From contig CM097887.1 of assembly GCA_044892525.1 (NCBI GenBank), forward strand, positions 11,346,001 through 11,410,000: a DNA stretch of 64,000 bases. Direction: 5' to 3'. The DNA is from Schmidtea polychroa (taxonomy: Eukaryota). Both the position numbers and the translations under genes were made by a program. Every line of letters begins with the position of its first letter. Position 1 is the stretch's first letter. Shown here piece after piece: positions 1 through 64,000 of the stretch. The notes below the pieces were generated by a model. The model was not told the origin of the DNA. It saw only the letters and a list, made by a program, of their open reading frames with translations, and did not search any database.

Positions 1-1233
1 AACCGAAGAGAAATGGCAAATTGAAAAAAATACGAACAAAAAATGACAAATATAGAAAGACTATTAAAATTTTACTTTTCTTACTTTCAGGCTTGAAAAT
101 TTATTAGTTGCATTAAATTCTACTGACAAAATACTTAAAATGCACCCATGAGCCATTTGCGCCTACGGCTAATGTCATACTTGGCACCCCTCGTCCCTGG
201 GCTGTTTATTCGTCCCATTTCTGTTTTCATTTCCCTGTAATTGTGATAGTGTTCTTGAGTTTCTAATAAACATATTTTGAAATTGTGTTAATTCAATAGA
301 CAATATTCTTTCATTGTTATTTAAAAATTTTAATATTCTCTATTCTCCCATCTTTCTCCACATTACAGAGTGTTTTTAAATCATCATTCTTAAATCATTT
401 TTAATCATTAAGTTAGATTCAAAATGTATAGTCGTAGTAATGTTAGTCATACGGTAACCTCGCATATAAGACAATTTACTTTTATTGATTAAAATCGAAA
501 ATTCAGATGTCAGATATGGTGCTTATAGTCTTAGTCTTGAAATTAGGCATAGAATTTATCAAATATTGCATTGAGAATTAAAATTGTCAATTTTGGAAAA
601 AAAATCAGATTCTTCCAAATTAAAAAAGATAAATACAGGGGTATCTATCATTTGTTATCTACTTTGTATTCTTCATTATGTTATAAGTGTTTAGGCTCAA
701 ACTGCATGAATTTATGAATGTTTTAAGCATGAATGTTGTTATTGCACTAAAACCTATCTCTATTTCTGGTTTTTTAATAAATTAATAAAAAATTATAACA
801 ATTGACGCCAAAGCTTCTTCCCTCACTCTTTGGATTTTGTAGCCAATAACATGTTAGAACCTTTTGCAAAAATGTAAGCTTATGCAAATTTAGAATTCAA
901 TTTCAATTTATACAATTTTTTGAAATTTAAATTTTAACAGAAATTCCAAAACAAAAACGATATGTATATGAAAGAATTATTAAAGAATTGATATTAAAAA
1001 GACTTATTCCAATGCAATGCAACTTAAAAAATAAAATTAAATAGATGATTTTGAAATTAAAATAAAAAGAGATCATAATAAATGTAAATTTATAATTTCT
1101 TTGTAATTATTTATGTAAATGTTTGAATATAATTTAATTCTTTTACAAATGTATTTTCAAAAATCAAAAATTTAGCAAAATTAATATTTGTTTAAATTAA
1201 ACAATAAAATTTGAATTGATTTTTAAATTTTTA

Positions 1234-4070
1234 ATGTTAATCAATAATGTAAATCAAAATTTCAGCTATGGTAATTATATATTTAAAATTTAAAAATATT
1301 TTAAAACATTTTTCGAAGAAAATTTCAATCAACATTTTGTTGAAAATGTTGAGAAAGTTGTCGATGAAGAAGAAATTCTTAGACAAACAAAAGCGTTCCT
1401 TTTAAACGATGTTGTAGAACTAAAGTATGACGTAATTGATATACATTTTTTATAATTTAAAATGAAGGATTCCATGTTCTAATTACACTGAAATTGCTGA
1501 ATTAGATTTATCAAAATGCTTTAACCTGAAAGAATTGGACTTATCAGGAAATGTAATAACATATTTCCCTCGAAATTTAAATTTGCCAAATTTGAAAATT
1601 CTCGACATAAGCGGAAACAGATTTTTACAAATGCCATTGGTGGAACAATTTCCCAAATTAGTTATTTTAAATATCGAAAAAAGTGATAAAAAGGTAAAAT
1701 AATTAAATGAATATATTTATGACGATTAAAATTAGAAAATGAACTGGCAAGCAATTTCGTATTTTTGTCCGAATTTAAAACTTTTTAACGGTGAATATTT
1801 CCAAGAAACTGTCAGTGAAACTTTTAAAACTTGCGTAAAAAATTTTATGAGATATATTGAAAGAACTGTGAGATTTATAAGTTGATGATCTAAAGTTAAC
1901 GATTTTTTTGTAGATTCAGTTCAAATGGGAACAAGAAATTTCAAAAAAATGTCAAAATATTTTCAATAATGTAGAAAGAAAAAATTTAATTTGTGAAATG
2001 GTAGGACAATTAAAAAATTTGAATTTTGTAATAAATGAATCACTGATAGAATACAAAGATTTACTGGTAATAGATTTGTGTATTTTTGTAAATATAATGA
2101 AAATTAGATATACAGAGTAACTGAAAATTTTTTATTCAAAAAATATAATAAAAATCAAACATTTATCAGTGAATATGGATTTTTTGGTGGAGTGGAAAAT
2201 GAAGATGAAAATAACGAAAAATTATTGTTGAGATTTGTAGATAAATACAAAAATGAAATAAATGATTTGTTAAAATCGATAAATGAAGATAATTCCAAAA
2301 ATCAAATAATATTTACAAGGGATAATCAGAATGGTCACATAGAGAAATATTGGAGAGAAAATCAATATTGCCAATTTAATATTGGAAAATCTTTAATCGA
2401 CAACAACAGTATTGCTATGACTATATTTAATAGTGAATTTGTGAAAGAAGAACCGAAAATTGAATTTTCAAATGTAGAACTTAAAAATTTCAAATACATG
2501 CAAAGTCAAGTACTTCATAATAACTACCAGAAGCCGATCGAAAATCCATTAAACCAATTGCAAAAATCTAATTTCATATCAGAAAATTCGAAATCGAGAA
2601 AGAGAGGAAGGCCTACAAAAAACGAAGAGACAAACAAATTACAGTCGAATAACCTTTTACCTTCAAAGAAAGAATTTCCAGTTCGGCCAAAGAATCGAAA
2701 AAGATACGGAGAAATTAAAAATCTAAAAGAATTGCATAAAAAATTCAGTTCAGTAAATGGTGAGCCAGACTACAACCCGACACATTTCATACGATGTCAT
2801 ACTAATGAAACCACTATTGGTGAAAATAAAACCAAAGTTTGGTATTGTGCTTTTGAACCGGATAAAAATGTTCGTGGTGCTACAACCCATTCAATAGCAA
2901 CTTGTGGCGGTGAAGTCGTATGCATCATTAATTGTGAAAGTGGAAAAGTCATTGAAAGGTTTAAACGGGAAAATGAAGTTAGTTTATTGATGTTCAAATA
3001 TATCTATATATATACAAACAGGATTTTATGGCAATTGCTTGGACGACTTTGGAAATTCAACCAGAAAACAAACCAATGAATTTACTTGCTGCAGCAGGGA
3101 AATTTAAAGAAATAAGAATATTTTTGCCAGGTGAAAAAGGTTATGTTGACTTGAAAGGTCATTTAGATGATATTTCTTCTTTATTGTTCCATCCGATACA
3201 TCCAAACATTCTATTTAGTGGAGATATTAACGGCATGGTTTTAATGTGGGATATAAATCGACCATATCAAAATGACAATAGTCTATTACGTTACCTCTTA
3301 ATTTCGCAACTAAAATGCTCCAGAAGCTCCTTCAATCCTGTTATGAATCTGGTCTTTCTCGAACACTATTCTTACCTTATTGCTGGTTGTGATGAGGCAA
3401 TGTTTGCGTGGAAGATCACAGATTTTCAAGTGGAAAAGAATTACAGGTAATATATATTTTCGAAAAATAAGTCCAAAATTAAGTGCTATTTAATAGGGAA
3501 CCTTGCATGGAATTAAAATTTACAGAAACAAGTAAAATCGACTTTCCTTACGAGCACTTGGAATATGACGGCCTTGCGAAAATCGGGCGAACAGCTTTGG
3601 TGTTTAGAGTTATCGATTTACCATGTCTATTTGTTTTAGATTTCGGGACAATACTAGAACGTCGAATCGGTTATTTTGAATTATCTATTATTTAATTTTA
3701 ATTTGAAAAAGGTCTTCAAAAAGTAATTCCCATTGAAATCTGTGGCACTCTTGATGGACTGAAATCACGCGATTTTTTTATCAATATCACTTGTCGAAGT
3801 AATTTCGGAGCAGTTATGAGTGGTGATGGAGAAGGAAATATTTGGATTTATGACGTTGATCAATATATTGAAGACAATCCCGAGAGAATGAAAAAAAATT
3901 TTAGGTGTCCTCTATTTAAAAAGCTTCAATGGCCAGAATGTGATAAAGACGAAATCGATAGCAAAATGCCAGTGATTAATACAGTCGATATGTGTTCAGA
4001 TGGGCTTTTTGTTGTTGGAGTTACTGATAATAATTTGGTATGTATTTGGGAACTAATGAAAGAATCTTAA
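1234..4070 (+). CDS. LRWD1: Leucine-rich repeat and WD40 repeat protein 1 (ORCA), 9 exons, ~826 aa
   Basis: Exons 1234-1270, 1319-1424, 1468-1693, 1736-1867, 1914-2066, 2108-2977, 3022-3446, 3497-3669 and 3712-4070 join in frame (2481 nt) across eight GT-AG introns of 41-50 bp. The N-terminal LRRs (LDLSKCFNLKELDLSGNVITYFPRNLNLPNLKILDISGN..EQFPKL) and WD40 motifs (VWYCAFEP..ATCGGEVVCIINC; AIAWT; SGDGEGNIWIYDV; LQWP; VINTV..VTDNNLVCIW) match LRWD1. Confidence 0.9.
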
Positions 4071-4847
4071 TCAGTCAATTTATTTTAAATATATGTTATT
4101 GATATTACTATTTTTTACTAACAAAATGTTTTCCTTTAATATCTTAACACAGCGGTCTAAAAGCTCCATACCAATTTCATTTCACACTTGTCACTTGTGA
4201 AAGTGTTTTAAATTAATTTATATTAATTTATTGTTTATACTTGTTTTTATTTTTAATTTACCATAGAAAATATTAATATATTATTCTACTAAATATAATC
4301 ATTCATAAAAATTACACAGCACTATGTACGGAATAATGTAAATATCGTAATATAAGTCGTGCATATAAGCCACATCCCAGTTTTTAGTAAAATAATGAAT
4401 TCAATCAGCATATATATTAATTTTTAAACAGTTAAACAATTAAACAGTCTCTCATTTCAACATTGTATATTGCCAATCCCAAGAATTTTTATAAGAAGAT
4501 TAAAATGATGTTTTGCAATCGAGATAAATAATATTATCGTTGAAGCTTTATATGGATACTTGCGGCAAGACTTGATATTTTTATCAGCTCTCGTTTAAAA
4601 TAAAAATAATAGATTGATCGTTTATTTTAGCATTTATACACAGTTTTGTATCATTCCGTAACATTTCATTTTGTAAAGAATTTCTTTTTTTCTCTTTTCA
4701 ATCAGAATTCTGTGGACAAATTATTTTTTTATGTTTCAAATGGTAATAATCAATACTTAGTTTATTAATTAAGGTATAGTTTGTAAATTATATAACGCTT
4801 TGAGTTGATGGTGAATATGAGAATTTGTTACATAAAGGAGGGACTAC

Positions 4848-5397
4848 AAATTTTTGTCTTTTGAATTATGAAAATTTTGAATAATTAACATTTATGATAA
4901 AAAGAAAATAGGATTTAAACTGATGGGGTTTATTAGAACTTCCTTCTAAAATGTAAAATTTGGGCAGAAATCTCAAATTAAAATATAAATAAATAATTAA
5001 TTAATAATCAAATAATTAATAATCAATTAATTAATAATCAAATAATTAATAATCAATTAATTAATAATCAATTAATTAATCAATTATTTAACATTAGATA
5101 ACATACACTTATTAAAACGTAATGAAAGTTCAGGTAAAATTTTTGTCTTTTGAATTATGAAAATTTTAAATAATTAACATGATAAAAAGAAAATAGCAAT
5201 GCCGTCAGCATTTAAACTGATGGGGTTTATTAGAACTTCCTTCTAAAATGTAAAATTTGTGCAGAAATCTCAAATTAAAATATAAATAAATAATTAATTA
5301 ATAATCAAATTATTAATAATCAAATAATTAATAATCAATTAATTAACATTAGATAACATACACTTATTAAAACGTAATGAAAGTTCAGGTAAAATTT
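4848..5397. repeat. Tandem duplication (period ~289 bp) containing AATAATTAATAATC-type low-complexity arrays
   Basis: The block TTTTTGTCTTTTGAATTATGAAAATTTT...GAAAGTTCAGGTAAAAT starts at 4851 and again at 5140. Confidence 0.9.
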
Positions 5398-5700
5398 GGT
5401 TACGTTACGCAAAGCTGGAGGGGGTAACATTTATGTTATGGTTTGCGTTACACAATTTAATAAAGAAAAATATGGGAAAATTGATCTATAGTCGTAGTAA
5501 AAATAAATGAAATTTTAAAAGAAAATCAGATCAGAACAGAACATAAATTATTTTAACAAAAGTATATTAAATTAAATTTTGCTTTCTCATTTCTTCATTT
5601 CGTGTTCAAGTAAAAGAAAAGTTGATAATAAAAGTATTTTTATTTATAAAATGTATTACACTGGTCCTGACTTTCGGATTTTTAATCATTTTTCGACCAA

Positions 5701-6300
5701 TCAGAGAAAATGTTGATACCGTACATGGATACGAGTTTCAACATTTTTGGCCATTTTATTTAGATATGTAAAGTTCACCAAATATTCTAGATTGATTAAT
5801 TCCAATTTATCTGGAGTTTCAATTCCTCGGTAATCAGGTAATGCTATCCAAGAATCTGGTGCCAAGCGATATGACGGTACAAGCAATCTATTGCACTGGA
5901 GAAATTTTGGTTTCGTGTGTTCTTCAAGTAATACTCGTATTATTGGTTCCATAAATCGTATTTTCCCATCGACGCTAACTGGCAATTCATTTGTACATTT
6001 TTCATATTTCATTATTTTTACTGTCAATTCCTTGCATTTATAACTGTATAAAGCTTCTCCTAAAATTCTCGCAAACAACAATTTTCTGATATTAATATGG
6101 TGTAACCAAATTTGGGTTTGTGATGCCAATTGCCATCTGATTTCGACGTATTTCTTTATTTAATTTACAATCATTTATATTCATTTATGGATATACATTC
6201 TACATGATATTCTGACTATAATGAAATAAGTAATCAATTTTATCGTTAAAATAGTGGGTCAGTTTAATACTACTTTTATGAATTCTAGTTTTAGCTTCAT
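5701..6300 (-). pseudogene. Class III fusion glycoprotein fragment (chuvirus-G / herpes gB-like, as in BEL/Pao env genes)
   Basis: ORF 5701-6129 reads ILGEALYSYKCKELTV..CTNELPVSVDGKIRFMEPIIRVL..QCNRLLVPSYRL..SW...P..L, following the GE(V)..I.C.PV.V..C..LPV...G...FM.P.TR.L...C....P.Y....W pattern of these glycoproteins. Frameshifted upstream pieces (LTHYFNDKL, DCKLNKEIRRNQMA) continue the alignment. Confidence 0.6.
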
Positions 6301-6589
6301 GTTTTTTGCTATTTTATTGATTTTACCAATATTTGTTACATACCTTCCTTTAATATATATATATATATTTTTGGTTTTCTTATCAACCCCAACAGTTCCT
6401 TCGGCTTCGAACTATCTTTAAAAAGTATGAGTAACTGGGAGCTCGAATTAATCAATAATCAAAGGACATCCAATTTACATGGTATTTAGTGGACCAAAAG
6501 GACTGAGGTGATAACGGATTTCACTATATGCAAATGTATTGGGAGATTAACAATTAATATTAATTATTATGACATAAACAATGAGTTAA

Positions 6590-6745
6590 TGGGCCAGAAT
6601 GCTAACACGCTATTAATTATTTGTCCTAGTGCTATCGGAAAAACTACTTTTGCTTTATTACATTTTGTGAATACATTGTCAAGCATATTCAAAAGTTAAG
6701 TCGTATTACTTTTGATCCAAATACTTGTGAGAGATTTTTTAAATA
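6590..6745 (+). pseudogene. Putative SF3 helicase (CRESS-DNA virus Rep-like) fragment
   Basis: TLLIICPSAIGKTTFALLHFVNTL, then after a frameshift VKHIQKLSRITFDPNT. This resembles the CRESS Rep Walker A region (.L.I.GPSGIGKT.FAL.HF.NPL.V.HID.L..FDP). Short and degenerate. Confidence 0.4.
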
Positions 6746-7999
6746 AATGAATGAATAAATTGGAGATAAAAATGTCAAAGATTTACATAATTTTTAATAT
6801 AAATTGTTAATTAGAAAAATTAAAATAATGTTGTTGGGTTTGAACGACTGTCTTTTGAATTAAACTGGATTTTATACTTTTAGAATTGTGGAAATAAATG
6901 GGGGAAATGCAGTAAAGAATAATTTAACATCAATTCAAACAATTAATAAAAAGTGAAAATTACTAATTTTATTAAATTATTGATATTGAAATATTTTAAT
7001 CTTTTACTTTAATTTCAAAAATAAAAAATAACAACTTTAATAGCTATTGTGTTTCTTGTATTGACTACGTCCATTATTAATATGTTGATTAATTAAATTA
7101 GAGAATAATTAGATCCTACAGAACTCGGCAACCTCAGTTTGGAGATGATCGGCTAATTTAGATCAATAATTAATGACTCTAATGAATCGGTATCGTTGAA
7201 CAAATTATGTTGAATTTTAGGTTTTAGCAAATAATCAACTTCTTATAACAAACGGTATTAAAAACATAGACAAAAATTAACTGACGCCAAAAAACTATAT
7301 AGGAGAGAGAAATTCTGAAGGAGCTATAGAAGCTATAAAAGAAACTAAAGATAAAATCAGAACTCAAAGATCAGAAATCATATAACGAATAGAAGAATTA
7401 TTATATTAATTATTATATTAAACAAGATTATTTCGGAGAAAGAGTTGTTTCTTCTCAAGGTATCAATCGTTTCAAATATCTCTTGAGCATTTTACCCTTA
7501 GAATACACATTGATTAATTGTGTAAATTTTTAATTTGAAATAGCCATTGTAATTTTTGGGGTTTGAGTTATTTAGACCAAAGGAACGCGCGGAGTCAGTT
7601 TAAAGTCAAATCCTACCAAAATTAATTATAAAATCCAACAAATTTTTATTTTGGTTTATAAGGGATAATGTGTTAATTTTTAGGTTTTAACAAAACTTAT
7701 TTTGTTAAAGGGATTTTTTACATTTTCTAAATGTAATTTTAGATACGAGGTAATGTTGGATTCGAATTTTGCTGAATAATATTCCTCATTTAATTATTTA
7801 TTTAATTATATTTTAAAATATGGTGCGAAGAGGACAATATTTTGATTGTCATTACTAGTCTACTTGGAAGACAAAGATCATAATTTTAGGAACTTAGTCA
7901 ACATAGGATACACTTATATGGAAATTGCAACCTTTTGGACCCTGGAGAGTGAAACCAAAGAAAATTGTAGTTAAAATGTACCAATATAATGAGTAAACT

Positions 8000-9130
8000 A
8001 CTTCTGTGGGTTTGAAGTAATTTTTCAGAGTTTTCCCCACTATATTAGGAAGTGAAATACGATTCGCAGCTTCGAACTAGAACTATAGTGCATATATCGT
8101 CACATGGTTACTTTCTTTTGTGGATGGATCAAAAATTAAGAAACACGAGATCGAATTAAACTTGTCGTATTTATCTGTCTTGAACAACAAGTCGGAGAAT
8201 GAAAAAAATACATATTTTAAGATGTTGTCAAAAATAATATTGAATAATAAAATTTAATAAACAGACTAGCTAAAAATTGCATTAAATCAACAGTCATCTC
8301 TATCTATAAAAATTATATGGACTATAAACTATAAACTAACTGCATGCAAATATGTCAGTAGGTAAAACTTTTTTGAATACACATGTTTTGTTTATTTATT
8401 TTTAATCTAAATTATTTAAATCCTAATGATCATTTTCATTATCAAAATGATTAAGGATCGGATAAATTTCAGTTTCTAAATTATAATATTTCTTATTGAA
8501 AAAATTATTGTGAATATCAAAAATATTAATATTAAAATAATTATATTTTATTCCTCCAAAAAGTTATTCTGACATCAACAAATATTGATTCAATGGAGTT
8601 AATCATAGATGTTGGAACTTATATCAGATGAAACTGGTAATTATATAAATATTGATTTTATAGTATCAGATTATCCAAATGAAATCCAATTTTAATTTCT
8701 TTCTATATTATTCCCATCGGGAATGTCACCACATTTATTATGACTGAGGGTGAATTTCTCTTGTTGCTATGAAATCTTAATCTGAAGAAAGGATTGCTTA
8801 ATGTCACAAGAATGATTATTAATAGTTTGCATCTAAACTGGGGAAAGCGAAAAAAATTATATTTCTAAAATAATTTGGTTTAACTATATTTCCTCACGTT
8901 TTGATGTGCCAAAAATATTCAAACTGACATAAAAAATCATAATAAGCATTGCTTGAATTGTAATGGTTTGCCATTTAAAATAAAGCGTCATTAATTTACG
9001 ATAATTTTGGCAGTATGCAGTATTTTAGTAATGTCGGTGTTTATTTACCAGAACCAGTTTTCAAACATGATCAACTATAAGTAGCTTTAACTCGACATCG
9101 TTCCCACAAAAATCGAAAGGTGATTTTAAA
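8000..9130 (+). mobile_element. Helitron PIF1-type helicase relic (C-terminal part)
   Basis: Stop- and frameshift-ridden motifs occur in the correct order: ILTSTNID; LFPSGMSPHLL*LRV; LLL*NLNLKKGLLNVTRMII; LPFKIKRH*F; NVGVYLPEPVFKHDQL*VALTR. Confidence 0.8.
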
Positions 9131-9968
9131 TATTCTTTTAAGTTATTTTAACACGTTGACCGAGTATACTTTCATTTGCACGTGAATTATACTAATGCTG
9201 GCGTACCGCTAATAATTTTATTGACTTAATTAATGTTGGAGCAAAATTGGACAAGTTAAAAAATTGATTTTAATAAATTGATTTTTTTATTTTTGAATTT
9301 CTGTTTACTGAAAAACAGTTTTCCTGTATATGAATAAACATTCTGAAGTACATTTTGATTCATAATTTGTTGTTTTATCATTGGTAAATTAGGAATTATG
9401 AATAAATTTTTTTATATTTCAGTGGCGTAGGGAGAAAAAATAGAATGGCGGTCAAAGTGTTAAACTGTTTCTTCAATTTTTTATTATTTCACATTTTTTA
9501 TCCACGAATTTCGCATTAAAAAATAAAAACTCATTCATTCTGACGCATTATTGCTAGTAATGCCATTGGGTGTAACGACATTTTTATAATATAATAAAAT
9601 AATTACAATCGGTCATTTTATTGTAAGTAAAATGAATGCACTAATAATATATATTTAATTGAAAATTTTATAGATTCCATTTCTGATTTCAATCGTGTTT
9701 TCAAGTATCAAATTAATGAACTTCCAATATTAGATTTATTGATAGCAAAATTTATAAAGCAAAGTGTAACACTGGTTAGGGAAATTTGTAAATAAATTGC
9801 AAGTAACATCACTTTGTCGTATATGCCAACAAGGACACAACAGCAATGAAATTCAAAAGTTAGACGATTACGTCAATGGAATACATTTCCATTCCTTATT
9901 TCCTTTTTATTTAAACTCTAATTCTTTCTTTAACTTTTTTATATGGCTTTCGTTTATCATTCGTTTAT

Positions 9969-10158
9969 CTATTTATTAATCTATTTATTAATCTATTTAT
10001 TAATCTATTTATTAATCTATTTATTAATCTATTTATTAATCTATTTATTAATCTATTTATTAATCTATTTATTAATCTATTTATTAATCTATTTATTAAT
10101 CTATTTATTAATCTATTTATTAATCTATTTATTAATCTATTTATTAATCTATTTATTA
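9969..10158. repeat. 12-bp tandem repeat (CTATTTATTAAT)x15 plus a partial copy
   Basis: Perfect tandem copies read directly. Confidence 0.97.
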
Positions 10159-10706
10159 CTCATATGAAACATATTTTAAAAATGAATCATATTAGAATAC
10201 TCCAGATACAGATGTTCACTATCACATCAATTGAACTTAACCCCGGTGATCTTGCTCTTGTTGCGAAGTCGTTTGATACTAATGTCAAGACGAAAAAATC
10301 GAAATTAGTTTCTGTTGAATATATTTTCAACAGCCTGAATGTTTGCACATTTTGATATAACTTTCACCAGATAAGCTGAGTAGAAACCTAAACCAAATTG
10401 TCCTATCATTGAAATTTCAGCTCCAGCTTGAAGTGCTTCCATAAATGCCTTAGTTCCAGATCTTGCATGTGTTCCCAAATTGTTAATCAAATATTCCTTT
10501 GTCATTCAATAATAGTTAAAATTCCAGCATCTTTATCTGGTATGATTTTTATCATTAAATCCTTTACAGTGTCGAGTACTGAGTGATTTGTTAAGCTTTT
10601 GTTTCTAATTTTGTCTAATGCCTTGCCAGAGTTTGAAATTAAATCACGCAAAAATATGTCTTTGTTGGAATAGAAAGTATTGATATTAAGGCTCAACAAT
10701 TGGGCG

Positions 10707-12640
10707 TGTAATGTACAGCTATTTTTGTTAATATTTTAGTGTTCACAATTAGGAATTGTGAATACTAAAATATAAAATGCCACCATCTGGGAAATCCAGA
10801 TTTTTTAAAAAAACTATATAGCGATAATTTACTATAGTAAATTATCGCTATAGAAAATTAAAAAAAAATCGATTAAAAAATTTTGAATAAACGAAGATTA
10901 GAGTTAAACTGAAAATTATCCCAGTTTTTGATCAAAGTTCTTTATTGTCAATTGGATTATTCCCGAAATTAAACCGAAGATCATTCCTGTCTTTGACCAA
11001 ACCAGGAGCAAACCACTTACATTTCCATTATTCTAGTTTTGAAATAAAGCACATATTTGCCGTTGTTACAATCTGATTATCAACATTTCCTATTGCCAAT
11101 TGGATTGATCTCGGAGTATCAGAATCGTACTAGAGTTTGTAGAAAGTATTATTTATTATTTTAGTTAATAAAGTTTGTAATTTATTCTTGTTGAATATTA
11201 ATTTTGTTTTTTATTTATTATTGTTATATCACGTAACACAACCTGCACCCCGATTGTCCCGCCACAAGTTTTAACGGAGACTCTTTCGGGCCCATCAATT
11301 TTCTTAGCAAATAACAGCCTCCAAACATAACAAATTCATATCACACACAAATATAATAATCTAAAACAATAATATAATAATTGGTGTCAGAAGCAAAGCA
11401 AATACAACACGACACTCGCATTCGACGTTTTCTTTCAATCACGAAACCTTTCAGTATAGTTATTATAGAACTATAAAGGCTAGTGACACTGTTGGCCGAA
11501 CACAGTAGGCCATATCCTTCAAACAAACCACTATTTTTTTTGCACAACAAACAATAAAAAAACAGCTCAAAACAATTGATGGCTTCAAATCAAACAAATC
11601 CAACAAATATTCCACAAATACCCAACAACTACGATAATACTCAAACACCCGAAAGCACAAATTACTACTACAACCCAAACACCAACCCAGAAAACACACA
11701 TACCATTAATTCAATAATCAACCCAAAAACAAATATCCCCAACTATTTCACAGATGACACGGAACACCGCAAAAATGGTTAGAATTCGCGAAACTAACCC
11801 TAACGCTATCGGGAGTTAAGTCAACAAAATCCCTATGCTCCAACATAATAGCAGCACTACCAAGCAACAAATTAAACGAAATCGCCGATCAAATCGATGA
11901 AATATCAAAAGACGACGACCCTTTTACCAAACTGTGTAACATATTGACCAACAAACACAAGGTCAACAGAGTCATGCCTCAACAATACACAGTTAGGGGA
12001 CAACAAGCCCACAGATTTCCTACGACAATTGAAACAAAAACTGGAGTATCTACAACCAAACATAACAAACTCCGGTTCCAACGAATTGGTGAAAGAATTC
12101 TTCATGCGCGCTATGCCACCGGAAATTAGACGAATCCTAGCCGCTAGCAGTAACGCTGACGTCGAAACACTCGCTGACATAGCGGATAAAATAAACGAAG
12201 AAATCTACCCCACAATCTGTAGTACCCAAAACTACAACAGAAATAAAACTAATCACAACAACCAACCAATCAACAAAAACCCTGAACCAAATGAAACAAC
12301 AAACCGATTAATAAACACTTTGATCAGCAAATTCGACGAAATAATTGTCGAAAACAGACAAATAAAAGCGGAACTAGCCGAAATAAAAGAGAAATACAAC
12401 AGGCAAAATTTCAACCCAAACGAAAACAGAGACCTATTCAACAGAAACAAAACACATAAAAACAGAAAAAAAAAGGTTATTGAATGTAATTTTTTTTATG
12501 TTACTTTTTATTGATTCATGTCAACCTCCGGTTTTAAAGGGGGAAGTTATGTAATGTACAGCTATTTTTGTTAATATTTTAGTGTTCACAATTCTTAATT
12601 GTGAACACTAAAATATTAACAAAAATAGCTGTACATTACA
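10707..12640 (+). mobile_element. Non-autonomous Ty3/gypsy LTR element (gag only, pol deleted) with an aberrant 3' LTR
   Basis: TG...CA ends with a 5-bp TSD GGGCG (10702-10706 / 12641-12645). 5' LTR about 10707-11380; PBS TGGTGTCAGAAG 11382-11393; frameshifted gag 11576-12470 homologous to 59648-60478; PPT AAAGGGGGAAG at about 12536-12546. Confidence 0.92.
12550..12640. repeat. Perfect 91-bp palindrome (44-bp arms, 3-nt loop CTT) replacing the 3' LTR
   Basis: TGTAATGTACAGCTATTTTTGTTAATATTTTAGTGTTCACAATT-CTT-AATTGTGAACACTAAAATATTAACAAAAATAGCTGTACATTACA. The left arm equals the first 44 nt of the 5' LTR. Confidence 0.97.
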
Positions 12641-12780
12641 GGGCGATTTGAGCTTGAAATGCAAACGTTTCAGGGTTATTCATTGTTTTCATTAAATTCT
12701 AATGTAATTAATTGCAGCAAAAGTTGAAAAAAGTTCCACAAAATTATATTAAACAAGAAATATGATTAAACTCGACAATT

Positions 12781-12800
12781 CGAAAATTCCAGAAAATTCA
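12781..12800. promoter_or_regulatory. Perfect heat-shock element (4 inverted nGAAn units) upstream of the HSP90 pseudogene
   Basis: cGAAaaTTCcaGAAaaTTCa, about 100 bp upstream of the HSP90 ATG at 12683 (minus strand). Confidence 0.75.
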
Positions 12801-13239
12801 AACACCAAATAGAACTCAAAAATTTCAAAAAAACGGTATAAAGTAGGTCGATCACGCAATTAAATCAAAGACTAAATTCCAAATTTAAACTGGCACACAA
12901 ACTCGAGAAACACAATTGTATGCGCACACAGATGCGAAAGATTAAAAACAAATCAACACGCGAGCACAAAATCTAGTTAAACCTAGATCGGCCGGCCTGT
13001 ATCGAAAAACAGGTTGAAAAAGAGTAATCATTAAAATAAATTATTTATTTTTTCATGTAAAACAAGGTACGCAAAATTTTTAGCAACGGTTTCGCGAGTT
13101 GCTGCAGCCTTTGCAAATAAAGCAATGAGTAAAATAATTTTCATATATACACAATTTGATTTGACGTGTATTGCTAGTTGACGAAATAATTAATTATTAA
13201 TATATATTGCCTTTATGCATGCTCACTGCGTTGTATTTG

Positions 13240-14044
13240 CTGTAAGCGTTCTGTCATTCTCCAATGTATGTGTGTTTGCCTCCAATCCAATAAAATTTCC
13301 TTTCTAGTCATTCGGAACCCACCACATTTTCATCTGTCTTCTTTTAACTCCAACTCCATACGCTTTCTCCCCTGCCTGTATTCGCAATAATTGTCTTAAG
13401 TCTGTAGAAGCAGCTAACGTCTACACATCTGACTTGAATAACTATCAATTTTCTTTAGGCCATATTTAACTGGAACATGTCTATCGAATGAGTACGTTAC
13501 TGCCATTGCAATTTCTCTTTTCTCTCATTAGATGAATTAGGCATTGTATATTCAATCTCTTCTGTAAGGTGAACCTACAGCACATCATTATTCAGATTCA
13601 AGCTAACTAAATCACAAGTTTAGTCTTGTCCTAATGGCAGCAACTACAAAAACTACGACACAGAAACGACTATATGGTACTAATTATATTGAATATGAAT
13701 TCACGTCAGTTGTCAAAAATGATCGCGAACTTTCATAGTGTGTTATATCCTATCCTACTGTAGCTGATATGGCTATCTCAACATTGTTGACCTTTCCCAG
13801 AACTTCTCTTTGTGAACAATTCTATTCAGTATGGACTGAATTGGACCACACAGACAACGCATTAACTGTAAATCTCTTATAACCATGATTAATACATTGT
13901 TTTCATATCTACGAGTAATTACTTCGTGAAATTTCATTAATTTCAATTTTCAATTATGGGAAAGCAGTAAGGGAGAGGTGGAGGACACAAAATAACATGA
14001 ATACAACTAAAGGTATGTTGAGTCAAAAAGGTTGAAAACCGCTG
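13240..14044 (-). mobile_element. Degenerate hAT-type DNA transposon end
   Basis: A hAT-like terminus CAGCGGTTTTCAACCTTTTTG on the minus strand ends at 14044. The internal coding remains are too decayed to align confidently. Confidence 0.35.
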
Positions 14045-15709
14045 ATGTAAAATACGGACAGTGTAAAATATGGATTCGACAATTATTATTTTAAAATTAA
14101 ATTTCAAAATTTATCACATTTGCTTTAATATTAAAAATTGGCACATTTTTTAAATCTAAGAGTGTTTTATGAATAATTAATTATTAATTCAATAATAGTT
14201 AATTTTACTAAATTGCTACATTTGAGACTTGCCATTAAATTTTGGGTATTTAAAATTAGCTGTAAATTTAATTTCAATGTCGTCTTCAATTATTAAAATT
14301 AATACATCAAACGTCCTTACGAAATATAATATCAGTATATTGTTGTAAACTTATAATATCTCATCTAGTTCATAAGTTGTAATAGCAGCGTTTATTCAAT
14401 TATAATCTTCAACATGTTTAACTACTTAATACACCAAAACGTATAAATTACGGTACGTTTAATCATAAATTAAGGTAAAGTATGACATAATTTATTTACA
14501 TATAAAAATAAACAATTGATATAAAGGCAAATATTTAGAGTACTGTAATAAATTACAGGCATTTACTATAGAAAGGCAGAAAAATAATTTTGGTGAGAGA
14601 AATAAAATACAAACAAACATATACTACATACATTAACTCTATAATAAAAATACACACAAACGGACAAAATTGATGAGCAGTAATTGTTAATTAAGGTATT
14701 TTTTTATTATAAAATATGCAAATTGATAGTTTTTTCTAGCGTTTTTTCACATTCCAGCTTTCCATGAGTAGAAGAGAAGCAAAGAGGAACAATGCAAATT
14801 ATAATTTATTTAAAAAAATTTCCAACTTATAACGTTTTTTAGAAATTTGGAAATAAATGATAGATTGCTGGAAATTGTGGGAAATGTAGGAAAACGAAAA
14901 ACGTGAATTTAGAGTTAATTAATTTTTAATACTCAGAAATTGATAAAAAAAGATTGATCGAAATAACGGAACAAGGAGAAAATTACTACAATCACATAAA
15001 GAAAATTCCTGAAATTATCTGTAATTGAAAACAGTTTATTTAAATGTATTTAAACGACAATTTAATAAATTTTACCGTTTTTTTAAAAATCTAAATGTAA
15101 TACTCCATAATACTTCTCTTTATTACAGACATAATTTATGCACTTTGGTGTAGTACAAGCATCTATCATAGTTACGACTGCTTCCTGTGTTTCTTTATAT
15201 TTAGAATAATTTATTGAATTATATTTTTTAATTTTTTATTATTTTTTTGTTAATTTTTTTAGGAAAGGTAGATTCCTCTAGGTGTGATTATAATTTACTT
15301 TTAATTTAATTATCCTAGTTTAATGCCAAATTTTTTTACACGTAACACGTGAAGATTGAAATCACAACACGTATTAAATTTTAATAAACAATAAAAAAAA
15401 TATAATATAACAATACATTACAATTACTAAAAACAGGAATGGTTTCAACATTAATAGTAAATAAATATATATTATATAACATCATTTTAGTATTAAAGAT
15501 AAATATTCCATTTTTACACATCTTTATTTTTTTTTGTTTTCTAATCTCTTTCGATTGTAGATTAATAATAAACAATGATTATTAATTTCAAGGTTAGAGT
15601 AATTGTTTCGAAATCTTTAATAAATATGGAAATTTAAAGAGTGCCAATAAAAAGGCTAACGCGTGCCACACTTTGGGCACCACTGGTTTAAATAATATGA
15701 CCAAATTAT

Positions 15710-16431
15710 TGTTAGGCAACTGTAAATAATTATTGTTTATTATCGCTATTGAAAATTGACAGGATAAAAAAATCAATAAATAGAATTTAGAAATAGGAAA
15801 GTTGAAAATATAATTTATCCTTGAAAGGAAGAAGTATTAGAAACAAAACCAAGGAAATAATAAAAGGATATCGAAGTAATAACCAAGAGAAAATTTGAAA
15901 GCATCAATTGTCACAGAAAAGAAGTAATAGAAATAAAGCTAGGAAATAATAAAAGTATATTAAGCTAAAATCTGAAAACATCAATTGTCACGGAAAAGAA
16001 GTAATAGAAATAAAACCTAGAATAAAAGAATATCGAAAGAATAACCAAGCGAGATAAAATCACTAAAACAATATTGCAAAGATATTATTCAACGTAGATT
16101 TGAGGAACAAGATCGTGATCTATCCAAGTCTAAAATATTTCTAGCTTTTAACTCTAACTTGGCGCAATTGAATTAAAAATATAACTAATTCTAACTTCGC
16201 AATTAAAGGTTTTTCTTTTTATTATTTTGTGAATAAAAGATTAAAGTTATATAATTGTTGTTTGTTTATTGTAAATTTTTTGTTCACTACCTTACATACA
16301 TTCACCCCAGCTGTCCCGAGACTGTTTTTTAAAGGAGACTCGGCTAGGCTCTACAAACCTTATTGACATACACGCACCTACAAACATAAATACAATATAC
16401 ACTTATAACTATATACAAATATTTAATTACA
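15710..16431 (+). mobile_element. Putative solo LTR related to the gypsy LTRs in this window
   Basis: TG...CA ends flanked by AATTAT and internal tandem blocks. It shares the U5-like motif CACCCC..TGTCCC...TTTTTTAAAGGAGACTC with the LTRs at 11240-11290 and 55260-55310. Confidence 0.45.
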
Positions 16432-16640
16432 AATTATACTTATATATACCACGTACGAATAATCGAGAAACCACATAACAGTAATGTTCTGTTTTATTAT
16501 GTTTTGCTATGTTTTATTTCGTTTTGTTTCAGTCATTTTAAAAAAATATAGAAGGCAAGCAGATTTTCAATGAAGGTAGGAAGTTCTCTTATTGATTTAA
16601 TTATTTTATCTATAATCATTTCAATAACAAAAAAATAGTT

Positions 16641-16860
16641 ATGTCAAAGAAGCAGAGAGTGGATAATAGCGGTCATTTCTTTTAAAAGATTATTTCTTTA
16701 TCGAGATTGAAAATAAACCAATTTGCTTAATTTGTCTAAGTTCTGTTTCTTGTATGAAAAAATGGAATCTCGAAAGACATTTTTTACAATGCCATGAAAA
16801 TTATTCGAAACTTTCTGATAAGCTTAAAGAAATTTAACTTCAAAAATAAAAAAACAATAT
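16641..16860 (+). pseudogene. hAT (SPIN/GTF2IRD2-like) transposase N-terminal fragment
   Basis: MSKKQRVDNSGHF, then after a frameshift KDYFFIEIENKPICLICLSSVSCMKKWNLERHF, matching YFF...GKP.CLIC...VAV.KEYNLKRH. Confidence 0.75.
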
Positions 16861-17164
16861 ATTCAAAAGTCAAATTTAATGAAATGATGATCCAATTGAT
16901 TTTGAAAAATTAGCCAATAATATTAATGAATGATTTTAATTAAAAATTTGAATTATTTTAATGGCCACTATTTATTGGAGATTTTTGTTGTGGGCGTCAC
17001 TGATTTAAACCACAATTAAATATATAAAGATATTTTCATAATTACGAATAGTCAGACATTTGTTATCAACTAACAAAATTGTTTAGTTACATATTAACTC
17101 GTTGACTGTCACGTCACACATAAATGTGAGTAGGTAGATGTGAGCCCACTGGTACAAAGAACTA

Positions 17165-17341
17165 TGACTCATCACTTTCCAGTGAGTCAGGGGTCACGTG
17201 GGTGTATCATGCGTGTGTATGACTCATGGTCTTTGTTCTACAGCGGTTCAAACCCAACATGTCAGGTGAAAAGCATGAGTCATATATACTTTTCAAAATT
17301 TTTCTAAGTTATGTACCCCCCACAATAATTTTTATGACTCA
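17165..17341. promoter_or_regulatory. Cluster of five AP-1 sites (TGA[C/G]TCA) plus an E-box
   Basis: Sites start at 17165, 17183, 17220, 17276 and 17335; CACGTG at 17195. TATAAA boxes at 17582 and 17591 precede the Bcl-2-like gene. Confidence 0.6.
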
Positions 17342-17623
17342 TTATTATTATTGATATTATTACTATTTAAATTATTATTATTATTAAACAGCCATACTAT
17401 TATTAATATTATTTTTTAAAACAATTATTGAATGACTTTAATGTTGCATCTGTCTTTATTAAACTGTCTTTATTGTAACTTCCTTTGTGAATCATATATT
17501 TTCTATCCTTATTTGTGTTATCAAGGTCATTATATAATATCTTATACAAATTATTAAAACAACCAATGAAAACCATACACATATAAAGGGTATAAATAAA
17601 AAAAAATCATATTTCATTTAAAA

Positions 17624-18082
17624 ATGAACCGGGAAATAATTTAAATTTTAAACGTTGTGGTATCGAATGAAAAAGGAGGTGAATTAATAACAAATATTCA
17701 AATTCTCGTGGATGAAGCCATGAAAATTTACAGAAGAAATCGCGTCGATTTTTCATGGATCCTCACAAGTAAAACCATAAATGCAAAGGAAAATGCATTT
17801 AAAGGCGTATTTTATTCCTTATTTGAAAATATGAAGTGGTCACGGGTCATCGTGGCTTTCATATACATGAAAATTATTTTACAAAGATAGGAAGAGTACT
17901 ATGAAAGATACTTTCAATGGTCTGTACAGGTATGTATATATATATATATATATATTTTTTTAAATAATATCTAGATAATTCAAAATGAAATTTCGCCATG
18001 GGTATCAGAAAATGGATCCTGGAATGTCATTAATGGAATGGTTGAAAAACGAAAATCTCAAGACAAGACAAAATTAATTTGA
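17624..18082 (+). pseudogene. Bcl-2 family gene with one intron and two in-frame stops
   Basis: BH3-like IQILVDEAMKIY; BH1 FKGVFYSLFENMKWSRVIVAF; a 45-bp phase-0 intron at 17930-17974 (GTATGT..CTAG); BH2 ISPWVSENGSW. Premature stops TAA 17642 and TAG 17888; final stop TGA 18080. Confidence 0.75.
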
Positions 18083-18132
18083 CCATTGATTTTAATTAAA
18101 TAAATTTTATTAATTTAATAAATTTAAAAATA

Positions 18133-18520
18133 TGGGTGTTTGGAATTGTGGATTCTAGTTATGTGCGTGCAAAAGGTCTAATGTTTGTTGTTCCTAATCG
18201 ATCTTCTCAAACACTATTGCCTATTATACAACAACATGTAATTCCTGGATCAATTCACACCGACGAATGGCGTGCTTATAATAACATTTTTAATGCCGGA
18301 TTTGAGCATCATACAATTAATCATAGTTTAATGTTTGTAAATCATGAAACTGGAATACATACACAGTTTATTGAATCATATTGGGCGAAGCAAAAGCAAC
18401 GTCAAAAAACAATGAAGGGCATAAGAGGTAAAAAATTAAGTGAATATTTAGCGATGTTTAATTGGTGGGATAATGTTTGTCAAAAAAACTTTCAAAAAGT
18501 TATTGAATTAATTAAATTAT
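18133..18520 (+). mobile_element. Merlin / IS1595-ISXO2-like DDE transposase C-terminal fragment
   Basis: WVFGIVD...VPNRSSQTLLPIIQQHVIPGS.HTDEWRAY...HHTINHS..FV..ETGIHTQFIESYW..K. 5'-truncated. Confidence 0.88.
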
Positions 18521-20052
18521 TTATTATTCTTTTATTGGGGGAAATTTTACTTATGATCCATTAATTTTAATAATGTTTGGAATTATGTATGTTGTTTTTC
18601 TATAAAAAATATTTTTAAAAATTAATACGTTTTATTCTTTATTATTGTAAAATTAAAAAAAATTTAAACTTTATTATTTATGACACAATAACATTCACAT
18701 TCCTCATCACAACATTTATTATCTTTATTTATTTCTTCATCATCGTTCATATTTTTGTCATATTGTGCATCATCCAATATATAATTATATATGTTTATTC
18801 CGGTCATTTCTAATATTTTTTTCGGTTATAATTTATCAGATCTTCTATAAAAAGAATTAATAAATAATAATATTAATAATAAAATACATTTTTCATTTAA
18901 AGTAGACATTTTATGTATTATGTGTCTTTGTTTATTTGCATGTTTATTGCACATGTCTTTATGTTATTCATGTGATGACTTAGTTATGTCTTTGTTAAAA
19001 ATACTCGTCATTTCCTTGTTTAAATTTAATAGTCATGTCTTTCTAATTTGCATGCTATTATTTTTTCTATCCAATCACAATTCTGGTAGGTCAATTTTAC
19101 AATTTCACTAAATACTCAATTTCGATTGGTCGGTATGTAAATCTTTCTTTTTGATATTAGGTATAAACATTACTTTTAATTTCACTTTTAGAAAATTTCA
19201 AAATATGAACAATCAACAATTCATGATGAATAAAGAAGAATCGATTTCGCGGAAAAGTAAATTTATTATTTTTATTTTTAAATTTGAATTTATTATTATG
19301 TTTTAGGAAATGTGTGACCTTTTCATTGGGAATTCGAAAAAAGCTCTTAGGAAACAAATAGCAAAGTAAAATTTATTTAATTTTTAAAACTTTATTAATA
19401 TTTTCCTATTAGATGCTTAGCTTCAACTTCCGCTTCTATTCGATCCAATTTTTTGTCTGTGGATATTGATGAAGGTAAATTAAATTATTATTACTATTCA
19501 AAATATTATTATATATTCAGAAAACAATTAAATTAATCTGCACAATTCAAATATGATTTCAAATATGAAAACACATTTGATGAACAATGTCATTCAAAAC
19601 CCAAACATGCCATGTATATCGACAAATGCTAACCAAAAATTATCCAACAAGTATCGCAGCAAGAACAAAAAAGAAAAATGTAAGTGTTTTCCAATTGAAA
19701 TATGTGATTGGATAATTTATTTAATAATTACGATATATTTTTTTTCAAGTAATCTATATTTTATATTTTATTAGGTTCTTATAAAATAAATAAAAATAAT
19801 TATCGATTTTTATTTTAATTATTTTATTTGGAAAAATTTACATTTTAATAATATTTTTGAAAATAAATTTCATAATAGTTATCAGCTGATTAACTTAAAT
19901 AATTTTATTTCATAATTTTAAAAATATAATTTATTAGTTGTCATTAAAGATATTATTATAAATAAAGATGAAAAATATTTTTAAACCTAATATTTTTTAC
20001 ACAGGTCAACTATACCCCATTTGTTGTTAAATGGCCTGGTTGTCACGATGCT

Positions 20053-23000
20053 ATGGATAATTATTATAGTAAAACTTACTATAATAAAAAATATTACATA
20101 TGTCCCATATGCATGACCCTAAACTTAAACGAATATATTGGTTTTTATAATCAACATAAAAATCATTTGTCCTATTTTAAAAGCAATAAAAAAGAAATTT
20201 TTTCAACATTAATAAAAACATTTAATGAAGCAGTTAATTCCGATCAAGAAATTATAACAAATTGCAGGAAAAATTGAAAACTGAAATTATTGCACCAGAA
20301 CCTATAGTAATTACTGAGGTTATAACAATTTCTGATGACGATGAAAATGTTCAAGAAGAAGATGGAGCTGAAGATCACGAGGAAGACTGTGGAGAAGATG
20401 GAGCTGAAGATCGCGAGGAAGACCATGGAGAAGATGGTGAAAATTTACCAGTGATCGAATATGATTTGAATCGGTCACATAGAGTAATAAAATTAAACAT
20501 TGAAAGATATAATATGAAAACCATTGAATTAGCAGTTCCTATTTTACTTGCATTAAGAAATGCTTTAAACGAACACGGTCACGCAAGAATTCAATTTAAG
20601 ATGGGGGCACAAAAACTGCGTGGATTTCAAATATATCAGCGAAATATTCAGAAACATTCCTTGAGCAAGGTATTAAAAAATTATACGAAAAAATAAATGT
20701 TCGAACTGTTGGGGGGAAGCAGTTGGCCTGTGAAAAAAGTGTTAGAAATAATTTTCACTGTCACAAAATTGAAGACACCAGAGACTTTAGCTAATAATAA
20801 TGCTATAGTTAATATTAAAAATACAGATAATTTATGCTTTCTTTATAGCATACTTTGTATTAAAAATTTGCATGTAATTCGAACAAATAGGCAACGAGTT
20901 GAGAATTATAAAGATTATATGGATCAACTACTGTATGACAAGGAAGATTTTCCTATGCAGTTATCTAACATAAGGAAATTAATCCAGGACTGGCAATCAA
21001 TGTTTTCAGTTACAATTGCACAAATGTTTTGAACATCGATGAAAATGATGAGGAAACCGTTTTTAAACATCCGAATTTGGATATAATACATCGGACTAAA
21101 GTAGAGGGCGTAGCACCGATCTATTTGCTAATGTTGGAAAAAGATGAAAACTTTCATTATACTGCTGTTACTAATCTGCAGCGGTTAATGAATTGCTATG
21201 AGAGCGAAGATTGCCCAGTTCGCATTCCAGTGCAAATGGTGCGAAACAAGTCTGAATGGCTTTAGAAAAACACAAAGCAATTTGCAGCAAAAATATGCTC
21301 GGTACTACAATGTACACGATGCCTCAAAATAAAGATTTGGTATTTAGTGATTGGTCCAAAACAGCCACTCCGCCATAAGTTATTTACGCCTATTTCGTGG
21401 CGATCTTATCCGATGATGAAAGACATCATCAAATTCATTTACCAATAGCAGCGGGGCTGTTGTTGATAAATAATTTCACTGGGGTTAGATCAATATCATC
21501 AATTTATTGGGCAGGAATGTATTGTGGAGTTTTTGGCAAAAATCGAACAATTGGGGCAGCAAGTAGTTTTGCCATACTATTATAGAAACGCAAGGAAAAC
21601 AATGATAATGTCAGCACCAAAACGGATCGAATATAATAGGGCGTGAGTGTGTTATCTGTGCAATAAAAGAAAATATTTAGTCAGAGATCATGACCATTTT
21701 ACGGGCGAATATTTGGGCGCAGCATACAATGACTGCAATTTATCAAGACAAATAAGATATTTATTACCGGTAGTATTTCATAATCTGAAAGGATATGACT
21801 TACACCATATTTTGAAATACGGACTCAATGAATTTACACATAGGTCCTTAAATTGTATTCCAACAACGAAAAATTTTTATCATTGATGGTGAGAATAAAA
21901 AACTTAACCGTGCGTTTCATTGACAGTTTGCAGTTTGTCAATGATTCATTGGCAAAAGCAGTTAAGACATTGATTGGATTACCGTTAACTCGTTCAGTAT
22001 TTGGTGGAACATTGGTAGAAACAAAAGGGATTTTCCCTTATAATCATGCGAAAAGGTTAGAAATTTTGGAAAACACAGCGGAATTGCAACCGATTTGGAA
22101 AAAAGTAACACAAGAAGAATATCAGAAAGCACTGGAAATTTGGGAAGAAACCGGTGGTCAAAATTTACTGGATTACATGAAAATATATTTGAAGCTGGAC
22201 GTGTATTTACTGGCCGATGTATTCCAGCAGTTTCGAGCAAGATCAATAGCGCACAATAAATTGGAGCCACTAAATTTCTTTGGTATTCCCGGAATGACTT
22301 GGGCATCGGCACTCGTGACGTTAAGGGAATGAATAATTGTTGATGAAGTTTAATTATTTTTGGTTTACTCGACATAGAAATGTACAATTTTTTCGATGGA
22401 GGTATACGTGGTGGTCTCACATTTGTGAATAAACACTATGCAGTGTCGTCAGAAAACATTGAGTTGTTGTATATCGACATCAGCAACTTATACGGCTGGA
22501 CATTGAGTCAGAAATTGCCATGTAAAAATTTTAAATGGATACTGGAGGAATCGGATTTGGAATCGATTTTGGAACAATGTGTGAATCAAGATTTAGAAAC
22601 ACTGGATTATGGCTATACCGTGGAGGTGGACATGGAAATTCCAGATGATTTACACGACAAATTCGATGATTTCCCAATCGGTGCGGAGAAGATAAAAGTG
22701 AAATAAAGTCGAAAAGTTAATGCTAACACATTTACCAAAAACACATTATGTTTTGCATTGGCGACTCCTGAAAATGTACATGTCATTGGGTGTACAAGTT
22801 TAGAAGATACACCGGACAATAAAATATTAGCAAAAATGTATCTTTAAGAACTATATAGATACGAATACACAATGGTGGGCAAATTCAACAAATGCTCTGG
22901 ATAAAAACTACTACAAGTTATTGAACAATAGCTTGTATGGCAAAACAGTAGAAAATTTAAAGAAGCGGTTGAATATGAGGCTGTGCAACAAACAATCGAA

Positions 23001-23694
23001 AATGGAAACTTATGCCTCAAAACCCACATTTAGGAGGTCGATCAAAATAGCAGATGATCTGATAGCAGCATTATTGAATATTGAAACTGTATGTTTAGAT
23101 AGGCCAAGTTACATCGGGCAAAGTGTACTTGACTTATCCAAACTTAGAATGTATGAATTGCACTATGTAGAACTGAAGAAGTATAGAAAACAATTCAAAT
23201 GCAGTATAGATGGGGACACAGAGAGTTTTTTCCTGGAATATAAGAATGTGAAGTTAAGAACACAATTACTTCCAGCTATGATTGCCGATAATTTATTGGA
23301 TACGAGCAATTATGATCCGACAGACCCCTTGTACAATCAAAACTTGGATTCAGTTATAGAGAAATTCAAGGATGAAAATAAAAGTAAAAAATATAAAGAA
23401 ATGATATTTCTAAAACCCAAGTGCTATAGCCAGTTGAATGATGATGATACAACAAATAAGGCAACAGGGGTAAAATTAGTGGATAGTAATATAAATCATC
23501 AATCATATGTAGATTGTTATAATGGTATGGTAATACCGCCAATTCCTCAAGAAAATTCCTTAGAAATCATCAGCTTTTCACTATAAAAAATAATAAGGTT
23601 GCATTAACAGATACTGATGATAAAAGGGTCTGGGTTGATATAAATAAGTCATTCATATGGGCATTATGCAGTAAATTGGCGGGCTCCTATTTAA
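20053..23694 (+). pseudogene. Protein-primed family B DNA polymerase (pPolB), many frameshifts and stops
   Basis: Motifs in order: IVNIKNTDNLCFLYSIL; HYTAVTNLQRL; VRDHDHFTGEYLGAA..CNL; PVVFHNLKGYD; RFIDSLQF; KGIFPY; YLKLDVYLLADVF; GGIRGG; YIDISNLYG; YKLLNNSLYGK; YIGQSVLDLSK; DGDTES; LKPKCYS; DDKR..YGHY. Confidence 0.93.
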
Positions 23695-24129
23695 CAACCA
23701 GGTTCTCAAGAACTTATATCTAATCAGTAAAAATTATTATTATTATTATTATTGTTTCAGTAGTAATATCAGTTTAAATTTCTCCAGCTTATTTCAAACC
23801 AGATTATGTACNNNNNNNNNNNNNNNNNNNNNNNNNNNNNNNNNNNNNNNNNNNNNNNNNNNNNNNNNNNNNNNNNNNNNNNNNNNNNNNNNNNNNNNNN
23901 NNNNNNNNNNNNNNNNNNNNNNNNNNNNNNNNNNNNNNNNNNNNNNNNNNNNNNNNNAATGTTTCAGACAGTTTGCCCCAACATATATTATCGTTGTTGC
24001 TCAATGGTATTATTATTATTTTAGAATTTTATTTTTATTCACCACAGTGCTTTTAATATAAGGAAAAAACGGTCCTCTTTAGGGCCCCAAAAAAAAACTT
24101 TGAGAATGTGTAAAATAAGAAGCATTTAT

Positions 24130-24465
24130 TTAAACAGATAAATAATCAATAGCGCCCAATAAACATTGTTGATACGCACAATTTAGACGAGTTCCATAAA
24201 TACAGTGACTATTTTCTATGATCTTCCAAATGGTTTTGAATTGGTATAATATTAATCGTAAATTCGGGAAGCTTTTCTTTAGTTTTTGATACTTTCTTTC
24301 ATCGATAACATAGAAAATACTTTCATTTTTTATTGTTTTCAAATATTCTTCGTGAAATTTCGAATTAATGTAAACACAATGTATAGGCTCTAAAATATTA
24401 TGCACATCCATAATACATAATTCAGTAACAGTATCAAATAGAATATCAATGAAAAAACAGGTCAT
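24130..24465 (-). CDS. Hypothetical 111-aa protein in the Polinton gene module
   Basis: Intact ORF directly downstream of the protease on the same strand, with a Cys/His-rich C-terminus. No family recognised. Confidence 0.4.
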   Translation of the reverse strand: MTCFFIDILFDTVTELCIMDVHNILEPIHCVYINSKFHEEYLKTIKNESIFYVIDERKYQKLKKSFPNLRLILYQFKTIWKIIENSHCIYGTRLNCAYQQCLLGAIDYLSV

Positions 24466-24482
24466 TTAAAAAAAACATTTAT

Positions 24483-24790
24483 TTAGTAATGTTTATACAT
24501 TAGCCAAGCAAGACAATGTTGACCACAAGTTAATGGATGTTGAAACTGAATTTTGTTGTATTCAATAGGAGCACCATATGATGATAGTTTTTTTATCAAT
24601 AGAGCAGGATAATAGAAACTCATGGGGTCGAAAACATATATTTTATCGGGCTTCTCATAGACTGCAATCCAGTATTCTCCACTAAGAGTAGACGAATCAG
24701 TGTTGACAATAATGGGTTGATTGTTTTTTAAACAGGGATTTTTATCTAATGGGTACACTCCAACAAAATCATTTCCCAGAATTTAATAAC
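24483..24790 (-). CDS. Adenain-like cysteine protease (Polinton PRO), probably degenerate
   Basis: FVGVYPLDK..IIVNTDSSTLSGEYWIAV..VFDP..QFQHPLTCGQHCL. The expected catalytic His in GEHW appears as Tyr. Confidence 0.85.
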
Positions 24791-24809
24791 CAATTCGATT
24801 TATCTGAAC

Positions 24810-25240
24810 AGAACTATTATAATAATAGCACTTCATTTTCAAAAAACCGTATATTATAACATGTATCGGTTTGGTTGTAGGTTTCCATTTTGCGGTAATT
24901 GACTCTGATTCAAATCAAAATCAGGGGCCAACACAAATGTAAAGAATGGGTATTTGTTTTTGAATTCTTCAAGTGTTATACCACAATTCAGGTTTTTATC
25001 CAAATAGCCCATATTTCTTATTATACTTTGCATATATGTAGCGCAATAATTATCATTATCGAAATCTTGAGTGTATGTTTCTCGATAATCAGTATTTTTC
25101 GATAATGATAATGAAGTAACATTACAATGCTTGAAAGTAGAACTCGAAGCAGTGTAATATCCGTTGAACTGAGTTTCAGATTGAAATGTTACAAGTATAA
25201 AATTTGGCATTCTTCGATCATCAAATATTTGTTCCTTACA
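24810..25240 (-). pseudogene. Polinton major capsid protein (double jelly-roll), C-terminal half
   Basis: KEQIFDDRRMPNFILVTF..QFNGYY..STFKH..DFDND.Y..Y..GITLEEFKNKYPFFTFVLAPDF..GNL, matching the C-terminus of Polinton MCP. Confidence 0.8.
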
Positions 25241-25283
25241 GGTGGGGTTGTTGATCCGCTGGAAGGGATCAAGTAGGGGGAAA

Positions 25284-25397
25284 TGTTTCGACCAGTTAGA
25301 GGGGGAATGACATTTACCACTGACTGGCAGTTTGTTTGCTGAGAGTATCGCGTCCGATTCTTGTTAGTGTGCGCAGACAGACGCGAGAAGTAGGTTT
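25284..25397 (-). repeat. Conserved double-hairpin terminal module, copy 1 (others at 31595-31765 and 40740-40872)
   Basis: All three copies share TGTTTCGACCAGT.AGA.GGGGAATG.CA.T.ACC.CTGACTGG and GTGCGCA.ACAGACGCGAGAAGTAGGTT. Confidence 0.9.
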
Positions 25398-25689
25398 TTC
25401 TATTTTTTATATTGTGGTTTATATTAATTTGTAGAATAGAATTGATTGTTTTCTGGAAGAACGGAATTTTTGTTTAAACGGGTCTTTTGGGTGAATTTTT
25501 TGAAATGAAGAATCCAAAAGAATCGTTTGAAAATGTTATTAAATCAATCTTTTTAGTTTTTAATGGACAAATTGCATGTTTAGAATTAAGCCCAATGTTG
25601 GCGTATGTGGGGAGAAAAGAAAAATTGTTTCGCTAGATGTATCATCACATTCATTCGACTCAGACCTTTCCCCAACTTCATCGATATTC

Positions 25690-25791
25690 CCTCGTGTGAG
25701 CCCGTGGCGATGTTCCACGTTGGTGATGCCCACACGGGTGGGAGTTGGTTAGCAGGTGAGCCCCTGCCTTAGGACTACTATTAACCCACTC
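25690..25791 (-). ncRNA. Conserved structured RNA element of unknown class (unit A copy)
   Basis: Helices GGUUA/UAACC, GCAG/CUGC, CGUGUGGGC/GCUCACACG and GUGG/CCAC covary with the unit B copy at 36757-36858. Confidence 0.6.
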
Positions 25792-26116
25792 GCGGTTCGG
25801 GTTCCACGGTGCCTTAGGTCTTACCCATAACCATACGTACAACTCGGTCCGACCCTGGTCCAAGGGGACGACCTCTAACCTAATGGCTTTCGTTCAAAAT
25901 CACCCTTTCATTCACACTGACCACAAATTTATACCTATCGAGAATTTACCATAATGAAATCAAACAAAAATATATTGAAGCCATAAACAAAATTACGCAC
26001 ACCAATTACAAAATCAGCAAAGTTTAAATCAATCAAGAATATACAAGGCTGTCAGTTTTCTAAACAAAATCCATTTGCAGTTCGAAAGAAAGAATCAAGA
26101 CCGATTGCAAGTTACT

Positions 26117-26878
26117 TTACACGAAATCTTCTCCTTCGGCAATCATCTCATCGATGTCGACTGGTAACCGACGATCCGATATAAATTTGAGGCCTTCGGC
26201 CGGAATTCTTCTAAAGACTTCTTTCGAGGGGATGGAATGGGTGGAAGATATTTCTTTGATTGTTGATTTCGCCGCAGATAAAGACGCCTCGAGTGCTGCC
26301 ATTGCATCTCTACGTTTCTGATTCTTTTCTGCTCTGGTGGGCCGTTTGCGTTTGCGAGGTGGCGGATTGTTGTCTACTGCAGATGTGACGACGGGTGCCA
26401 CAAGAACTGGAGCCAGGATAGAATCAGAAGGACCGCCTGCCATTGGCCGATAACCCGACAGTACCGGGGCTGGGATGGGCGGCAGATGTGAGCCGTGCCC
26501 TTGGCAGTTCGAGGTGGAAGATGTAGATGACTGGTGGTGAAGAGGAAAAACATTTGTTCCATCCAGGACGGGAAATTCTCGCACCCGCTTGGCCAGTTCC
26601 GCCTCCGTGTAGAACTTGTGGAGGGCTTCGGACTGGGCTTTGATCGTGAGCCTTTGACAGCGGCTCTCCTCCAGGAGGCTGTCTCGACAGTGCTCCAATC
26701 TGAGAATCTTAATCCGCTCTTCCTTCATCTGTGGCGGGGAGAACCAAGTTCCTTCGTATAGATCTATACGCTTTTTGAGAGCCCCAATGTAAAGGTGGAG
26801 TTGGGCTATATCCGCGTTCTTGTCTGCACAAGAAAAACACGGGCGAAGTTCCTTGATAGTGTTGGACGGTGTTGACAT
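26117..26878 (-). CDS. Unit A ORF, 253-aa coiled-coil protein (CxxC, basic NLS-like patch, acidic tail), family unknown
   Basis: Intact and GC-richer than its flanks. About 52/80 identical residues (my count) with 37142-37891 over the N-terminal domain. A YAG acceptor (CCTTCAG) lies immediately before the ATG. Confidence 0.8.
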   Translation of the reverse strand: MSTPSNTIKELRPCFSCADKNADIAQLHLYIGALKKRIDLYEGTWFSPPQMKEERIKILRLEHCRDSLLEESRCQRLTIKAQSEALHKFYTEAELAKRVREFPVLDGTNVFPLHHQSSTSSTSNCQGHGSHLPPIPAPVLSGYRPMAGGPSDSILAPVLVAPVVTSAVDNNPPPRKRKRPTRAEKNQKRRDAMAALEASLSAAKSTIKEISSTHSIPSKEVFRRIPAEGLKFISDRRLPVDIDEMIAEGEDFV

Positions 26879-29799
26879 CTGAAGGTTTAATCAGTTTTTA
26901 TGCGTAGCCGCAATATTCATTTGAGTGGTATTTACAATTTGGAATGCAGGCTTCAAAATTTCGTCAATCATACCGTTCAACGAAACCCCAAAACAACTCT
27001 TTACCCTATCTCGGCACTCACATTCATTTAATTATAAAACATTCAAATTAATTCACCCAATCCCAGTAATTTGAGAAAAAGAAAACGGGGAATCCTCGAA
27101 AAATAATTTACTTGATATAAAACTCAACATTTAGGTTTACTTTCGGATTGGATAGTTACCATTTGTTATTTTATTTGTTTGTTATTGTCAATTCCACCCC
27201 CTTTATTATATTTCGTAATATTTAATAATCCAAACCTTGTTACCGTGATTTGTTGATTTGTACATGCATAATGTTATAAAGTCATGATTCGGTGTCATTA
27301 GTGTCTAATTGTGAGGTCTTAATTCTGATCAAAGCTATAAAAATCAACATCTATTATTTAAAAATGTTTTAAAAATTATACGGTAATTACTTTAAGCAGT
27401 GCGCCGTAAACGTCGTCATAGTGACGCCTACTCGTATGTGACTGTGGGTTATCATTAATTCCTGCTGTGTAGATTAGTGCGTCATTGTTGTGTTGATCTG
27501 GGTATATGCATTTCATGAGTTATTACCTATCTGCACTATTAGAGAAAATTGCACGTCGTGTTAATTCGCGATGTGGTCCAATCCTTGCACACAATCTCGC
27601 CATCTCAGGCACTATCCATATCATTATGTAATCGTGATGTCATCGAAAAATTCACTGTTTAGATTTATTACTATCCTACCGGGTGGGAATTTGGCTATAG
27701 TGTGCCTGAATGCGTGTATTCTCAAGACAAGGTAATTGGAGGAGAAAGCTGAATCGTTACGAGTATGGGGCAAATCCGGAGAATAACGAGTGAACTAGAA
27801 TCGATAATCAGATTTTCTATCGTGTTGTTGACTCAAGACAACAACTGTCAATGCGTTCACTCAACAATCGTTGCGGAAATTAGTATACTATCTCTCCCAT
27901 CAGATTATGGCTGGTCATCTAATACGGTTAACTATAAACTGGCTAAAATTCGTTCAACGATTAACCGATAACGCTGACAGCGGTTTCTCTTATGCCTGTA
28001 GTAAGTATTCTGATAATTCATCATGATTTGTTTACTTTATTTTCAGGAAGAAAATGCTTATCAGTAACCCAAGAGTCAATAATTCAGTCTAAAAGTGCAT
28101 CGACGATGGATTTAGCAGCTAACGTCCTGGCGATCCAAACCTCGAAAAATTCATGGTGACCGTTTACTGGAATCTTATTCTAATTTTCGCGTAACTGAAG
28201 ACTACTATCCATGGTTGTTCAAGTAACTGCGATTCGAAGACTTAAGGAATAGTCGTGTCAAATTGGAATTTAATGAAATACCATCGCACACGGTGATGAA
28301 GATTTTTGGTTTACAGTTTCTCCGGGAGTCTCTATGGATTTAACATTAGCATCAAATGTCGTAGTTTCCAATTCTCTATGGACAGTACTTCCCATGCCGA
28401 TCACTGATCTCACTCGGTGAAAGAATCTCTCTCGATGCATTTATATCTTCCGCCAGATGTCCTCACCCCTCCTGACTCACCCAAGAACGGCATACATTTC
28501 TGCCACCGCTTAGACCGTCAGGAGGGACGAATCTATCTCTTCCATCTTCAAAAATAAATTGATAAATAAAAAAAATGGAATAAATAAATCAATTCTACCA
28601 AAATATTATTACAAAATGAAAATCATCTACCTGGCGACCGCGACGTCTGAGCTTCGGATATGATGCCTCATGCTACAATGTATTTCTCTCTATCATTTGG
28701 ATCATAAAATGCTGCATTCCATAGAAAATTACTCGGTTGACCTCAAGGAATTAAACTTCTCGTATCCATTCCCATTATGCTCCTCGCAATTCCTCCCCAT
28801 TCGCCGCATCACATCCGATTCCCAGACGACACCGTCGTCGGCACCATAGAAAAAGAGGCATCTTTGTGATTCAAATTTTTATTTAAATAAAATTATTGTT
28901 ATTGTTCATTATTCCATCATAATATACTAAACATTTATCATACGAAATTCAATCACTTACCAAAATTTCCCCTGAAAGTGTTGAAAGTATAAATCAAAGT
29001 GCCTCGAATAGTTTTCCAACTGAAATATTTGGTTCGTTAAAACTCGATCTCTGTCCGGTAAGTTTGAGTAAGTTTGAGTCAGTTTCCGATAGATGGTTCC
29101 TGTTCAATGCTATAGTATTGACTATGAAGTGGTTCTGTAGAGTATTTGTTAAAGTGGTTTGATAGGTTGCTAACTAGTCCTGTAGAATACTCGTTGAAGT
29201 GGTACCCAAAATTAACAAAAATTTTACCTGTAGAATACTCGTTAAAGTGGTACTCTACAGATATTTCGCATTCCTTTTATATTATTTTTCGTCCAATCAG
29301 GACACGACTTGTTTGTAATTTTATTATTATTTATATGTTTTTTATTATAATACACTGGATTTTAATGACCTTATCTATTTTTTGTTATTATTTTATTTAT
29401 TTTCCTATTTTTTATTATTTTCTCTTGTTTTTCCTGCGGATTTTTTGCTATTTCATTGTAATATAATTTTTTGTTATAATTAGTCTATGCATTTATTTGA
29501 GAATGGTTTTATTTCTATTTTATTTTCTTAATTTCTCGTTTATTTTCTTAAAAATTTTTTTTATTTTATTTTCCTTTTATTGTTAGGCTTATTGGGTGAT
29601 TTTCTTTTTATCTTATTTTCTTAGAAATTTTATTATTTTTATTTAGTTATTCCTATTTCTTTATTGTTATTTAATTTGTTTTTTCCTATATTTCTCTGTA
29701 GTTCTCTGTGAATTTTATTTTTTATTTATTCTATTCCTTCGTGTGGTCTCTTTTCTCATCTTTGACTCGACTTTCAACACTTCCAGAGCTTGACCCAAC

Positions 29800-30466
29800 A
29801 CCAAGTTGATGACAGGCTAATACACTAGGTTCAACACGAACACTTCGTACCAATAATTTTGCATCAACTCTGACATATTGGTCTCCCAGTTGCAGAAGTT
29901 AATGTTAGTGCGGAATATGATCTTTTCAAACGCATATGGACATTAACTCCCGGGAGTAAATATTTAGGCTGATCCATAAAGTCGAGTTGTAATGATGAGC
30001 ACATGGTAAATTATTTTGAGCCCTTAATCCACAATTTTCGTTCATTATCTGTAGCTGCATAACCCATTGGAGTAAGACAAGTATTTTTAGTATTGGTATT
30101 ATAATTTAAAATAGTTTCAATTATAGCCTTGTGAATATATGTATTGTTTCCACCTTCAATCTTGATATTATTAAAACCGAGAATAGAATCTTTAAAAAGT
30201 GTATGAAACAAGAATTTGTTCGGTATTACATCTGTAGCTTCACCCAAAGCTTTTTTATCTTTATCTACAACCTTAATCTGAACAGTTAATAAAGTATCGT
30301 TCAACTCCAAATATTCAGTTTGACTCCCGTTAATGTAAAATTCAACATCATTTCTACTATCTGTAAGAGAATTCATAGGAAATACTTCTTCAGAAGCCCG
30401 ATATTTAATTACGGCTTGAGGTGATGGTCGCTCAAATATACACAATTCAGATTTACCACAAATCAT
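29800..30466 (-). pseudogene. Polinton major capsid protein, N-terminal half
   Basis: CGKSELCIF..P.Q..PMNSL..VEFYING...EYLELNDT..FLFHTLF..NNTYIHKAIIETILNY..K; after a stop, LQLDFMDQPKYLLPGVNVHMRL..LLVRSVRVEPSVL. Confidence 0.85.
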
Positions 30467-30495
30467 TTTTCAAATATAGTCCCATGTCCTCTCAT

Positions 30496-30822
30496 TCATT
30501 TGTTTATATGCGACGACCGATGTTCTTTACGTTTTGCAACAACTGGTTTTTCATCTTTTTGAAACAGACCTGCAACACCGGGTAAAACTTTCCCTATTTC
30601 AGCCATGGCATTTGTTTTCAGAGATGGTAATATTTTTTGATCATTCATTATCACATCTTTAGCAGTTTTCATTCCAAAACTACCAAGACGTTTAAGAATC
30701 GGAAGTGCAAATCTACCAATGGTTCGCAACCAGCCAGATTCATATTGTTTCCCGATAAAATATTGTAAATCTCCGCCTGTTTGACTACCACTATACATAC
30801 TAATAATATCGCTATTAGCCAT
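30496..30822 (-). CDS. Small Polinton virion protein (pVI/cupiennin-like amphipathic peptide precursor)
   Basis: QTGGDLQYFIGKQYESGWLRTIGRFALPILKRLG resembles the Q.G.G..L..L.R.A.P.LK motif of the ORF found beside MCP in Polintons and adintoviruses. Confidence 0.6.
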   Translation of the reverse strand: MANSDIISMYSGSQTGGDLQYFIGKQYESGWLRTIGRFALPILKRLGSFGMKTAKDVIMNDQKILPSLKTNAMAEIGKVLPGVAGLFQKDEKPVVAKRKEHRSSHINK

Positions 30823-30829
30823 CTATTTT

Positions 30830-31075
30830 TTGAAAATGTAGAGTTAGATGAGATTTTGTATCTTTTGGAAAGTTGATCAGTTTCCCGCTATCATCGCGTA
30901 TATTTATTTCTATATTGTTTATACATGAGGTTGAAATATATACACCTTTCATTTATGAAAGGTGAAGCAGATATCTTAGATATTCGAACAAATAATTTGG
31001 TTTTTTAACTTTTTCAATTTTTCTATCAAGGTACAAATAACTGTATTTTCTGAGGAAATATCAACAGATCTAAAT
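30830..31075 (-). pseudogene. Polinton penton (minor capsid) C-terminal remnant
   Basis: NIEINIRDDSGKLINF...SHLTLHFQK matches IEI.IRD..G..I.F.....VTLHFK. Confidence 0.6.
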
Positions 31076-31079
31076 CCAT

Positions 31080-31551
31080 TCAGTCATCGGTGGGATGAAT
31101 GATTATAACTGTGTATGATTTTCGGCAAAACATGTATCAACATTTTATTTCCCTGGTGTACAAAAAACCGTTTGAGTTTATCTCTCTATGTCCTATTAAA
31201 TCGTTCAACATGAGCGGCTTTATATTGAGAATGTACAGTATAGTTATTTATTTTTGGATAATTTAAAATTTGACTAACTTTACTATAGTAAAATTCTTAA
31301 CCCAAATACGTTTGTAAATTATAAGGGTGACCATCGTTAAACATTGTTTTTATGGCTTGGCCCATATCATTAGCCGATTTTGTTTTTACGGGAGTAGCAC
31401 GAGCAAAACGACTGAAAACATCAATACACGTCAAAATATATTTGTAACCATTATAGATTTTCAAATACGGTATCATTTCCATCAAATCCATTTGCCATAA
31501 ATTGTCAATACCGAATGTCTTATATGCTCTGGTTGGAAATCTTTTCCTCAT
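31080..31551 (-). pseudogene. Polinton retroviral-type (c-int) integrase fragment
   Basis: RKRFPTRAYKTFGIDNLWQMDL..NGYKYILTCIDVFSRFA..P.KTKSA..LQT..G.EFY. N-terminus lost. Confidence 0.88.
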
Positions 31552-31594
31552 TGGTTTGTTTAAACTGTATGCCAGTTGTCCCGATAATAGTTAC

Positions 31595-31765
31595 TGTTTC
31601 GACCAGTCAGAGGGGGAATGTCACTTACCTCTGACTGGCGGCTTGTTTGGAGGTTTTTGCATCGCGTCTGTGTGCGCGGTAAGATTGGACCGAGTTTTGT
31701 GAGTGTGCGCGGTAAGATTGGACCGAGTTTTGTGAGTGTGCGCACACAGACGCGAGAAGTAGGTT
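31595..31765 (-). repeat. Terminal module copy 2, with an internal 33-bp tandem duplication
   Basis: 11-bp stem CCAGTCAGAGG/CCTCTGACTGG and 16-bp stem TCGCGTCTGTGTGCGC/GCGCACACAGACGCGA enclosing (GTGTGCGCGGTAAGATTGGACCGAGTTTTGTGA)x2. Confidence 0.9.
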
Positions 31766-32099
31766 GTTTTTTTATAGTATAGTTCGGTTTTTTAGATTTG
31801 ATTTAGAATTGAGTGAGGTTGTTTTAAAAAGAGACTTTTTCTGGAAGAAAGAGTTACTATTATTTGAATTTCAATGAACAACCAAATTGATCCTGGTTCA
31901 GTTGCCCCTCTGTTATTACAACGGAAATAAATGACATGAAAATTGTAAGAAATTAATTAAAAGCTAATTAAATATTCAAAAATGTAAAATCAATAGTTTT
32001 GAGCAGGGATGGAGTCGATTGTTAAACGAGTACACCTTTTTTGAGACATCACTGTCGATTCTCCACCCACCATCGACATACTCGGCCAAGCAACTGTCA

Positions 32100-32680
32100 C
32101 AGTTTATTTTGTCTATGTATAATATCTCCATTATTCTTTCTTCATTTTTCACCAATTCAATATTCCACACTTTCCCCAGTTGCATTTCATTTAGTGACCA
32201 GTTTTCACTTAATGTTCTCATAAGCAATCTACAATGTCGTTCTCTGACTACTTCAGGTTTCAATTCCACAATTGACGCATTGTCTTTCATGTACATCTTT
32301 AGAGGCGTGCGAACGAGTTCAAGTGATGCGTGTTGTTTGAAACTGTTTGATAATTCGTTCAATTTCTCGGATAGATCCAAAACTTCTTATGCATTTTGAA
32401 CATTCTGACGCCCTTCTTTTAGTCTATTAAATTCCCCTTCAACGATTTGAATATTATTAACTGCTTCTTCAGGTGTCAGATCTCCTGCTGTTGGTTTTTC
32501 TTTTTCCCAATTACTCAACATTTCTGTTGTCTTTGGTTCATCAATTTTATCATCTGATAATTTTATGATCTGACCAGCCCGACAAGCCTCGTCTTGCTTT
32601 ACCCATGTATTCATTTTTCCTTTTATATTTTGTGTGTTCGTAATGACGTTAACTAATTCGTTAGTTCCTCCAGAATAGAA
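32100..32680 (-). pseudogene. DYNC1H1: Cytoplasmic dynein heavy chain tail-region fragment, intronless, with internal deletions
   Basis: TTEMLSNWEKEKPTAGDLTPEEAV..EGEFNRLKE and QHASLELV..LKMYMK.N..IVELKPE.VRERH..LM..L...W...EM.LGKVW..EL.KNE match dynein-1 heavy chain. Premature TAA at 32387. Confidence 0.85.
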
Positions 32681-32819
32681 TAATTGCTAATCTAATTCAT
32701 TTTGAGCTCTTTGCTCTTCATTAGAAGCCTTACTCCTGTCGAGTTGGGTTTCCTCAATTTCCCAAAATTCCCGTAACTCGTCATTTAACTTTTCCGTTTC
32801 CGCAAAATAACTCTATCAA

Positions 32820-35150
32820 ATGCAAACATCTTAGAGCTTGATTTTTGTAATGGCTTCCTTTTTTTTAATTTTTAGTAATAATTTTACAATGAAGAGTTAT
32901 CAAGTATTTCTTATCAAGTATTTAGGAAATGATACACTACTGTTATTAACATGCAATAAACAGTATCTTACTACACCAATGTTTCCAACCACCATATTGT
33001 CTGTGGTCCTGAACACCGTGAATAATGAAGATGCTTGCCATTTCTTTTTGTTTTAGAACTGACTACGATGTAAATGCCAAAGCGCTACTTGGGATTGTCA
33101 TGATTACACAGATGAAAATCATATCAATATGATTGTGAAAAGATGAGTTTTTAACACAATTTGTCAATTGACTTTCGTTTTTTAATAATGAAGAATTAAG
33201 TGATACTGTTATGTTGTGATCATTATTTTCCATTTTTGAGAAGTTATTGTTAAACAGATAAATCAGTTTATTTTCAATGAAGGTGACTTGCCATCGATGA
33301 GTTCGCTTTTCGCTTGCAATATTGAATTTTGATTACGAAATTTCTTGGTTTCGGTTCAGATACTGAGTTCGCTCTTAGTTGGTATTCGTTTAATACCTCC
33401 TGAATTTTATTGTTTACAAAAACATTTAGCCATTGTCTGACGCCTTGACGGATTGACACAATTATTTCCTTGTTCTCAATTTTTATTTGAACTTGGTTAG
33501 TTTCTTTAGCCAAGTATACTGCTTCATATTGACTTTGAACTTCTACCCATTGATTGGTCATATATGTCCCATTATCATGAATGAGTTTTTCGTAATAATG
33601 TATTGAAAGACTGTCGGTGAGATTTACTTGAAAATTTTTATATTTAACAAAACATTTTCTTTTATTTAATGTTTCAATCGTATGGTTTTGGAAAACAATT
33701 TTGACTTTCTGTTGCTCTTCTGCCTCTCAATATACATGAATTTCATTTATCATCGGTTCAATTTCATCAAAATTCCTCCACTCATTTTTCCAAATGTTAA
33801 TTTGTATAAGGTTATAAATTCTTTGAGTAGCGTTTGTTTGAACCACGTATTGTTTAATGGTTCAAGGTAATTTATAATTTGTTGTTAATCGACGCGCTTT
33901 TCTCATAATTCAACGTAACAGATGATTCTAAAGGATTCAATAGATTGCTAACTTCTATTTGTCATGATATTTCACAATGATATGTCCACACAATACTGGT
34001 AAACGTTGAATATATATAAATTTTATCCAATAAGGGTATTGTTATTCCACTTGCATTTGCTATGATATTTATTAAGACTACTGTTATAAATAAAACTTTA
34101 TTCATATATCCCAATGGCGTAGGGTTTTTTTGAAATTTTTGTTGAATGATTGTTCCATCGTTAAGTTCTTTTTGTTTTGATCGTAATTGATATTCCATTT
34201 CAGATACCTTTTTACATCGATTGGAATGAACTATAATTGTTTCTGCTCTTTTGTTATATATTGGATGTAACTTTAAATTAGTTGCCATAGCATCATACTG
34301 TGAATGAACCTTTGAATGGTCTTTGCAATTTTGTTGATAGGCCTTTTATTAGTTCTGGTTTGTTGAAATATACTAAATCTCCGATTTATATTCCATGCTC
34401 ATGCGCCTTTTTATCATAGCTTTCCTTGTATTGTTCTTGACGATACTTTATTTTTAACCCCATGCAGATTGTAATCGTTCTTGCATCATTACTTTATAAT
34501 TCTGAGCGTCCAATTATTGGGGGTTGAAATTCTAAATCAATTGGCATGTTGTTTCGTCTCAAATACATTAAATAAAAAGGTGTTTCGCCCGTACTCTCGT
34601 TAACTGCATTTAGATAGGCAAACAGACATGGTTTAATAAATAAGTCCCAATTCTTTTGTTTCCGATTCACATATGATGAGATCATATTGATTAAAGTACC
34701 ATTAAATCTTTCTACTAACCCATATGTCTGAAGGTGATTTATTCAGTTTGTAAATACCAAATAATTCTGTAATAGAGTTAAATAAATCACTTTGAAAATT
34801 TGTTCGTTGGTCTGTTAACAATTTCTTTAGAGCTCCATATCTAAATATAATCTTTTCGACAAATATTTGATCGACTATTTCTGCTTTCTGATTTGGTATT
34901 GCGTACGCCTCTGGTCATTTTGTTAAATAATCACAAAATACAACAATATATTTATTTCCATTTGTAGTCTCGGGTAAGGGCCCGATAATATCCATTACTG
35001 AAAATTGCATTGACGCTGCTGGTATTGGCATTGGTTTCAATGGAACCTTTATTTTCTTTCCCGTATTTCTTCGAGTTAGACAAATTTTGCACGTAGTATA
35101 CCAGTGCTTTACATCTTGGTACATTGTATTCCGATTCATCACTTTTATTA
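32820..35150 (-). mobile_element. Decayed gypsy retrotransposon 3' part: integrase followed by a possible env-like ORF
   Basis: CKIC..R..K.PL.P..MDIIGPLPETTNGNKYIVVFCDYLTK*PEA; RYGA..LLTDQ.TNFQS; WDLF..LFAY..NESTGETPFYL; IIVHSNR. A downstream hydrophobic leader (VLFITVVLINIIANAS) and Cys-containing fragments suggest env, which is weakly supported. Confidence 0.8.
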
Positions 35151-35154
35151 TACT

Positions 35155-36082
35155 TTAATATACCTTCGTGCTGGTTTTGCTCTTGGCGCGTTCGTTGAGT
35201 CTTGTTTGGAACGTTCTAAGCGTTTCGCCTATGTACGATGCGTCACATCTTGTGCAAGTGATTTGGTAAACAATGTTCTTTGAGAAGCAGAAACATTTGG
35301 TGGGGGATTGGCATATACAATCTCGATGAAATAGGTCTGATGTTAGAGATTTTTGAGACTTACGAAGCTGTGATTTCAAAGGTGCAGCAGTTGTAATAAT
35401 TGGGCGAATATGAACTGGCAGCACCATATTGCGAATGAAAGCTCTGATTGTATTACATGTCCATTGTTTAAAAAAGGAAGCGTTGGTATATTACTCGCTT
35501 ATTGATATGTTGCTTTTGTGTATTATGATGCCTATTAGAGTTATATTCACTCAAGAAGTATTTTTCTACGAACTCCTTTGGGTATCCATTTTGTAAAAAC
35601 CGTGTTTTAAAGTTTTCCAGGGTTTCTTGTGTTTTCGTTTTGTCCGAACAGTTCCGAATTGCTCTTTTTCTCTCTCCTACTAATAGAGTGATTTTTCTTT
35701 GGAGTGTAACGCGACTTTCCCACTGTGTAGACTTTTAGTGAATAAATCTGTGTTGAATGTGAGTGTGTTTGGACCTTCAGAAGGACTTATAATGGTATCT
35801 AGGAAAGCAATCTTCCCTTCTGGGTCAGGTAGCTCAAGAGTGAATTGTATATTAGTGTTAGTGGAGTTTGCATGTGCCAAGATTATATTGAGAGGTACCG
35901 TGGAGACTATGAAAATGTCATCAATGTATCTTTTCCACATCAGGATTTTATCTCCGAAAAATGATCAAAAATTTGATTCGAGATGATGCATGTAGAAAAT
36001 GGCTAAAATCGGCGAAAGGTTATTGTTACCCATAGCTAGACCATGAATTTGTTTGAACGGTTTTCCTTTAATTAATACAATA
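35155..36082 (-). mobile_element. Penelope-like element RT plus C-terminal GIY-YIG endonuclease (5' part in the gap)
   Basis: KQIHGLAMGNNNLSPILA; WKRYIDDIF; IQFTLE..IAFLD; ERKRAIRNCS..NGYP; CFSKNIVYQITCTRCDASYIGETLRTF.TRLNE. Frameshifted. Confidence 0.92.
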
Positions 36083-36756
36083 NNNNNNNNNNNNNNNNNN
36101 NNNNNNNNNNNNNNNNNNNNNNNNNNNNNNNNNNNNNNNNNNNNNNNNNNNNNNNNNNNNNNNNNNNNNNNNNNNNNNNNNNNNNNNNNNNNNNNNNNNN
36201 NNNNNNNNNNNNNNNNNNNNNNNNNNNNNNNNNNNNNNNNNNNNNNNNNNNNNNNNNNNNNNNNNNNNNNNNNNNNNNNNNNNNNNNNNNNNNNNNNNNN
36301 NNNNNNNNNNNNNNNNNNNNNNNNNNNNNNNNNNNNNNNNNNNNNNNNNNNNNNNNNNNNNNNNNNNNNNNNNNNNNNNNNNNNNNNNNNNNNNNNNNNN
36401 NNNNNNNNNNNNNNNNNNNNNNNNNNNNNNNNNNNNNNNNNNNNNNNNNNNNNNNNNNNNNNNNNNNNNNNNNNNNNNNNNNNNNNNNNNNNNNNNNNNN
36501 NNNNNNNNNNNNNNNNNNNNNNNNNNNNNNNNNNNNNNNNNNNNNNNNNNNNNNNNNNNNNNNNNNNNNNNNNNNNNNNNNNNNNNNNNNNNNNNNNNNN
36601 NNNNNNNNNNNNNNNNNNNNNNNNNNNNNNNNNNNNNNNNNNNNNNNNTTGGCTGTTTCGTTCGTGGCTAGTCTAAAGGTTGATTGCCCGTCCTGCATAG
36701 AATACTCTCACATTTCCAACCCGGAGTAGAACCCCCCCCCATAACTTGCACTCCAA

Positions 36757-36858
36757 CATAGTGCCCGTGAATTGCTTCACGTTGGTACTGCACTATGCAG
36801 GCGAGACACTAGTAAGCAGGTGAGCTTCTGCCTTAAAACTACTCCTTACTGAGGCCTC
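36757..36858 (-). ncRNA. Conserved structured RNA element (unit B copy)
   Basis: Helices AGUAA/UUACU, GCAG/CUGC, CAUAGUGC/GCACUAUG and GUGA/UCAC. The linkers AGUAGU..UAAG, GCUCAC and ACCAAC are conserved with unit A. Confidence 0.6.
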
Positions 36859-37141
36859 GACTTCCCATACTAGACGGTCGATAGAAGGGCTTACGTCATT
36901 TCGAACTATCCGAATATCTCAATTACCGGTAGATTTAATGCCAATTGGCTGACACTCATCAAACTTCGAAAAAATCTATGTGCATTTCTATGTTCAACCC
37001 TTACAAATGAAAACAACTGGAACAGAATAAATTTATTTCTTTTTCAAATATAAACAACACAAATTAATATACACAGTTGGAGGGGCCATACGAAGTAGTA
37101 ATAATGCAGTCGATATTCACTAGACTTTCTGCTTAAGAGTC

Positions 37142-37891
37142 TCATTTTCCCCACTCGGTATCTCGTAATAAATCATCGATGTCGAAGAATTCAGAAGCGT
37201 TTTCTTCCGATACTACGCCTGCGGCTGATATAATTCGCGCGGGGACCCCAATGGTCAAGTCGATCACCGCGGAACTGGTGTTTTGATTGGTCGGATTTTC
37301 CGCAGAGGCCTTGCTCTGACTACCTAGATTGCGTTCGCGCTGTCTCTTTTTGCGCTCCGCACGTGACAGTTGTTTGCGCTTAGGCTTGTTCGGAGCGGCA
37401 GTTTGTTGAAGCGTAGTTGAGGTGGACGTACTAGGGGTTAACGCCTTGCTAGTACCCCTGATGATAATATCTGGCTGCTTGGGCGACAGTTCTGCTTCGA
37501 CGCAACCTTGACAAGACCTTTTGAGCGGTGGAGACAGATTCGAGGAAGTATTATGATGAGGAGGGAAGATATTGTCGGCTTCTTTGATTGGGATCTGTAC
37601 GATCTTCCGTGTTGTGGCTGCTTGCACGTAGACTTTGTGCAGCGCTTCTGCCTGTTCTTTAATAAGACTTCTTTGGGCACGGCTCTCAGATATTAGTGCG
37701 TCCCGGCAATGCTCGCTACGATGGAGCTTCTTTTGGGTCTCCTTCATTTGAACGGGGGTGAACCAAGTGCCCTCCAACTCATCTATCTTCTTTTTGTATC
37801 GCCCGATTTGGGTTTGTAGATCTTTGATAATGGCGTTTTTATCCGCGCATGAGAAGCACGGACGTAATGCTGATGTAGTGGCTGGTATCAT
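37142..37891 (-). CDS. Unit B ORF, 249-aa paralog of 26117-26878
   Basis: LRPCFSCADKNA..EGTWF.P.QMKE..EHCRD.L..ESR.QR..IK.Q.EALHK.Y is shared, as are the basic patch and the DIDDLL tail. Intact frame. Confidence 0.8.
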   Translation of the reverse strand: MIPATTSALRPCFSCADKNAIIKDLQTQIGRYKKKIDELEGTWFTPVQMKETQKKLHRSEHCRDALISESRAQRSLIKEQAEALHKVYVQAATTRKIVQIPIKEADNIFPPHHNTSSNLSPPLKRSCQGCVEAELSPKQPDIIIRGTSKALTPSTSTSTTLQQTAAPNKPKRKQLSRAERKKRQRERNLGSQSKASAENPTNQNTSSAVIDLTIGVPARIISAAGVVSEENASEFFDIDDLLRDTEWGK

Positions 37892-40739
37892 GCTTGTTAT
37901 AAAGAATACTAATGAAATGTAGAATATACTATTTTCGAAACAAATTAGATACGACCCACGGCCATTCGTGGATGCTCGGCCGATGAAAAGAAGAGAAAAC
38001 TTATTCTACAATCCGGTTTTACTACAGATCTTATTTACTAAAACGGCTTATTTAACCAAATGCTATCGACTTGGCAAATGCTATTGCCTTCGATTCTCTA
38101 CTGATCTAACTGTATACATGAGGGATGTAGTAGTTAATAGTATTATAAGTATAATATTGACAAGGTAATGTAATAACGCTTTAGTAAAGGGAACATTATA
38201 GTATTCAATCAAAAAATTTTATAGGTTCTCTATTTTAATTTATCAAAAACAAATTACGGGTATTTCGCTAAACTAATTAGTGTGGAACTATCGCTATCCC
38301 TCAACATATTTTAATTCAAAATTCATTATTGGAAGTACTTTATTGATTCAACAGTTAATTTGGTTATCTGTGCTGTCTACTATTTATCTGGGAGAACGTC
38401 TGAAAGTTTTTCACATGTGCGTGAGGATTCCACATCAGCTGTTGCCTTAACACCCTAATTTACATTATTTCGTAGAGATGGGAAATCTCACCGGTCACGA
38501 CATATGTCTAAATTTACTGCTACTGATGTTGACTAGTTGATTTTCCCTAAAAATTGTTAAATCGCTTACGAAAACTTAGCAAGTTATATATTTAATTATT
38601 TTTTTAAAAAAAAAAGAAACTAATTCAATAGTAAAATTTGATACACTTCCACCTTTAATTCATTATATTTAATTATTTATTTGCAAAACACCGAGTTTAG
38701 GAATTTCAACAGTTGGGCTTAAGAACGTACAATCGCGCAATAGCGGTTATCATGACTCGGTATTCATTTTCTCTGTGGCCGATGATTCTTATCTAATCAT
38801 TGGAAACTACTGGCTGCGTGTTGGCAAGAAGTTCTCATGTCAATCGGTAATTGTGAACTCGCTTATTGCTGAGTCTAATCGCAGAAAAAACAAATGGGTG
38901 ACACATGGAAAATTTTCTCATCTGATTACGTTAGTAGTGACGACATTATCGCAAATGGGTGTATACCGATGGATTCATTCCGGGTCTTGTGATCGGTGTG
39001 TGCCGGTGAGTGTAGTTACTCCACTAAATTCTAATCCGATTAGTATTTTTGATTGAAATTCCTGATGTTGAATTCACTGAGTTGATCTTAGCCAATATGA
39101 AAAGTTTAGTTGTCAATCCCATCTCGTCGTTATTGTTGGATATACTACTTTTGTGGATATTTTATTAAATCATTCGGAATGCCTTCTCTAATCTCGACTC
39201 GTTGATGACGATTATTTTGGGAATTTAGCAGGTGAATTTTCATGCACTGGCCTACGTATAGGCCGTTCGGGGGTAGTTTTTATTTTATGTAATAATAACC
39301 AAAATATAAATTTTATATGTGTTGACTTGTCTTCAATTGAAATCTTTGATTATAATCTACCACATGAATCTCCTACTGTCAGAATCGGTGTTCCAAAAAT
39401 GAAGTTGCTTGTGTAACTGATGGTGAATGGTCGTTTTGAAAAGAGGAAACAATTTGGCGATATACGAGGTTTACCCTACTGACGGAATTAAAGTATTTCA
39501 AATCGGTGGCCGAAGATAAAGAATTTTCGCATGCGAGTGTTGTAAAATCGTTGTTAATACGAAGGTGATAGACCCGCTCAGTCACTGTGAACTACTACCC
39601 TTATTCCAATAAATCAGATATCACTACACTCCTTCGGTTCTACTTTCCCATTTTTTATTCTAAGTCACCTTCAGCGATTGGACCCGTGAAGAAGCCTTCA
39701 CATTTCGGCCCAATCTAGCTGCGTGATTGAAATACTCCATGTCCACCGGCTGAGCTCCCGAAGGCACCTCATACCATGAAATGGAGTATCTCAACTCCAC
39801 GTTACTCATCAAATGAAAATTCATAAACTCTCTAATTCAAATAATAACACATAGACATCTGGATAAAAATTATTTATTGGTTCTATAATACTTAAACATG
39901 CAAATTTCATTAAAACATTAAAAATTACTAAATATGGAATCAAATGAAGAGAGTTAACTAAGATGTTTAATCGCTAATATTTAACATTACTATTGACTTT
40001 GAAAGTACTTAAATAAATCGATAAACAAATGAAATACTCCTTACTATTGTTTAGGCTGAGTCAAAATTCAATGTTGTTCGTTCCAAATAAGTCTAATAGT
40101 GGTCCGTCGAATGTGGATTATGGTGATGAATAGTATTTCAGTCCCTGAACTGGTTTCGAATAGTTGTGAAGTTTTCTAAATAAAGGTTGCTTGGCTAGTA
40201 GTGCTTTTCCTTGAAATAGAATTCCGTGAATAGTGAATGTCTATAAAATGCTCGGGGTTAACAGTAAACTTTAAACATTCTCTCTTACCTATAAAATGCT
40301 CGGAGTTAACAGTAAATTTAATGATTTTGGTGGTTGTATATATAGCAAATTCTTATTTGTGCGGACCAATCAGAGTTGAGTACCGCTTATTTCTATTAAT
40401 TTAATATAATTTTCTTGTTTTTAGGTTGTTTTTCCTTATTTTCTTTATTTTTAATGTTTTTCTATTTATTTCCTTAATTTCCTTATTATTTCTTAAATTC
40501 CTCCTTATTTATTTGTCAACTTGTTGTTCTATTTTAATCTTTTCTTAATTTTATTTTTTTTTTTAATTCTTATGTCTTAATTATTATTTTCCTTATATCT
40601 TATTCTATTTTATCTCTGATTTCATTTATTTTATTTTTATTTTCCTTAATGTTCTACTTTCTTACTTTCTTATTTTTCAACGATTAAATTTTCGACTCAG
40701 CCCAACATTATTATTATTATTATTTATTATTATTATTAT

Positions 40740-40872
40740 TGTTTCGACCAGTGAGATGGGGAATGTCACTCACCTCTGACTGGTAGTTTGTTCGACGTTT
40801 CCTTTTGTTTCGCGTCTATGTGAATGGATCGAATATTGTTGGGGTGCGCACACAGACGCGAGAAGTAGGTTT
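40740..40872 (-). repeat. Terminal module copy 3, followed on the minus strand by an (AAT)n tail (about 40707-40740)
   Basis: Same motifs as copies 1 and 2. It abuts the 5' end of unit B. Confidence 0.88.
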
Positions 40873-42039
40873 AATTGTTTTGTTTTTTGATGAAATTGAG
40901 ATTTATTTGTAGAGAAATTATGATTTCGTTTGTCTGAATAAAATAATTGGAATTGTGTTCTGAAACTTGTAAATTTTCGAATTGTTTTCTGGAATTGTGA
41001 ATGCTTTATAATTATAATTGTTTATCTGTCATTCGAAACCGGAACGTCATTTTAAAAAGGCAGTGCGGAAAATTCGTCAGTATCAAAATATATTACTGAT
41101 TTATAGTCTTTTAAACTCTTTTTAATAAATTCAATTGAAAAAATAATCAGTGGTGAAATTNNNNNNNNNNNNNNNNNNNNNNNNNNNNNNNNNNNNNNNN
41201 NNNNNNNNNNNNNNNNNNNNNNNNNNNNNNNNNNNNNNNNNNNNNNNNNNNNNNNNNNNNNNNNNNNNNNNNNNNNNNNNNNNNNNNNNNNNNNNNNNNN
41301 NNNNNNNNNNNNNNNNNNNNNNNNNNNNNNNNNNNNNNNNNNNNNNNNNNNNNNNNNNNNNNNNNNNNNNNNNNNNNNNNNNNNNNNNNNNNNNNNNNNN
41401 NNNNNNNNNNNNNNNNNNNNNNNNNNNNNNNNNNNNNNNNNNNNNNNNNNNNNNNNNNNNNNNNNNNNNNNNNNNNNNNNNNNNNNNNNNNNNNNNNNNN
41501 NNNNNNNNNNNNNNNNNNNNNNNNNNNNNNNNNNNNNNNNNNNNNNNNNNNNNNNNNNNNNNNNNNNNNNNNNNNNNNNNNNNNNNNNNNNNNNNNNNNN
41601 NNNNNNNNNNNNNNNNNNNNNNNNNNNNNNNNNNNNNNNNNNNNNNNNNNNNNNNNNNNNNNNNNNNNNNNNNNNNNNNNNNNNNNNNNNNNNNNNNNNN
41701 NNNNNNNNNNNNNNNNNNNNNNNNNNNNNNNNNNNNNNNNNNNNNNNNNNNNNNNNNNNNNNNNNNNNNNNNNNNNNNNNNNNNNNNNNNNNNNNNNNNN
41801 NNNNNNNNNNNNNNNNNNNNNNNNNNNNNNNNNNNNNNNNNNNNNNNNNNNNNNNNNNNNNNNNNNNAATACGCAAACTATCAATCATAAAATTTGTCAA
41901 AATTTCAACAAGCCCTTGAAAATTAACTTGTAAAATTTTTATAAAAATTGTTATTATCAAATAAATGTGCATAAATAATAATACTTAGGATAATTTACAA
42001 CTGATTTTATAGTTTTTATTTGATAACTTTATAGTGAAT

Positions 42040-42330
42040 TAATTTATGGCTTAAATTAGCAATCAATGTAAAATTTGCATCTAAACGTACTATTAATAGC
42101 GAAAGATTTTCAATTAGAACTACCAACGATGTGGTCGATAAAAATTAAACTTTACAGTATTAAAAGATGCAATTCGATACTTTTGCAGTTTAACCGAACC
42201 ATTTTAAAATATATCAAATAAATAAATATATGTAATACTTACATAACCTTTGGAACTACCAACCCAGTTGAGAACATGTGGATAAAGATAAAACTATTAT
42301 ACAAATCTAGATTATAAACTCAAAAAATGT
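42040..42330 (+). mobile_element. Tc1/IS630-type transposase relic
   Basis: TNPVENMW.KIK resembles the (D)LNPIEN.W catalytic motif; the rest is decayed. Confidence 0.35.
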
Positions 42331-43399
42331 TATTTCTGTAAAGACAAAAATATTGCAGATCATTTTCCCGATTCCTTGATTGTGTTAAAGTTTTTCATTT
42401 ATATCAATTATTTATACCAAATATTTATTAATATAGTATAACAAGGGTGGATATTTTCAATGATTTCAGTGATAGATTACGAGATCGATATAAAGAACTT
42501 ATTGCGCTTCAAATACTCAATTAAATTTTGGTTTATAAATTTAATATAAAACAATATTACATAATTTTAATATAAAATGTACTAACTTGAATTACATGTC
42601 ATGCAAAAACATAACTAGATTCATTTCCTATTCATTTTCCTATTCAATTACTATGTCATCCACTTCTACAATATAAAAAATAAATTATGAAATATTTAAC
42701 ATACAATAAAAATTGTATTAAATAATTAATAAATTTTTCATTTTTAACATTTACTTAACAAAGAACTCTCTAAATAAAATTTCAAATGTGATTAAAACAA
42801 ATAAATTTAATAATTGTAAATAATATAATAAACATTTAATATATATTATTCTAATTAATATTTTTTTATAACCTTCGTAAATCTATATTTTTTTTAAATG
42901 AATAATTTACAGTAGTTATTGAAATAATGAGAAAATACAATATAATCTTAAAAGTTTGGAAAAATAGTTGAGATTAAATGACATCAATTATAAATTGCAC
43001 AAAATTTCTAAAAACAATATTGTTAGATGAAGAATACTTAAATATTCTGTTTCCAATGAAATCTAACCATGATATTTATAAATTCTAATGTGAGACATGT
43101 CTCTTATAAACGTTGGTACTGTGTTATATATAATCATAAACTAGGGTAAGTATGAGGAGTTTTACTCCTGCAACTGCTAGGGCTTTACATCCAATACTGG
43201 TTCTTGTCCAAATTAAAATTAATAATAATGAAAATTTGAAAAAATCAATGTTTAACTGGAGCCTGTACGTGCAACTCTGAGAGCTAGATTAATTACTTTA
43301 TGCGGCTCCCTAAATACTGAAAAAAACTTTGAAATTGTACGTTTTCTTTATCGCAAATTTATTCTGTTAAAATAAAATAAAATATTTAATTCAAAATAT

Positions 43400-44030
43400 C
43401 TAACAATAAAAATGGAATGTAAAAATGGCGCAATCTTTTTTTTGGCGTTATAAAAAAGAAAAATTTGACATTATTGTTGGCGTTTGGCAGCTTTCTTAGC
43501 CCTTTTACTTGGCATTTCTGGGCGAACGCTTCATGTGTTGTAGGCCGTTGTAGAATTTCATTGGCCGGAGAACTTGACACATAAAGATTGATCAATGGTG
43601 ATGACTGCCGGACACTTGACGAAGGTATAGGTGTAGCGTGAACAGATGAGGTTACCAGTATGGAACATCTGCTACAGCAGAAGGCCGTTTGAAAGTGTCA
43701 CTGCAAGAAAAATGATGAACTGGGATGGGATTTGTCAGTTTTGCTGATGAAAGCCCATGAATTCGATGCGCCAATTCTTGTTGGATATATACCTGATAGA
43801 ATGTTTGAGATTGCTATTGTATCAGCGTGCCTTAGGCACGACTTTCTTCGATTAGATTATCCCTGTAGTGCTCCAGGCGGAGCACTTTCTGGGTTGATTC
43901 TTTCATGGTGTACCATGTTCCTTTCATTCTGTCGATTTTCGCATTCAATAATCAGTTGAGTTCGGTTGAGCATGTTCTTGTCTGAATATGAGAAGCTGGG
44001 TCGGATTTCAGTTCGGTCTGAGTTATTTTC
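43400..44030 (-). pseudogene. Unit C ORF, third (disrupted) paralog of the coiled-coil ORF
   Basis: EIRPSFSYSDKN; after a frameshift, KIDRMKGTWYTMKESTQKVLRLEHYRDNLIEESRA*..QSQTFYQVY; basic PSKRAKKAAKRQ. A degenerate copy of the RNA motif (AGUACCAACGU) lies at about 43090-43200. Confidence 0.8.
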
Positions 44031-45739
44031 TGTATTGGTAAAAAGGAAATATATAAACAATGGAGACAGCATTTAAAGATAACCATGACTTTATACTGAT
44101 AATACTTTCAGGGTTATCATGAAGAGTTTAGGTGAAAGATTTCGGTATGGACTGGTCAGCTTTAGGAATGATGACGACTCTAGACAAAAATTAGTATGAT
44201 TATTATAATAAGAACGCAAATACTCATATTTGTGATATGATCAAAACAACATTTGAGGTTGATGGTGTTCCTAATAATAATGATAACAGTAATTAACTAA
44301 TAATCTTAACATCAGTCATCACTTTGAAAGTCGCACTGGAAGAAAACATATATTCTTAATTACAATCGCAATAATACTATTAATTGCAATTGTATCAATA
44401 GTCTTGATCAAGATGATTAATGGAAATAATAATAAAAATCGTATACATTGTCATTGTTATACTAGTGCTAAGAGGTGCATTCACGTGAGTAATAATAATG
44501 AAAAAGTTAGTTATAATAATAATAATAATGCTAATACTAACTACTCAGGTTAATCGATCATATACAGGTTTTTCAAAATATGTCAACTGCTCGAGTCAGA
44601 GCCGATTTGGGTTTTCTGAAGGTTTCATTTTTAGGTATTTCATTTGACTGCTATAGGGGCTACCCTCCCGATAGTTACATCATCGGGTTCGGGGTGAAAA
44701 CCTCTTTCTAACACTCTCAAGATCTCGATATTTATCCGAGGGAATGGAACGCTATTTATCCATTTATGTGAGAAATATCCATATGGTTTTTCTGACACTT
44801 ATATGTATACTGGAACCCTTTAAAATGGATCTTATAAGATTTATTGCGATTATCATGAAGTATGTCTGATTAGTCGATTTACCTGGCGAATTGCTAGTTT
44901 CGATTTCTTAAGGGAATTTAAGATTTTTGGAAAATAATTATCGGTTGAGGCTTTCTCGCTTTACTGAGTGAATCATAAAATGTTATATAAAATCAACATG
45001 TCCCTGACTTTAGGTTGGATTAGTTGACCTAATTTAATGTGTATGGTCCTAGATACTAGTGAGGGTCATTTCAGCTTCTGTGGAGACTCTTTCCATCCAC
45101 TACTGTTCAGGTTTTGTTTACTCCATGATGCATTGAATGAATAGAATTTAGTATTTTACTAGTCAGAAATGACTTCTAAATGACTCAAAAATGACCTCTA
45201 TGAGAACTTCGCTACGTTCATCTACTGGTGACTTGAAAACTTTTCGCATCATCAAGGAGAGAAACATCCAGTGTTTCCCCACCCGATGATGCAAGATGCC
45301 TCCATCCTATATATCTATAAAAATCAAACACAACAATATATAAAAGAATTTTAAGTGACCTTTTAAAAATTTAATCAAACAAATATCATATGAAAATTAT
45401 ACACTTTTCTAAATGAGGGAGAACGAACGAGGCTTAGATTAATAAATTATAATTATAACAAATGATTAAAAAGCATATAAAATCATCGATACATAAATTT
45501 AAACTAAAAATTTGCCTATAGCGAGATTTGAAATTGTAATAAAAAAGTTCCCAATATGAAATTCTAATGAATAAAGATGACAAATTTTAGAAGTTGCTTC
45601 TTGATAATTCGTTCTTTCAATTCACTCTAAGATATTGCATTGATCTTCAATAAACTGCAAAAGGTTCTTTCAAAGCTGACTCGATTTTGTAATCCACACT
45701 TGCAGCCAGAATAATAATTTTCACTAAATAAATACAAAA

Positions 45740-46050
45740 TTATACAACTTTGCGTAATACAACTTGATACAACCTTATGCAATACAGTTTGATACAACCT
45801 TATGCAATACAACTTGATACAACCTTATGCAATACAACTTGATACAACCTTATGCAATAAAGTTTGATACAACCTTATGCAATACAGTTTGATACAACCT
45901 TATGTAACATAATTTTATATAGAATTACGTAATATGGTATGGTACAATCTTATGTATTACAACTTGATACAACCTTATGCAATACAACTTGATAAAACCT
46001 TATGTAACACAATTTGATATAAAATTACGTAATACAATTTGGTACAATGT
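45740..46050. repeat. 25-bp minisatellite (TTGATACAACCTTATGCAATACAAC)n
   Basis: Period 25 read directly (45791, 45816, 45841...). Confidence 0.93.
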
Positions 46051-46274
46051 AGAATAAATCTAATTATTATTAATTTTAAATAGAATTGTAAATTTGATAG
46101 TCTGCAGCACTTGCATATATCTGTCATTATAACTTAACAGATGGTGCTGGATCTATCTCGTGTCTTCACTTCAGTTAGATTAATTTATTTGTCTGTATCC
46201 CAAACACCCGGTTAATAATAAAACACCTTGCTTCTTGTATTGTTGTTTTCAATAAAATTTAATGATAAATCTAA

Positions 46275-46305
46275 AGGTTCGGGATTCGAATCCCACTCTG
46301 AGACA
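46275..46305 (+). other. tRNA-derived (B-box / T-arm) fragment, possible SINE remnant
   Basis: GGTTCGGGATTCGAATCCCACTCTGAGACA resembles a tRNA 3' half. No complete cloverleaf seen. Confidence 0.3.
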
Positions 46306-46716
46306 AGTTAAGTGTCCTTCTACCAGGCTTAAATGCCGCTAAATAAATTCCCCAATGTTAACTATCCTGTAACACGTGTACAAAAATTCGCACAATTTCA
46401 AAGGTTTTGCGCACAGAGAATTAGTATCGCACAAGACAAACGAACAATTAGAAGGTACATTCTCCCTTATCTTTATAATCATGCTGAACTAAAATACCAA
46501 CATGACTACGAAGGAAAACAGTTAAGAGTATATCTTCAGAGATAAGAATCATTTGAAATATTTTATGGACTGACTACTGAAAATACAATAACATTATCCT
46601 AGATCCCAAACAAAACATTTGAATTTATATTAAATATACATTTTAAAAAAATCAAAAATTTAAACGAATCAAAGTTTGATGACTTTATTACTAAAACAGC
46701 ATTTTAAATTGAGTCT

Positions 46717-47073
46717 TCATTTCGAGGGGTTATAATTCGATGACGTAAACGCTGGCTTTTTGTTCTGACAGTTCTTGTCGTAAGCAAAATTTGGGCGAAA
46801 TTTGTCTGCGATAATTGGATAAATGGGCATTATTTGTTTTTCTAAATTTCTATCTCTTTTTAATGTCATGCCATCTGAAAAATATAATGACGGAGGGTAG
46901 CATCTACATGCCCATGGTCTTGATTGTCTTGAAGCTTCTAGTTGCATTTGCATTTCTCGTTGTACTCGCATATCTTCTCTGCACCGACTTTCAGACTCTA
47001 CGCAGACTGGGGGACCCATATTTGGATCATAGCATTGGCATCCTAGATATCTCGCCATTAAATTGGAATTCAA
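46717..47073 (-). CDS. Orphan hypothetical protein (~113-118 aa, two CxC motifs)
   Basis: Uninterrupted ORF with protein-like composition (MARYLGCQCYDP...WACRCYPP) in otherwise AT-rich DNA. No family recognised. Confidence 0.5.
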   Translation of the reverse strand: MNSNLMARYLGCQCYDPNMGPPVCVESESRCREDMRVQREMQMQLEASRQSRPWACRCYPPSLYFSDGMTLKRDRNLEKQIMPIYPIIADKFRPNFAYDKNCQNKKPAFTSSNYNPSK

Positions 47074-48666
47074 ATTTGAAAATTTATTGAATATTTTATT
47101 ACTATTTGATTTTTTTAATTCTATGGTTAATAACTACAATTACAAATTTAAAATGTTAAAAATACACACATTGTACTTTTAATTCAAAATCTTGATTTTA
47201 CTGTAAATTTTTTATCCGCAAGTATTGGAACAAATTTATAAATTATAAAATTTTAAATAAAAACATTTTATTGCGGACTGTATTTTTCAACAAATGTTTT
47301 GCCTAGGTTAGATGTGAAACAAAGACGGCCCCCGGATCAGATCCGACTTGCCACACAAACATAGTAACAATACAATTTTCAATGGGATATTTTGACGTCA
47401 AAATATCTTTCTTGAATTGAGCTTCATCATCTAAGTAGCTATCAATCTGACTAAGACCACAGAAAAGATAGGGTAAGATTTGTCAACGGTTTTTACGCAA
47501 TATAGACCTATTAAATATTGAAGAATAAGCCTGTGGCTTATAGAGATGGAAACATATATTTCCAAGTCATTTTTCATTTATAGCAGCATGCAATCTTTTA
47601 AAACTGTTGAAGTTACAAATTACTGGCTGTTAGTTAGACATATTTGAGGAAAATGTTTAAAAAAATCAAAGAATGACAATTAATTCGTTCCCTGTGTAAA
47701 ATGTAAAATTGTAAACAAAGCAATTAAAATACAACATTTAATAAAATTCAAAAAATATTTTTTTGGAATTCTAATTATTAAAATATCATAGCTACTGACT
47801 TCTCGTGCTCTTTAAATTCATAATATAGAAGGACTCTTGTCATAAATAGATATTCAATTATTATTACAAACTATAGACAAAATTGCATTTAGTTACCAAT
47901 TTCTTAAGTTTGAATCTCCGTTTATACGCCTAGAAGTCGTGTAGTTAATGACTTCTTACCATTCGCCGACAGAATTACTTTGGTTTTTAACAAAAATAAT
48001 TCAAATAATAATAATAACACTTTTCTGAACCCCTGGGACATTTATTTTCAAGTACAATCGATAAAGTTCATCTTTGGAAAGTAGTGTAACTTATACTTGT
48101 ATCAAACATTTTCTCTAATATGCAACTGCAAAAACAGGCTGAAATTTAGTTTTGTTTTCTTTCATCACATCCATACATGGAAGAATACCACAGCTTTTGT
48201 TCTCGGCTGAGATCAGAAAATCCTATTCGGTTCACCTTTCCTCTTCAGCCTCATACTTTAGATGTATACGTGATTCAATTGCATATTCTGATTATCTTTT
48301 TTTAAATAAAAAGCAGACACAATTTTAAAAAGCAAAAATAGACGTGTAAACGTCAATGTAAATGACAACATTGCTAATGTTTGGATAATCTTTTTAAATT
48401 TGCTAAAATTTAATATTTTCTAATTTTGTTGGTATATATATAACTCTTGGGCATTTACATTTCAAAATTTTAAATATTTTTCGTTTTTAATACATTTTCT
48501 TGAAAATTTTATTCAAATATTGGTTAAGCAAAAGATTTACTTTCACTGAAAAATCTTTTACCTAATTTACATCTATTTAAACATTTTGTTTTAAAACTTC
48601 AATCATGTTATGCTAAATAAATGTACATGAATAAATTTGAAATTTTTATATTTTAAAATACATAAA

Positions 48667-51600
48667 ATGCAAGAACAAATTAATCAAGCGCAACTAAAAT
48701 TGAAAAATATAATTCAACAAAAAGAAAAAGTTGAAGCTGTATTATTACAATACCAATCAGGAATTATTAATTCACATACCTTATACGAAAATTATCACAG
48801 TTTAACCACATATATCAATGAACTAAATCAATATGTCAAAGATTTCAAAGAGTAAAATAAATTGAATTTTCATCCTTTATTTGTAATTATTACAAATTAG
48901 TGAATTTGATCGATCGAGATCCACTGGGGCTTCAAAAGATGCTTTATATTATCAGGGTCGCAGATTAAATGAACAAATTCTTTCTCAATTAGCCAAAGTA
49001 CAAGACCTATCAAATAGAGTTAAAGATGAGCTTAATAAAGTTAAACATAAACCAAATAAAATTTCCACATGGGAAACCTTTAACGAAAACTATCAGGACG
49101 ATCCTCTTGTAGATATATCTACTGGTAAATTTTACGAATATTTTACACTATTTTGCAATTTACTGTTAAATATGTTTCTAAATGAATATAATTTTGTCAA
49201 TAATTTATGATAGCAGACTGTAATTGATTTTGTTAATTATATGCTAATATGAATCCAAAATTATTTATTCTATTCTATGAAAATCAAATTCCATTAATTA
49301 TCGAATAAGTTGGTCAATGTAAACTATCAGATATTAAAATATCCACTGTAATTGATGGTAGGAGATTAGAGGAGCCCTTGTTCGGTTTGTTGGCATTGGC
49401 CGGGTTAAGGAGTATCAGCGGGCTGACGGGGGCATACAAATCATCGATTCAGGGCCATTTGCAAAGATCTGACAAATAAGATGGGAGATATAATTGACAG
49501 AATGATCCTCAGATAACCACCGGTTACCATGGTAATTCGATCGGGCACCCCATAACACGAATAGATAAATATCTCAATTATTGATCTGACTCTAAGTGGG
49601 ATTTCAACAACCAGCAATATATTGGAATTTATTGATCAGCACAATGTATTGATTAATGCTTATTGCAGCAATTCATTTATTTTGACCTCGCGGTTCCTAT
49701 TATTGATCTTGTGATTATCGTTTTTATGATTTTATCTTTATTGATGATTTCCAATTTTTTTCTTCCGTCCCCTCATCAGATTCTATTGGAAATAGCATTT
49801 CGACCAAATTATATTGATTAAATTATATTGGCAAAATTATATTGATTAAATTATATTGGCAAAATTATATTGATTAAATTATATTGACAAAATTATATTG
49901 ATTAAATTATATTGGCAAAATTATATTGATTAAATTATATTGGCAAAATTATATTGATTAAATTATATTGGCAAAATTATATTGATTAAATTATATTGGC
50001 AAAATTATATTGATTAAATTATATTGACAAAATTATATTGATTAAATTATATTGGCAAAATTATATTGATTAAATTATATTGGCAAAATTATATTGATTA
50101 AATTATATTGGCAAAATTATATTGATTAAATTATATTGGCAAAATTGTATTGATTAAATTATATCGATTAAATTATATTGGCAAAATTTTATTGATTAAA
50201 TTATATCGATTAAATTATTTCGATTAAATTATATTGATTAAATTATATCGATTAAGTTATATTGACAAAACTATATTGATTAAATTATATTGATGAAATT
50301 ATATTGGCAAAATTATATTGATTAAATTATATCGATTAAATTGTATTTATAAAAGTGTTGGTGAAATTTGAAATTAATAAATATCTGACTCAAAGCATGT
50401 CATAAAATTGATTCGAATTTAATTTTATATCTATTTGAAATTATTATTTTCGATTTGAATTTAATTTCATATCGATTTGAAATTATTATATTCGATTTCA
50501 ATTTAATTTTATATCGATTTGAATTTAATTTCATATCGATTTGAAATTATTATATTCGATTAATAAATAAGCATATTTTATAAAATTAAATCAATCGAAT
50601 TCATATTTAGCAAAATTACAAATGATAGGGTGAAATTGAAGGTCACAAAAAGTCCTAAATGAATTGCGTGTTATTAAATAGCCGGAATGGCATAGTTCTC
50701 TACTAGGTCTGTTTGTCTGCAAGGAATGCTGATGGAAATGTTGTGTATGTGTGGGCGAGTGTGCCGTTCAATTGATTTGCGATGAACAATGACGCTGTGT
50801 GATTGAGATCAATAATTGATCATCGGTACAGCACTGTTCAATCATAATTTCTCGCGTCTATTTGAACAATTAAATTTCTATCAATCGTTTTACACATTAT
50901 TCTATATGATCAATAAAATATTTAATCAATTCATTACGTAATGCGTGCGAAATATTTCCTTATCGAAAATTACACAACACAAACAGAATGTGAAATTGAT
51001 TAGTGCACATATCGTACTTTTTTGTCCAATCATCAATTGTACTAATTCCTGCTCCGTTATCAGTTTATTTATTGTTTACCTGAGTATTTCCTGATTTCTC
51101 TTCATCTTTATTCTGTATTGTTCACGATGATTTTCATAACTTTCTCCTTGATTTTGCTTCGTTCAAAACTTATCTTTACATGCATTTGTCGGTAACAGCT
51201 TGATGAGATGTTTCAATCCAATATTTACCAGTGAAATCTTGGGTGACCTACTTATTTGTTATTTGACCTACTGAATCCAGCGGTGGCCAGTTTTTAAAGT
51301 CGATTTAATATATTAAAAATCTTTTGGGAAAAAACATTAAAAATCGTTAAAAATAATTAATTTTGATTTGACCTACATAAAACTTTGAAAAAACTTGAGA
51401 AAAAAGCATTAAAAATCGTTAAAAATAATTCCTTTTGATTTGACCTACAAAAAACTCTGAAAAAACTTTTGAGAAAAAGCATTGAAATTCGTGAAATTAG
51501 GTTAAAAGTATCAAAAAATAATAAAAACTCTAAAAGATTTATGAAAAATGAAAAATTTTTGGTGACCTACATAAAAATACCAGGAATTTTAGAGAAAAAA

Positions 51601-53639
51601 TTCTTATGAGGGGGGTGGATACTTGATCCAGTGGTAGCCAAGCTATTTATAGTGAATTAATCGATAATTAGAAATTCGCAATATACAACATTGACGGTTA
51701 TTTAAACAGGGAGATCTTATATTTATTGAATACACAGATTAGGTCAAATGGTGACACTATATATATCATACATTAAAGTTAAATTTGTTACCAAAATGAG
51801 GAATAATAAGTAGATAAATATAGGTCATTCCAGTACATCAGAGTTGTGAGGTTTTTGGTTTTGAAGAAGTTACAACCAAAATGAATTATTGATGAGATAA
51901 GGAAAGTTTTATTGAAGCCCATTGGAATTTTTAATTTATTTTCATTCTGACAAAAGATAGAAAATTTGTGTTGCGTTGAATTAAATTTTTGATCTTTTGT
52001 CAAAATGAAAAAAAACAAAATATCATCAAAAAATGAAAACACATTAAAGGTGACCAAAAAAATAAAAAACTATACTAATAAGAAATTAAAGAAGAATTAG
52101 AGAATGTTGCATAATTTGACAAACGAATTACTGCCAGAATTCCCTTGGAGCGGCAACTAAATATATTAAAATATAAGATTGCTATATATTGCGACCGTTT
52201 AACAGTCTCCTTCAGGCTAGGAATCGTATTAATAACAATTAAATGAAAATGAGAATATTCAAACAAATCAATAATAATCGCAATCAAATTTTATCAAACT
52301 AAAAAACATTTTAAAGTTAATATAAAAAATGTTTTTTAATTTGATTACGATTATTATTTGTTAATTTGTTTGAATACTCTTATTTTCATTTAGTAGTGAT
52401 TAATACGAGTCTTAGTCTGAAGGAGAGTGTTAAACAGTCGCAATATTAATGCAATTTTCATTAAAAATCTAATTTAACAATTATTAATTTTAAAATCGAT
52501 TAATATATAAAATGCATTGGAAAATTAATTTAATCATTATTAATTCTGGAAATAATTTATCCTATCTGTATGCCGCGGTGAAATTCAATGTATTGGGATT
52601 TTAAATATGTTTAAATTTATAAATAAATCTAAATTATTATTAATTTTTTATTTTTAGTCTATTTATATAATTAATTAAATAATTTGGGTTTTTATTTAAC
52701 TTTATCATTTTTCTTTAAATTATTATCTAAATTAAAAATGTATTTAATTTAATATTTATTTTTGAGGCGGTTTATACCTTCAACTTTTTAGCTAAATTTT
52801 GTTTTGTTTTTTTGTTTTCTTTTCCGTTAATTTTATCTTCCAATTTCCCTTTACCTAATGTCGTTTTGTTTTTTCCCAATTTTCTCGTCGTTGAAAGAAG
52901 TAATCAATTATCCCACCGTGCTTCTCCTTTGTGATAATATTTTCCTCGTTTTCCCATATCTCATGCTGTCATGATAATGATCGACTTTGTTTACTTATCT
53001 TTCTGTTTTTGTACGTTTCCTTGCATTTCGATCCTATCTTAACATATTCCGATAAATCCATTCTCGTTATGATCTTTCCTATTGTCTCATTTGCATATTA
53101 ATCGTTTTTCAAATTTTAATTCAATGGTTTATTGATTACTTAATTTTGAATTTTCCAATATTCCAATTTTTAATTACATGGAAATTATAATAATATAATA
53201 AATATCTAACAACCGGAACAATTGGTTAACTTGGTTAAAATACTCCTCTATATACATATGTTGCCTCCAATTGCCACCAAATGATTTGTGATTATGATGT
53301 TCAATTACAGATAAATCTAAATTGCAATTGCAAGAAAATGAGCAACCAGAAGCCGTTCAAGAGTACAATGACATGTATAAATTAGAATCGGACATGCTAC
53401 AGATCAATGAAATGTTTACTAGTTTGGCTGGATTTGTGCATGAGCAGGGGGACATGACTGATCGGATCGAGGCTAATGTGGAAATAGCACATAGCCAAGT
53501 CGAATCCGCTAACAGTCAGTTGAGTAAAGCAGTCACTCATAAACAATCGGCCCGGCGAAAAAAAATCATTTGCTGCATAATTTTAGTTCTAGCACTTCTT
53601 GTCCTCGGTTTAATCATTTATCTCTCTGTGAGAAATTGA
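48667..53639 (+). CDS. Syntaxin-7/12-type Qa-SNARE, 3 exons, ~245 aa
   Basis: Exons 48667-48851, 48901-49124 and 53311-53639 join in phase (introns of 49 bp and 4186 bp). SNARE motif LESDMLQINEMFTSLAGFVHEQGDMTDRIEANVE, then RRKK and a C-terminal transmembrane helix. Confidence 0.85.
49806..50345. repeat. 28-bp (2x14) satellite CAAAATTATATTGATTAAATTATATTGG in the syntaxin intron
   Basis: Tandem copies read directly, degenerating towards 50340. Confidence 0.95.
52187..52445. repeat. Imperfect fold-back (arms ~120-125 bp, ~13-nt spacer)
   Basis: 52187-52312 is the approximate reverse complement of 52326-52445 (TATTGCGAC.GTTTAACA.TCTCCTTCAG.CTA.GA.TCGTATTAAT...AAAAAACATTTT). Confidence 0.85.
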
Positions 53640-54261
53640 ACAAATCGATAGTGATTTTGAACTTGTGTGCTGTTTTGACCTTATTACCATTATTACCATC
53701 CTCTCTCTATTCCTTAATTTGTAAGTGAATTTATCGATTTACAAATTTTGATTGGATATTGTCATTACAAATTATATTGTTTTTTTTTTAAAAATTTCTA
53801 TTTAATCATTATTTAATTTTAGAATGTCGATCAATATTTTGTTTTATATTTTATATTGAAATTTTATTGGATGAATTTAGATGGAAAGAAATTATATTTC
53901 TAAATGTAATTTTTAAACCTGTCTTGTAATATTTTGCGAAATCGACGGAAAAAGAACGGAAATCAGCAATATTCTCTTAGAAACTCTCACAATAGCGAAG
54001 AAAATCGTTATTATCCACTATTACCATCCAATCAGTGCTGTGCCTGAATGCCAGTCTATATGGTCGCCTCAGAGATTACATAAGAAAAAATAAATAAAGT
54101 CTTAATCTTTAATATTTATTATGATAGCTACATATATAATGTGCATAACACAATCAAAAATTAATTTTTCGTGATTTTTTAGCAGCATTTATTGTGTTAA
54201 AATGTTAGGATCGATCTAGTGATTTTAACACAGAACATTGTTTTATCTGACTCTAAATATA

Positions 54262-54810
54262 CAGGGTTTCCAAAAAAGTTTCATCCTTTTCCAGAAAAGT
54301 TTCATCCTTTTTAAAAAAAGTTTCATCCTTTCCCAAAAAAGTTTTATATTTTTCCACAAAATTTCAACCTCAAATGTAGAAATATTAATATTAATGAAAA
54401 ATCAAAGATAAAATCAATGTTATTTTATGAATTCTTTAAATTTCCCGCCATTTTTGAGGATATAATAAAGCATATTTAAGCCCCAATGGCACCAAGAACA
54501 AGACTCACTGACCATCTCAGAGAACTTATATGCGGCAAATACAATGCCTTAAAACCGATTGTTAAAATTGCCGAAGAGTTGGAATTGAATGTTAAAACGG
54601 TTACAGCAGTCATTAAAATATATAAAGAAACTGGAAGAATAAAATCCGCAATCAAAAAATGCTGGAGAAAGAAGAAAATAACGCCGGAGCAGGTTGATTT
54701 TATAAAAAACGAAATCAACGAGGAAGTTTCAATAACTTTAAACACCTTGAAATCCAAAATACTAGAAAAATTCAACGTTTCGTTATCTGCAAAACTTTCT
54801 GCCTTGTAGG
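54262..54810 (+). mobile_element. Tc1/IS630-mariner 5' fragment
   Basis: TA|CAGGGTTTCC terminus, subterminal repeats of AAAGTTTCATCCTTT, and ORF 54486-54809 encoding only the HTH region (IAEELELNVKTVTAVIKIYKETGRI..KKITPEQ). Confidence 0.75.
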
Positions 54811-56188
54811 TAATATAAATACGTTAACATGAATTAATAAGACAATGCTTGTTTTCTGTTTTTAAAAAATATATATGGTTATGGACAAATTTCGATATAC
54901 CCAAAAATGGTGCTAGTTTGAAGATTAGAAATTGGTTATACAGACCATACTCAGGTGAAGTTGTGAAACGCTGGAGCTAATTGGTTCACAGCGCTGATTT
55001 AAAATGTAAGAATGAGACTTGAGGCCTGAATTTTTCGCGATCGTTCAAACGTTGTCTAATTAATTCCCTCTTAGTATTTTATTTCCGACAGGTAAATCAA
55101 TCGAAATCTTTATATACCAATTTTTTAGCAACAACTCGTGGGCATTATTCTCCCCTTCTAATCTTACAATTACAAAGCTGAAGTGTAACAGTTGTTTTAT
55201 AAATTCTTGGATAGTGTTATGTTATATGTTATTTACGCAGAGTAATAAGAAAATTGAAGTGCCCGAAAGAGTCTCCTTTAAAAAATATGTGTTGGGACAA
55301 TCGGGGTGTAAGTTGTGTATAGTAACGCGACAATAGTATATAAAAAAAAATAAAAATTAATATGCAACAATGATATGACTTTTATATACTTTTATTAACC
55401 AATAAACTTTAATACTTTGTTAATTGTCCGGAGGCAAATATTTAGTCCGGTATTTGTGGTTACAGAATAATTATATCTAGGAGGATGATTTCCAATAAGC
55501 TTTAATACTTTGTTAATTGTCCGGAGGCAATTATTTAGTCCGGTATTTGTGGTTGCAGAATAATTATATCTAGGAGGATGATTTGCAGAGGATTACTTCG
55601 AACGATTTAGTCTTCTCTTGCACTCAAGAATAATACCTTTGTAAAATTGTCCGGAAAAAGAGATTTAGGCCTTTATTTATAATGAGAGAATAACTATATT
55701 CTGTAGGATGATTTTCAGAGAATAACTTCAAATGATTTTGTTTCGTATCACAATTATGAATAATCACTTTGTTTCTTAATATATAGTTTAGAATCCAATT
55801 TTTACTTCGGTTTTGTATATTTGTATTTCTGAATAATTCTTATACTTCTTATCGATTTTTTTAATTTTGTAATTTTTTTCCTATAGTGATAATTTACTAT
55901 GGTAAATTATCACTATATAGTTTGTTTTTTTTACGAACATAAAATAAAAACCTTCGCCACGTACGACGTGAAGAATTGTAATTTACATTTATAACATACG
56001 GTTAACAAAACCAAGAAAAATAAATAATTACAATACATTGCAGAACTTCCCCCCTTTAAAGCCGGAGGTTAACATTTAAACGGCTTTACATATTTACAGA
56101 GATAAGATAAAACTGCAAAAAAAAAATATGTTCTTGTGTTTTGTGATGATTTAGGTGAGTTTATGTTTTGTGTTTTACAACTAGCACT

Positions 56189-59100
56189 TTATAAAAATTG
56201 TACAACAAAATCTTGTGGGTTTATGTGTTGTTTATTTGAGGCAATCGCTATAACGATTTTTGTATTCTGGTGTGATTGTTGTGTTGTTGTCGAAAATTTT
56301 TGTTGAGTTTTTTCGCTGAATCTGATGTGTTTCTGGTTTTTCTGTATTTCTGTTCGTTCTTGTGTTTTGTACTTTGGGTGGTTGTTTTGAGGGTTTAGGT
56401 TGTGGTGATTGTTAAGAGTTGGTGTTTTGTTTTCGTGATATGGTTTTAATCGGCGTATGTTTATTTTGATTTGTTTATTGTCTTTTAAAATTGTGCCAAC
56501 GTTTTTATACATATTTAACAGTTTGTATGGGCCTTCGTACTTTGTTTCAAATCCGCTAGTGAAGGGTTTCTTTACTAAAACCATGTCTATTATTAGTTCT
56601 GTTTGGTTTTGGGTTTTTTGATTATTTTTGTTTTTTAGAATACTTTTTAGTATGGGTATTTGTGATTCTTTATCGGTTGTTTTTTTCTTGTTTTCGTTTT
56701 CATCCTTTAAGTTTGGTAGGTTTGTATTGTGTCCAAAAACTGATTGGCTAGGGCTTTTGTTGTTTAGGCTTGAAGGGTTGTTTCGTAATCCTATTAGTAT
56801 TTCTGGTAATTTTTCTAACCAGTTGTTGTTATTATTTGTTTTTGTTCTGATTGCTTGTTTTAATGATCGGTGTAATCTCTCAACTTTTCCGTTTGATTGT
56901 GGATTGTATGCTGTTGTTCTGGTTTTGTTGATGTTATATTTGTTGCAAAGTCCTTTGAAAATATCGGATTCAAATTGCCTACCCTGATCGCTGATTATTG
57001 TCTTTGGGCAGCCATACCGGGCGAACCAGTTTAATTCTAATTTACTGCATATTTTTGCTGCTGATATTTCTTTTATTGGAATGGCTTCGAACCAATTTGT
57101 TTTTCGGTCTATTATAGTTAATAAGTACTTGTGTTTATTATTTGGAGGTAGAGGGCCGACTATGTCGATATGTATCGTTTCGAATGCTTCAGAACTTGGG
57201 AATTGTACAATTGTTGTTTTGAATTGTTTTGTTGTTATCTTATTCTTTTGACACTGTGGGCAATTTTTTACGAACGTTTTTACGTCCCTTCTCATAAAAG
57301 GCCAAACAACTTTGGTATGCAGAAGTTCGTATGTGGCTTTGTTTCCCGGATGGTAGATGTTGTGATATTTTTGGAGGTATTGATCGCGCAGTTCTGCTGG
57401 TACTATAATCCTTTTGTTATTGTCGTTTGAAGTGTCGTACCATATGCCGTCTATTTCTTCCAATTGGAGTGAATTCAACCTTGGAGTTTCGATTGTTGTT
57501 TCTTTTTGTTTAGTTTTTAACTTTTCTAACTCTATGATGGGTGTTATGTTGAGTGCATTTATGTCAGTTTCTATTCTTGATAATGCATCTGCACTTATGT
57601 TAGCTGAACCTGCTATGTATTTTATTTTGCAATTAAATTGTGAAATATAGTTTAATTGTCTTATTTGTCTCGGTGAAGGATTTTTCATGTTCATTGCGTT
57701 TATTAAGGGTTTATGGTCGGTATACACTTCGAAATCTTTTCCTTCCAATAGGTATTGGAAATGTCTGATTGTATCATGTAACGCTAATAGCTCCCTGTCA
57801 AAAGTGGAGTATCTCATTTGGTGAGTTTTGAGTTTCTTTGAGAAGAAAGCTATTGGTCTTTTTTCGTTATTTTCTTCTTGGAATATCGTTCCGCCCATTG
57901 CTACTCTCGAACAATCTGTGTTGACTATGTATGGTAATTCTTGGTTGGGATAGTTTAGGATGCTTGCATTTTTCAGATTTTCTTTTGCTTGTTCGAACGC
58001 TGTTATTAGTTTTTCGTTCCAATTTATTTTGATGTTTCTCTTTGTTTTGTTCAGTTCGTTGAGAGGGGCTAGCATTTCAGTACATCTTGGTATGTATTTG
58101 TGGTAGAAATTGATCATTCCAAGGAAACGTCTTAGCTCTTTTGTAGTTGTGGGTAGAGGGTAATTTTTGATTGCTTTGATTTTGTCGTCTAAAGGCCTTG
58201 TTCCATTTTCGTTTAACATGTGACCCAGAAATTTTATTTCTGTTTTCAGAAATTCGCATTTTTTTATGTTAATTTTTAGCTCATGTTTGCTTAATATTTC
58301 GAACACGTTTTTAATATTTTGTATATGTTCTGTTTTGTTTGCTGATGCTATCAGGATGTCGTCAAGGTATGCGACTGTGTTCTTTTGATTTCGTAAAATT
58401 TGGTCCATGAAGCGTTGGAAAGTGGCTGCAGCGTTTTTTAATCCAAAAGGCATTTTGTTATACTCGAAAAGTCCTATGGGTGTGATGATTGCTGTTTTCT
58501 TTATGTCTTCAGTTCTGACAGGAATTTGGTGATAGGCTTTTTCTAAGTCTATTTTGCTGAAAATTTTGGGTTTGTTAAATCTGTTGATGATATCGTTTAT
58601 TATTGGGATTGGGTATTTGTCGGCTGTTGTGATATTGTTTAATGCTCTGTAGTCTCCACAGGCTCGCCATTCGCCGTTTGCCTTTTCTTTAAGCATGAGG
58701 GCTGATGACCAGTTTGAGTTTGAGTGTTTGACGATTTGGTTTTCTAGTAGTTCGTCGAATATTTTCTTAGTTATTTCGAGTTTATTTTTGTCTAATTGTC
58801 TGACTTTTGCATGGACTGGGTTTCCGTTGCTAATTATTATGTGTTCGGTTATGCATTTTGTGTTATTGTTTGTCTCTAATTTATTAGTTATATTTGCTAC
58901 ATTTTGTATCAGTTTTGCGATTTCGTTAGGTATGTGCCAGTTTGTTTCTGTTTTATTTGTTTTTACTTCACCGTTTTGGGCTGTTATTACTCCGATGTCG
59001 CAATTGATTTGTTTTTTAGATTGTTTATTTTTGCTGTGTATGTCATTTGAATTGTTTGGTATGACTTTACCATTTTTACAGTCGACTAGTAGGTTGAAGT

Positions 59101-59434
59101 ATGAAAGGAAGTCTGCTCCTAAAATAGCTTGTTTGACTTCAGCGATAGTGAATTGCCAATTGTATTGTGTGTTGTTGATGGTGATGTTGATGTTTTGCTT
59201 TCCGAATGTTTTAATTGGGCTGCCGTTTGCTGCGCACAAATTTGCGGTTTCGGTTTTTGTGTTTTTGTATAGGTAATTCGGTAATAATGAAATTATTGAA
59301 ACTGTATCAACAAGAAAATTTAAGCCATTGCTATGCACCGTGAAAGTTTGGCTGTCACCAAATGTCGGTGCTATCATTGGTGACTTTATATGTTTTCCGA
59401 CTCTTCTTTGTCGAAGGTGCAGGGTTTGTTGCAT
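56189..59434 (-). CDS. gypsy Pol: protease-RT-RNase H-integrase
   Basis: FLVDTVS (protease, DTG->DTV), WRACGDYRALN, YLDD, TDCS..RELLA..YTDHKPL, H..H/CPQC zinc finger, HIDIVGPL, SDQGRQFES, GKVERLHR. Single 1081-aa frame. Confidence 0.95.
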   Translation of the reverse strand: MQQTLHLRQRRVGKHIKSPMIAPTFGDSQTFTVHSNGLNFLVDTVSIISLLPNYLYKNTKTETANLCAANGSPIKTFGKQNINITINNTQYNWQFTIAEVKQAILGADFLSYFNLLVDCKNGKVIPNNSNDIHSKNKQSKKQINCDIGVITAQNGEVKTNKTETNWHIPNEIAKLIQNVANITNKLETNNNTKCITEHIIISNGNPVHAKVRQLDKNKLEITKKIFDELLENQIVKHSNSNWSSALMLKEKANGEWRACGDYRALNNITTADKYPIPIINDIINRFNKPKIFSKIDLEKAYHQIPVRTEDIKKTAIITPIGLFEYNKMPFGLKNAAATFQRFMDQILRNQKNTVAYLDDILIASANKTEHIQNIKNVFEILSKHELKINIKKCEFLKTEIKFLGHMLNENGTRPLDDKIKAIKNYPLPTTTKELRRFLGMINFYHKYIPRCTEMLAPLNELNKTKRNIKINWNEKLITAFEQAKENLKNASILNYPNQELPYIVNTDCSRVAMGGTIFQEENNEKRPIAFFSKKLKTHQMRYSTFDRELLALHDTIRHFQYLLEGKDFEVYTDHKPLINAMNMKNPSPRQIRQLNYISQFNCKIKYIAGSANISADALSRIETDINALNITPIIELEKLKTKQKETTIETPRLNSLQLEEIDGIWYDTSNDNNKRIIVPAELRDQYLQKYHNIYHPGNKATYELLHTKVVWPFMRRDVKTFVKNCPQCQKNKITTKQFKTTIVQFPSSEAFETIHIDIVGPLPPNNKHKYLLTIIDRKTNWFEAIPIKEISAAKICSKLELNWFARYGCPKTIISDQGRQFESDIFKGLCNKYNINKTRTTAYNPQSNGKVERLHRSLKQAIRTKTNNNNNWLEKLPEILIGLRNNPSSLNNKSPSQSVFGHNTNLPNLKDENENKKKTTDKESQIPILKSILKNKNNQKTQNQTELIIDMVLVKKPFTSGFETKYEGPYKLLNMYKNVGTILKDNKQIKINIRRLKPYHENKTPTLNNHHNLNPQNNHPKYKTQERTEIQKNQKHIRFSEKTQQKFSTTTQQSHQNTKIVIAIASNKQHINPQDFVVQFL

Positions 59435-60478
59435 TTGTATGCTTTATTCCCAAATTTATTGTGGTAGTAACAATGATTTTGGTTTGTGCATTTATTAGGG
59501 TTGTTCCATGTTTTGTTTCTGTCGATGCTGTTGCGGCTGCCAGATCGTGTATTTTGTCTGGGGTAATTTTGTCTGTTTTCGTAATATTGCGTTCTCCTTG
59601 ATTCTCTTCTTTGTAATTCGGTTATGTCTTTTCTTAGATTTTTGTTTTCAATAATTATTTCGTCGAATTTTGTTACCAGAGTTGAGAGGAGTGTTCGTTT
59701 CTGTAGTTTCTGAGCTATTGTGTACAGGTTTGTTTTCGTTGCTCTTAAAATAATTTTTGTTTTGGTAAGTTCTACATATTGTTGGGTATATTTCGTCGTT
59801 GATTTTGTCTGCTATGTTTGCCAGAGTATCGAGGTCTGTACAGTTGCTGGCAGCTAGAATCCGTCGTATTTCAGGTGGCATTGCGCGCATGAAAAGGTCT
59901 TTGATGAACTCTTTTGACCCGGTGCTTGTTATTTTTGGTTGCAAGTATTCGAGTTTTGCCTTTAGATTTCGCAGAAATTCAGACGGTTTGTCATTACCCA
60001 ATTGGATATCTTTCAAACAAGATTCGAGTAGTTCTTGTCTGTTTACTTTGTTTCGATTTATTAAAGTGTTGTATAGGTTTTCGAAAGGGTTGTCGTCCTT
60101 TGATATTTCTTCTACTCTATCGGCTATCTCGTTCAGGATGTTGCTGGGAAGGGCAGCGATTATGTGAGAACAAACTGTTCTTGATGATTTAATGCCTGAT
60201 AGGCTTAATGTTAATTTGGCAAATTCTAGCCATTTTTGTGGTGTCCCATTTTCGTCTGTGAAGAAATTTGGGATGTTTGCCTTGGGGTTTAGTATTGAGT
60301 TTACCGCGGATGAATTTTCGGGGTTGTAATAATAACTACTGCTTTCATGTGTTGTGTGTGTGTTTGCGTTGTTGGTGCTTGGGTTGTATTGGTGGTTCAT
60401 GTTTTCCGGTGAGTGAGCATTTTCATAGTTGTTGGGTATCTGTGTATTGTTTATCGGGTTTTGCTGGTTTGAAGCCAT
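59385..60478 (-). CDS. gypsy Gag, broken by a ~2-nt frameshift near 59678
   Basis: The 276-aa ORF continues in another frame as VTKFDEIII...CYYHNKFGNKAYKCNKPC to a stop near 59387. A putative -1 slippery site GGAAAAC lies at 59392-59398. Confidence 0.85.
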
Positions 60479-63099
60479 TTATTTGTTTTGTTGTTGTGTT
60501 GAAAAAAATATAACAGTTTATCTGAAGGATATGGCCTACTGTGTTCGGCCAACAGTGTCACTAGCCTTTATAGTTCTATAATAACTATACTGAAAGGTTT
60601 CGTGATTGAAATAACAAATGCCGAATGCGTGTTATGTTATTGTTTTTTTTATCTTCTGACACCAATTGTTATGTTATATGTTATTTACGCAGAGTAATAA
60701 GAAAATTGAAGTGCCCGAAAGAGTCTCCTTTAAAAAATATGCGTTGGGACAATCGGGGTGTAAGTTGTGTATAGTAACGCGACAATAGTATATAAAAAAA
60801 AATAAAAATTAATATGCAACAATGATATGACTTTTATATACTTTTATTAACCAATAAACTTTAATACTTTGTTAATTGTCCGGAGGCAAATATTTAGTCC
60901 GGTATTTGTGGTTACAGAATAATTATATCTAGGAGGATGATTTCCAATAAGCTTTAATACTTTGTTAATTGTCCGGAGGCAAATATTTAGTCCGGTATTT
61001 GTGGTTGCAGAATAATTATATCTAGGAGGATGATTTGCAGAGGATTACTTCGAACGATTTAGTCTTCTCTTGCACTCAAGAATAATACCTTTGTAAAATT
61101 GTCCGGAAAAAGAGATTTAGGCCTTTATTTATAATGAGAGAATAACTATATTCTGTAGGATGATTTTCAAAGAATAACTTCAGATGATTTTGTTTCGTAT
61201 CACAATTATGAATAATCACTTTGTTTCTTAATATATAGTTTAGAATCCAATTTTTACTTCGGTTTTGTATATTTGTATTTCTGAATAATTCTTATACTTC
61301 TTATCGATTTTTTTAATTTTGTAATTTTTTTCCTATAGTGATAATTTACTATGGTAAATTATCACTATATAGTTTGTTTTTTTTACGAACATAAAATAAA
61401 AACCTTCGCCACGTACGACGTGAAGAATTGTAATTTACATTTATAACATACGGTTAACAAAACCAAGAAAAATAAATAATTACAATACATTACAGATAGC
61501 TTACAAATCAATAATGATTTAAGCAGAAGATTTTTTTTGCCTATAAGAGTCGAAAAGATTCGAATATGTTAAAACATAAAATTGTTAATTAATAATTAAT
61601 TAATTGGCTAATAAAAAAACCGAGCTAATAGGAAACCCGAGCTTGATTATCATGAAGAGGAAACAAAATGAGAATCTCGGAAGGTCATTATCATGACAGC
61701 ATGATTAATGAAAACAAACAAAATTAGGACTATTACGAAGGAGTAGCAAAGGGAGCCAATTAATCATGATATGGTGCAAACAACGTTCAAGGAGCCGGCT
61801 GTCAAATCATTGTCAGATAAGAACAATCTGGCCAAAAACCGAATAATCAAAGTTATTATTCTAGTATAAAAGCAAAGTCCAAATTCAAAATAATCGGCAT
61901 TTTGCTTCAGCTAGGGTTAGAAGAAAACGAGGATAAGCAAAGGGAAAAGACGAATTAAGAAGCTTAGGGAAAAAGGAAATATAGAATAGGAGATACGAAA
62001 AAGATGATTGTCCCTTGAGTTTTCTACCTTATCGAGTGGAAAATTATCTGGAGAGAAATGTACAAATAGTGACAAAGTGTAATTGTGATAAAGATTGAAT
62101 AAAATTATTCTGTATTGGGTTTGATTTATTTGCTTGAACAAGAACACGAGGAGTCAGAGAGACAACCGACTTTCAAATAAAATCCAACAATAAAAATGTT
62201 CTCTTGAATTTTCCAAATTAATAATTATTTAATAATGTACAAAAGATAAAATTCCTCACTAAATTTGAAAAGTAAATTAACAACACTAGTTTTATTGTGG
62301 GTAAAAGTGAAAAGCATGTGAAATTTTGATCTAGTCAATTTAGTGTTGTGCACACAGCTGGCGTGGGTGGGGTTTGCAAATATCACACATTACAAATCAA
62401 ATCACAGTATTTTTTTATTATGTGAAGAGAATATTGTTCATGATCGGCGAACAGTGGTCGAAGGGAGATATAAACTTAAAACTTTCACTGTATGTGGAAC
62501 TTTTAAAGGTAGTTTATAATTATAAGAACATTTTGTGTTTTGATGTTTATAATGAAGTAAAAGATCATAAAAAACTAATCGAAATTAGTAGTGTAATAAA
62601 TACAAAAAAGACTAAAGTTAGGATGATGAATAAAAAATTGCAACATTTAATTTTTATGTGCAATTAGAATGTTTTTAAATAACCAATCTTATATTATGTA
62701 ATTGTAATACTCAATAGTTGACAACCCTACTCGGGATGTATCGGAAACAAAACAGTTGTTGCTAATATTATGATTGAATTGAAAATTCTCTATACAATTT
62801 ACAATATCAAGATGGCAACCGCAAATTTTTTCCTTTAAAAAATTATCATTTGAAATGGATCGTTATAAATTTTCAGATAAAATCAATATCATCAAATAGA
62901 CCAATGGCTACACCTGGATTCCCCAATAGTAGGTAAACATCACAATCAATCAATAAAATCAGTCAAAATCACAATTAATCAATAAAATCAGTCAAAATCA
63001 ATAGTGAAGATGTATTAAATAAACAAATATCAACATCCACATATAAATTATCTAGAAATTAAATAAAACACGAGATATTTGCAATAGGAATCTATCGAT

Positions 63100-63400
63100 C
63101 AGGCCTGCATGGAGAATTCTGGTGGGTAACCGCTGGGCTGCAGGTCGAAACTACAAATGTCCTCCTCGTTCCGTGGTTCACGATATTGCTTGACTATCGA
63201 CCACCGACCGGTCCGATAGTCCATCAAGAAGAATGCATCGACAATCACATTTAACGGCTGGAACGTGTCGAGATTTATTGCCCGATGGGAACTGATGTGC
63301 ACCGACGATTGGCCATTGAAATCGACCCCATCTAGAATATCATCAATGTCAATTCAGATCCAATAAGATTTACAATTAGCGACTCTGTTAACATTCATCG
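63100..63400 (+). pseudogene. Possible gag-like retroelement fragment
   Basis: GC-richer island; ITFNGWNVSRFIARWELMC resembles the gypsy gag motif FDG.NV..F..RYE. One short motif only. Confidence 0.25.
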
Positions 63401-63454
63401 TGCATGGGAAACGGAACGGGGGGACAGCACTTATAGAGATCAACACAAGTAAAA

Positions 63455-63905
63455 AAATATCTCCCTGACAACCAGTTGACCTACCACCCCAATGGAAAAT
63501 ATCTCCATAGCAACAAGTTGACCTACTAACCCAATTGAAAATATCTCCATAGCAACAAGTTGACCTACTAACCCAATTGAAAATATCTCCCTAGCAACCA
63601 ATTGGCCTACTAGTACAATGGGAAATACCACCCTAGAAACCATTTGCCTTACCACCTCAATGGAAAATACCGCCCTAACAACTAGTTGACCAATGGAAAA
63701 TATCTACCTAGCAACCAATTGGCCTACTAACCCAATGGAAAATATCTCCATAGCAGCAAGTTGACCTAATAACCCAATTGAAAATATCTCCATAGCAACT
63801 AGTTTACCTACGAACCCAATTGAAAATATCTCCCTAGCAACCAATTGGCCTAGTAACACAATGGAAAATACCGCCCTAGCAACCAGTTGACCTAGCAGAC
63901 CAATG
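63455..63905. repeat. 42-bp minisatellite (TTGAAAATATCTCCATAGCAACAAGTTGACCTACTAACCCAA)n, ~10 copies
   Basis: Period 42 read directly. One minus-strand frame is nearly open as (GQLVAMEIFSIGLV)n. Confidence 0.92.
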
Positions 63906-64000
63906 GGATAAAATGTACCTGCCGAGCCTGCAATATAGGAAACAATCATGGCCTTCTGGGGCCGGGAAAGCCGATTGGCATATCGAATGAGAATTTTCAT

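What the first reader, a model, noticed from the sequence alone, without database searches (positions are those of the whole stretch)
25241..45300. Unnamed element family in three diverged copies with a conserved 250-aa protein
Seen: three minus-strand units encode the same coiled-coil protein (A 26117-26878 and B 37142-37891 intact; C about 43400-44030 broken). A and B share one architecture: purine-rich leader, CCAAT motif with short tandem repeats, about 2 kb of decayed sequence, a splice acceptor directly before the ORF, the ORF, a structured RNA, then a double-hairpin end. C shows the acceptor, the broken ORF and a degenerate RNA motif. A and B keep about 65% aa identity over 80 residues and intact frames while nearly all neighbouring elements are ruined. 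Unit A is a discrete ~4.5-kb insertion that splits a Polinton capsid gene without a clear TSD, so the unit is mobile. Established: the protein matches no transposase, gag or integrase family I recognise. Inference: a possibly undescribed element, most simply an ORF1-bearing, Penelope-dependent retroelement whose ORF is under purifying selection.
Basis: partly seen in the sequence, partly recalled or inferred. Interest (0 to 1): 0.88.

Follow-up and report, generated by a model that had tools for sequence, protein, structure and literature searches.

The report
Mobile element family carrying small protein
A diverged family of roughly 4.5-kb mobile DNA units, each carrying one conserved gene for a small helical, arginine-rich protein that no protein or structure database recognises, has inserted into other transposons here; it most likely copies itself through RNA with a borrowed reverse transcriptase, but its class is not settled.

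Summary
Two intact minus-strand ORFs (26117-26878, 37142-37891) and one broken copy (43694-44009) encode the same protein. A and B share a 62%-A leader, a CCAAT/TATA-like motif, a ~2-kb spacer with splice-like ends, the ORF and a 3'-UTR hairpin with compensatory changes.

A ~110-170-nt terminal block ends at the same six bases in three places (25284, 31595, 40740), each with a different flank. B's own end is hidden in the gap at 36083-36648.

Unit A (25284-29800, 4,517 nt) interrupts a Polinton gene without a target duplication, and the two flanks are in phase.

The protein has no Pfam, PDB or fold match. Nine weak relatives exist elsewhere, each fused in gene models to a different host-gene fragment, so the family is dispersed in at least one other genome. 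Synonymous sites between A and B are saturated while the N-terminal domain is conserved.

Best reading (0.45): a non-autonomous, ORF1-only retroelement of Penelope-like style. A rolling-circle-like DNA element, a deletion derivative of an ORF1+RT element and a local gene cluster are not excluded.

The parts
25284..29800 (-). Unit A, the only copy seen from end to end (4,517 nt)
   Evidence: The 3' end is fixed by the point where similarity to copies X and C-end stops. The 5' end is approximate, set by the end of the upstream Polinton reading frame and weak similarity to B's start. The flanking frames are in phase if exactly this length is discounted.
26117..26878 (-). ORF A, intact, 253 aa
   Evidence: GC is 52% against about 30% background.
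29330..29800 (-). A-rich leader of unit A (62% A)
   Evidence: The similarity to B's leader is largely compositional.
29272..29300 (-). CCAAT-type (CTGATTGG) plus TATA-like motif of unit A
   Evidence: Promoter function is inferred, not tested.
26879..28960 (-). Intron-like spacer of unit A: GTAAGT at its start and AG directly before the ATG
   Evidence: No similarity to B's spacer and no Pfam domain. Splicing is not tested.
25685..25800 (-). Conserved 3'-UTR hairpin module of A
   Evidence: 71% identity to B over 82 nt. 8 of 22 pairs changed on both sides. The fold energy is not exceptional, z -0.35.
25284..25518 (-). 3' terminal region of A; the core block 25284-25396 has two hairpins and ends in GAAACA
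36649..40707 (-). Unit B, visible part; its 3' end is presumed to lie in the gap 36083-36648
   Evidence: Homology to A runs to the gap edge.
37142..37891 (-). ORF B, intact, 249 aa
36745..36865 (-). Conserved 3'-UTR hairpin module of B
40336..40373 (-). CCAAT-type plus TATA-like motif of unit B
40708..40739 (-). (AAT)11 microsatellite between the C-end block and B's 5' end
40740..40948 (-). Terminal region 'C-end' (core 40740-40871), lying directly upstream of unit B. It is either the 3' end of copy C or a pseudo-LTR-like partial copy belonging to B.
   Evidence: The gap 41161-41867 prevents assignment.
43694..44009 (-). ORF C, broken copy (one part; 2 stops, at least 1 frameshift, C-terminal half not detectable)
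43100..43190 (-). Remnant of the 3'-UTR module in C (exact 12-mer shared with B at 43110-43121)
31595..31886 (-). Copy X: 3' terminal region only, no ORF; contains a 33-nt internal duplication; abuts a Polinton integrase fragment
31976..32860 (-). Dynein heavy-chain (DHC_N2) pseudogene fragment directly upstream of X, same orientation
   Evidence: Pfam E 2e-7. The reading shows in-frame stops.
35158..36082 (-). Decayed Penelope-like RT/GIY-YIG remnant next to the gap after B (a neighbour, probably not part of B)
   Evidence: GIY-YIG at E 0.003, below the Pfam cut-off. The RT motifs were read by eye; Pfam RVT was not detected.
24857..25283 (-). Downstream flank of unit A: 142-codon open frame of the interrupted Polinton gene (capsid-like; identity not verified)
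29801..30466 (-). Upstream flank of unit A: fragments of the same interrupted Polinton gene (broken)
   Evidence: The Polinton context comes from polymerase B at 21844-22329 (E 1e-9), a protease-like piece at 24486-24782 (E 0.009) and an integrase at 31300-31590 (E 4e-7).

Best explanation
These are copies of a diverged, dispersed family of non-autonomous mobile units of about 4.5 kb.

Each unit carries:
- its own Pol II-type promoter motif;
- a long 5'-UTR spacer with splice-like ends;
- one gene for a small protein (a helical hairpin domain, a disordered Ser/Pro-rich linker, an arginine/lysine-rich helix and an acidic tail);
- a conserved hairpin RNA in the 3' UTR;
- a sharply bounded 3' terminal block with two hairpins.

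Most likely mechanism (inferred): the unit is copied through an unspliced RNA by target-primed reverse transcription. The reverse transcriptase is supplied in trans and recognises the structured 3' end. This would be in the manner of Penelope-like elements, which tolerate introns, form head-to-tail partial tandems and often leave no target duplication. The protein would act like an ORF1 protein, multimerising through the helical hairpin and binding the element's RNA through the basic helix.

Shown: the family, its parts, a TSD-less insertion, a copy reduced to its 3' end, and constraint on the protein.

Inferred: the RNA route, the source of the RT, splicing, and the protein's role.
For: 1. 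Three 3' ends stop at the same six bases with unrelated flanks, and an invariant 20-mer occurs 3 times against 0.00 expected.
2. Copy X keeps only the last ~290 nt. This 5' truncation is typical of target-primed reverse transcription.
3. X is preceded by co-oriented fragments of other transcripts: a dynein pseudogene, a Gypsy integrase and a Penelope-like remnant. A template-switching RT would produce this.
4. Unit A sits in a Polinton gene with no TSD (the longest shared flank word is 5 nt) and with in-phase flanks.
5. The C-end block, (AAT)11 and B's 5' end lie head to tail.
6. Splice-like signals bound a ~2-kb spacer of similar length but unrelated sequence in A and B.
7. PMC8557442 describes for Penelope-like elements: partial tandems, 5' truncation, frequent lack of discernible TSDs, a retained 5'-UTR intron, host genes retrotransposed in trans, and non-autonomous derivatives that share only the 3' end.
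8. A Penelope-like remnant shows that such RTs existed in this genome.
9. The 3'-UTR hairpin has 8 of 22 compensatory pairs.
10. The protein is constrained: in the N-terminal domain pN is 0.34 against pS of 0.84, which is saturated. Both ORFs are open over about 250 codons at about 50% GC.
11. Nine relatives elsewhere are each fused to a different host-gene fragment. None of them carries an RT domain.
Against: - No autonomous element with the same 3' block is in the window.
- No hammerhead or other ribozyme was found, even at E up to 1.
- The A-rich leader lies upstream of the predicted promoter, so an RNA from that promoter would not carry it.
- The first 40 nt of A and B are not significantly alike.
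- Only one copy is seen end to end.
- The terminal hairpins show no covariation, and the fold energies are ordinary.
- Splicing is untested.
- All copies lie in one 20-kb stretch in one orientation, which local duplication could also produce.
- The in-phase flanks have a one-in-three chance expectation.
Confidence: 0.45

Rival explanations
1. This is a DNA-level, TSD-less transposon of rolling-circle (Helitron-like) or another single-strand type. It would be a non-autonomous element keeping only the ends of its autonomous partner and carrying a captured or private gene with its promoter and intron.
For: - The insertion is clean, without a TSD, and leaves the flanks in phase.
- A hairpin ends 8 nt before the 3' terminus.
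- The promoter-upstream leader and the intron-like spacer travel with the unit.
- Internal sequence is heterogeneous between shared ends.
- A host gene fragment (dynein) lies next to the X end.
- Relatives are fused to fragments of many host genes.
Against: - The termini read TGTT...AACA, not 5'-TC and 3'-CTRR.
- The flanks are not A and T.
- No Rep/helicase was found among the reading-frame pieces scanned.
- X looks 5'-truncated.
- The adjoining fragments are all co-oriented.
Confidence: 0.18
2. The family is an autonomous Penelope-like element with an upstream ORF1. B would be a full-length copy whose RT-endonuclease continues behind the gap, and A an internally deleted derivative.
For: - A Penelope-like RT/GIY-YIG remnant in the same orientation starts right after the gap that follows B's 3' UTR.
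- PMC8557442, Fig. 1 legend, shows that some Penelope-like elements have a coiled-coil ORF1 separated from the RT by a frameshift with a pseudoknot.
Against: - B aligns to A's non-coding 3' UTR right up to the gap edge, and A needs only ~340 nt more to reach its end. That fits inside the estimated 566-nt gap.
- The RT part missing upstream of the visible motifs would need well over 566 nt.
- The remnant is broken by stops and frameshifts while ORF B is intact.
- The remnant is cut off by a Gypsy integrase fragment, not followed by the terminal block.
- None of the nine outside relatives carries an RT domain.
Confidence: 0.15
3. This is a locally duplicated host gene family, not mobile, that happens to lie in a transposon-rich stretch.
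For: - All copies lie within 20 kb on one strand, with 3' ends spaced 4.4-6.3 kb apart if B ends in the gap.
- Each complete copy has its own promoter-like motif and intron-like spacer.
- The ORFs are intact and constrained.
Against: - Unit A lies inside a Polinton gene with in-phase flanks.
- X cuts a Polinton integrase.
- The flanks of the three ends are unrelated.
- Outside relatives sit next to at least seven different host genes.
Confidence: 0.1

Closest known systems
Penelope-like elements and their non-autonomous derivatives (MRC1-type elements of Chlamydomonas; animal retrozymes)
   Same: - Head-to-tail partial tandem (C-end block directly before B).
- A 5'-truncated copy (X).
- No discernible target duplication.
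- An intron-like stretch kept in the 5' UTR.
- A host gene fragment attached to an element 3' end.
- Non-autonomous forms that share only the 3' end with a partner (PMC8557442; 10.64898/2026.07.22.740005).
   Different: - No RT or GIY-YIG domain in the complete unit.
- No hammerhead ribozyme.
- Known non-autonomous derivatives are non-coding, whereas this one keeps a conserved protein gene.
- No partner was seen.
HAL1 (half-L1), the ORF1-only derivative of mammalian LINE-1
   Same: A non-autonomous unit that keeps only a first-ORF-type protein and would rely on an RT supplied in trans (PMC5753468).
   Different: - The protein is unrelated to L1 ORF1p; no Pfam hit of any kind.
- No poly(A) tail.
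- No TSD.
- An intron-like spacer is present.
- A structured 3' end replaces an A tail.
Helitrons (rolling-circle transposons)
   Same: - No TSD.
- A hairpin a few bases before the 3' end.
- Heterogeneous interior between conserved ends.
- Association with host gene fragments.
   Different: - The termini are not TC...CTRR.
- The target is not A|T.
- No Rep/helicase nearby.
- One copy is truncated at the 5' side.
The Helitron features are taken from my own knowledge of Kapitonov and Jurka 2001 and later reviews.
Coiled-coil ORF1 proteins of some Penelope-like elements (Athena/Terminon type)
   Same: A small, largely helical first ORF upstream of a structured RNA (Fig. 1 legend of PMC8557442).
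   Different: Those ORF1s sit in RT-bearing elements.

Membership tests
Penelope-like element (autonomous) | Penelope-type reverse transcriptase inside the unit | tested here: not met
   Unit A has no coding remnant apart from the ORF. For B the question is open because of the gap.
Penelope-like element (autonomous) | GIY-YIG endonuclease inside the unit | tested here: not met
   None in A. The only GIY-YIG hit (E 0.003) lies beyond the gap after B, in a decayed neighbour.
Penelope-like element (autonomous or dependent) | Pseudo-LTR formed by a partial upstream tandem copy | tested here: inconclusive
   A terminal block lies directly upstream of B, separated by (AAT)11. B's own 3' block is hidden in the gap, so the two cannot be compared. 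A has no upstream block.
Penelope-like element (autonomous or dependent) | Hammerhead ribozyme in the terminal repeat (absent in the Naiad and most Chlamys clades) | tested here: not met
   No Rfam family at gathering score in the window, nor at E up to 1 in 25000-45500.
Penelope-like element (autonomous or dependent) | Retained intron in the 5' UTR | tested here: inconclusive
   GTAAGT and AG-before-ATG signals bound a ~2.1-kb spacer in A, with like signals in B. No transcript data.
Non-autonomous derivative of a retroelement | 3' end shared with an RT-bearing partner | not testable with these tools
   No partner is in the window. One metagenome scan with the invariant 20-mer gave only a chance hit in a GC-rich bacterial contig. 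The host genome was not available.
HAL1-type ORF1-only LINE derivative | Protein homologous to a LINE ORF1p | tested here: not met
   No Pfam family for A, and only Rootletin at E 0.028 for B. No PDB match. Best Foldseek E-value 0.43.
HAL1-type ORF1-only LINE derivative | A-rich or simple-repeat 3' tail and a target duplication | tested here: not met
   A and X end in GAAACA directly against unrelated flanks. Only C-end is followed by (AAT)11. No TSD at A.
Helitron | 5'-TC and 3'-CTRR termini, inserted between A and T | tested here: not met
   The termini are TGTT...AACA. The flanking bases differ between copies.
Helitron | Hairpin close to the 3' end; no TSD | tested here: met
   The second hairpin ends 8 nt before the terminus. 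No TSD.
Helitron | Rep/helicase in an autonomous partner | not testable with these tools
   None among the reading-frame pieces scanned in the window. The host genome was not available.
Polinton accessory gene | The gene is part of the Polinton gene set rather than an interruption of it | tested here: not met
   The unit separates two in-phase fragments of one Polinton reading frame. Copies also occur outside Polinton genes (B, C).

The most novel reading that the evidence does not exclude
This is a so far undescribed kind of protein-coding parasite of retroelements. It would be an intron-keeping, TSD-less unit that encodes only a small helical, arginine-rich RNA-binding protein of a new family. 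Its spread would rely on a structured 3' end read by a foreign (Penelope-type) reverse transcriptase, and it would be present in more than one animal genome.
Probability: 0.25. Interest if true: 0.75.

Novelty: new variant of a known kind. Interest (0 to 1): 0.52.

Why it matters
Non-autonomous derivatives of Penelope-like elements known so far are non-coding. The one well-known ORF1-only retroelement (HAL1) belongs to LINE-1.

A coding, intron-keeping, ORF1-only unit with a conserved 3' RNA would do three things:
- It would show that a helper protein can be worth keeping even when the polymerase is borrowed.
- It would give a handle on how Penelope-type reverse transcription chooses its templates and keeps introns.
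- It would explain a set of chimeric gene models in public proteomes, in which this protein is fused to fragments of unrelated host genes.

Even if the class turns out different, the protein is a new family tied to mobile DNA.

Tried and rejected
**Searches with the protein**
- Word-indexed search with ORF A found nothing.
- The profile search added only one protein.
- Exact look-ups of ORF A, P0003, P0005 and P0006 for genomic context found nothing on record, so no DNA of the outside relatives could be examined.
- UniParc-only names gave no organism.

**Searches with DNA and RNA**
- The metagenome scan with the invariant 20-mer gave one chance hit in a GC-rich bacterial contig.
- Rfam (two modes) and tRNA scans were empty, so no ribozyme, tRNA-like or known RNA family was found.
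- Fold energies of the 3'-UTR regions were no better than shuffles. Only the covariation count supports the structure.

**Capsid identity of the interrupted Polinton gene (could not be verified)**
- Pfam found nothing.
- PDB sequence search found nothing meaningful. One call failed through my frame slip.
- Two IMG/VR scans found no relatives.
- A single-sequence AlphaFold model was too poor to search with (pLDDT 41.5).

**Host organism**
- The search with the young Gypsy pol found only 37-46% identical proteins from flatworms, Trichuris and arthropods. The host remains unidentified.

**Considered and rejected**
- An endogenous delta-agent-like antigen (coiled coil plus arginine-rich motifs): there was no Pfam hit and no ribozyme.
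- A zinc-finger reading of the N-terminal Cys pair: the cysteines are not conserved in the relatives.
- A bacterial-type promoter/terminator scan, which is irrelevant here.

Full report
**Gaps**

The window has three N runs: 23812-23957, 36083-36648 and 41161-41867. The long 'ORFs' through them are artefacts.

At 36083-36648, the high-coordinate side is B's 3' UTR. It still aligns to A's 3' UTR up to the gap edge, with B 36649 matching about A 25625. The low-coordinate side starts in the middle of a decayed Penelope-like reverse transcriptase, followed by a weak GIY-YIG match (E 0.003, below the Pfam cut-off).

The two sides are therefore not one reading frame and not one element. A needs about 340 more bases from the matching point to its end, which would fit in the estimated 566-base gap. 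B's end is most simply hidden there.

At 41161-41867, the gap separates C's ORF and RNA remnant from the terminal block at 40740-40871. Whether those pieces are one copy cannot be told. I did not try to fill either gap.

**The proteins**

ORF A (26117-26878, 253 aa) and ORF B (37142-37891, 249 aa) are intact and homologous. BLASTP gives E 3e-46, with 36% identity overall and 63-64% over A residues 7/10-90.

A third copy, C (43694-44009), matches both at E about 1e-15. It has two stops in its 85-codon single-frame stretch, at least one frameshift, and no detectable C-terminal half.

The ORFs are about 50% G+C in a window that is mostly 23-36%.

**The units**

Read on the minus strand, A and B share the following, in order:
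- A leader that is 62% A. Its similarity between copies is largely compositional.
- CTGATTGG at equivalent places. There are 6 in the window against 1.3 expected. TATA-like runs follow it.
- Short private tandem repeats.
- A stretch of about 2.1 kb that begins with a GTAAG-type signal and ends with AG at or 1 nt before the ATG.
- The ORF.
- A 3'-UTR module: A 25685-25800 and B 36745-36865, 71% identical over 82 nt. 8 of 22 predicted pairs are changed on both sides. An exact 12-mer of it lies at a colinear place in C.

The 2-kb stretch is not 'the same sequence decayed'. It shows no similarity between A and B at DNA or protein level and no Pfam domain. Its length, about 2.1-2.4 kb in both copies depending on which donor-like site in B is taken, is the one thing that resembles. 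Fold energies of the 3' UTRs are ordinary, with z about -0.3, so the structure rests on the covariation count from two sequences only.

**The ends**

A terminal block opens with an invariant 20-mer, found 3 times against 0.00 expected. It holds two hairpins and stops at the same six bases (GAAACA) at 25284 (A), 31595 (X) and 40740 (C-end). Beyond those bases the three sequences are unrelated.

It keeps only about 290 nt of 3' end, carries a 33-nt internal duplication and has no ORF.
- C-end is followed by (AAT)11 and then at once by B's 5' end.
- The hairpins are conserved, but none of 24 pairs shows a compensatory change.
- The loop of the second hairpin holds a conserved GGTRAGT, with a TATA-like run upstream of the invariant 20-mer in two of the three copies.

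That last feature would suit a pseudo-LTR-like promoter and first exon. This is my inference and is untested.

**Mobility**

The surroundings are a decayed Polinton:
- polymerase B at 21844-22329 (E 1e-9);
- an adenovirus-type protease hint at 24486-24782 (E 0.009);
- an integrase core at 31300-31590 (E 4e-7).

Unit A (25284-29800, 4,517 nt) lies between two fragments of one minus-strand reading frame. The long open frame above the unit leaves two bases and the one below leaves one base. They are therefore in phase if exactly the unit is discounted (one-in-three by chance). There is no target duplication; the longest shared flank word is 5 nt.

X abuts the integrase core, whose N-terminal part is missing. 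Three ends with three unrelated flanks exclude a segmental duplication.

I could not verify that the interrupted gene is the capsid gene.

**Relatives elsewhere**

The exhaustive profile-free search of 1.84 billion representatives with ORF B gave 8 proteins at E 1e-6 to 6e-4. A profile search added a ninth. All nine are known only from UniParc.

They share the same roughly 100-residue core. Twelve columns are invariant across ten sequences: in ORF A numbering W45, P48, L68, E71, R73, Q75, R76, I79, Q82, P112, H115 and P150. An arginine-rich run follows the core.

Seven of the nine are fused to a fragment of a different host protein:
- sodium:neurotransmitter symporter;
- subtilase;
- glycine-cleavage P protein;
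- actin;
- CRAL-TRIO;
- ribosomal L21;
- ABC transporter.

The other two, P0006 and P0008, carry no recognisable partner domain. None of the nine has an RT domain. They fall into at least four subfamilies, 31-84% identical in the core. This is the signature of a dispersed ORF that gene predictors join to whatever lies next to it.

**The protein**

Database searches found no relative:
- No Pfam family: none for A, and only Rootletin at E 0.028 for B.
- No PDB sequence match beyond those caused by the fused symporter.
- No Foldseek PDB match better than E 0.43.

The AlphaFold model built on the ten-sequence alignment has a confident helical hairpin (helices 17-42 and 49-89, pLDDT above 90). After it come a short helix, a disordered stretch (about 102-180), a basic helix (182-212) and a short acidic C-terminal helix.

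One relative's arginine run weakly resembles the Rev arginine-rich motif (E 0.0013).

**Selection**

Between A and B, synonymous differences are saturated: pS is 0.73 overall and 0.84 in the N-terminal domain. Non-synonymous differences are 0.34 in that domain and 0.53 in the rest.

The domain has therefore been conserved over a long divergence. That is constraint on the lineages that gave rise to the copies, as in any active family. It is not proof that these copies serve the host.

By my own arithmetic, a random 250-codon frame at 50% G+C stays open about 6 times in a million. Both copies are therefore either young or maintained.

**What it most likely is**

The following features fit the behaviour described for Penelope-like elements (PMC8557442):
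- a fixed 3' end;
- a copy reduced to that end;
- the co-oriented mosaic upstream of X (Penelope-like remnant, Gypsy integrase, dynein pseudogene);
- the missing TSD;
- the head-to-tail junction before B;
- an intron-like stretch that travels with the unit.

That description covers partial tandems, 5' truncation, often no discernible TSD, a retained 5'-UTR intron, host genes copied in trans, and non-autonomous forms that share only the 3' end.

I therefore favour a non-autonomous, ORF1-only retroelement that borrows such an RT (confidence 0.45). Its protein would act as a multimerising RNA binder.

Against this:
- no partner is seen and there is no hammerhead;
- the leader lies upstream of the predicted promoter;
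- there is only one complete copy;
- all copies are clustered on one strand.

**Rivals**

- A Helitron-like DNA element (0.18) fits the clean TSD-less insertion, the hairpin 8 nt from the end and the heterogeneous interior. It fails the terminal TC/CTRR and A|T target tests.
- An autonomous ORF1+RT element with B as a full copy (0.15) needs the gap to be far larger than estimated, and an intact ORF1 beside a ruined RT.
- A local gene cluster (0.10) does not explain the interrupted Polinton genes or the many fusion partners elsewhere.

**Novelty**

I could not consult transposon libraries (Repbase, Dfam), so 'unnamed' means unknown to Pfam, the PDB and the papers I could search. The closest concepts are HAL1 (ORF1-only, PMC5753468) and non-coding Penelope derivatives (10.64898/2026.07.22.740005). 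A coding, intron-keeping form would be a new variant.

While judging whether the two flanks of the interrupted Polinton gene are in phase, I read their ends one after the other in my reasoning. I stopped, built and saved no joined sequence, and replaced the step with the phase arithmetic, which prints only counts. One search failed because of a frame error of mine; I corrected the coordinates.

Noticed in passing
55215-60966: A young Gypsy-type LTR retrotransposon on the minus strand. It has two identical 300-nt LTRs (55215-55514 and 60667-60966), an intact 1,084-codon pol frame (RT, RNase H, integrase) and a 276-aa gag with DUF7041. The best outside relatives are only 37-46% identical (flatworms, Trichuris, arthropods).
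   Followed up: partly
31595-36082: A mosaic of co-oriented fragments with no element boundaries between them: Penelope-like RT/GIY-YIG remnant, then Gypsy integrase (and possibly env), then unknown sequence, then a dynein heavy-chain pseudogene, then the X terminal block. It looks like a template-switched cDNA or a series of deletions. Unexplained.
   Followed up: partly
24000-61000: Nearly every transposon fragment in this stretch is on the minus strand: the three ORF units, X, the Penelope-like and Gypsy fragments, the dynein pseudogene and the young Gypsy. The Polinton polymerase B is the exception. This one-strand arrangement is reminiscent of a uni-strand small-RNA cluster. Not tested.
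   Followed up: no
25284-25396, 31595-31765, 40740-40871: The loop of the second terminal hairpin holds a conserved splice-donor-like GGTRAGT. A TATA-like run precedes the invariant 20-mer in two of the three copies. The block could double as a promoter and first exon for whatever lies downstream.
   Followed up: no
ORF B 37142-37891; relatives P0003 and P0005: B has a VIDLT-type run and P0003/P0005 have IYIDL, both resembling SUMO-interaction motifs. P0003 and P0005 also carry a PPPY run, a WW-domain or late-domain type motif. Neither motif is in ORF A.
   Followed up: no
18100-18561: A fragment of an IS1595/ISXO2-like DDE transposase (Pfam E 1e-19). In eukaryotes this is the Merlin superfamily.
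   Followed up: no
2108-4067: Three plus-strand pieces that match the WD domain of LRWD1 in order (E 2e-15, 2e-9 and 1e-9). This is probably a host gene and the only one seen in the window.
   Followed up: no
10697-10776 and 12550-12650: A near-palindromic 70-80-nt repeat, 91-93% alike, is present twice 1.8 kb apart. It encloses sequence similar, in inverted orientation, to the LTR/gag region of the young Gypsy element (11197-11703 against 60354-60809).
   Followed up: no
9899-10210; 45656-46105; 49668-50400; 63412-63948: Four short-unit satellite arrays, with periods of 12, 25, 14 and 42 nt.
   Followed up: no
P0001-P0009 (outside the window): Public gene models fuse this transposon protein to fragments of unrelated host genes. 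These models are probably mis-annotations caused by the element's strong acceptor-like site just before its start codon.
   Followed up: partly

Follow-up and report, generated by a model that had tools for sequence, protein, structure and literature searches.

Two conserved RNA motifs, A and B, encoded on the minus strand of a 64,000-nucleotide stretch of the Schmidtea polychroa genome (assembly GCA_044892525.1, contig CM097887.1, positions 11,346,001 to 11,410,000; hereafter the window), are the 3' ends of the long terminal repeats (LTRs) of Burro-type giant gypsy elements. The motif constitutes the final ~275 nt of the LTR, and the open reading frame (ORF) upstream of it is encoded by the LTR itself. 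The structure is real and larger than first described, and the data support the view that the fold is under selection as a cis-acting RNA. It probably serves as a cis signal for the packaging of unspliced genomic RNA and for its priming in reverse transcription. This reading is based on the position of the motif in both LTRs, its covarying stems, a primer site that is a perfect complement of tRNA-Pro, and its retention in a gag-only copy.

LTR ends in the window and across the genome

Motifs A and B belong to solo LTRs of about 4.1-4.2 kb. Their features, together with those of a decayed copy (C), are as follows.

25596..29800, minus strand: solo LTR A, 4,205 bp, delimited by its ends and a TTGG target-site duplication
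26117..26878, minus strand: LTR-encoded ORF of A, 253 aa
25693..25828, minus strand: fold of A (P1 25828-25806, P2 25791-25742, P3/P4 25736-25693)
36649..40707, minus strand: solo LTR B, visible part, starting TGTTGGG
69 nt past ATG 36698, ~19 nt inside a stretch of N, minus strand: end of LTR B as placed by paralogues
37142..37891, minus strand: LTR-encoded ORF of B, 249 aa, with an Arg/Lys-rich patch
37032..37037, minus strand: AATAAA, predicted poly(A) signal, about 130-135 nt before P1 of B
36872..36898, minus strand: P1 hairpin of B, with a 3-bp covarying stem, a GUAAG/CA internal loop, a CC/GG stem and a 7-nt UUCUA-type loop
36802..36859, minus strand: P2 of B, a long covarying stem with the conserved internal loop GAGU/CACCUG and an apical AGU-NN/NN-GCU
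36754..36800, minus strand: P3/P4 of B, a covarying stem, an asymmetric loop with ACCAAC, and a variable hairpin closed by GGGY
36649..36745, minus strand: U5 tail of B, with RUYRU (36745-36741) and a G-run
43046..43211, minus strand: decayed copy C, behind a broken LTR-ORF remnant (~43480-44000)

LTR B aligns co-linearly with an LTR of 3,859 bp from an intact 26-kb-period element, and both LTRs of an intact element carry the B-type ORF. Among 17 paralogues of B that end in CCCCAACA after the counterpart of ATG 36698, 16 end at +69 nt and one at +46; beyond these ends lie unrelated flanks or, in the paralogue L017, the primer site. An earlier note on this DNA had described the ATG as opening a frame into the sequence gap. 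The ATG exists, but only 69 nt separate it from the LTR end, and in L017 the frame that it opens stops after 23 codons. That note also placed the structure ~300 nt behind an ORF, which is true for both A and B; the identity of the two copies as LTR ends is missing from it.

The ORFs of A and B share about 51% identity across the N-terminal 125 aa and match no Pfam family. LTR A interrupts a Polinton gene, presumably one for a capsid-like protein, which itself has no Pfam match. The P1 loop and the tail of copy A are both partly deleted, and A scores 128 bits with a fold model whose training set includes it. Owing to the partial loss of this tail, the segment AAGUU..GGGG, once taken as a linker shared by A and B, occupies non-homologous positions in the two. 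The decayed copy previously noticed at about 43090-43200 is a decayed LTR behind an ORF remnant, but its match to the fold is just 5.2 bits (E 0.07 in 1 kb, filters off). The remnant upstream of C matches the LTR ORF by blastp at E 1e-8 to 4e-10, and because a remnant of the same ORF precedes C, we regard C as a decayed third LTR.

The fold model finds no match in an unrelated gypsy element of the window. Assignment of the motif to the 5' UTR or an intergenic element of a Penelope retroelement was rejected. A remnant with RT and GIY-YIG does occur at 35155-36082, but past the end of LTR B, and paralogous LTRs are not followed by it; this Penelope-like sequence represents an insertion of its own.

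We searched the genome (781 Mb, four large contigs) for further copies. The ORF of B has at least 150 close relatives, many of them in pairs ~26 kb apart. An exact 28-nt pattern yielded 893 genome matches versus none for its reversed control, and a looser pattern for the P4 hairpin gave 8,652 versus 529 for the control. Three long loci carry direct repeats of 3.9-4.2 kb that are 99.6-100% identical and have a period of 26.0-26.4 kb. A fourth long locus is a larger duplication with Polinton-like ORFs. The motif word AGTAGT stands 205-213 nt from the LTR 3' end in three families, and in four long elements the fold model gives exactly one match per LTR and none internally.

In an element with an LTR co-linear to that of B, a single long ORF contains gag zinc knuckles, PR-RT-RH-IN and, between them, a fusion glycoprotein. 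Burro elements, as far as the available text of their description goes, have a fusion glycoprotein between gag and pol as well as accessory ORFs, so that this element conforms to the Burro layout (PMC6431247). A gag-only copy, the single one studied in full, has 1,645-bp LTRs that are 99.6-100% identical and flank a single gag-like ORF. It carries no homologue of env, pol, RING or the LTR ORF. It nevertheless retains the motif and the junction of LTR end and primer site, as a non-autonomous element would whose signals are kept in cis.

Architecture and covariation of the fold

To assess the structural model, 163 candidate copies were reduced to 46 clusters at 85% identity. The alignment, made by sequence only, comprises 46 rows: 41 cluster representatives plus A, B, L207, L095 and L143. 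L007 and L188 were dropped as near-duplicates of kept rows, and L029, L097 and L150 because of internal deletions. RNAalifold predicts 27 pairs from these rows, 23 of them with double changes. Under a 34-pair model, 87.5% of 1,556 cells are paired, compared with 68% in shuffled alignments and 34-42% in slid registers. The earlier note had called for covariation to be checked on a larger alignment, and we did so by a G-test with APC against 40 tree-aware null alignments. Four pairs reach E<=0.05, 11 of the top 12 pairs lie inside predicted helices, and among the 46 rows no significant pair falls outside them.

The ORF-sense strand was said to be favoured by G-U pairs, and it is: G-U/U-G cells number 182 versus 45 for A-C/C-A, or 106 versus 44 when two nearly fixed wobbles are left out. 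Folding of single copies is weak, with z scores of -1.8 for A and B in the sense orientation and of -0.7 and +0.4 in the antisense orientation.

The predicted fold has four parts, namely three hairpin domains and a long helix that abuts the primer site. The stems first proposed (GGUUA/UAACC versus AGUAA/UUACU, the long P3 stem, and GUGG/CCAC versus GUGA/UCAC) are present in A and B, as are the fixed segments AGUAGU, GCUCAC, ACCAAC and GGGY. Although the segments quoted for it were right, the fold begins ~40 nt further 5', with P1, and reaches the LTR end. The 7-nt loop of P1 has U and A at its ends in 42 of 46 rows; we take this UUCUA-type loop to be T-loop-like. Pairing of the P1 loop with the GAA that comes after it, as a pseudoknot, was rejected for lack of covariation.

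P2 consists of an 8-bp covarying stem, a conserved internal loop, and the apex AGU-NN/NN-GCU. The two apical NN positions covary (columns 88-99 and 89-98), each being paired in 40 of 46 rows, with 16 and 14 double changes respectively, and minimum free energy folding chooses this apex in both A and B. The GCAG/CUGC stem originally assigned here loses its outer pair to P2 (31/46 paired versus 42/46 for the competing P2 pair). Its inner YAG/CUG pairs survive in 41, 39 and 38 of 46 rows with few double changes, and could at most form a pseudoknot, one that lacks support from covariation.

Within lineages, no other DNA in the final 1.45 kb of the LTR is conserved as well as the motif (80-92%, versus 12-78% elsewhere). 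The invariance of its loop bases is overstated, since the patterns used to fetch and filter most copies themselves contain those words. Among 61 copies fetched via the primer site alone, however, the motif is present by pattern in 59; the exceptions are L157, which has a deletion, and L207, which has a divergent copy.

The primer site and the predicted place of the fold in the transcript

Exact junctions between the LTR end and the primer site number 601, and the same 7-nt spacer is found in 97 of 100 among the matches listed. Another 38 junctions occur in LTRs with AGCA-type ends, and one more was recovered by another search. For the abundant GTTGA-hairpin family, the junction pattern gave three matches, none of them with the usual spacer. 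The primer site is perfectly complementary to the 3' 18 nt of genomic tRNA-Pro(UGG) + CCA. Further contacts with this tRNA do not stand out. PAS-like extended pairing is not above chance (best Watson-Crick score, P 0.99 versus shuffled tRNA); for a GAACCCG-like segment, complete pairing with nt 49-55 in the T arm of the tRNA is seen in 18 of 46 rows, but 38 of 210 permutations perform as well. Pairing of ACCAAC with the tRNA 5' end was rejected, as it fails on the genomic tRNA sequence.

A conserved RUYRU lies ~25 nt after P3. In 54 of 61 copies it is predicted to pair with the last LTR base and the first four bases of the spacer, from a position 87-112 nt upstream of the junction. Compensatory exchanges accompany this pairing. 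Where the junction reads UAAU (22 copies), the partner is U and never C in 20/20 paired copies, 18 of these 20 being from one family; in two families an AC-to-GC change at the LTR end is accompanied by GU-to-GC. A 13-pair junction helix, named by hand in 17 representatives, is 85.9% paired compared with 36-48% in slid registers, and two of its pairs exchange C-G, U-A and U-G across these rows. RNAalifold gave no consensus on the gapped tail alignment, in which the gap lies inside the helix. As judged from primer-site-linked paralogues, the U5 tail of B, itself a solo LTR, is the counterpart of the 5' strand of this closing helix in 5' LTRs. Since the spacer is not part of the LTR, the complete helix is possible at the 5' end of genomic RNA and nowhere else. 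P1-P4 are physically untied to the closing helix and could therefore have a different job.

With ACCAAC as the anchor, 15 of 46 families have an AATAAA within the stretch 170-330 nt ahead of it, mostly at -248 to -286; in a control window 3 of 46 do. A-type LTRs carry AATATA or AATACA at -243 to -253. Some common hexamer variant is present in 35 of 46 families; in the other 11, the short-LTR family included, the expected window holds none. Judged by the position of the hexamer, the fold would lie in U5, behind the R/U5 border.

In the packaging and priming model, transcription would start far upstream within the LTR, and the poly(A) site would lie ~110 nt before P1. Spliced mRNAs for the accessory ORFs would skip the motif, which would be carried only by the 5' end of the full-length RNA. 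There RUYRU would pair with A|UGAU, the bases on either side of the LTR end, with one to three bases remaining free ahead of the primer. The invariant loops AGUAGU/GCUCAC, ACCAAC and UUCUA would be bound by Gag through its zinc knuckles, by RT, or by both. Immediately after initiation RT would need to unwind the closing helix, as described for retroviral U5 stems.

The earlier note had proposed a functional cis-acting RNA engaged in self-cleavage, internal initiation, or packaging and RT recognition. A selected RNA is supported and the third of these roles fits best; internal initiation does not hold up, and a ribozyme would be one that matches no known class. A role that the note did not list is unlikely but deserves weighing: the fold might be a switch in RNA processing or export, which either keeps the poly(A) site of the 5' LTR from being used or, like RRE or RexRE, allows unspliced RNA to be exported, possibly via the Arg-rich LTR protein or via U1 at the GUAAG of P1. 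The fold sits just behind the poly(A) hexamer, and a very long R would require read-through at the 5' LTR. Moreover, GUAAG is present in most families, and an LTR-ORF homologue lies upstream in 30 of 46 representatives (31 matches, one from a neighbouring element). Against such a switch, P1-P4 are identical in both LTRs and cannot alone distinguish 5' from 3', GUAAG is replaced by ACAAG, ACAAA or GCAAG in several families, and the short-LTR copy retains the fold without an LTR ORF, though the protein could act in trans. A role of CUCACCUG, read backwards, as an antisense splice donor was rejected, since no antisense ORF is common to A-type and B-type LTRs among the matches listed.

We give somewhat less weight still to the proposal that the U5 domain is either a compact, tertiary-folded catalytic RNA, representing a new ribozyme class related to twister-sister, or a T-loop platform that would capture tRNA-Pro by its shape. 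If the catalytic version were true, it would be the first self-cleaving ribozyme known from an LTR of an animal retroelement that is autonomous and enveloped. It is doubtful that either the whole fold or P2 alone works as a self-cleaving ribozyme, cleaving read-through RNA downstream of the 3' poly(A) site or creating a defined RNA end. Invariant unpaired bases do lie inside covarying stems. In addition, the P2 strands GCUCAC and AGUAG resemble the GCUCAA and GCUAG of twister-sister-like ribozymes (5/6 and 3/5 positions) and have the same C-G and U-A pairs as the catalytic loop depicted in the available text (PMC11620745). The P2 loop, however, exceeds the 5x6 loop of that class, and the A-to-C change at the sixth position, which is seen here, nearly abolishes activity of the LINE-1 ribozyme according to the same text (PMC11620745). 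There is no covarying pseudoknot, and cutting U5 of genomic RNA would part R from the primer site.

Database searches agree with the earlier failure to fit the motif to a known ribozyme class. Rfam contains hammerhead, HDV, twister, twister-sister, pistol, hatchet and IRES families. Searches with the region, with B alone, with one divergent copy and with eight further loci placed no family on the motif at E<=10, whether in A, in B or in the nine other loci. Exact-pattern searches outside the genome yielded 0 and 1 match in viral contigs, 1 in metagenome contigs and 0 in prokaryote genome contigs; the viral and metagenome matches were rejected as homologues because they match just the pattern-length part of the model, and were treated as chance.

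An IRES for the ORF downstream of the 5' LTR is highly improbable: although a multi-domain structure upstream of an ORF in a polycistronic element would suit one, there is no conserved AUG behind the fold in 14 primer-site-linked families, several short upstream ORFs are present, and the first long ORF is 400-630 nt away; that ORF begins 240-480 nt past the LTR end, and in 9 of 10 copies an acceptor-like AG stands 2 nt ahead of its ATG; the longest stop-free frame after P3 is 10-72 codons (9 copies), leaving no open frame for a non-AUG start; the gag-only copy bears the fold without any such downstream ORF; and neither a match to an Rfam IRES family nor a covarying pseudoknot was found.

Comparison with known systems

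Burro elements are abundant and expressed in planarians, according to the available text of one report (PMC8532177). In the portions available of the papers found, no RNA structure in Burro LTRs is described, and the cis signals of these elements are likewise undescribed (PMC6431247, PMC8532177, PMC3185550, PMC6765202, PMC11620745). The fold is real, selected and apparently undescribed, and it is of an expected kind. Since LTR elements would be expected to carry structured leaders, it is only moderately surprising, short of a demonstration of catalysis or tRNA capture. New here are a helix that spans the LTR end and shows compensatory changes, a corrected apex for P2, the retention of the fold in a gag-only copy, and the negative tests for an IRES and for tRNA contacts. 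The fold provides a testable, covariation-backed model for the selection and priming of a 26-kb retroelement RNA, and a sensitive marker for all Burro-type LTRs, non-autonomous ones included.

With the planarian giant gypsy Burro/GYPSM1, the elements share a ~26 kb period, multi-kb LTRs, a glycoprotein between gag and pol, accessory ORFs and thousands of copies. The published elements are described by their protein domains, whereas LTR RNA structure and primer site go unmentioned in the available portion of the account (PMC6431247). Retroelement ribozymes, among them the hammerheads of retrozymes and Penelope elements and the HDV-like ribozymes of R2, L1Tc and RTE, are likewise structured RNAs in a terminal repeat, but no hammerhead or HDV core was found in the Burro-type fold. 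As outlined in the available part of the source, these ribozymes free RNA by cleavage (PMC6765202). An LTR element, which has a promoter, an R region and a primer site, does not obviously require such a step. Twister-sister and twister-sister-like ribozymes, in the part of the report available, also place a GCUCA strand opposite a UAG strand in an internal loop (PMC11620745). They differ in that the loop here is larger, only 8 of 11 core positions match, an extra U stands opposite the first G, and Rfam gives no match.

A further parallel is with the U5/PBS leaders of retroviruses. There, structured RNA occupies the stretch from the poly(A) site, which is a predicted one in the Burro-type LTRs, to the primer site, and a long hairpin stands immediately ahead of the primer site in HIV-2 as it is predicted to do here; the available text further describes the U5 stem and PAS of HIV-1 and an avian U5-TPsiC contact (PMC3185550). 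The Burro-type fold has no sequence or Rfam likeness to these leaders, its LTR end is separated from the primer site by a 7-nt spacer, and extended tRNA pairing is not above chance. On our best reading it would act like the retroviral U5/PBS structures, yet as a member of no modelled family; with three extra conserved domains within the predicted U5, it would be far more elaborate than the corresponding region of the retroviruses studied.

Families that carry the fold

The predicted P1-P4 fold is kept in an abundant divergent family that carries a GTTGA/TCAAC hairpin (L120, L121, L132 and L225-L227, all loci from the same genome). The LTR ending of this family differs from that of the other copies, and its primer-site junction was not found by a genome pattern search. 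A short-LTR element was also located:

G000:C1:5728807-5744374 (genome contig), short-LTR element, period 13.9 kb (loci L222-L224)

Its LTRs, each of 1,645 bp, are near-identical to each other, and the sole ORF is gag-like with a zinc knuckle. This element is likely to be a non-autonomous Burro derivative, and among the 30 primer-site loci obtained first, roughly every second one came from its family.

Other features of the window

25284-25435, 31591-31784 and 40736-40913, three copies of a ~150-bp repeat with two hairpins
24066-24111, plus strand, histone 3′ stem-loop-like match (E 0.0086, under the gathering score)
~40240-40330, minus strand, TATA-like box (by-eye inspection only)
35155-36082, minus strand, broken Penelope-like RT and GIY-YIG remnant

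One repeat copy directly adjoins the solo LTR B. The Penelope-like remnant is a neighbour of LTR B and lies inside debris of a gypsy integrase. The stem-loop-like match sits amid remnants of Polinton-like genes. By eye only, the TATA-like box is followed 3′ by a short exon, a donor and then an exon repeat with a terminal AG.

Leader, tRNA genes and primer-site spacer

Behind the 5′ LTR of copy L069, the leader comprises, in this order and ahead of gag, an ORF of ~160 aa ending in a RING-like Cys/His pattern, a second GC-richer block common to two families, and tandem repeats. Genes for tRNA-Pro(UGG), whose 3′ end the primer site complements, form a tandem 475-bp array (G000:C1:130.90-130.95 Mb, L181); the T-arm pattern had 2,161 matches in the whole genome.

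At loci L151-L217, 7 nt separate the LTR end from the primer site, mostly TGATTTT, or TAATTTT where the LTR ends CCAGCA. This spacer is longer than that known from retroviruses, which is 0-3 nt.
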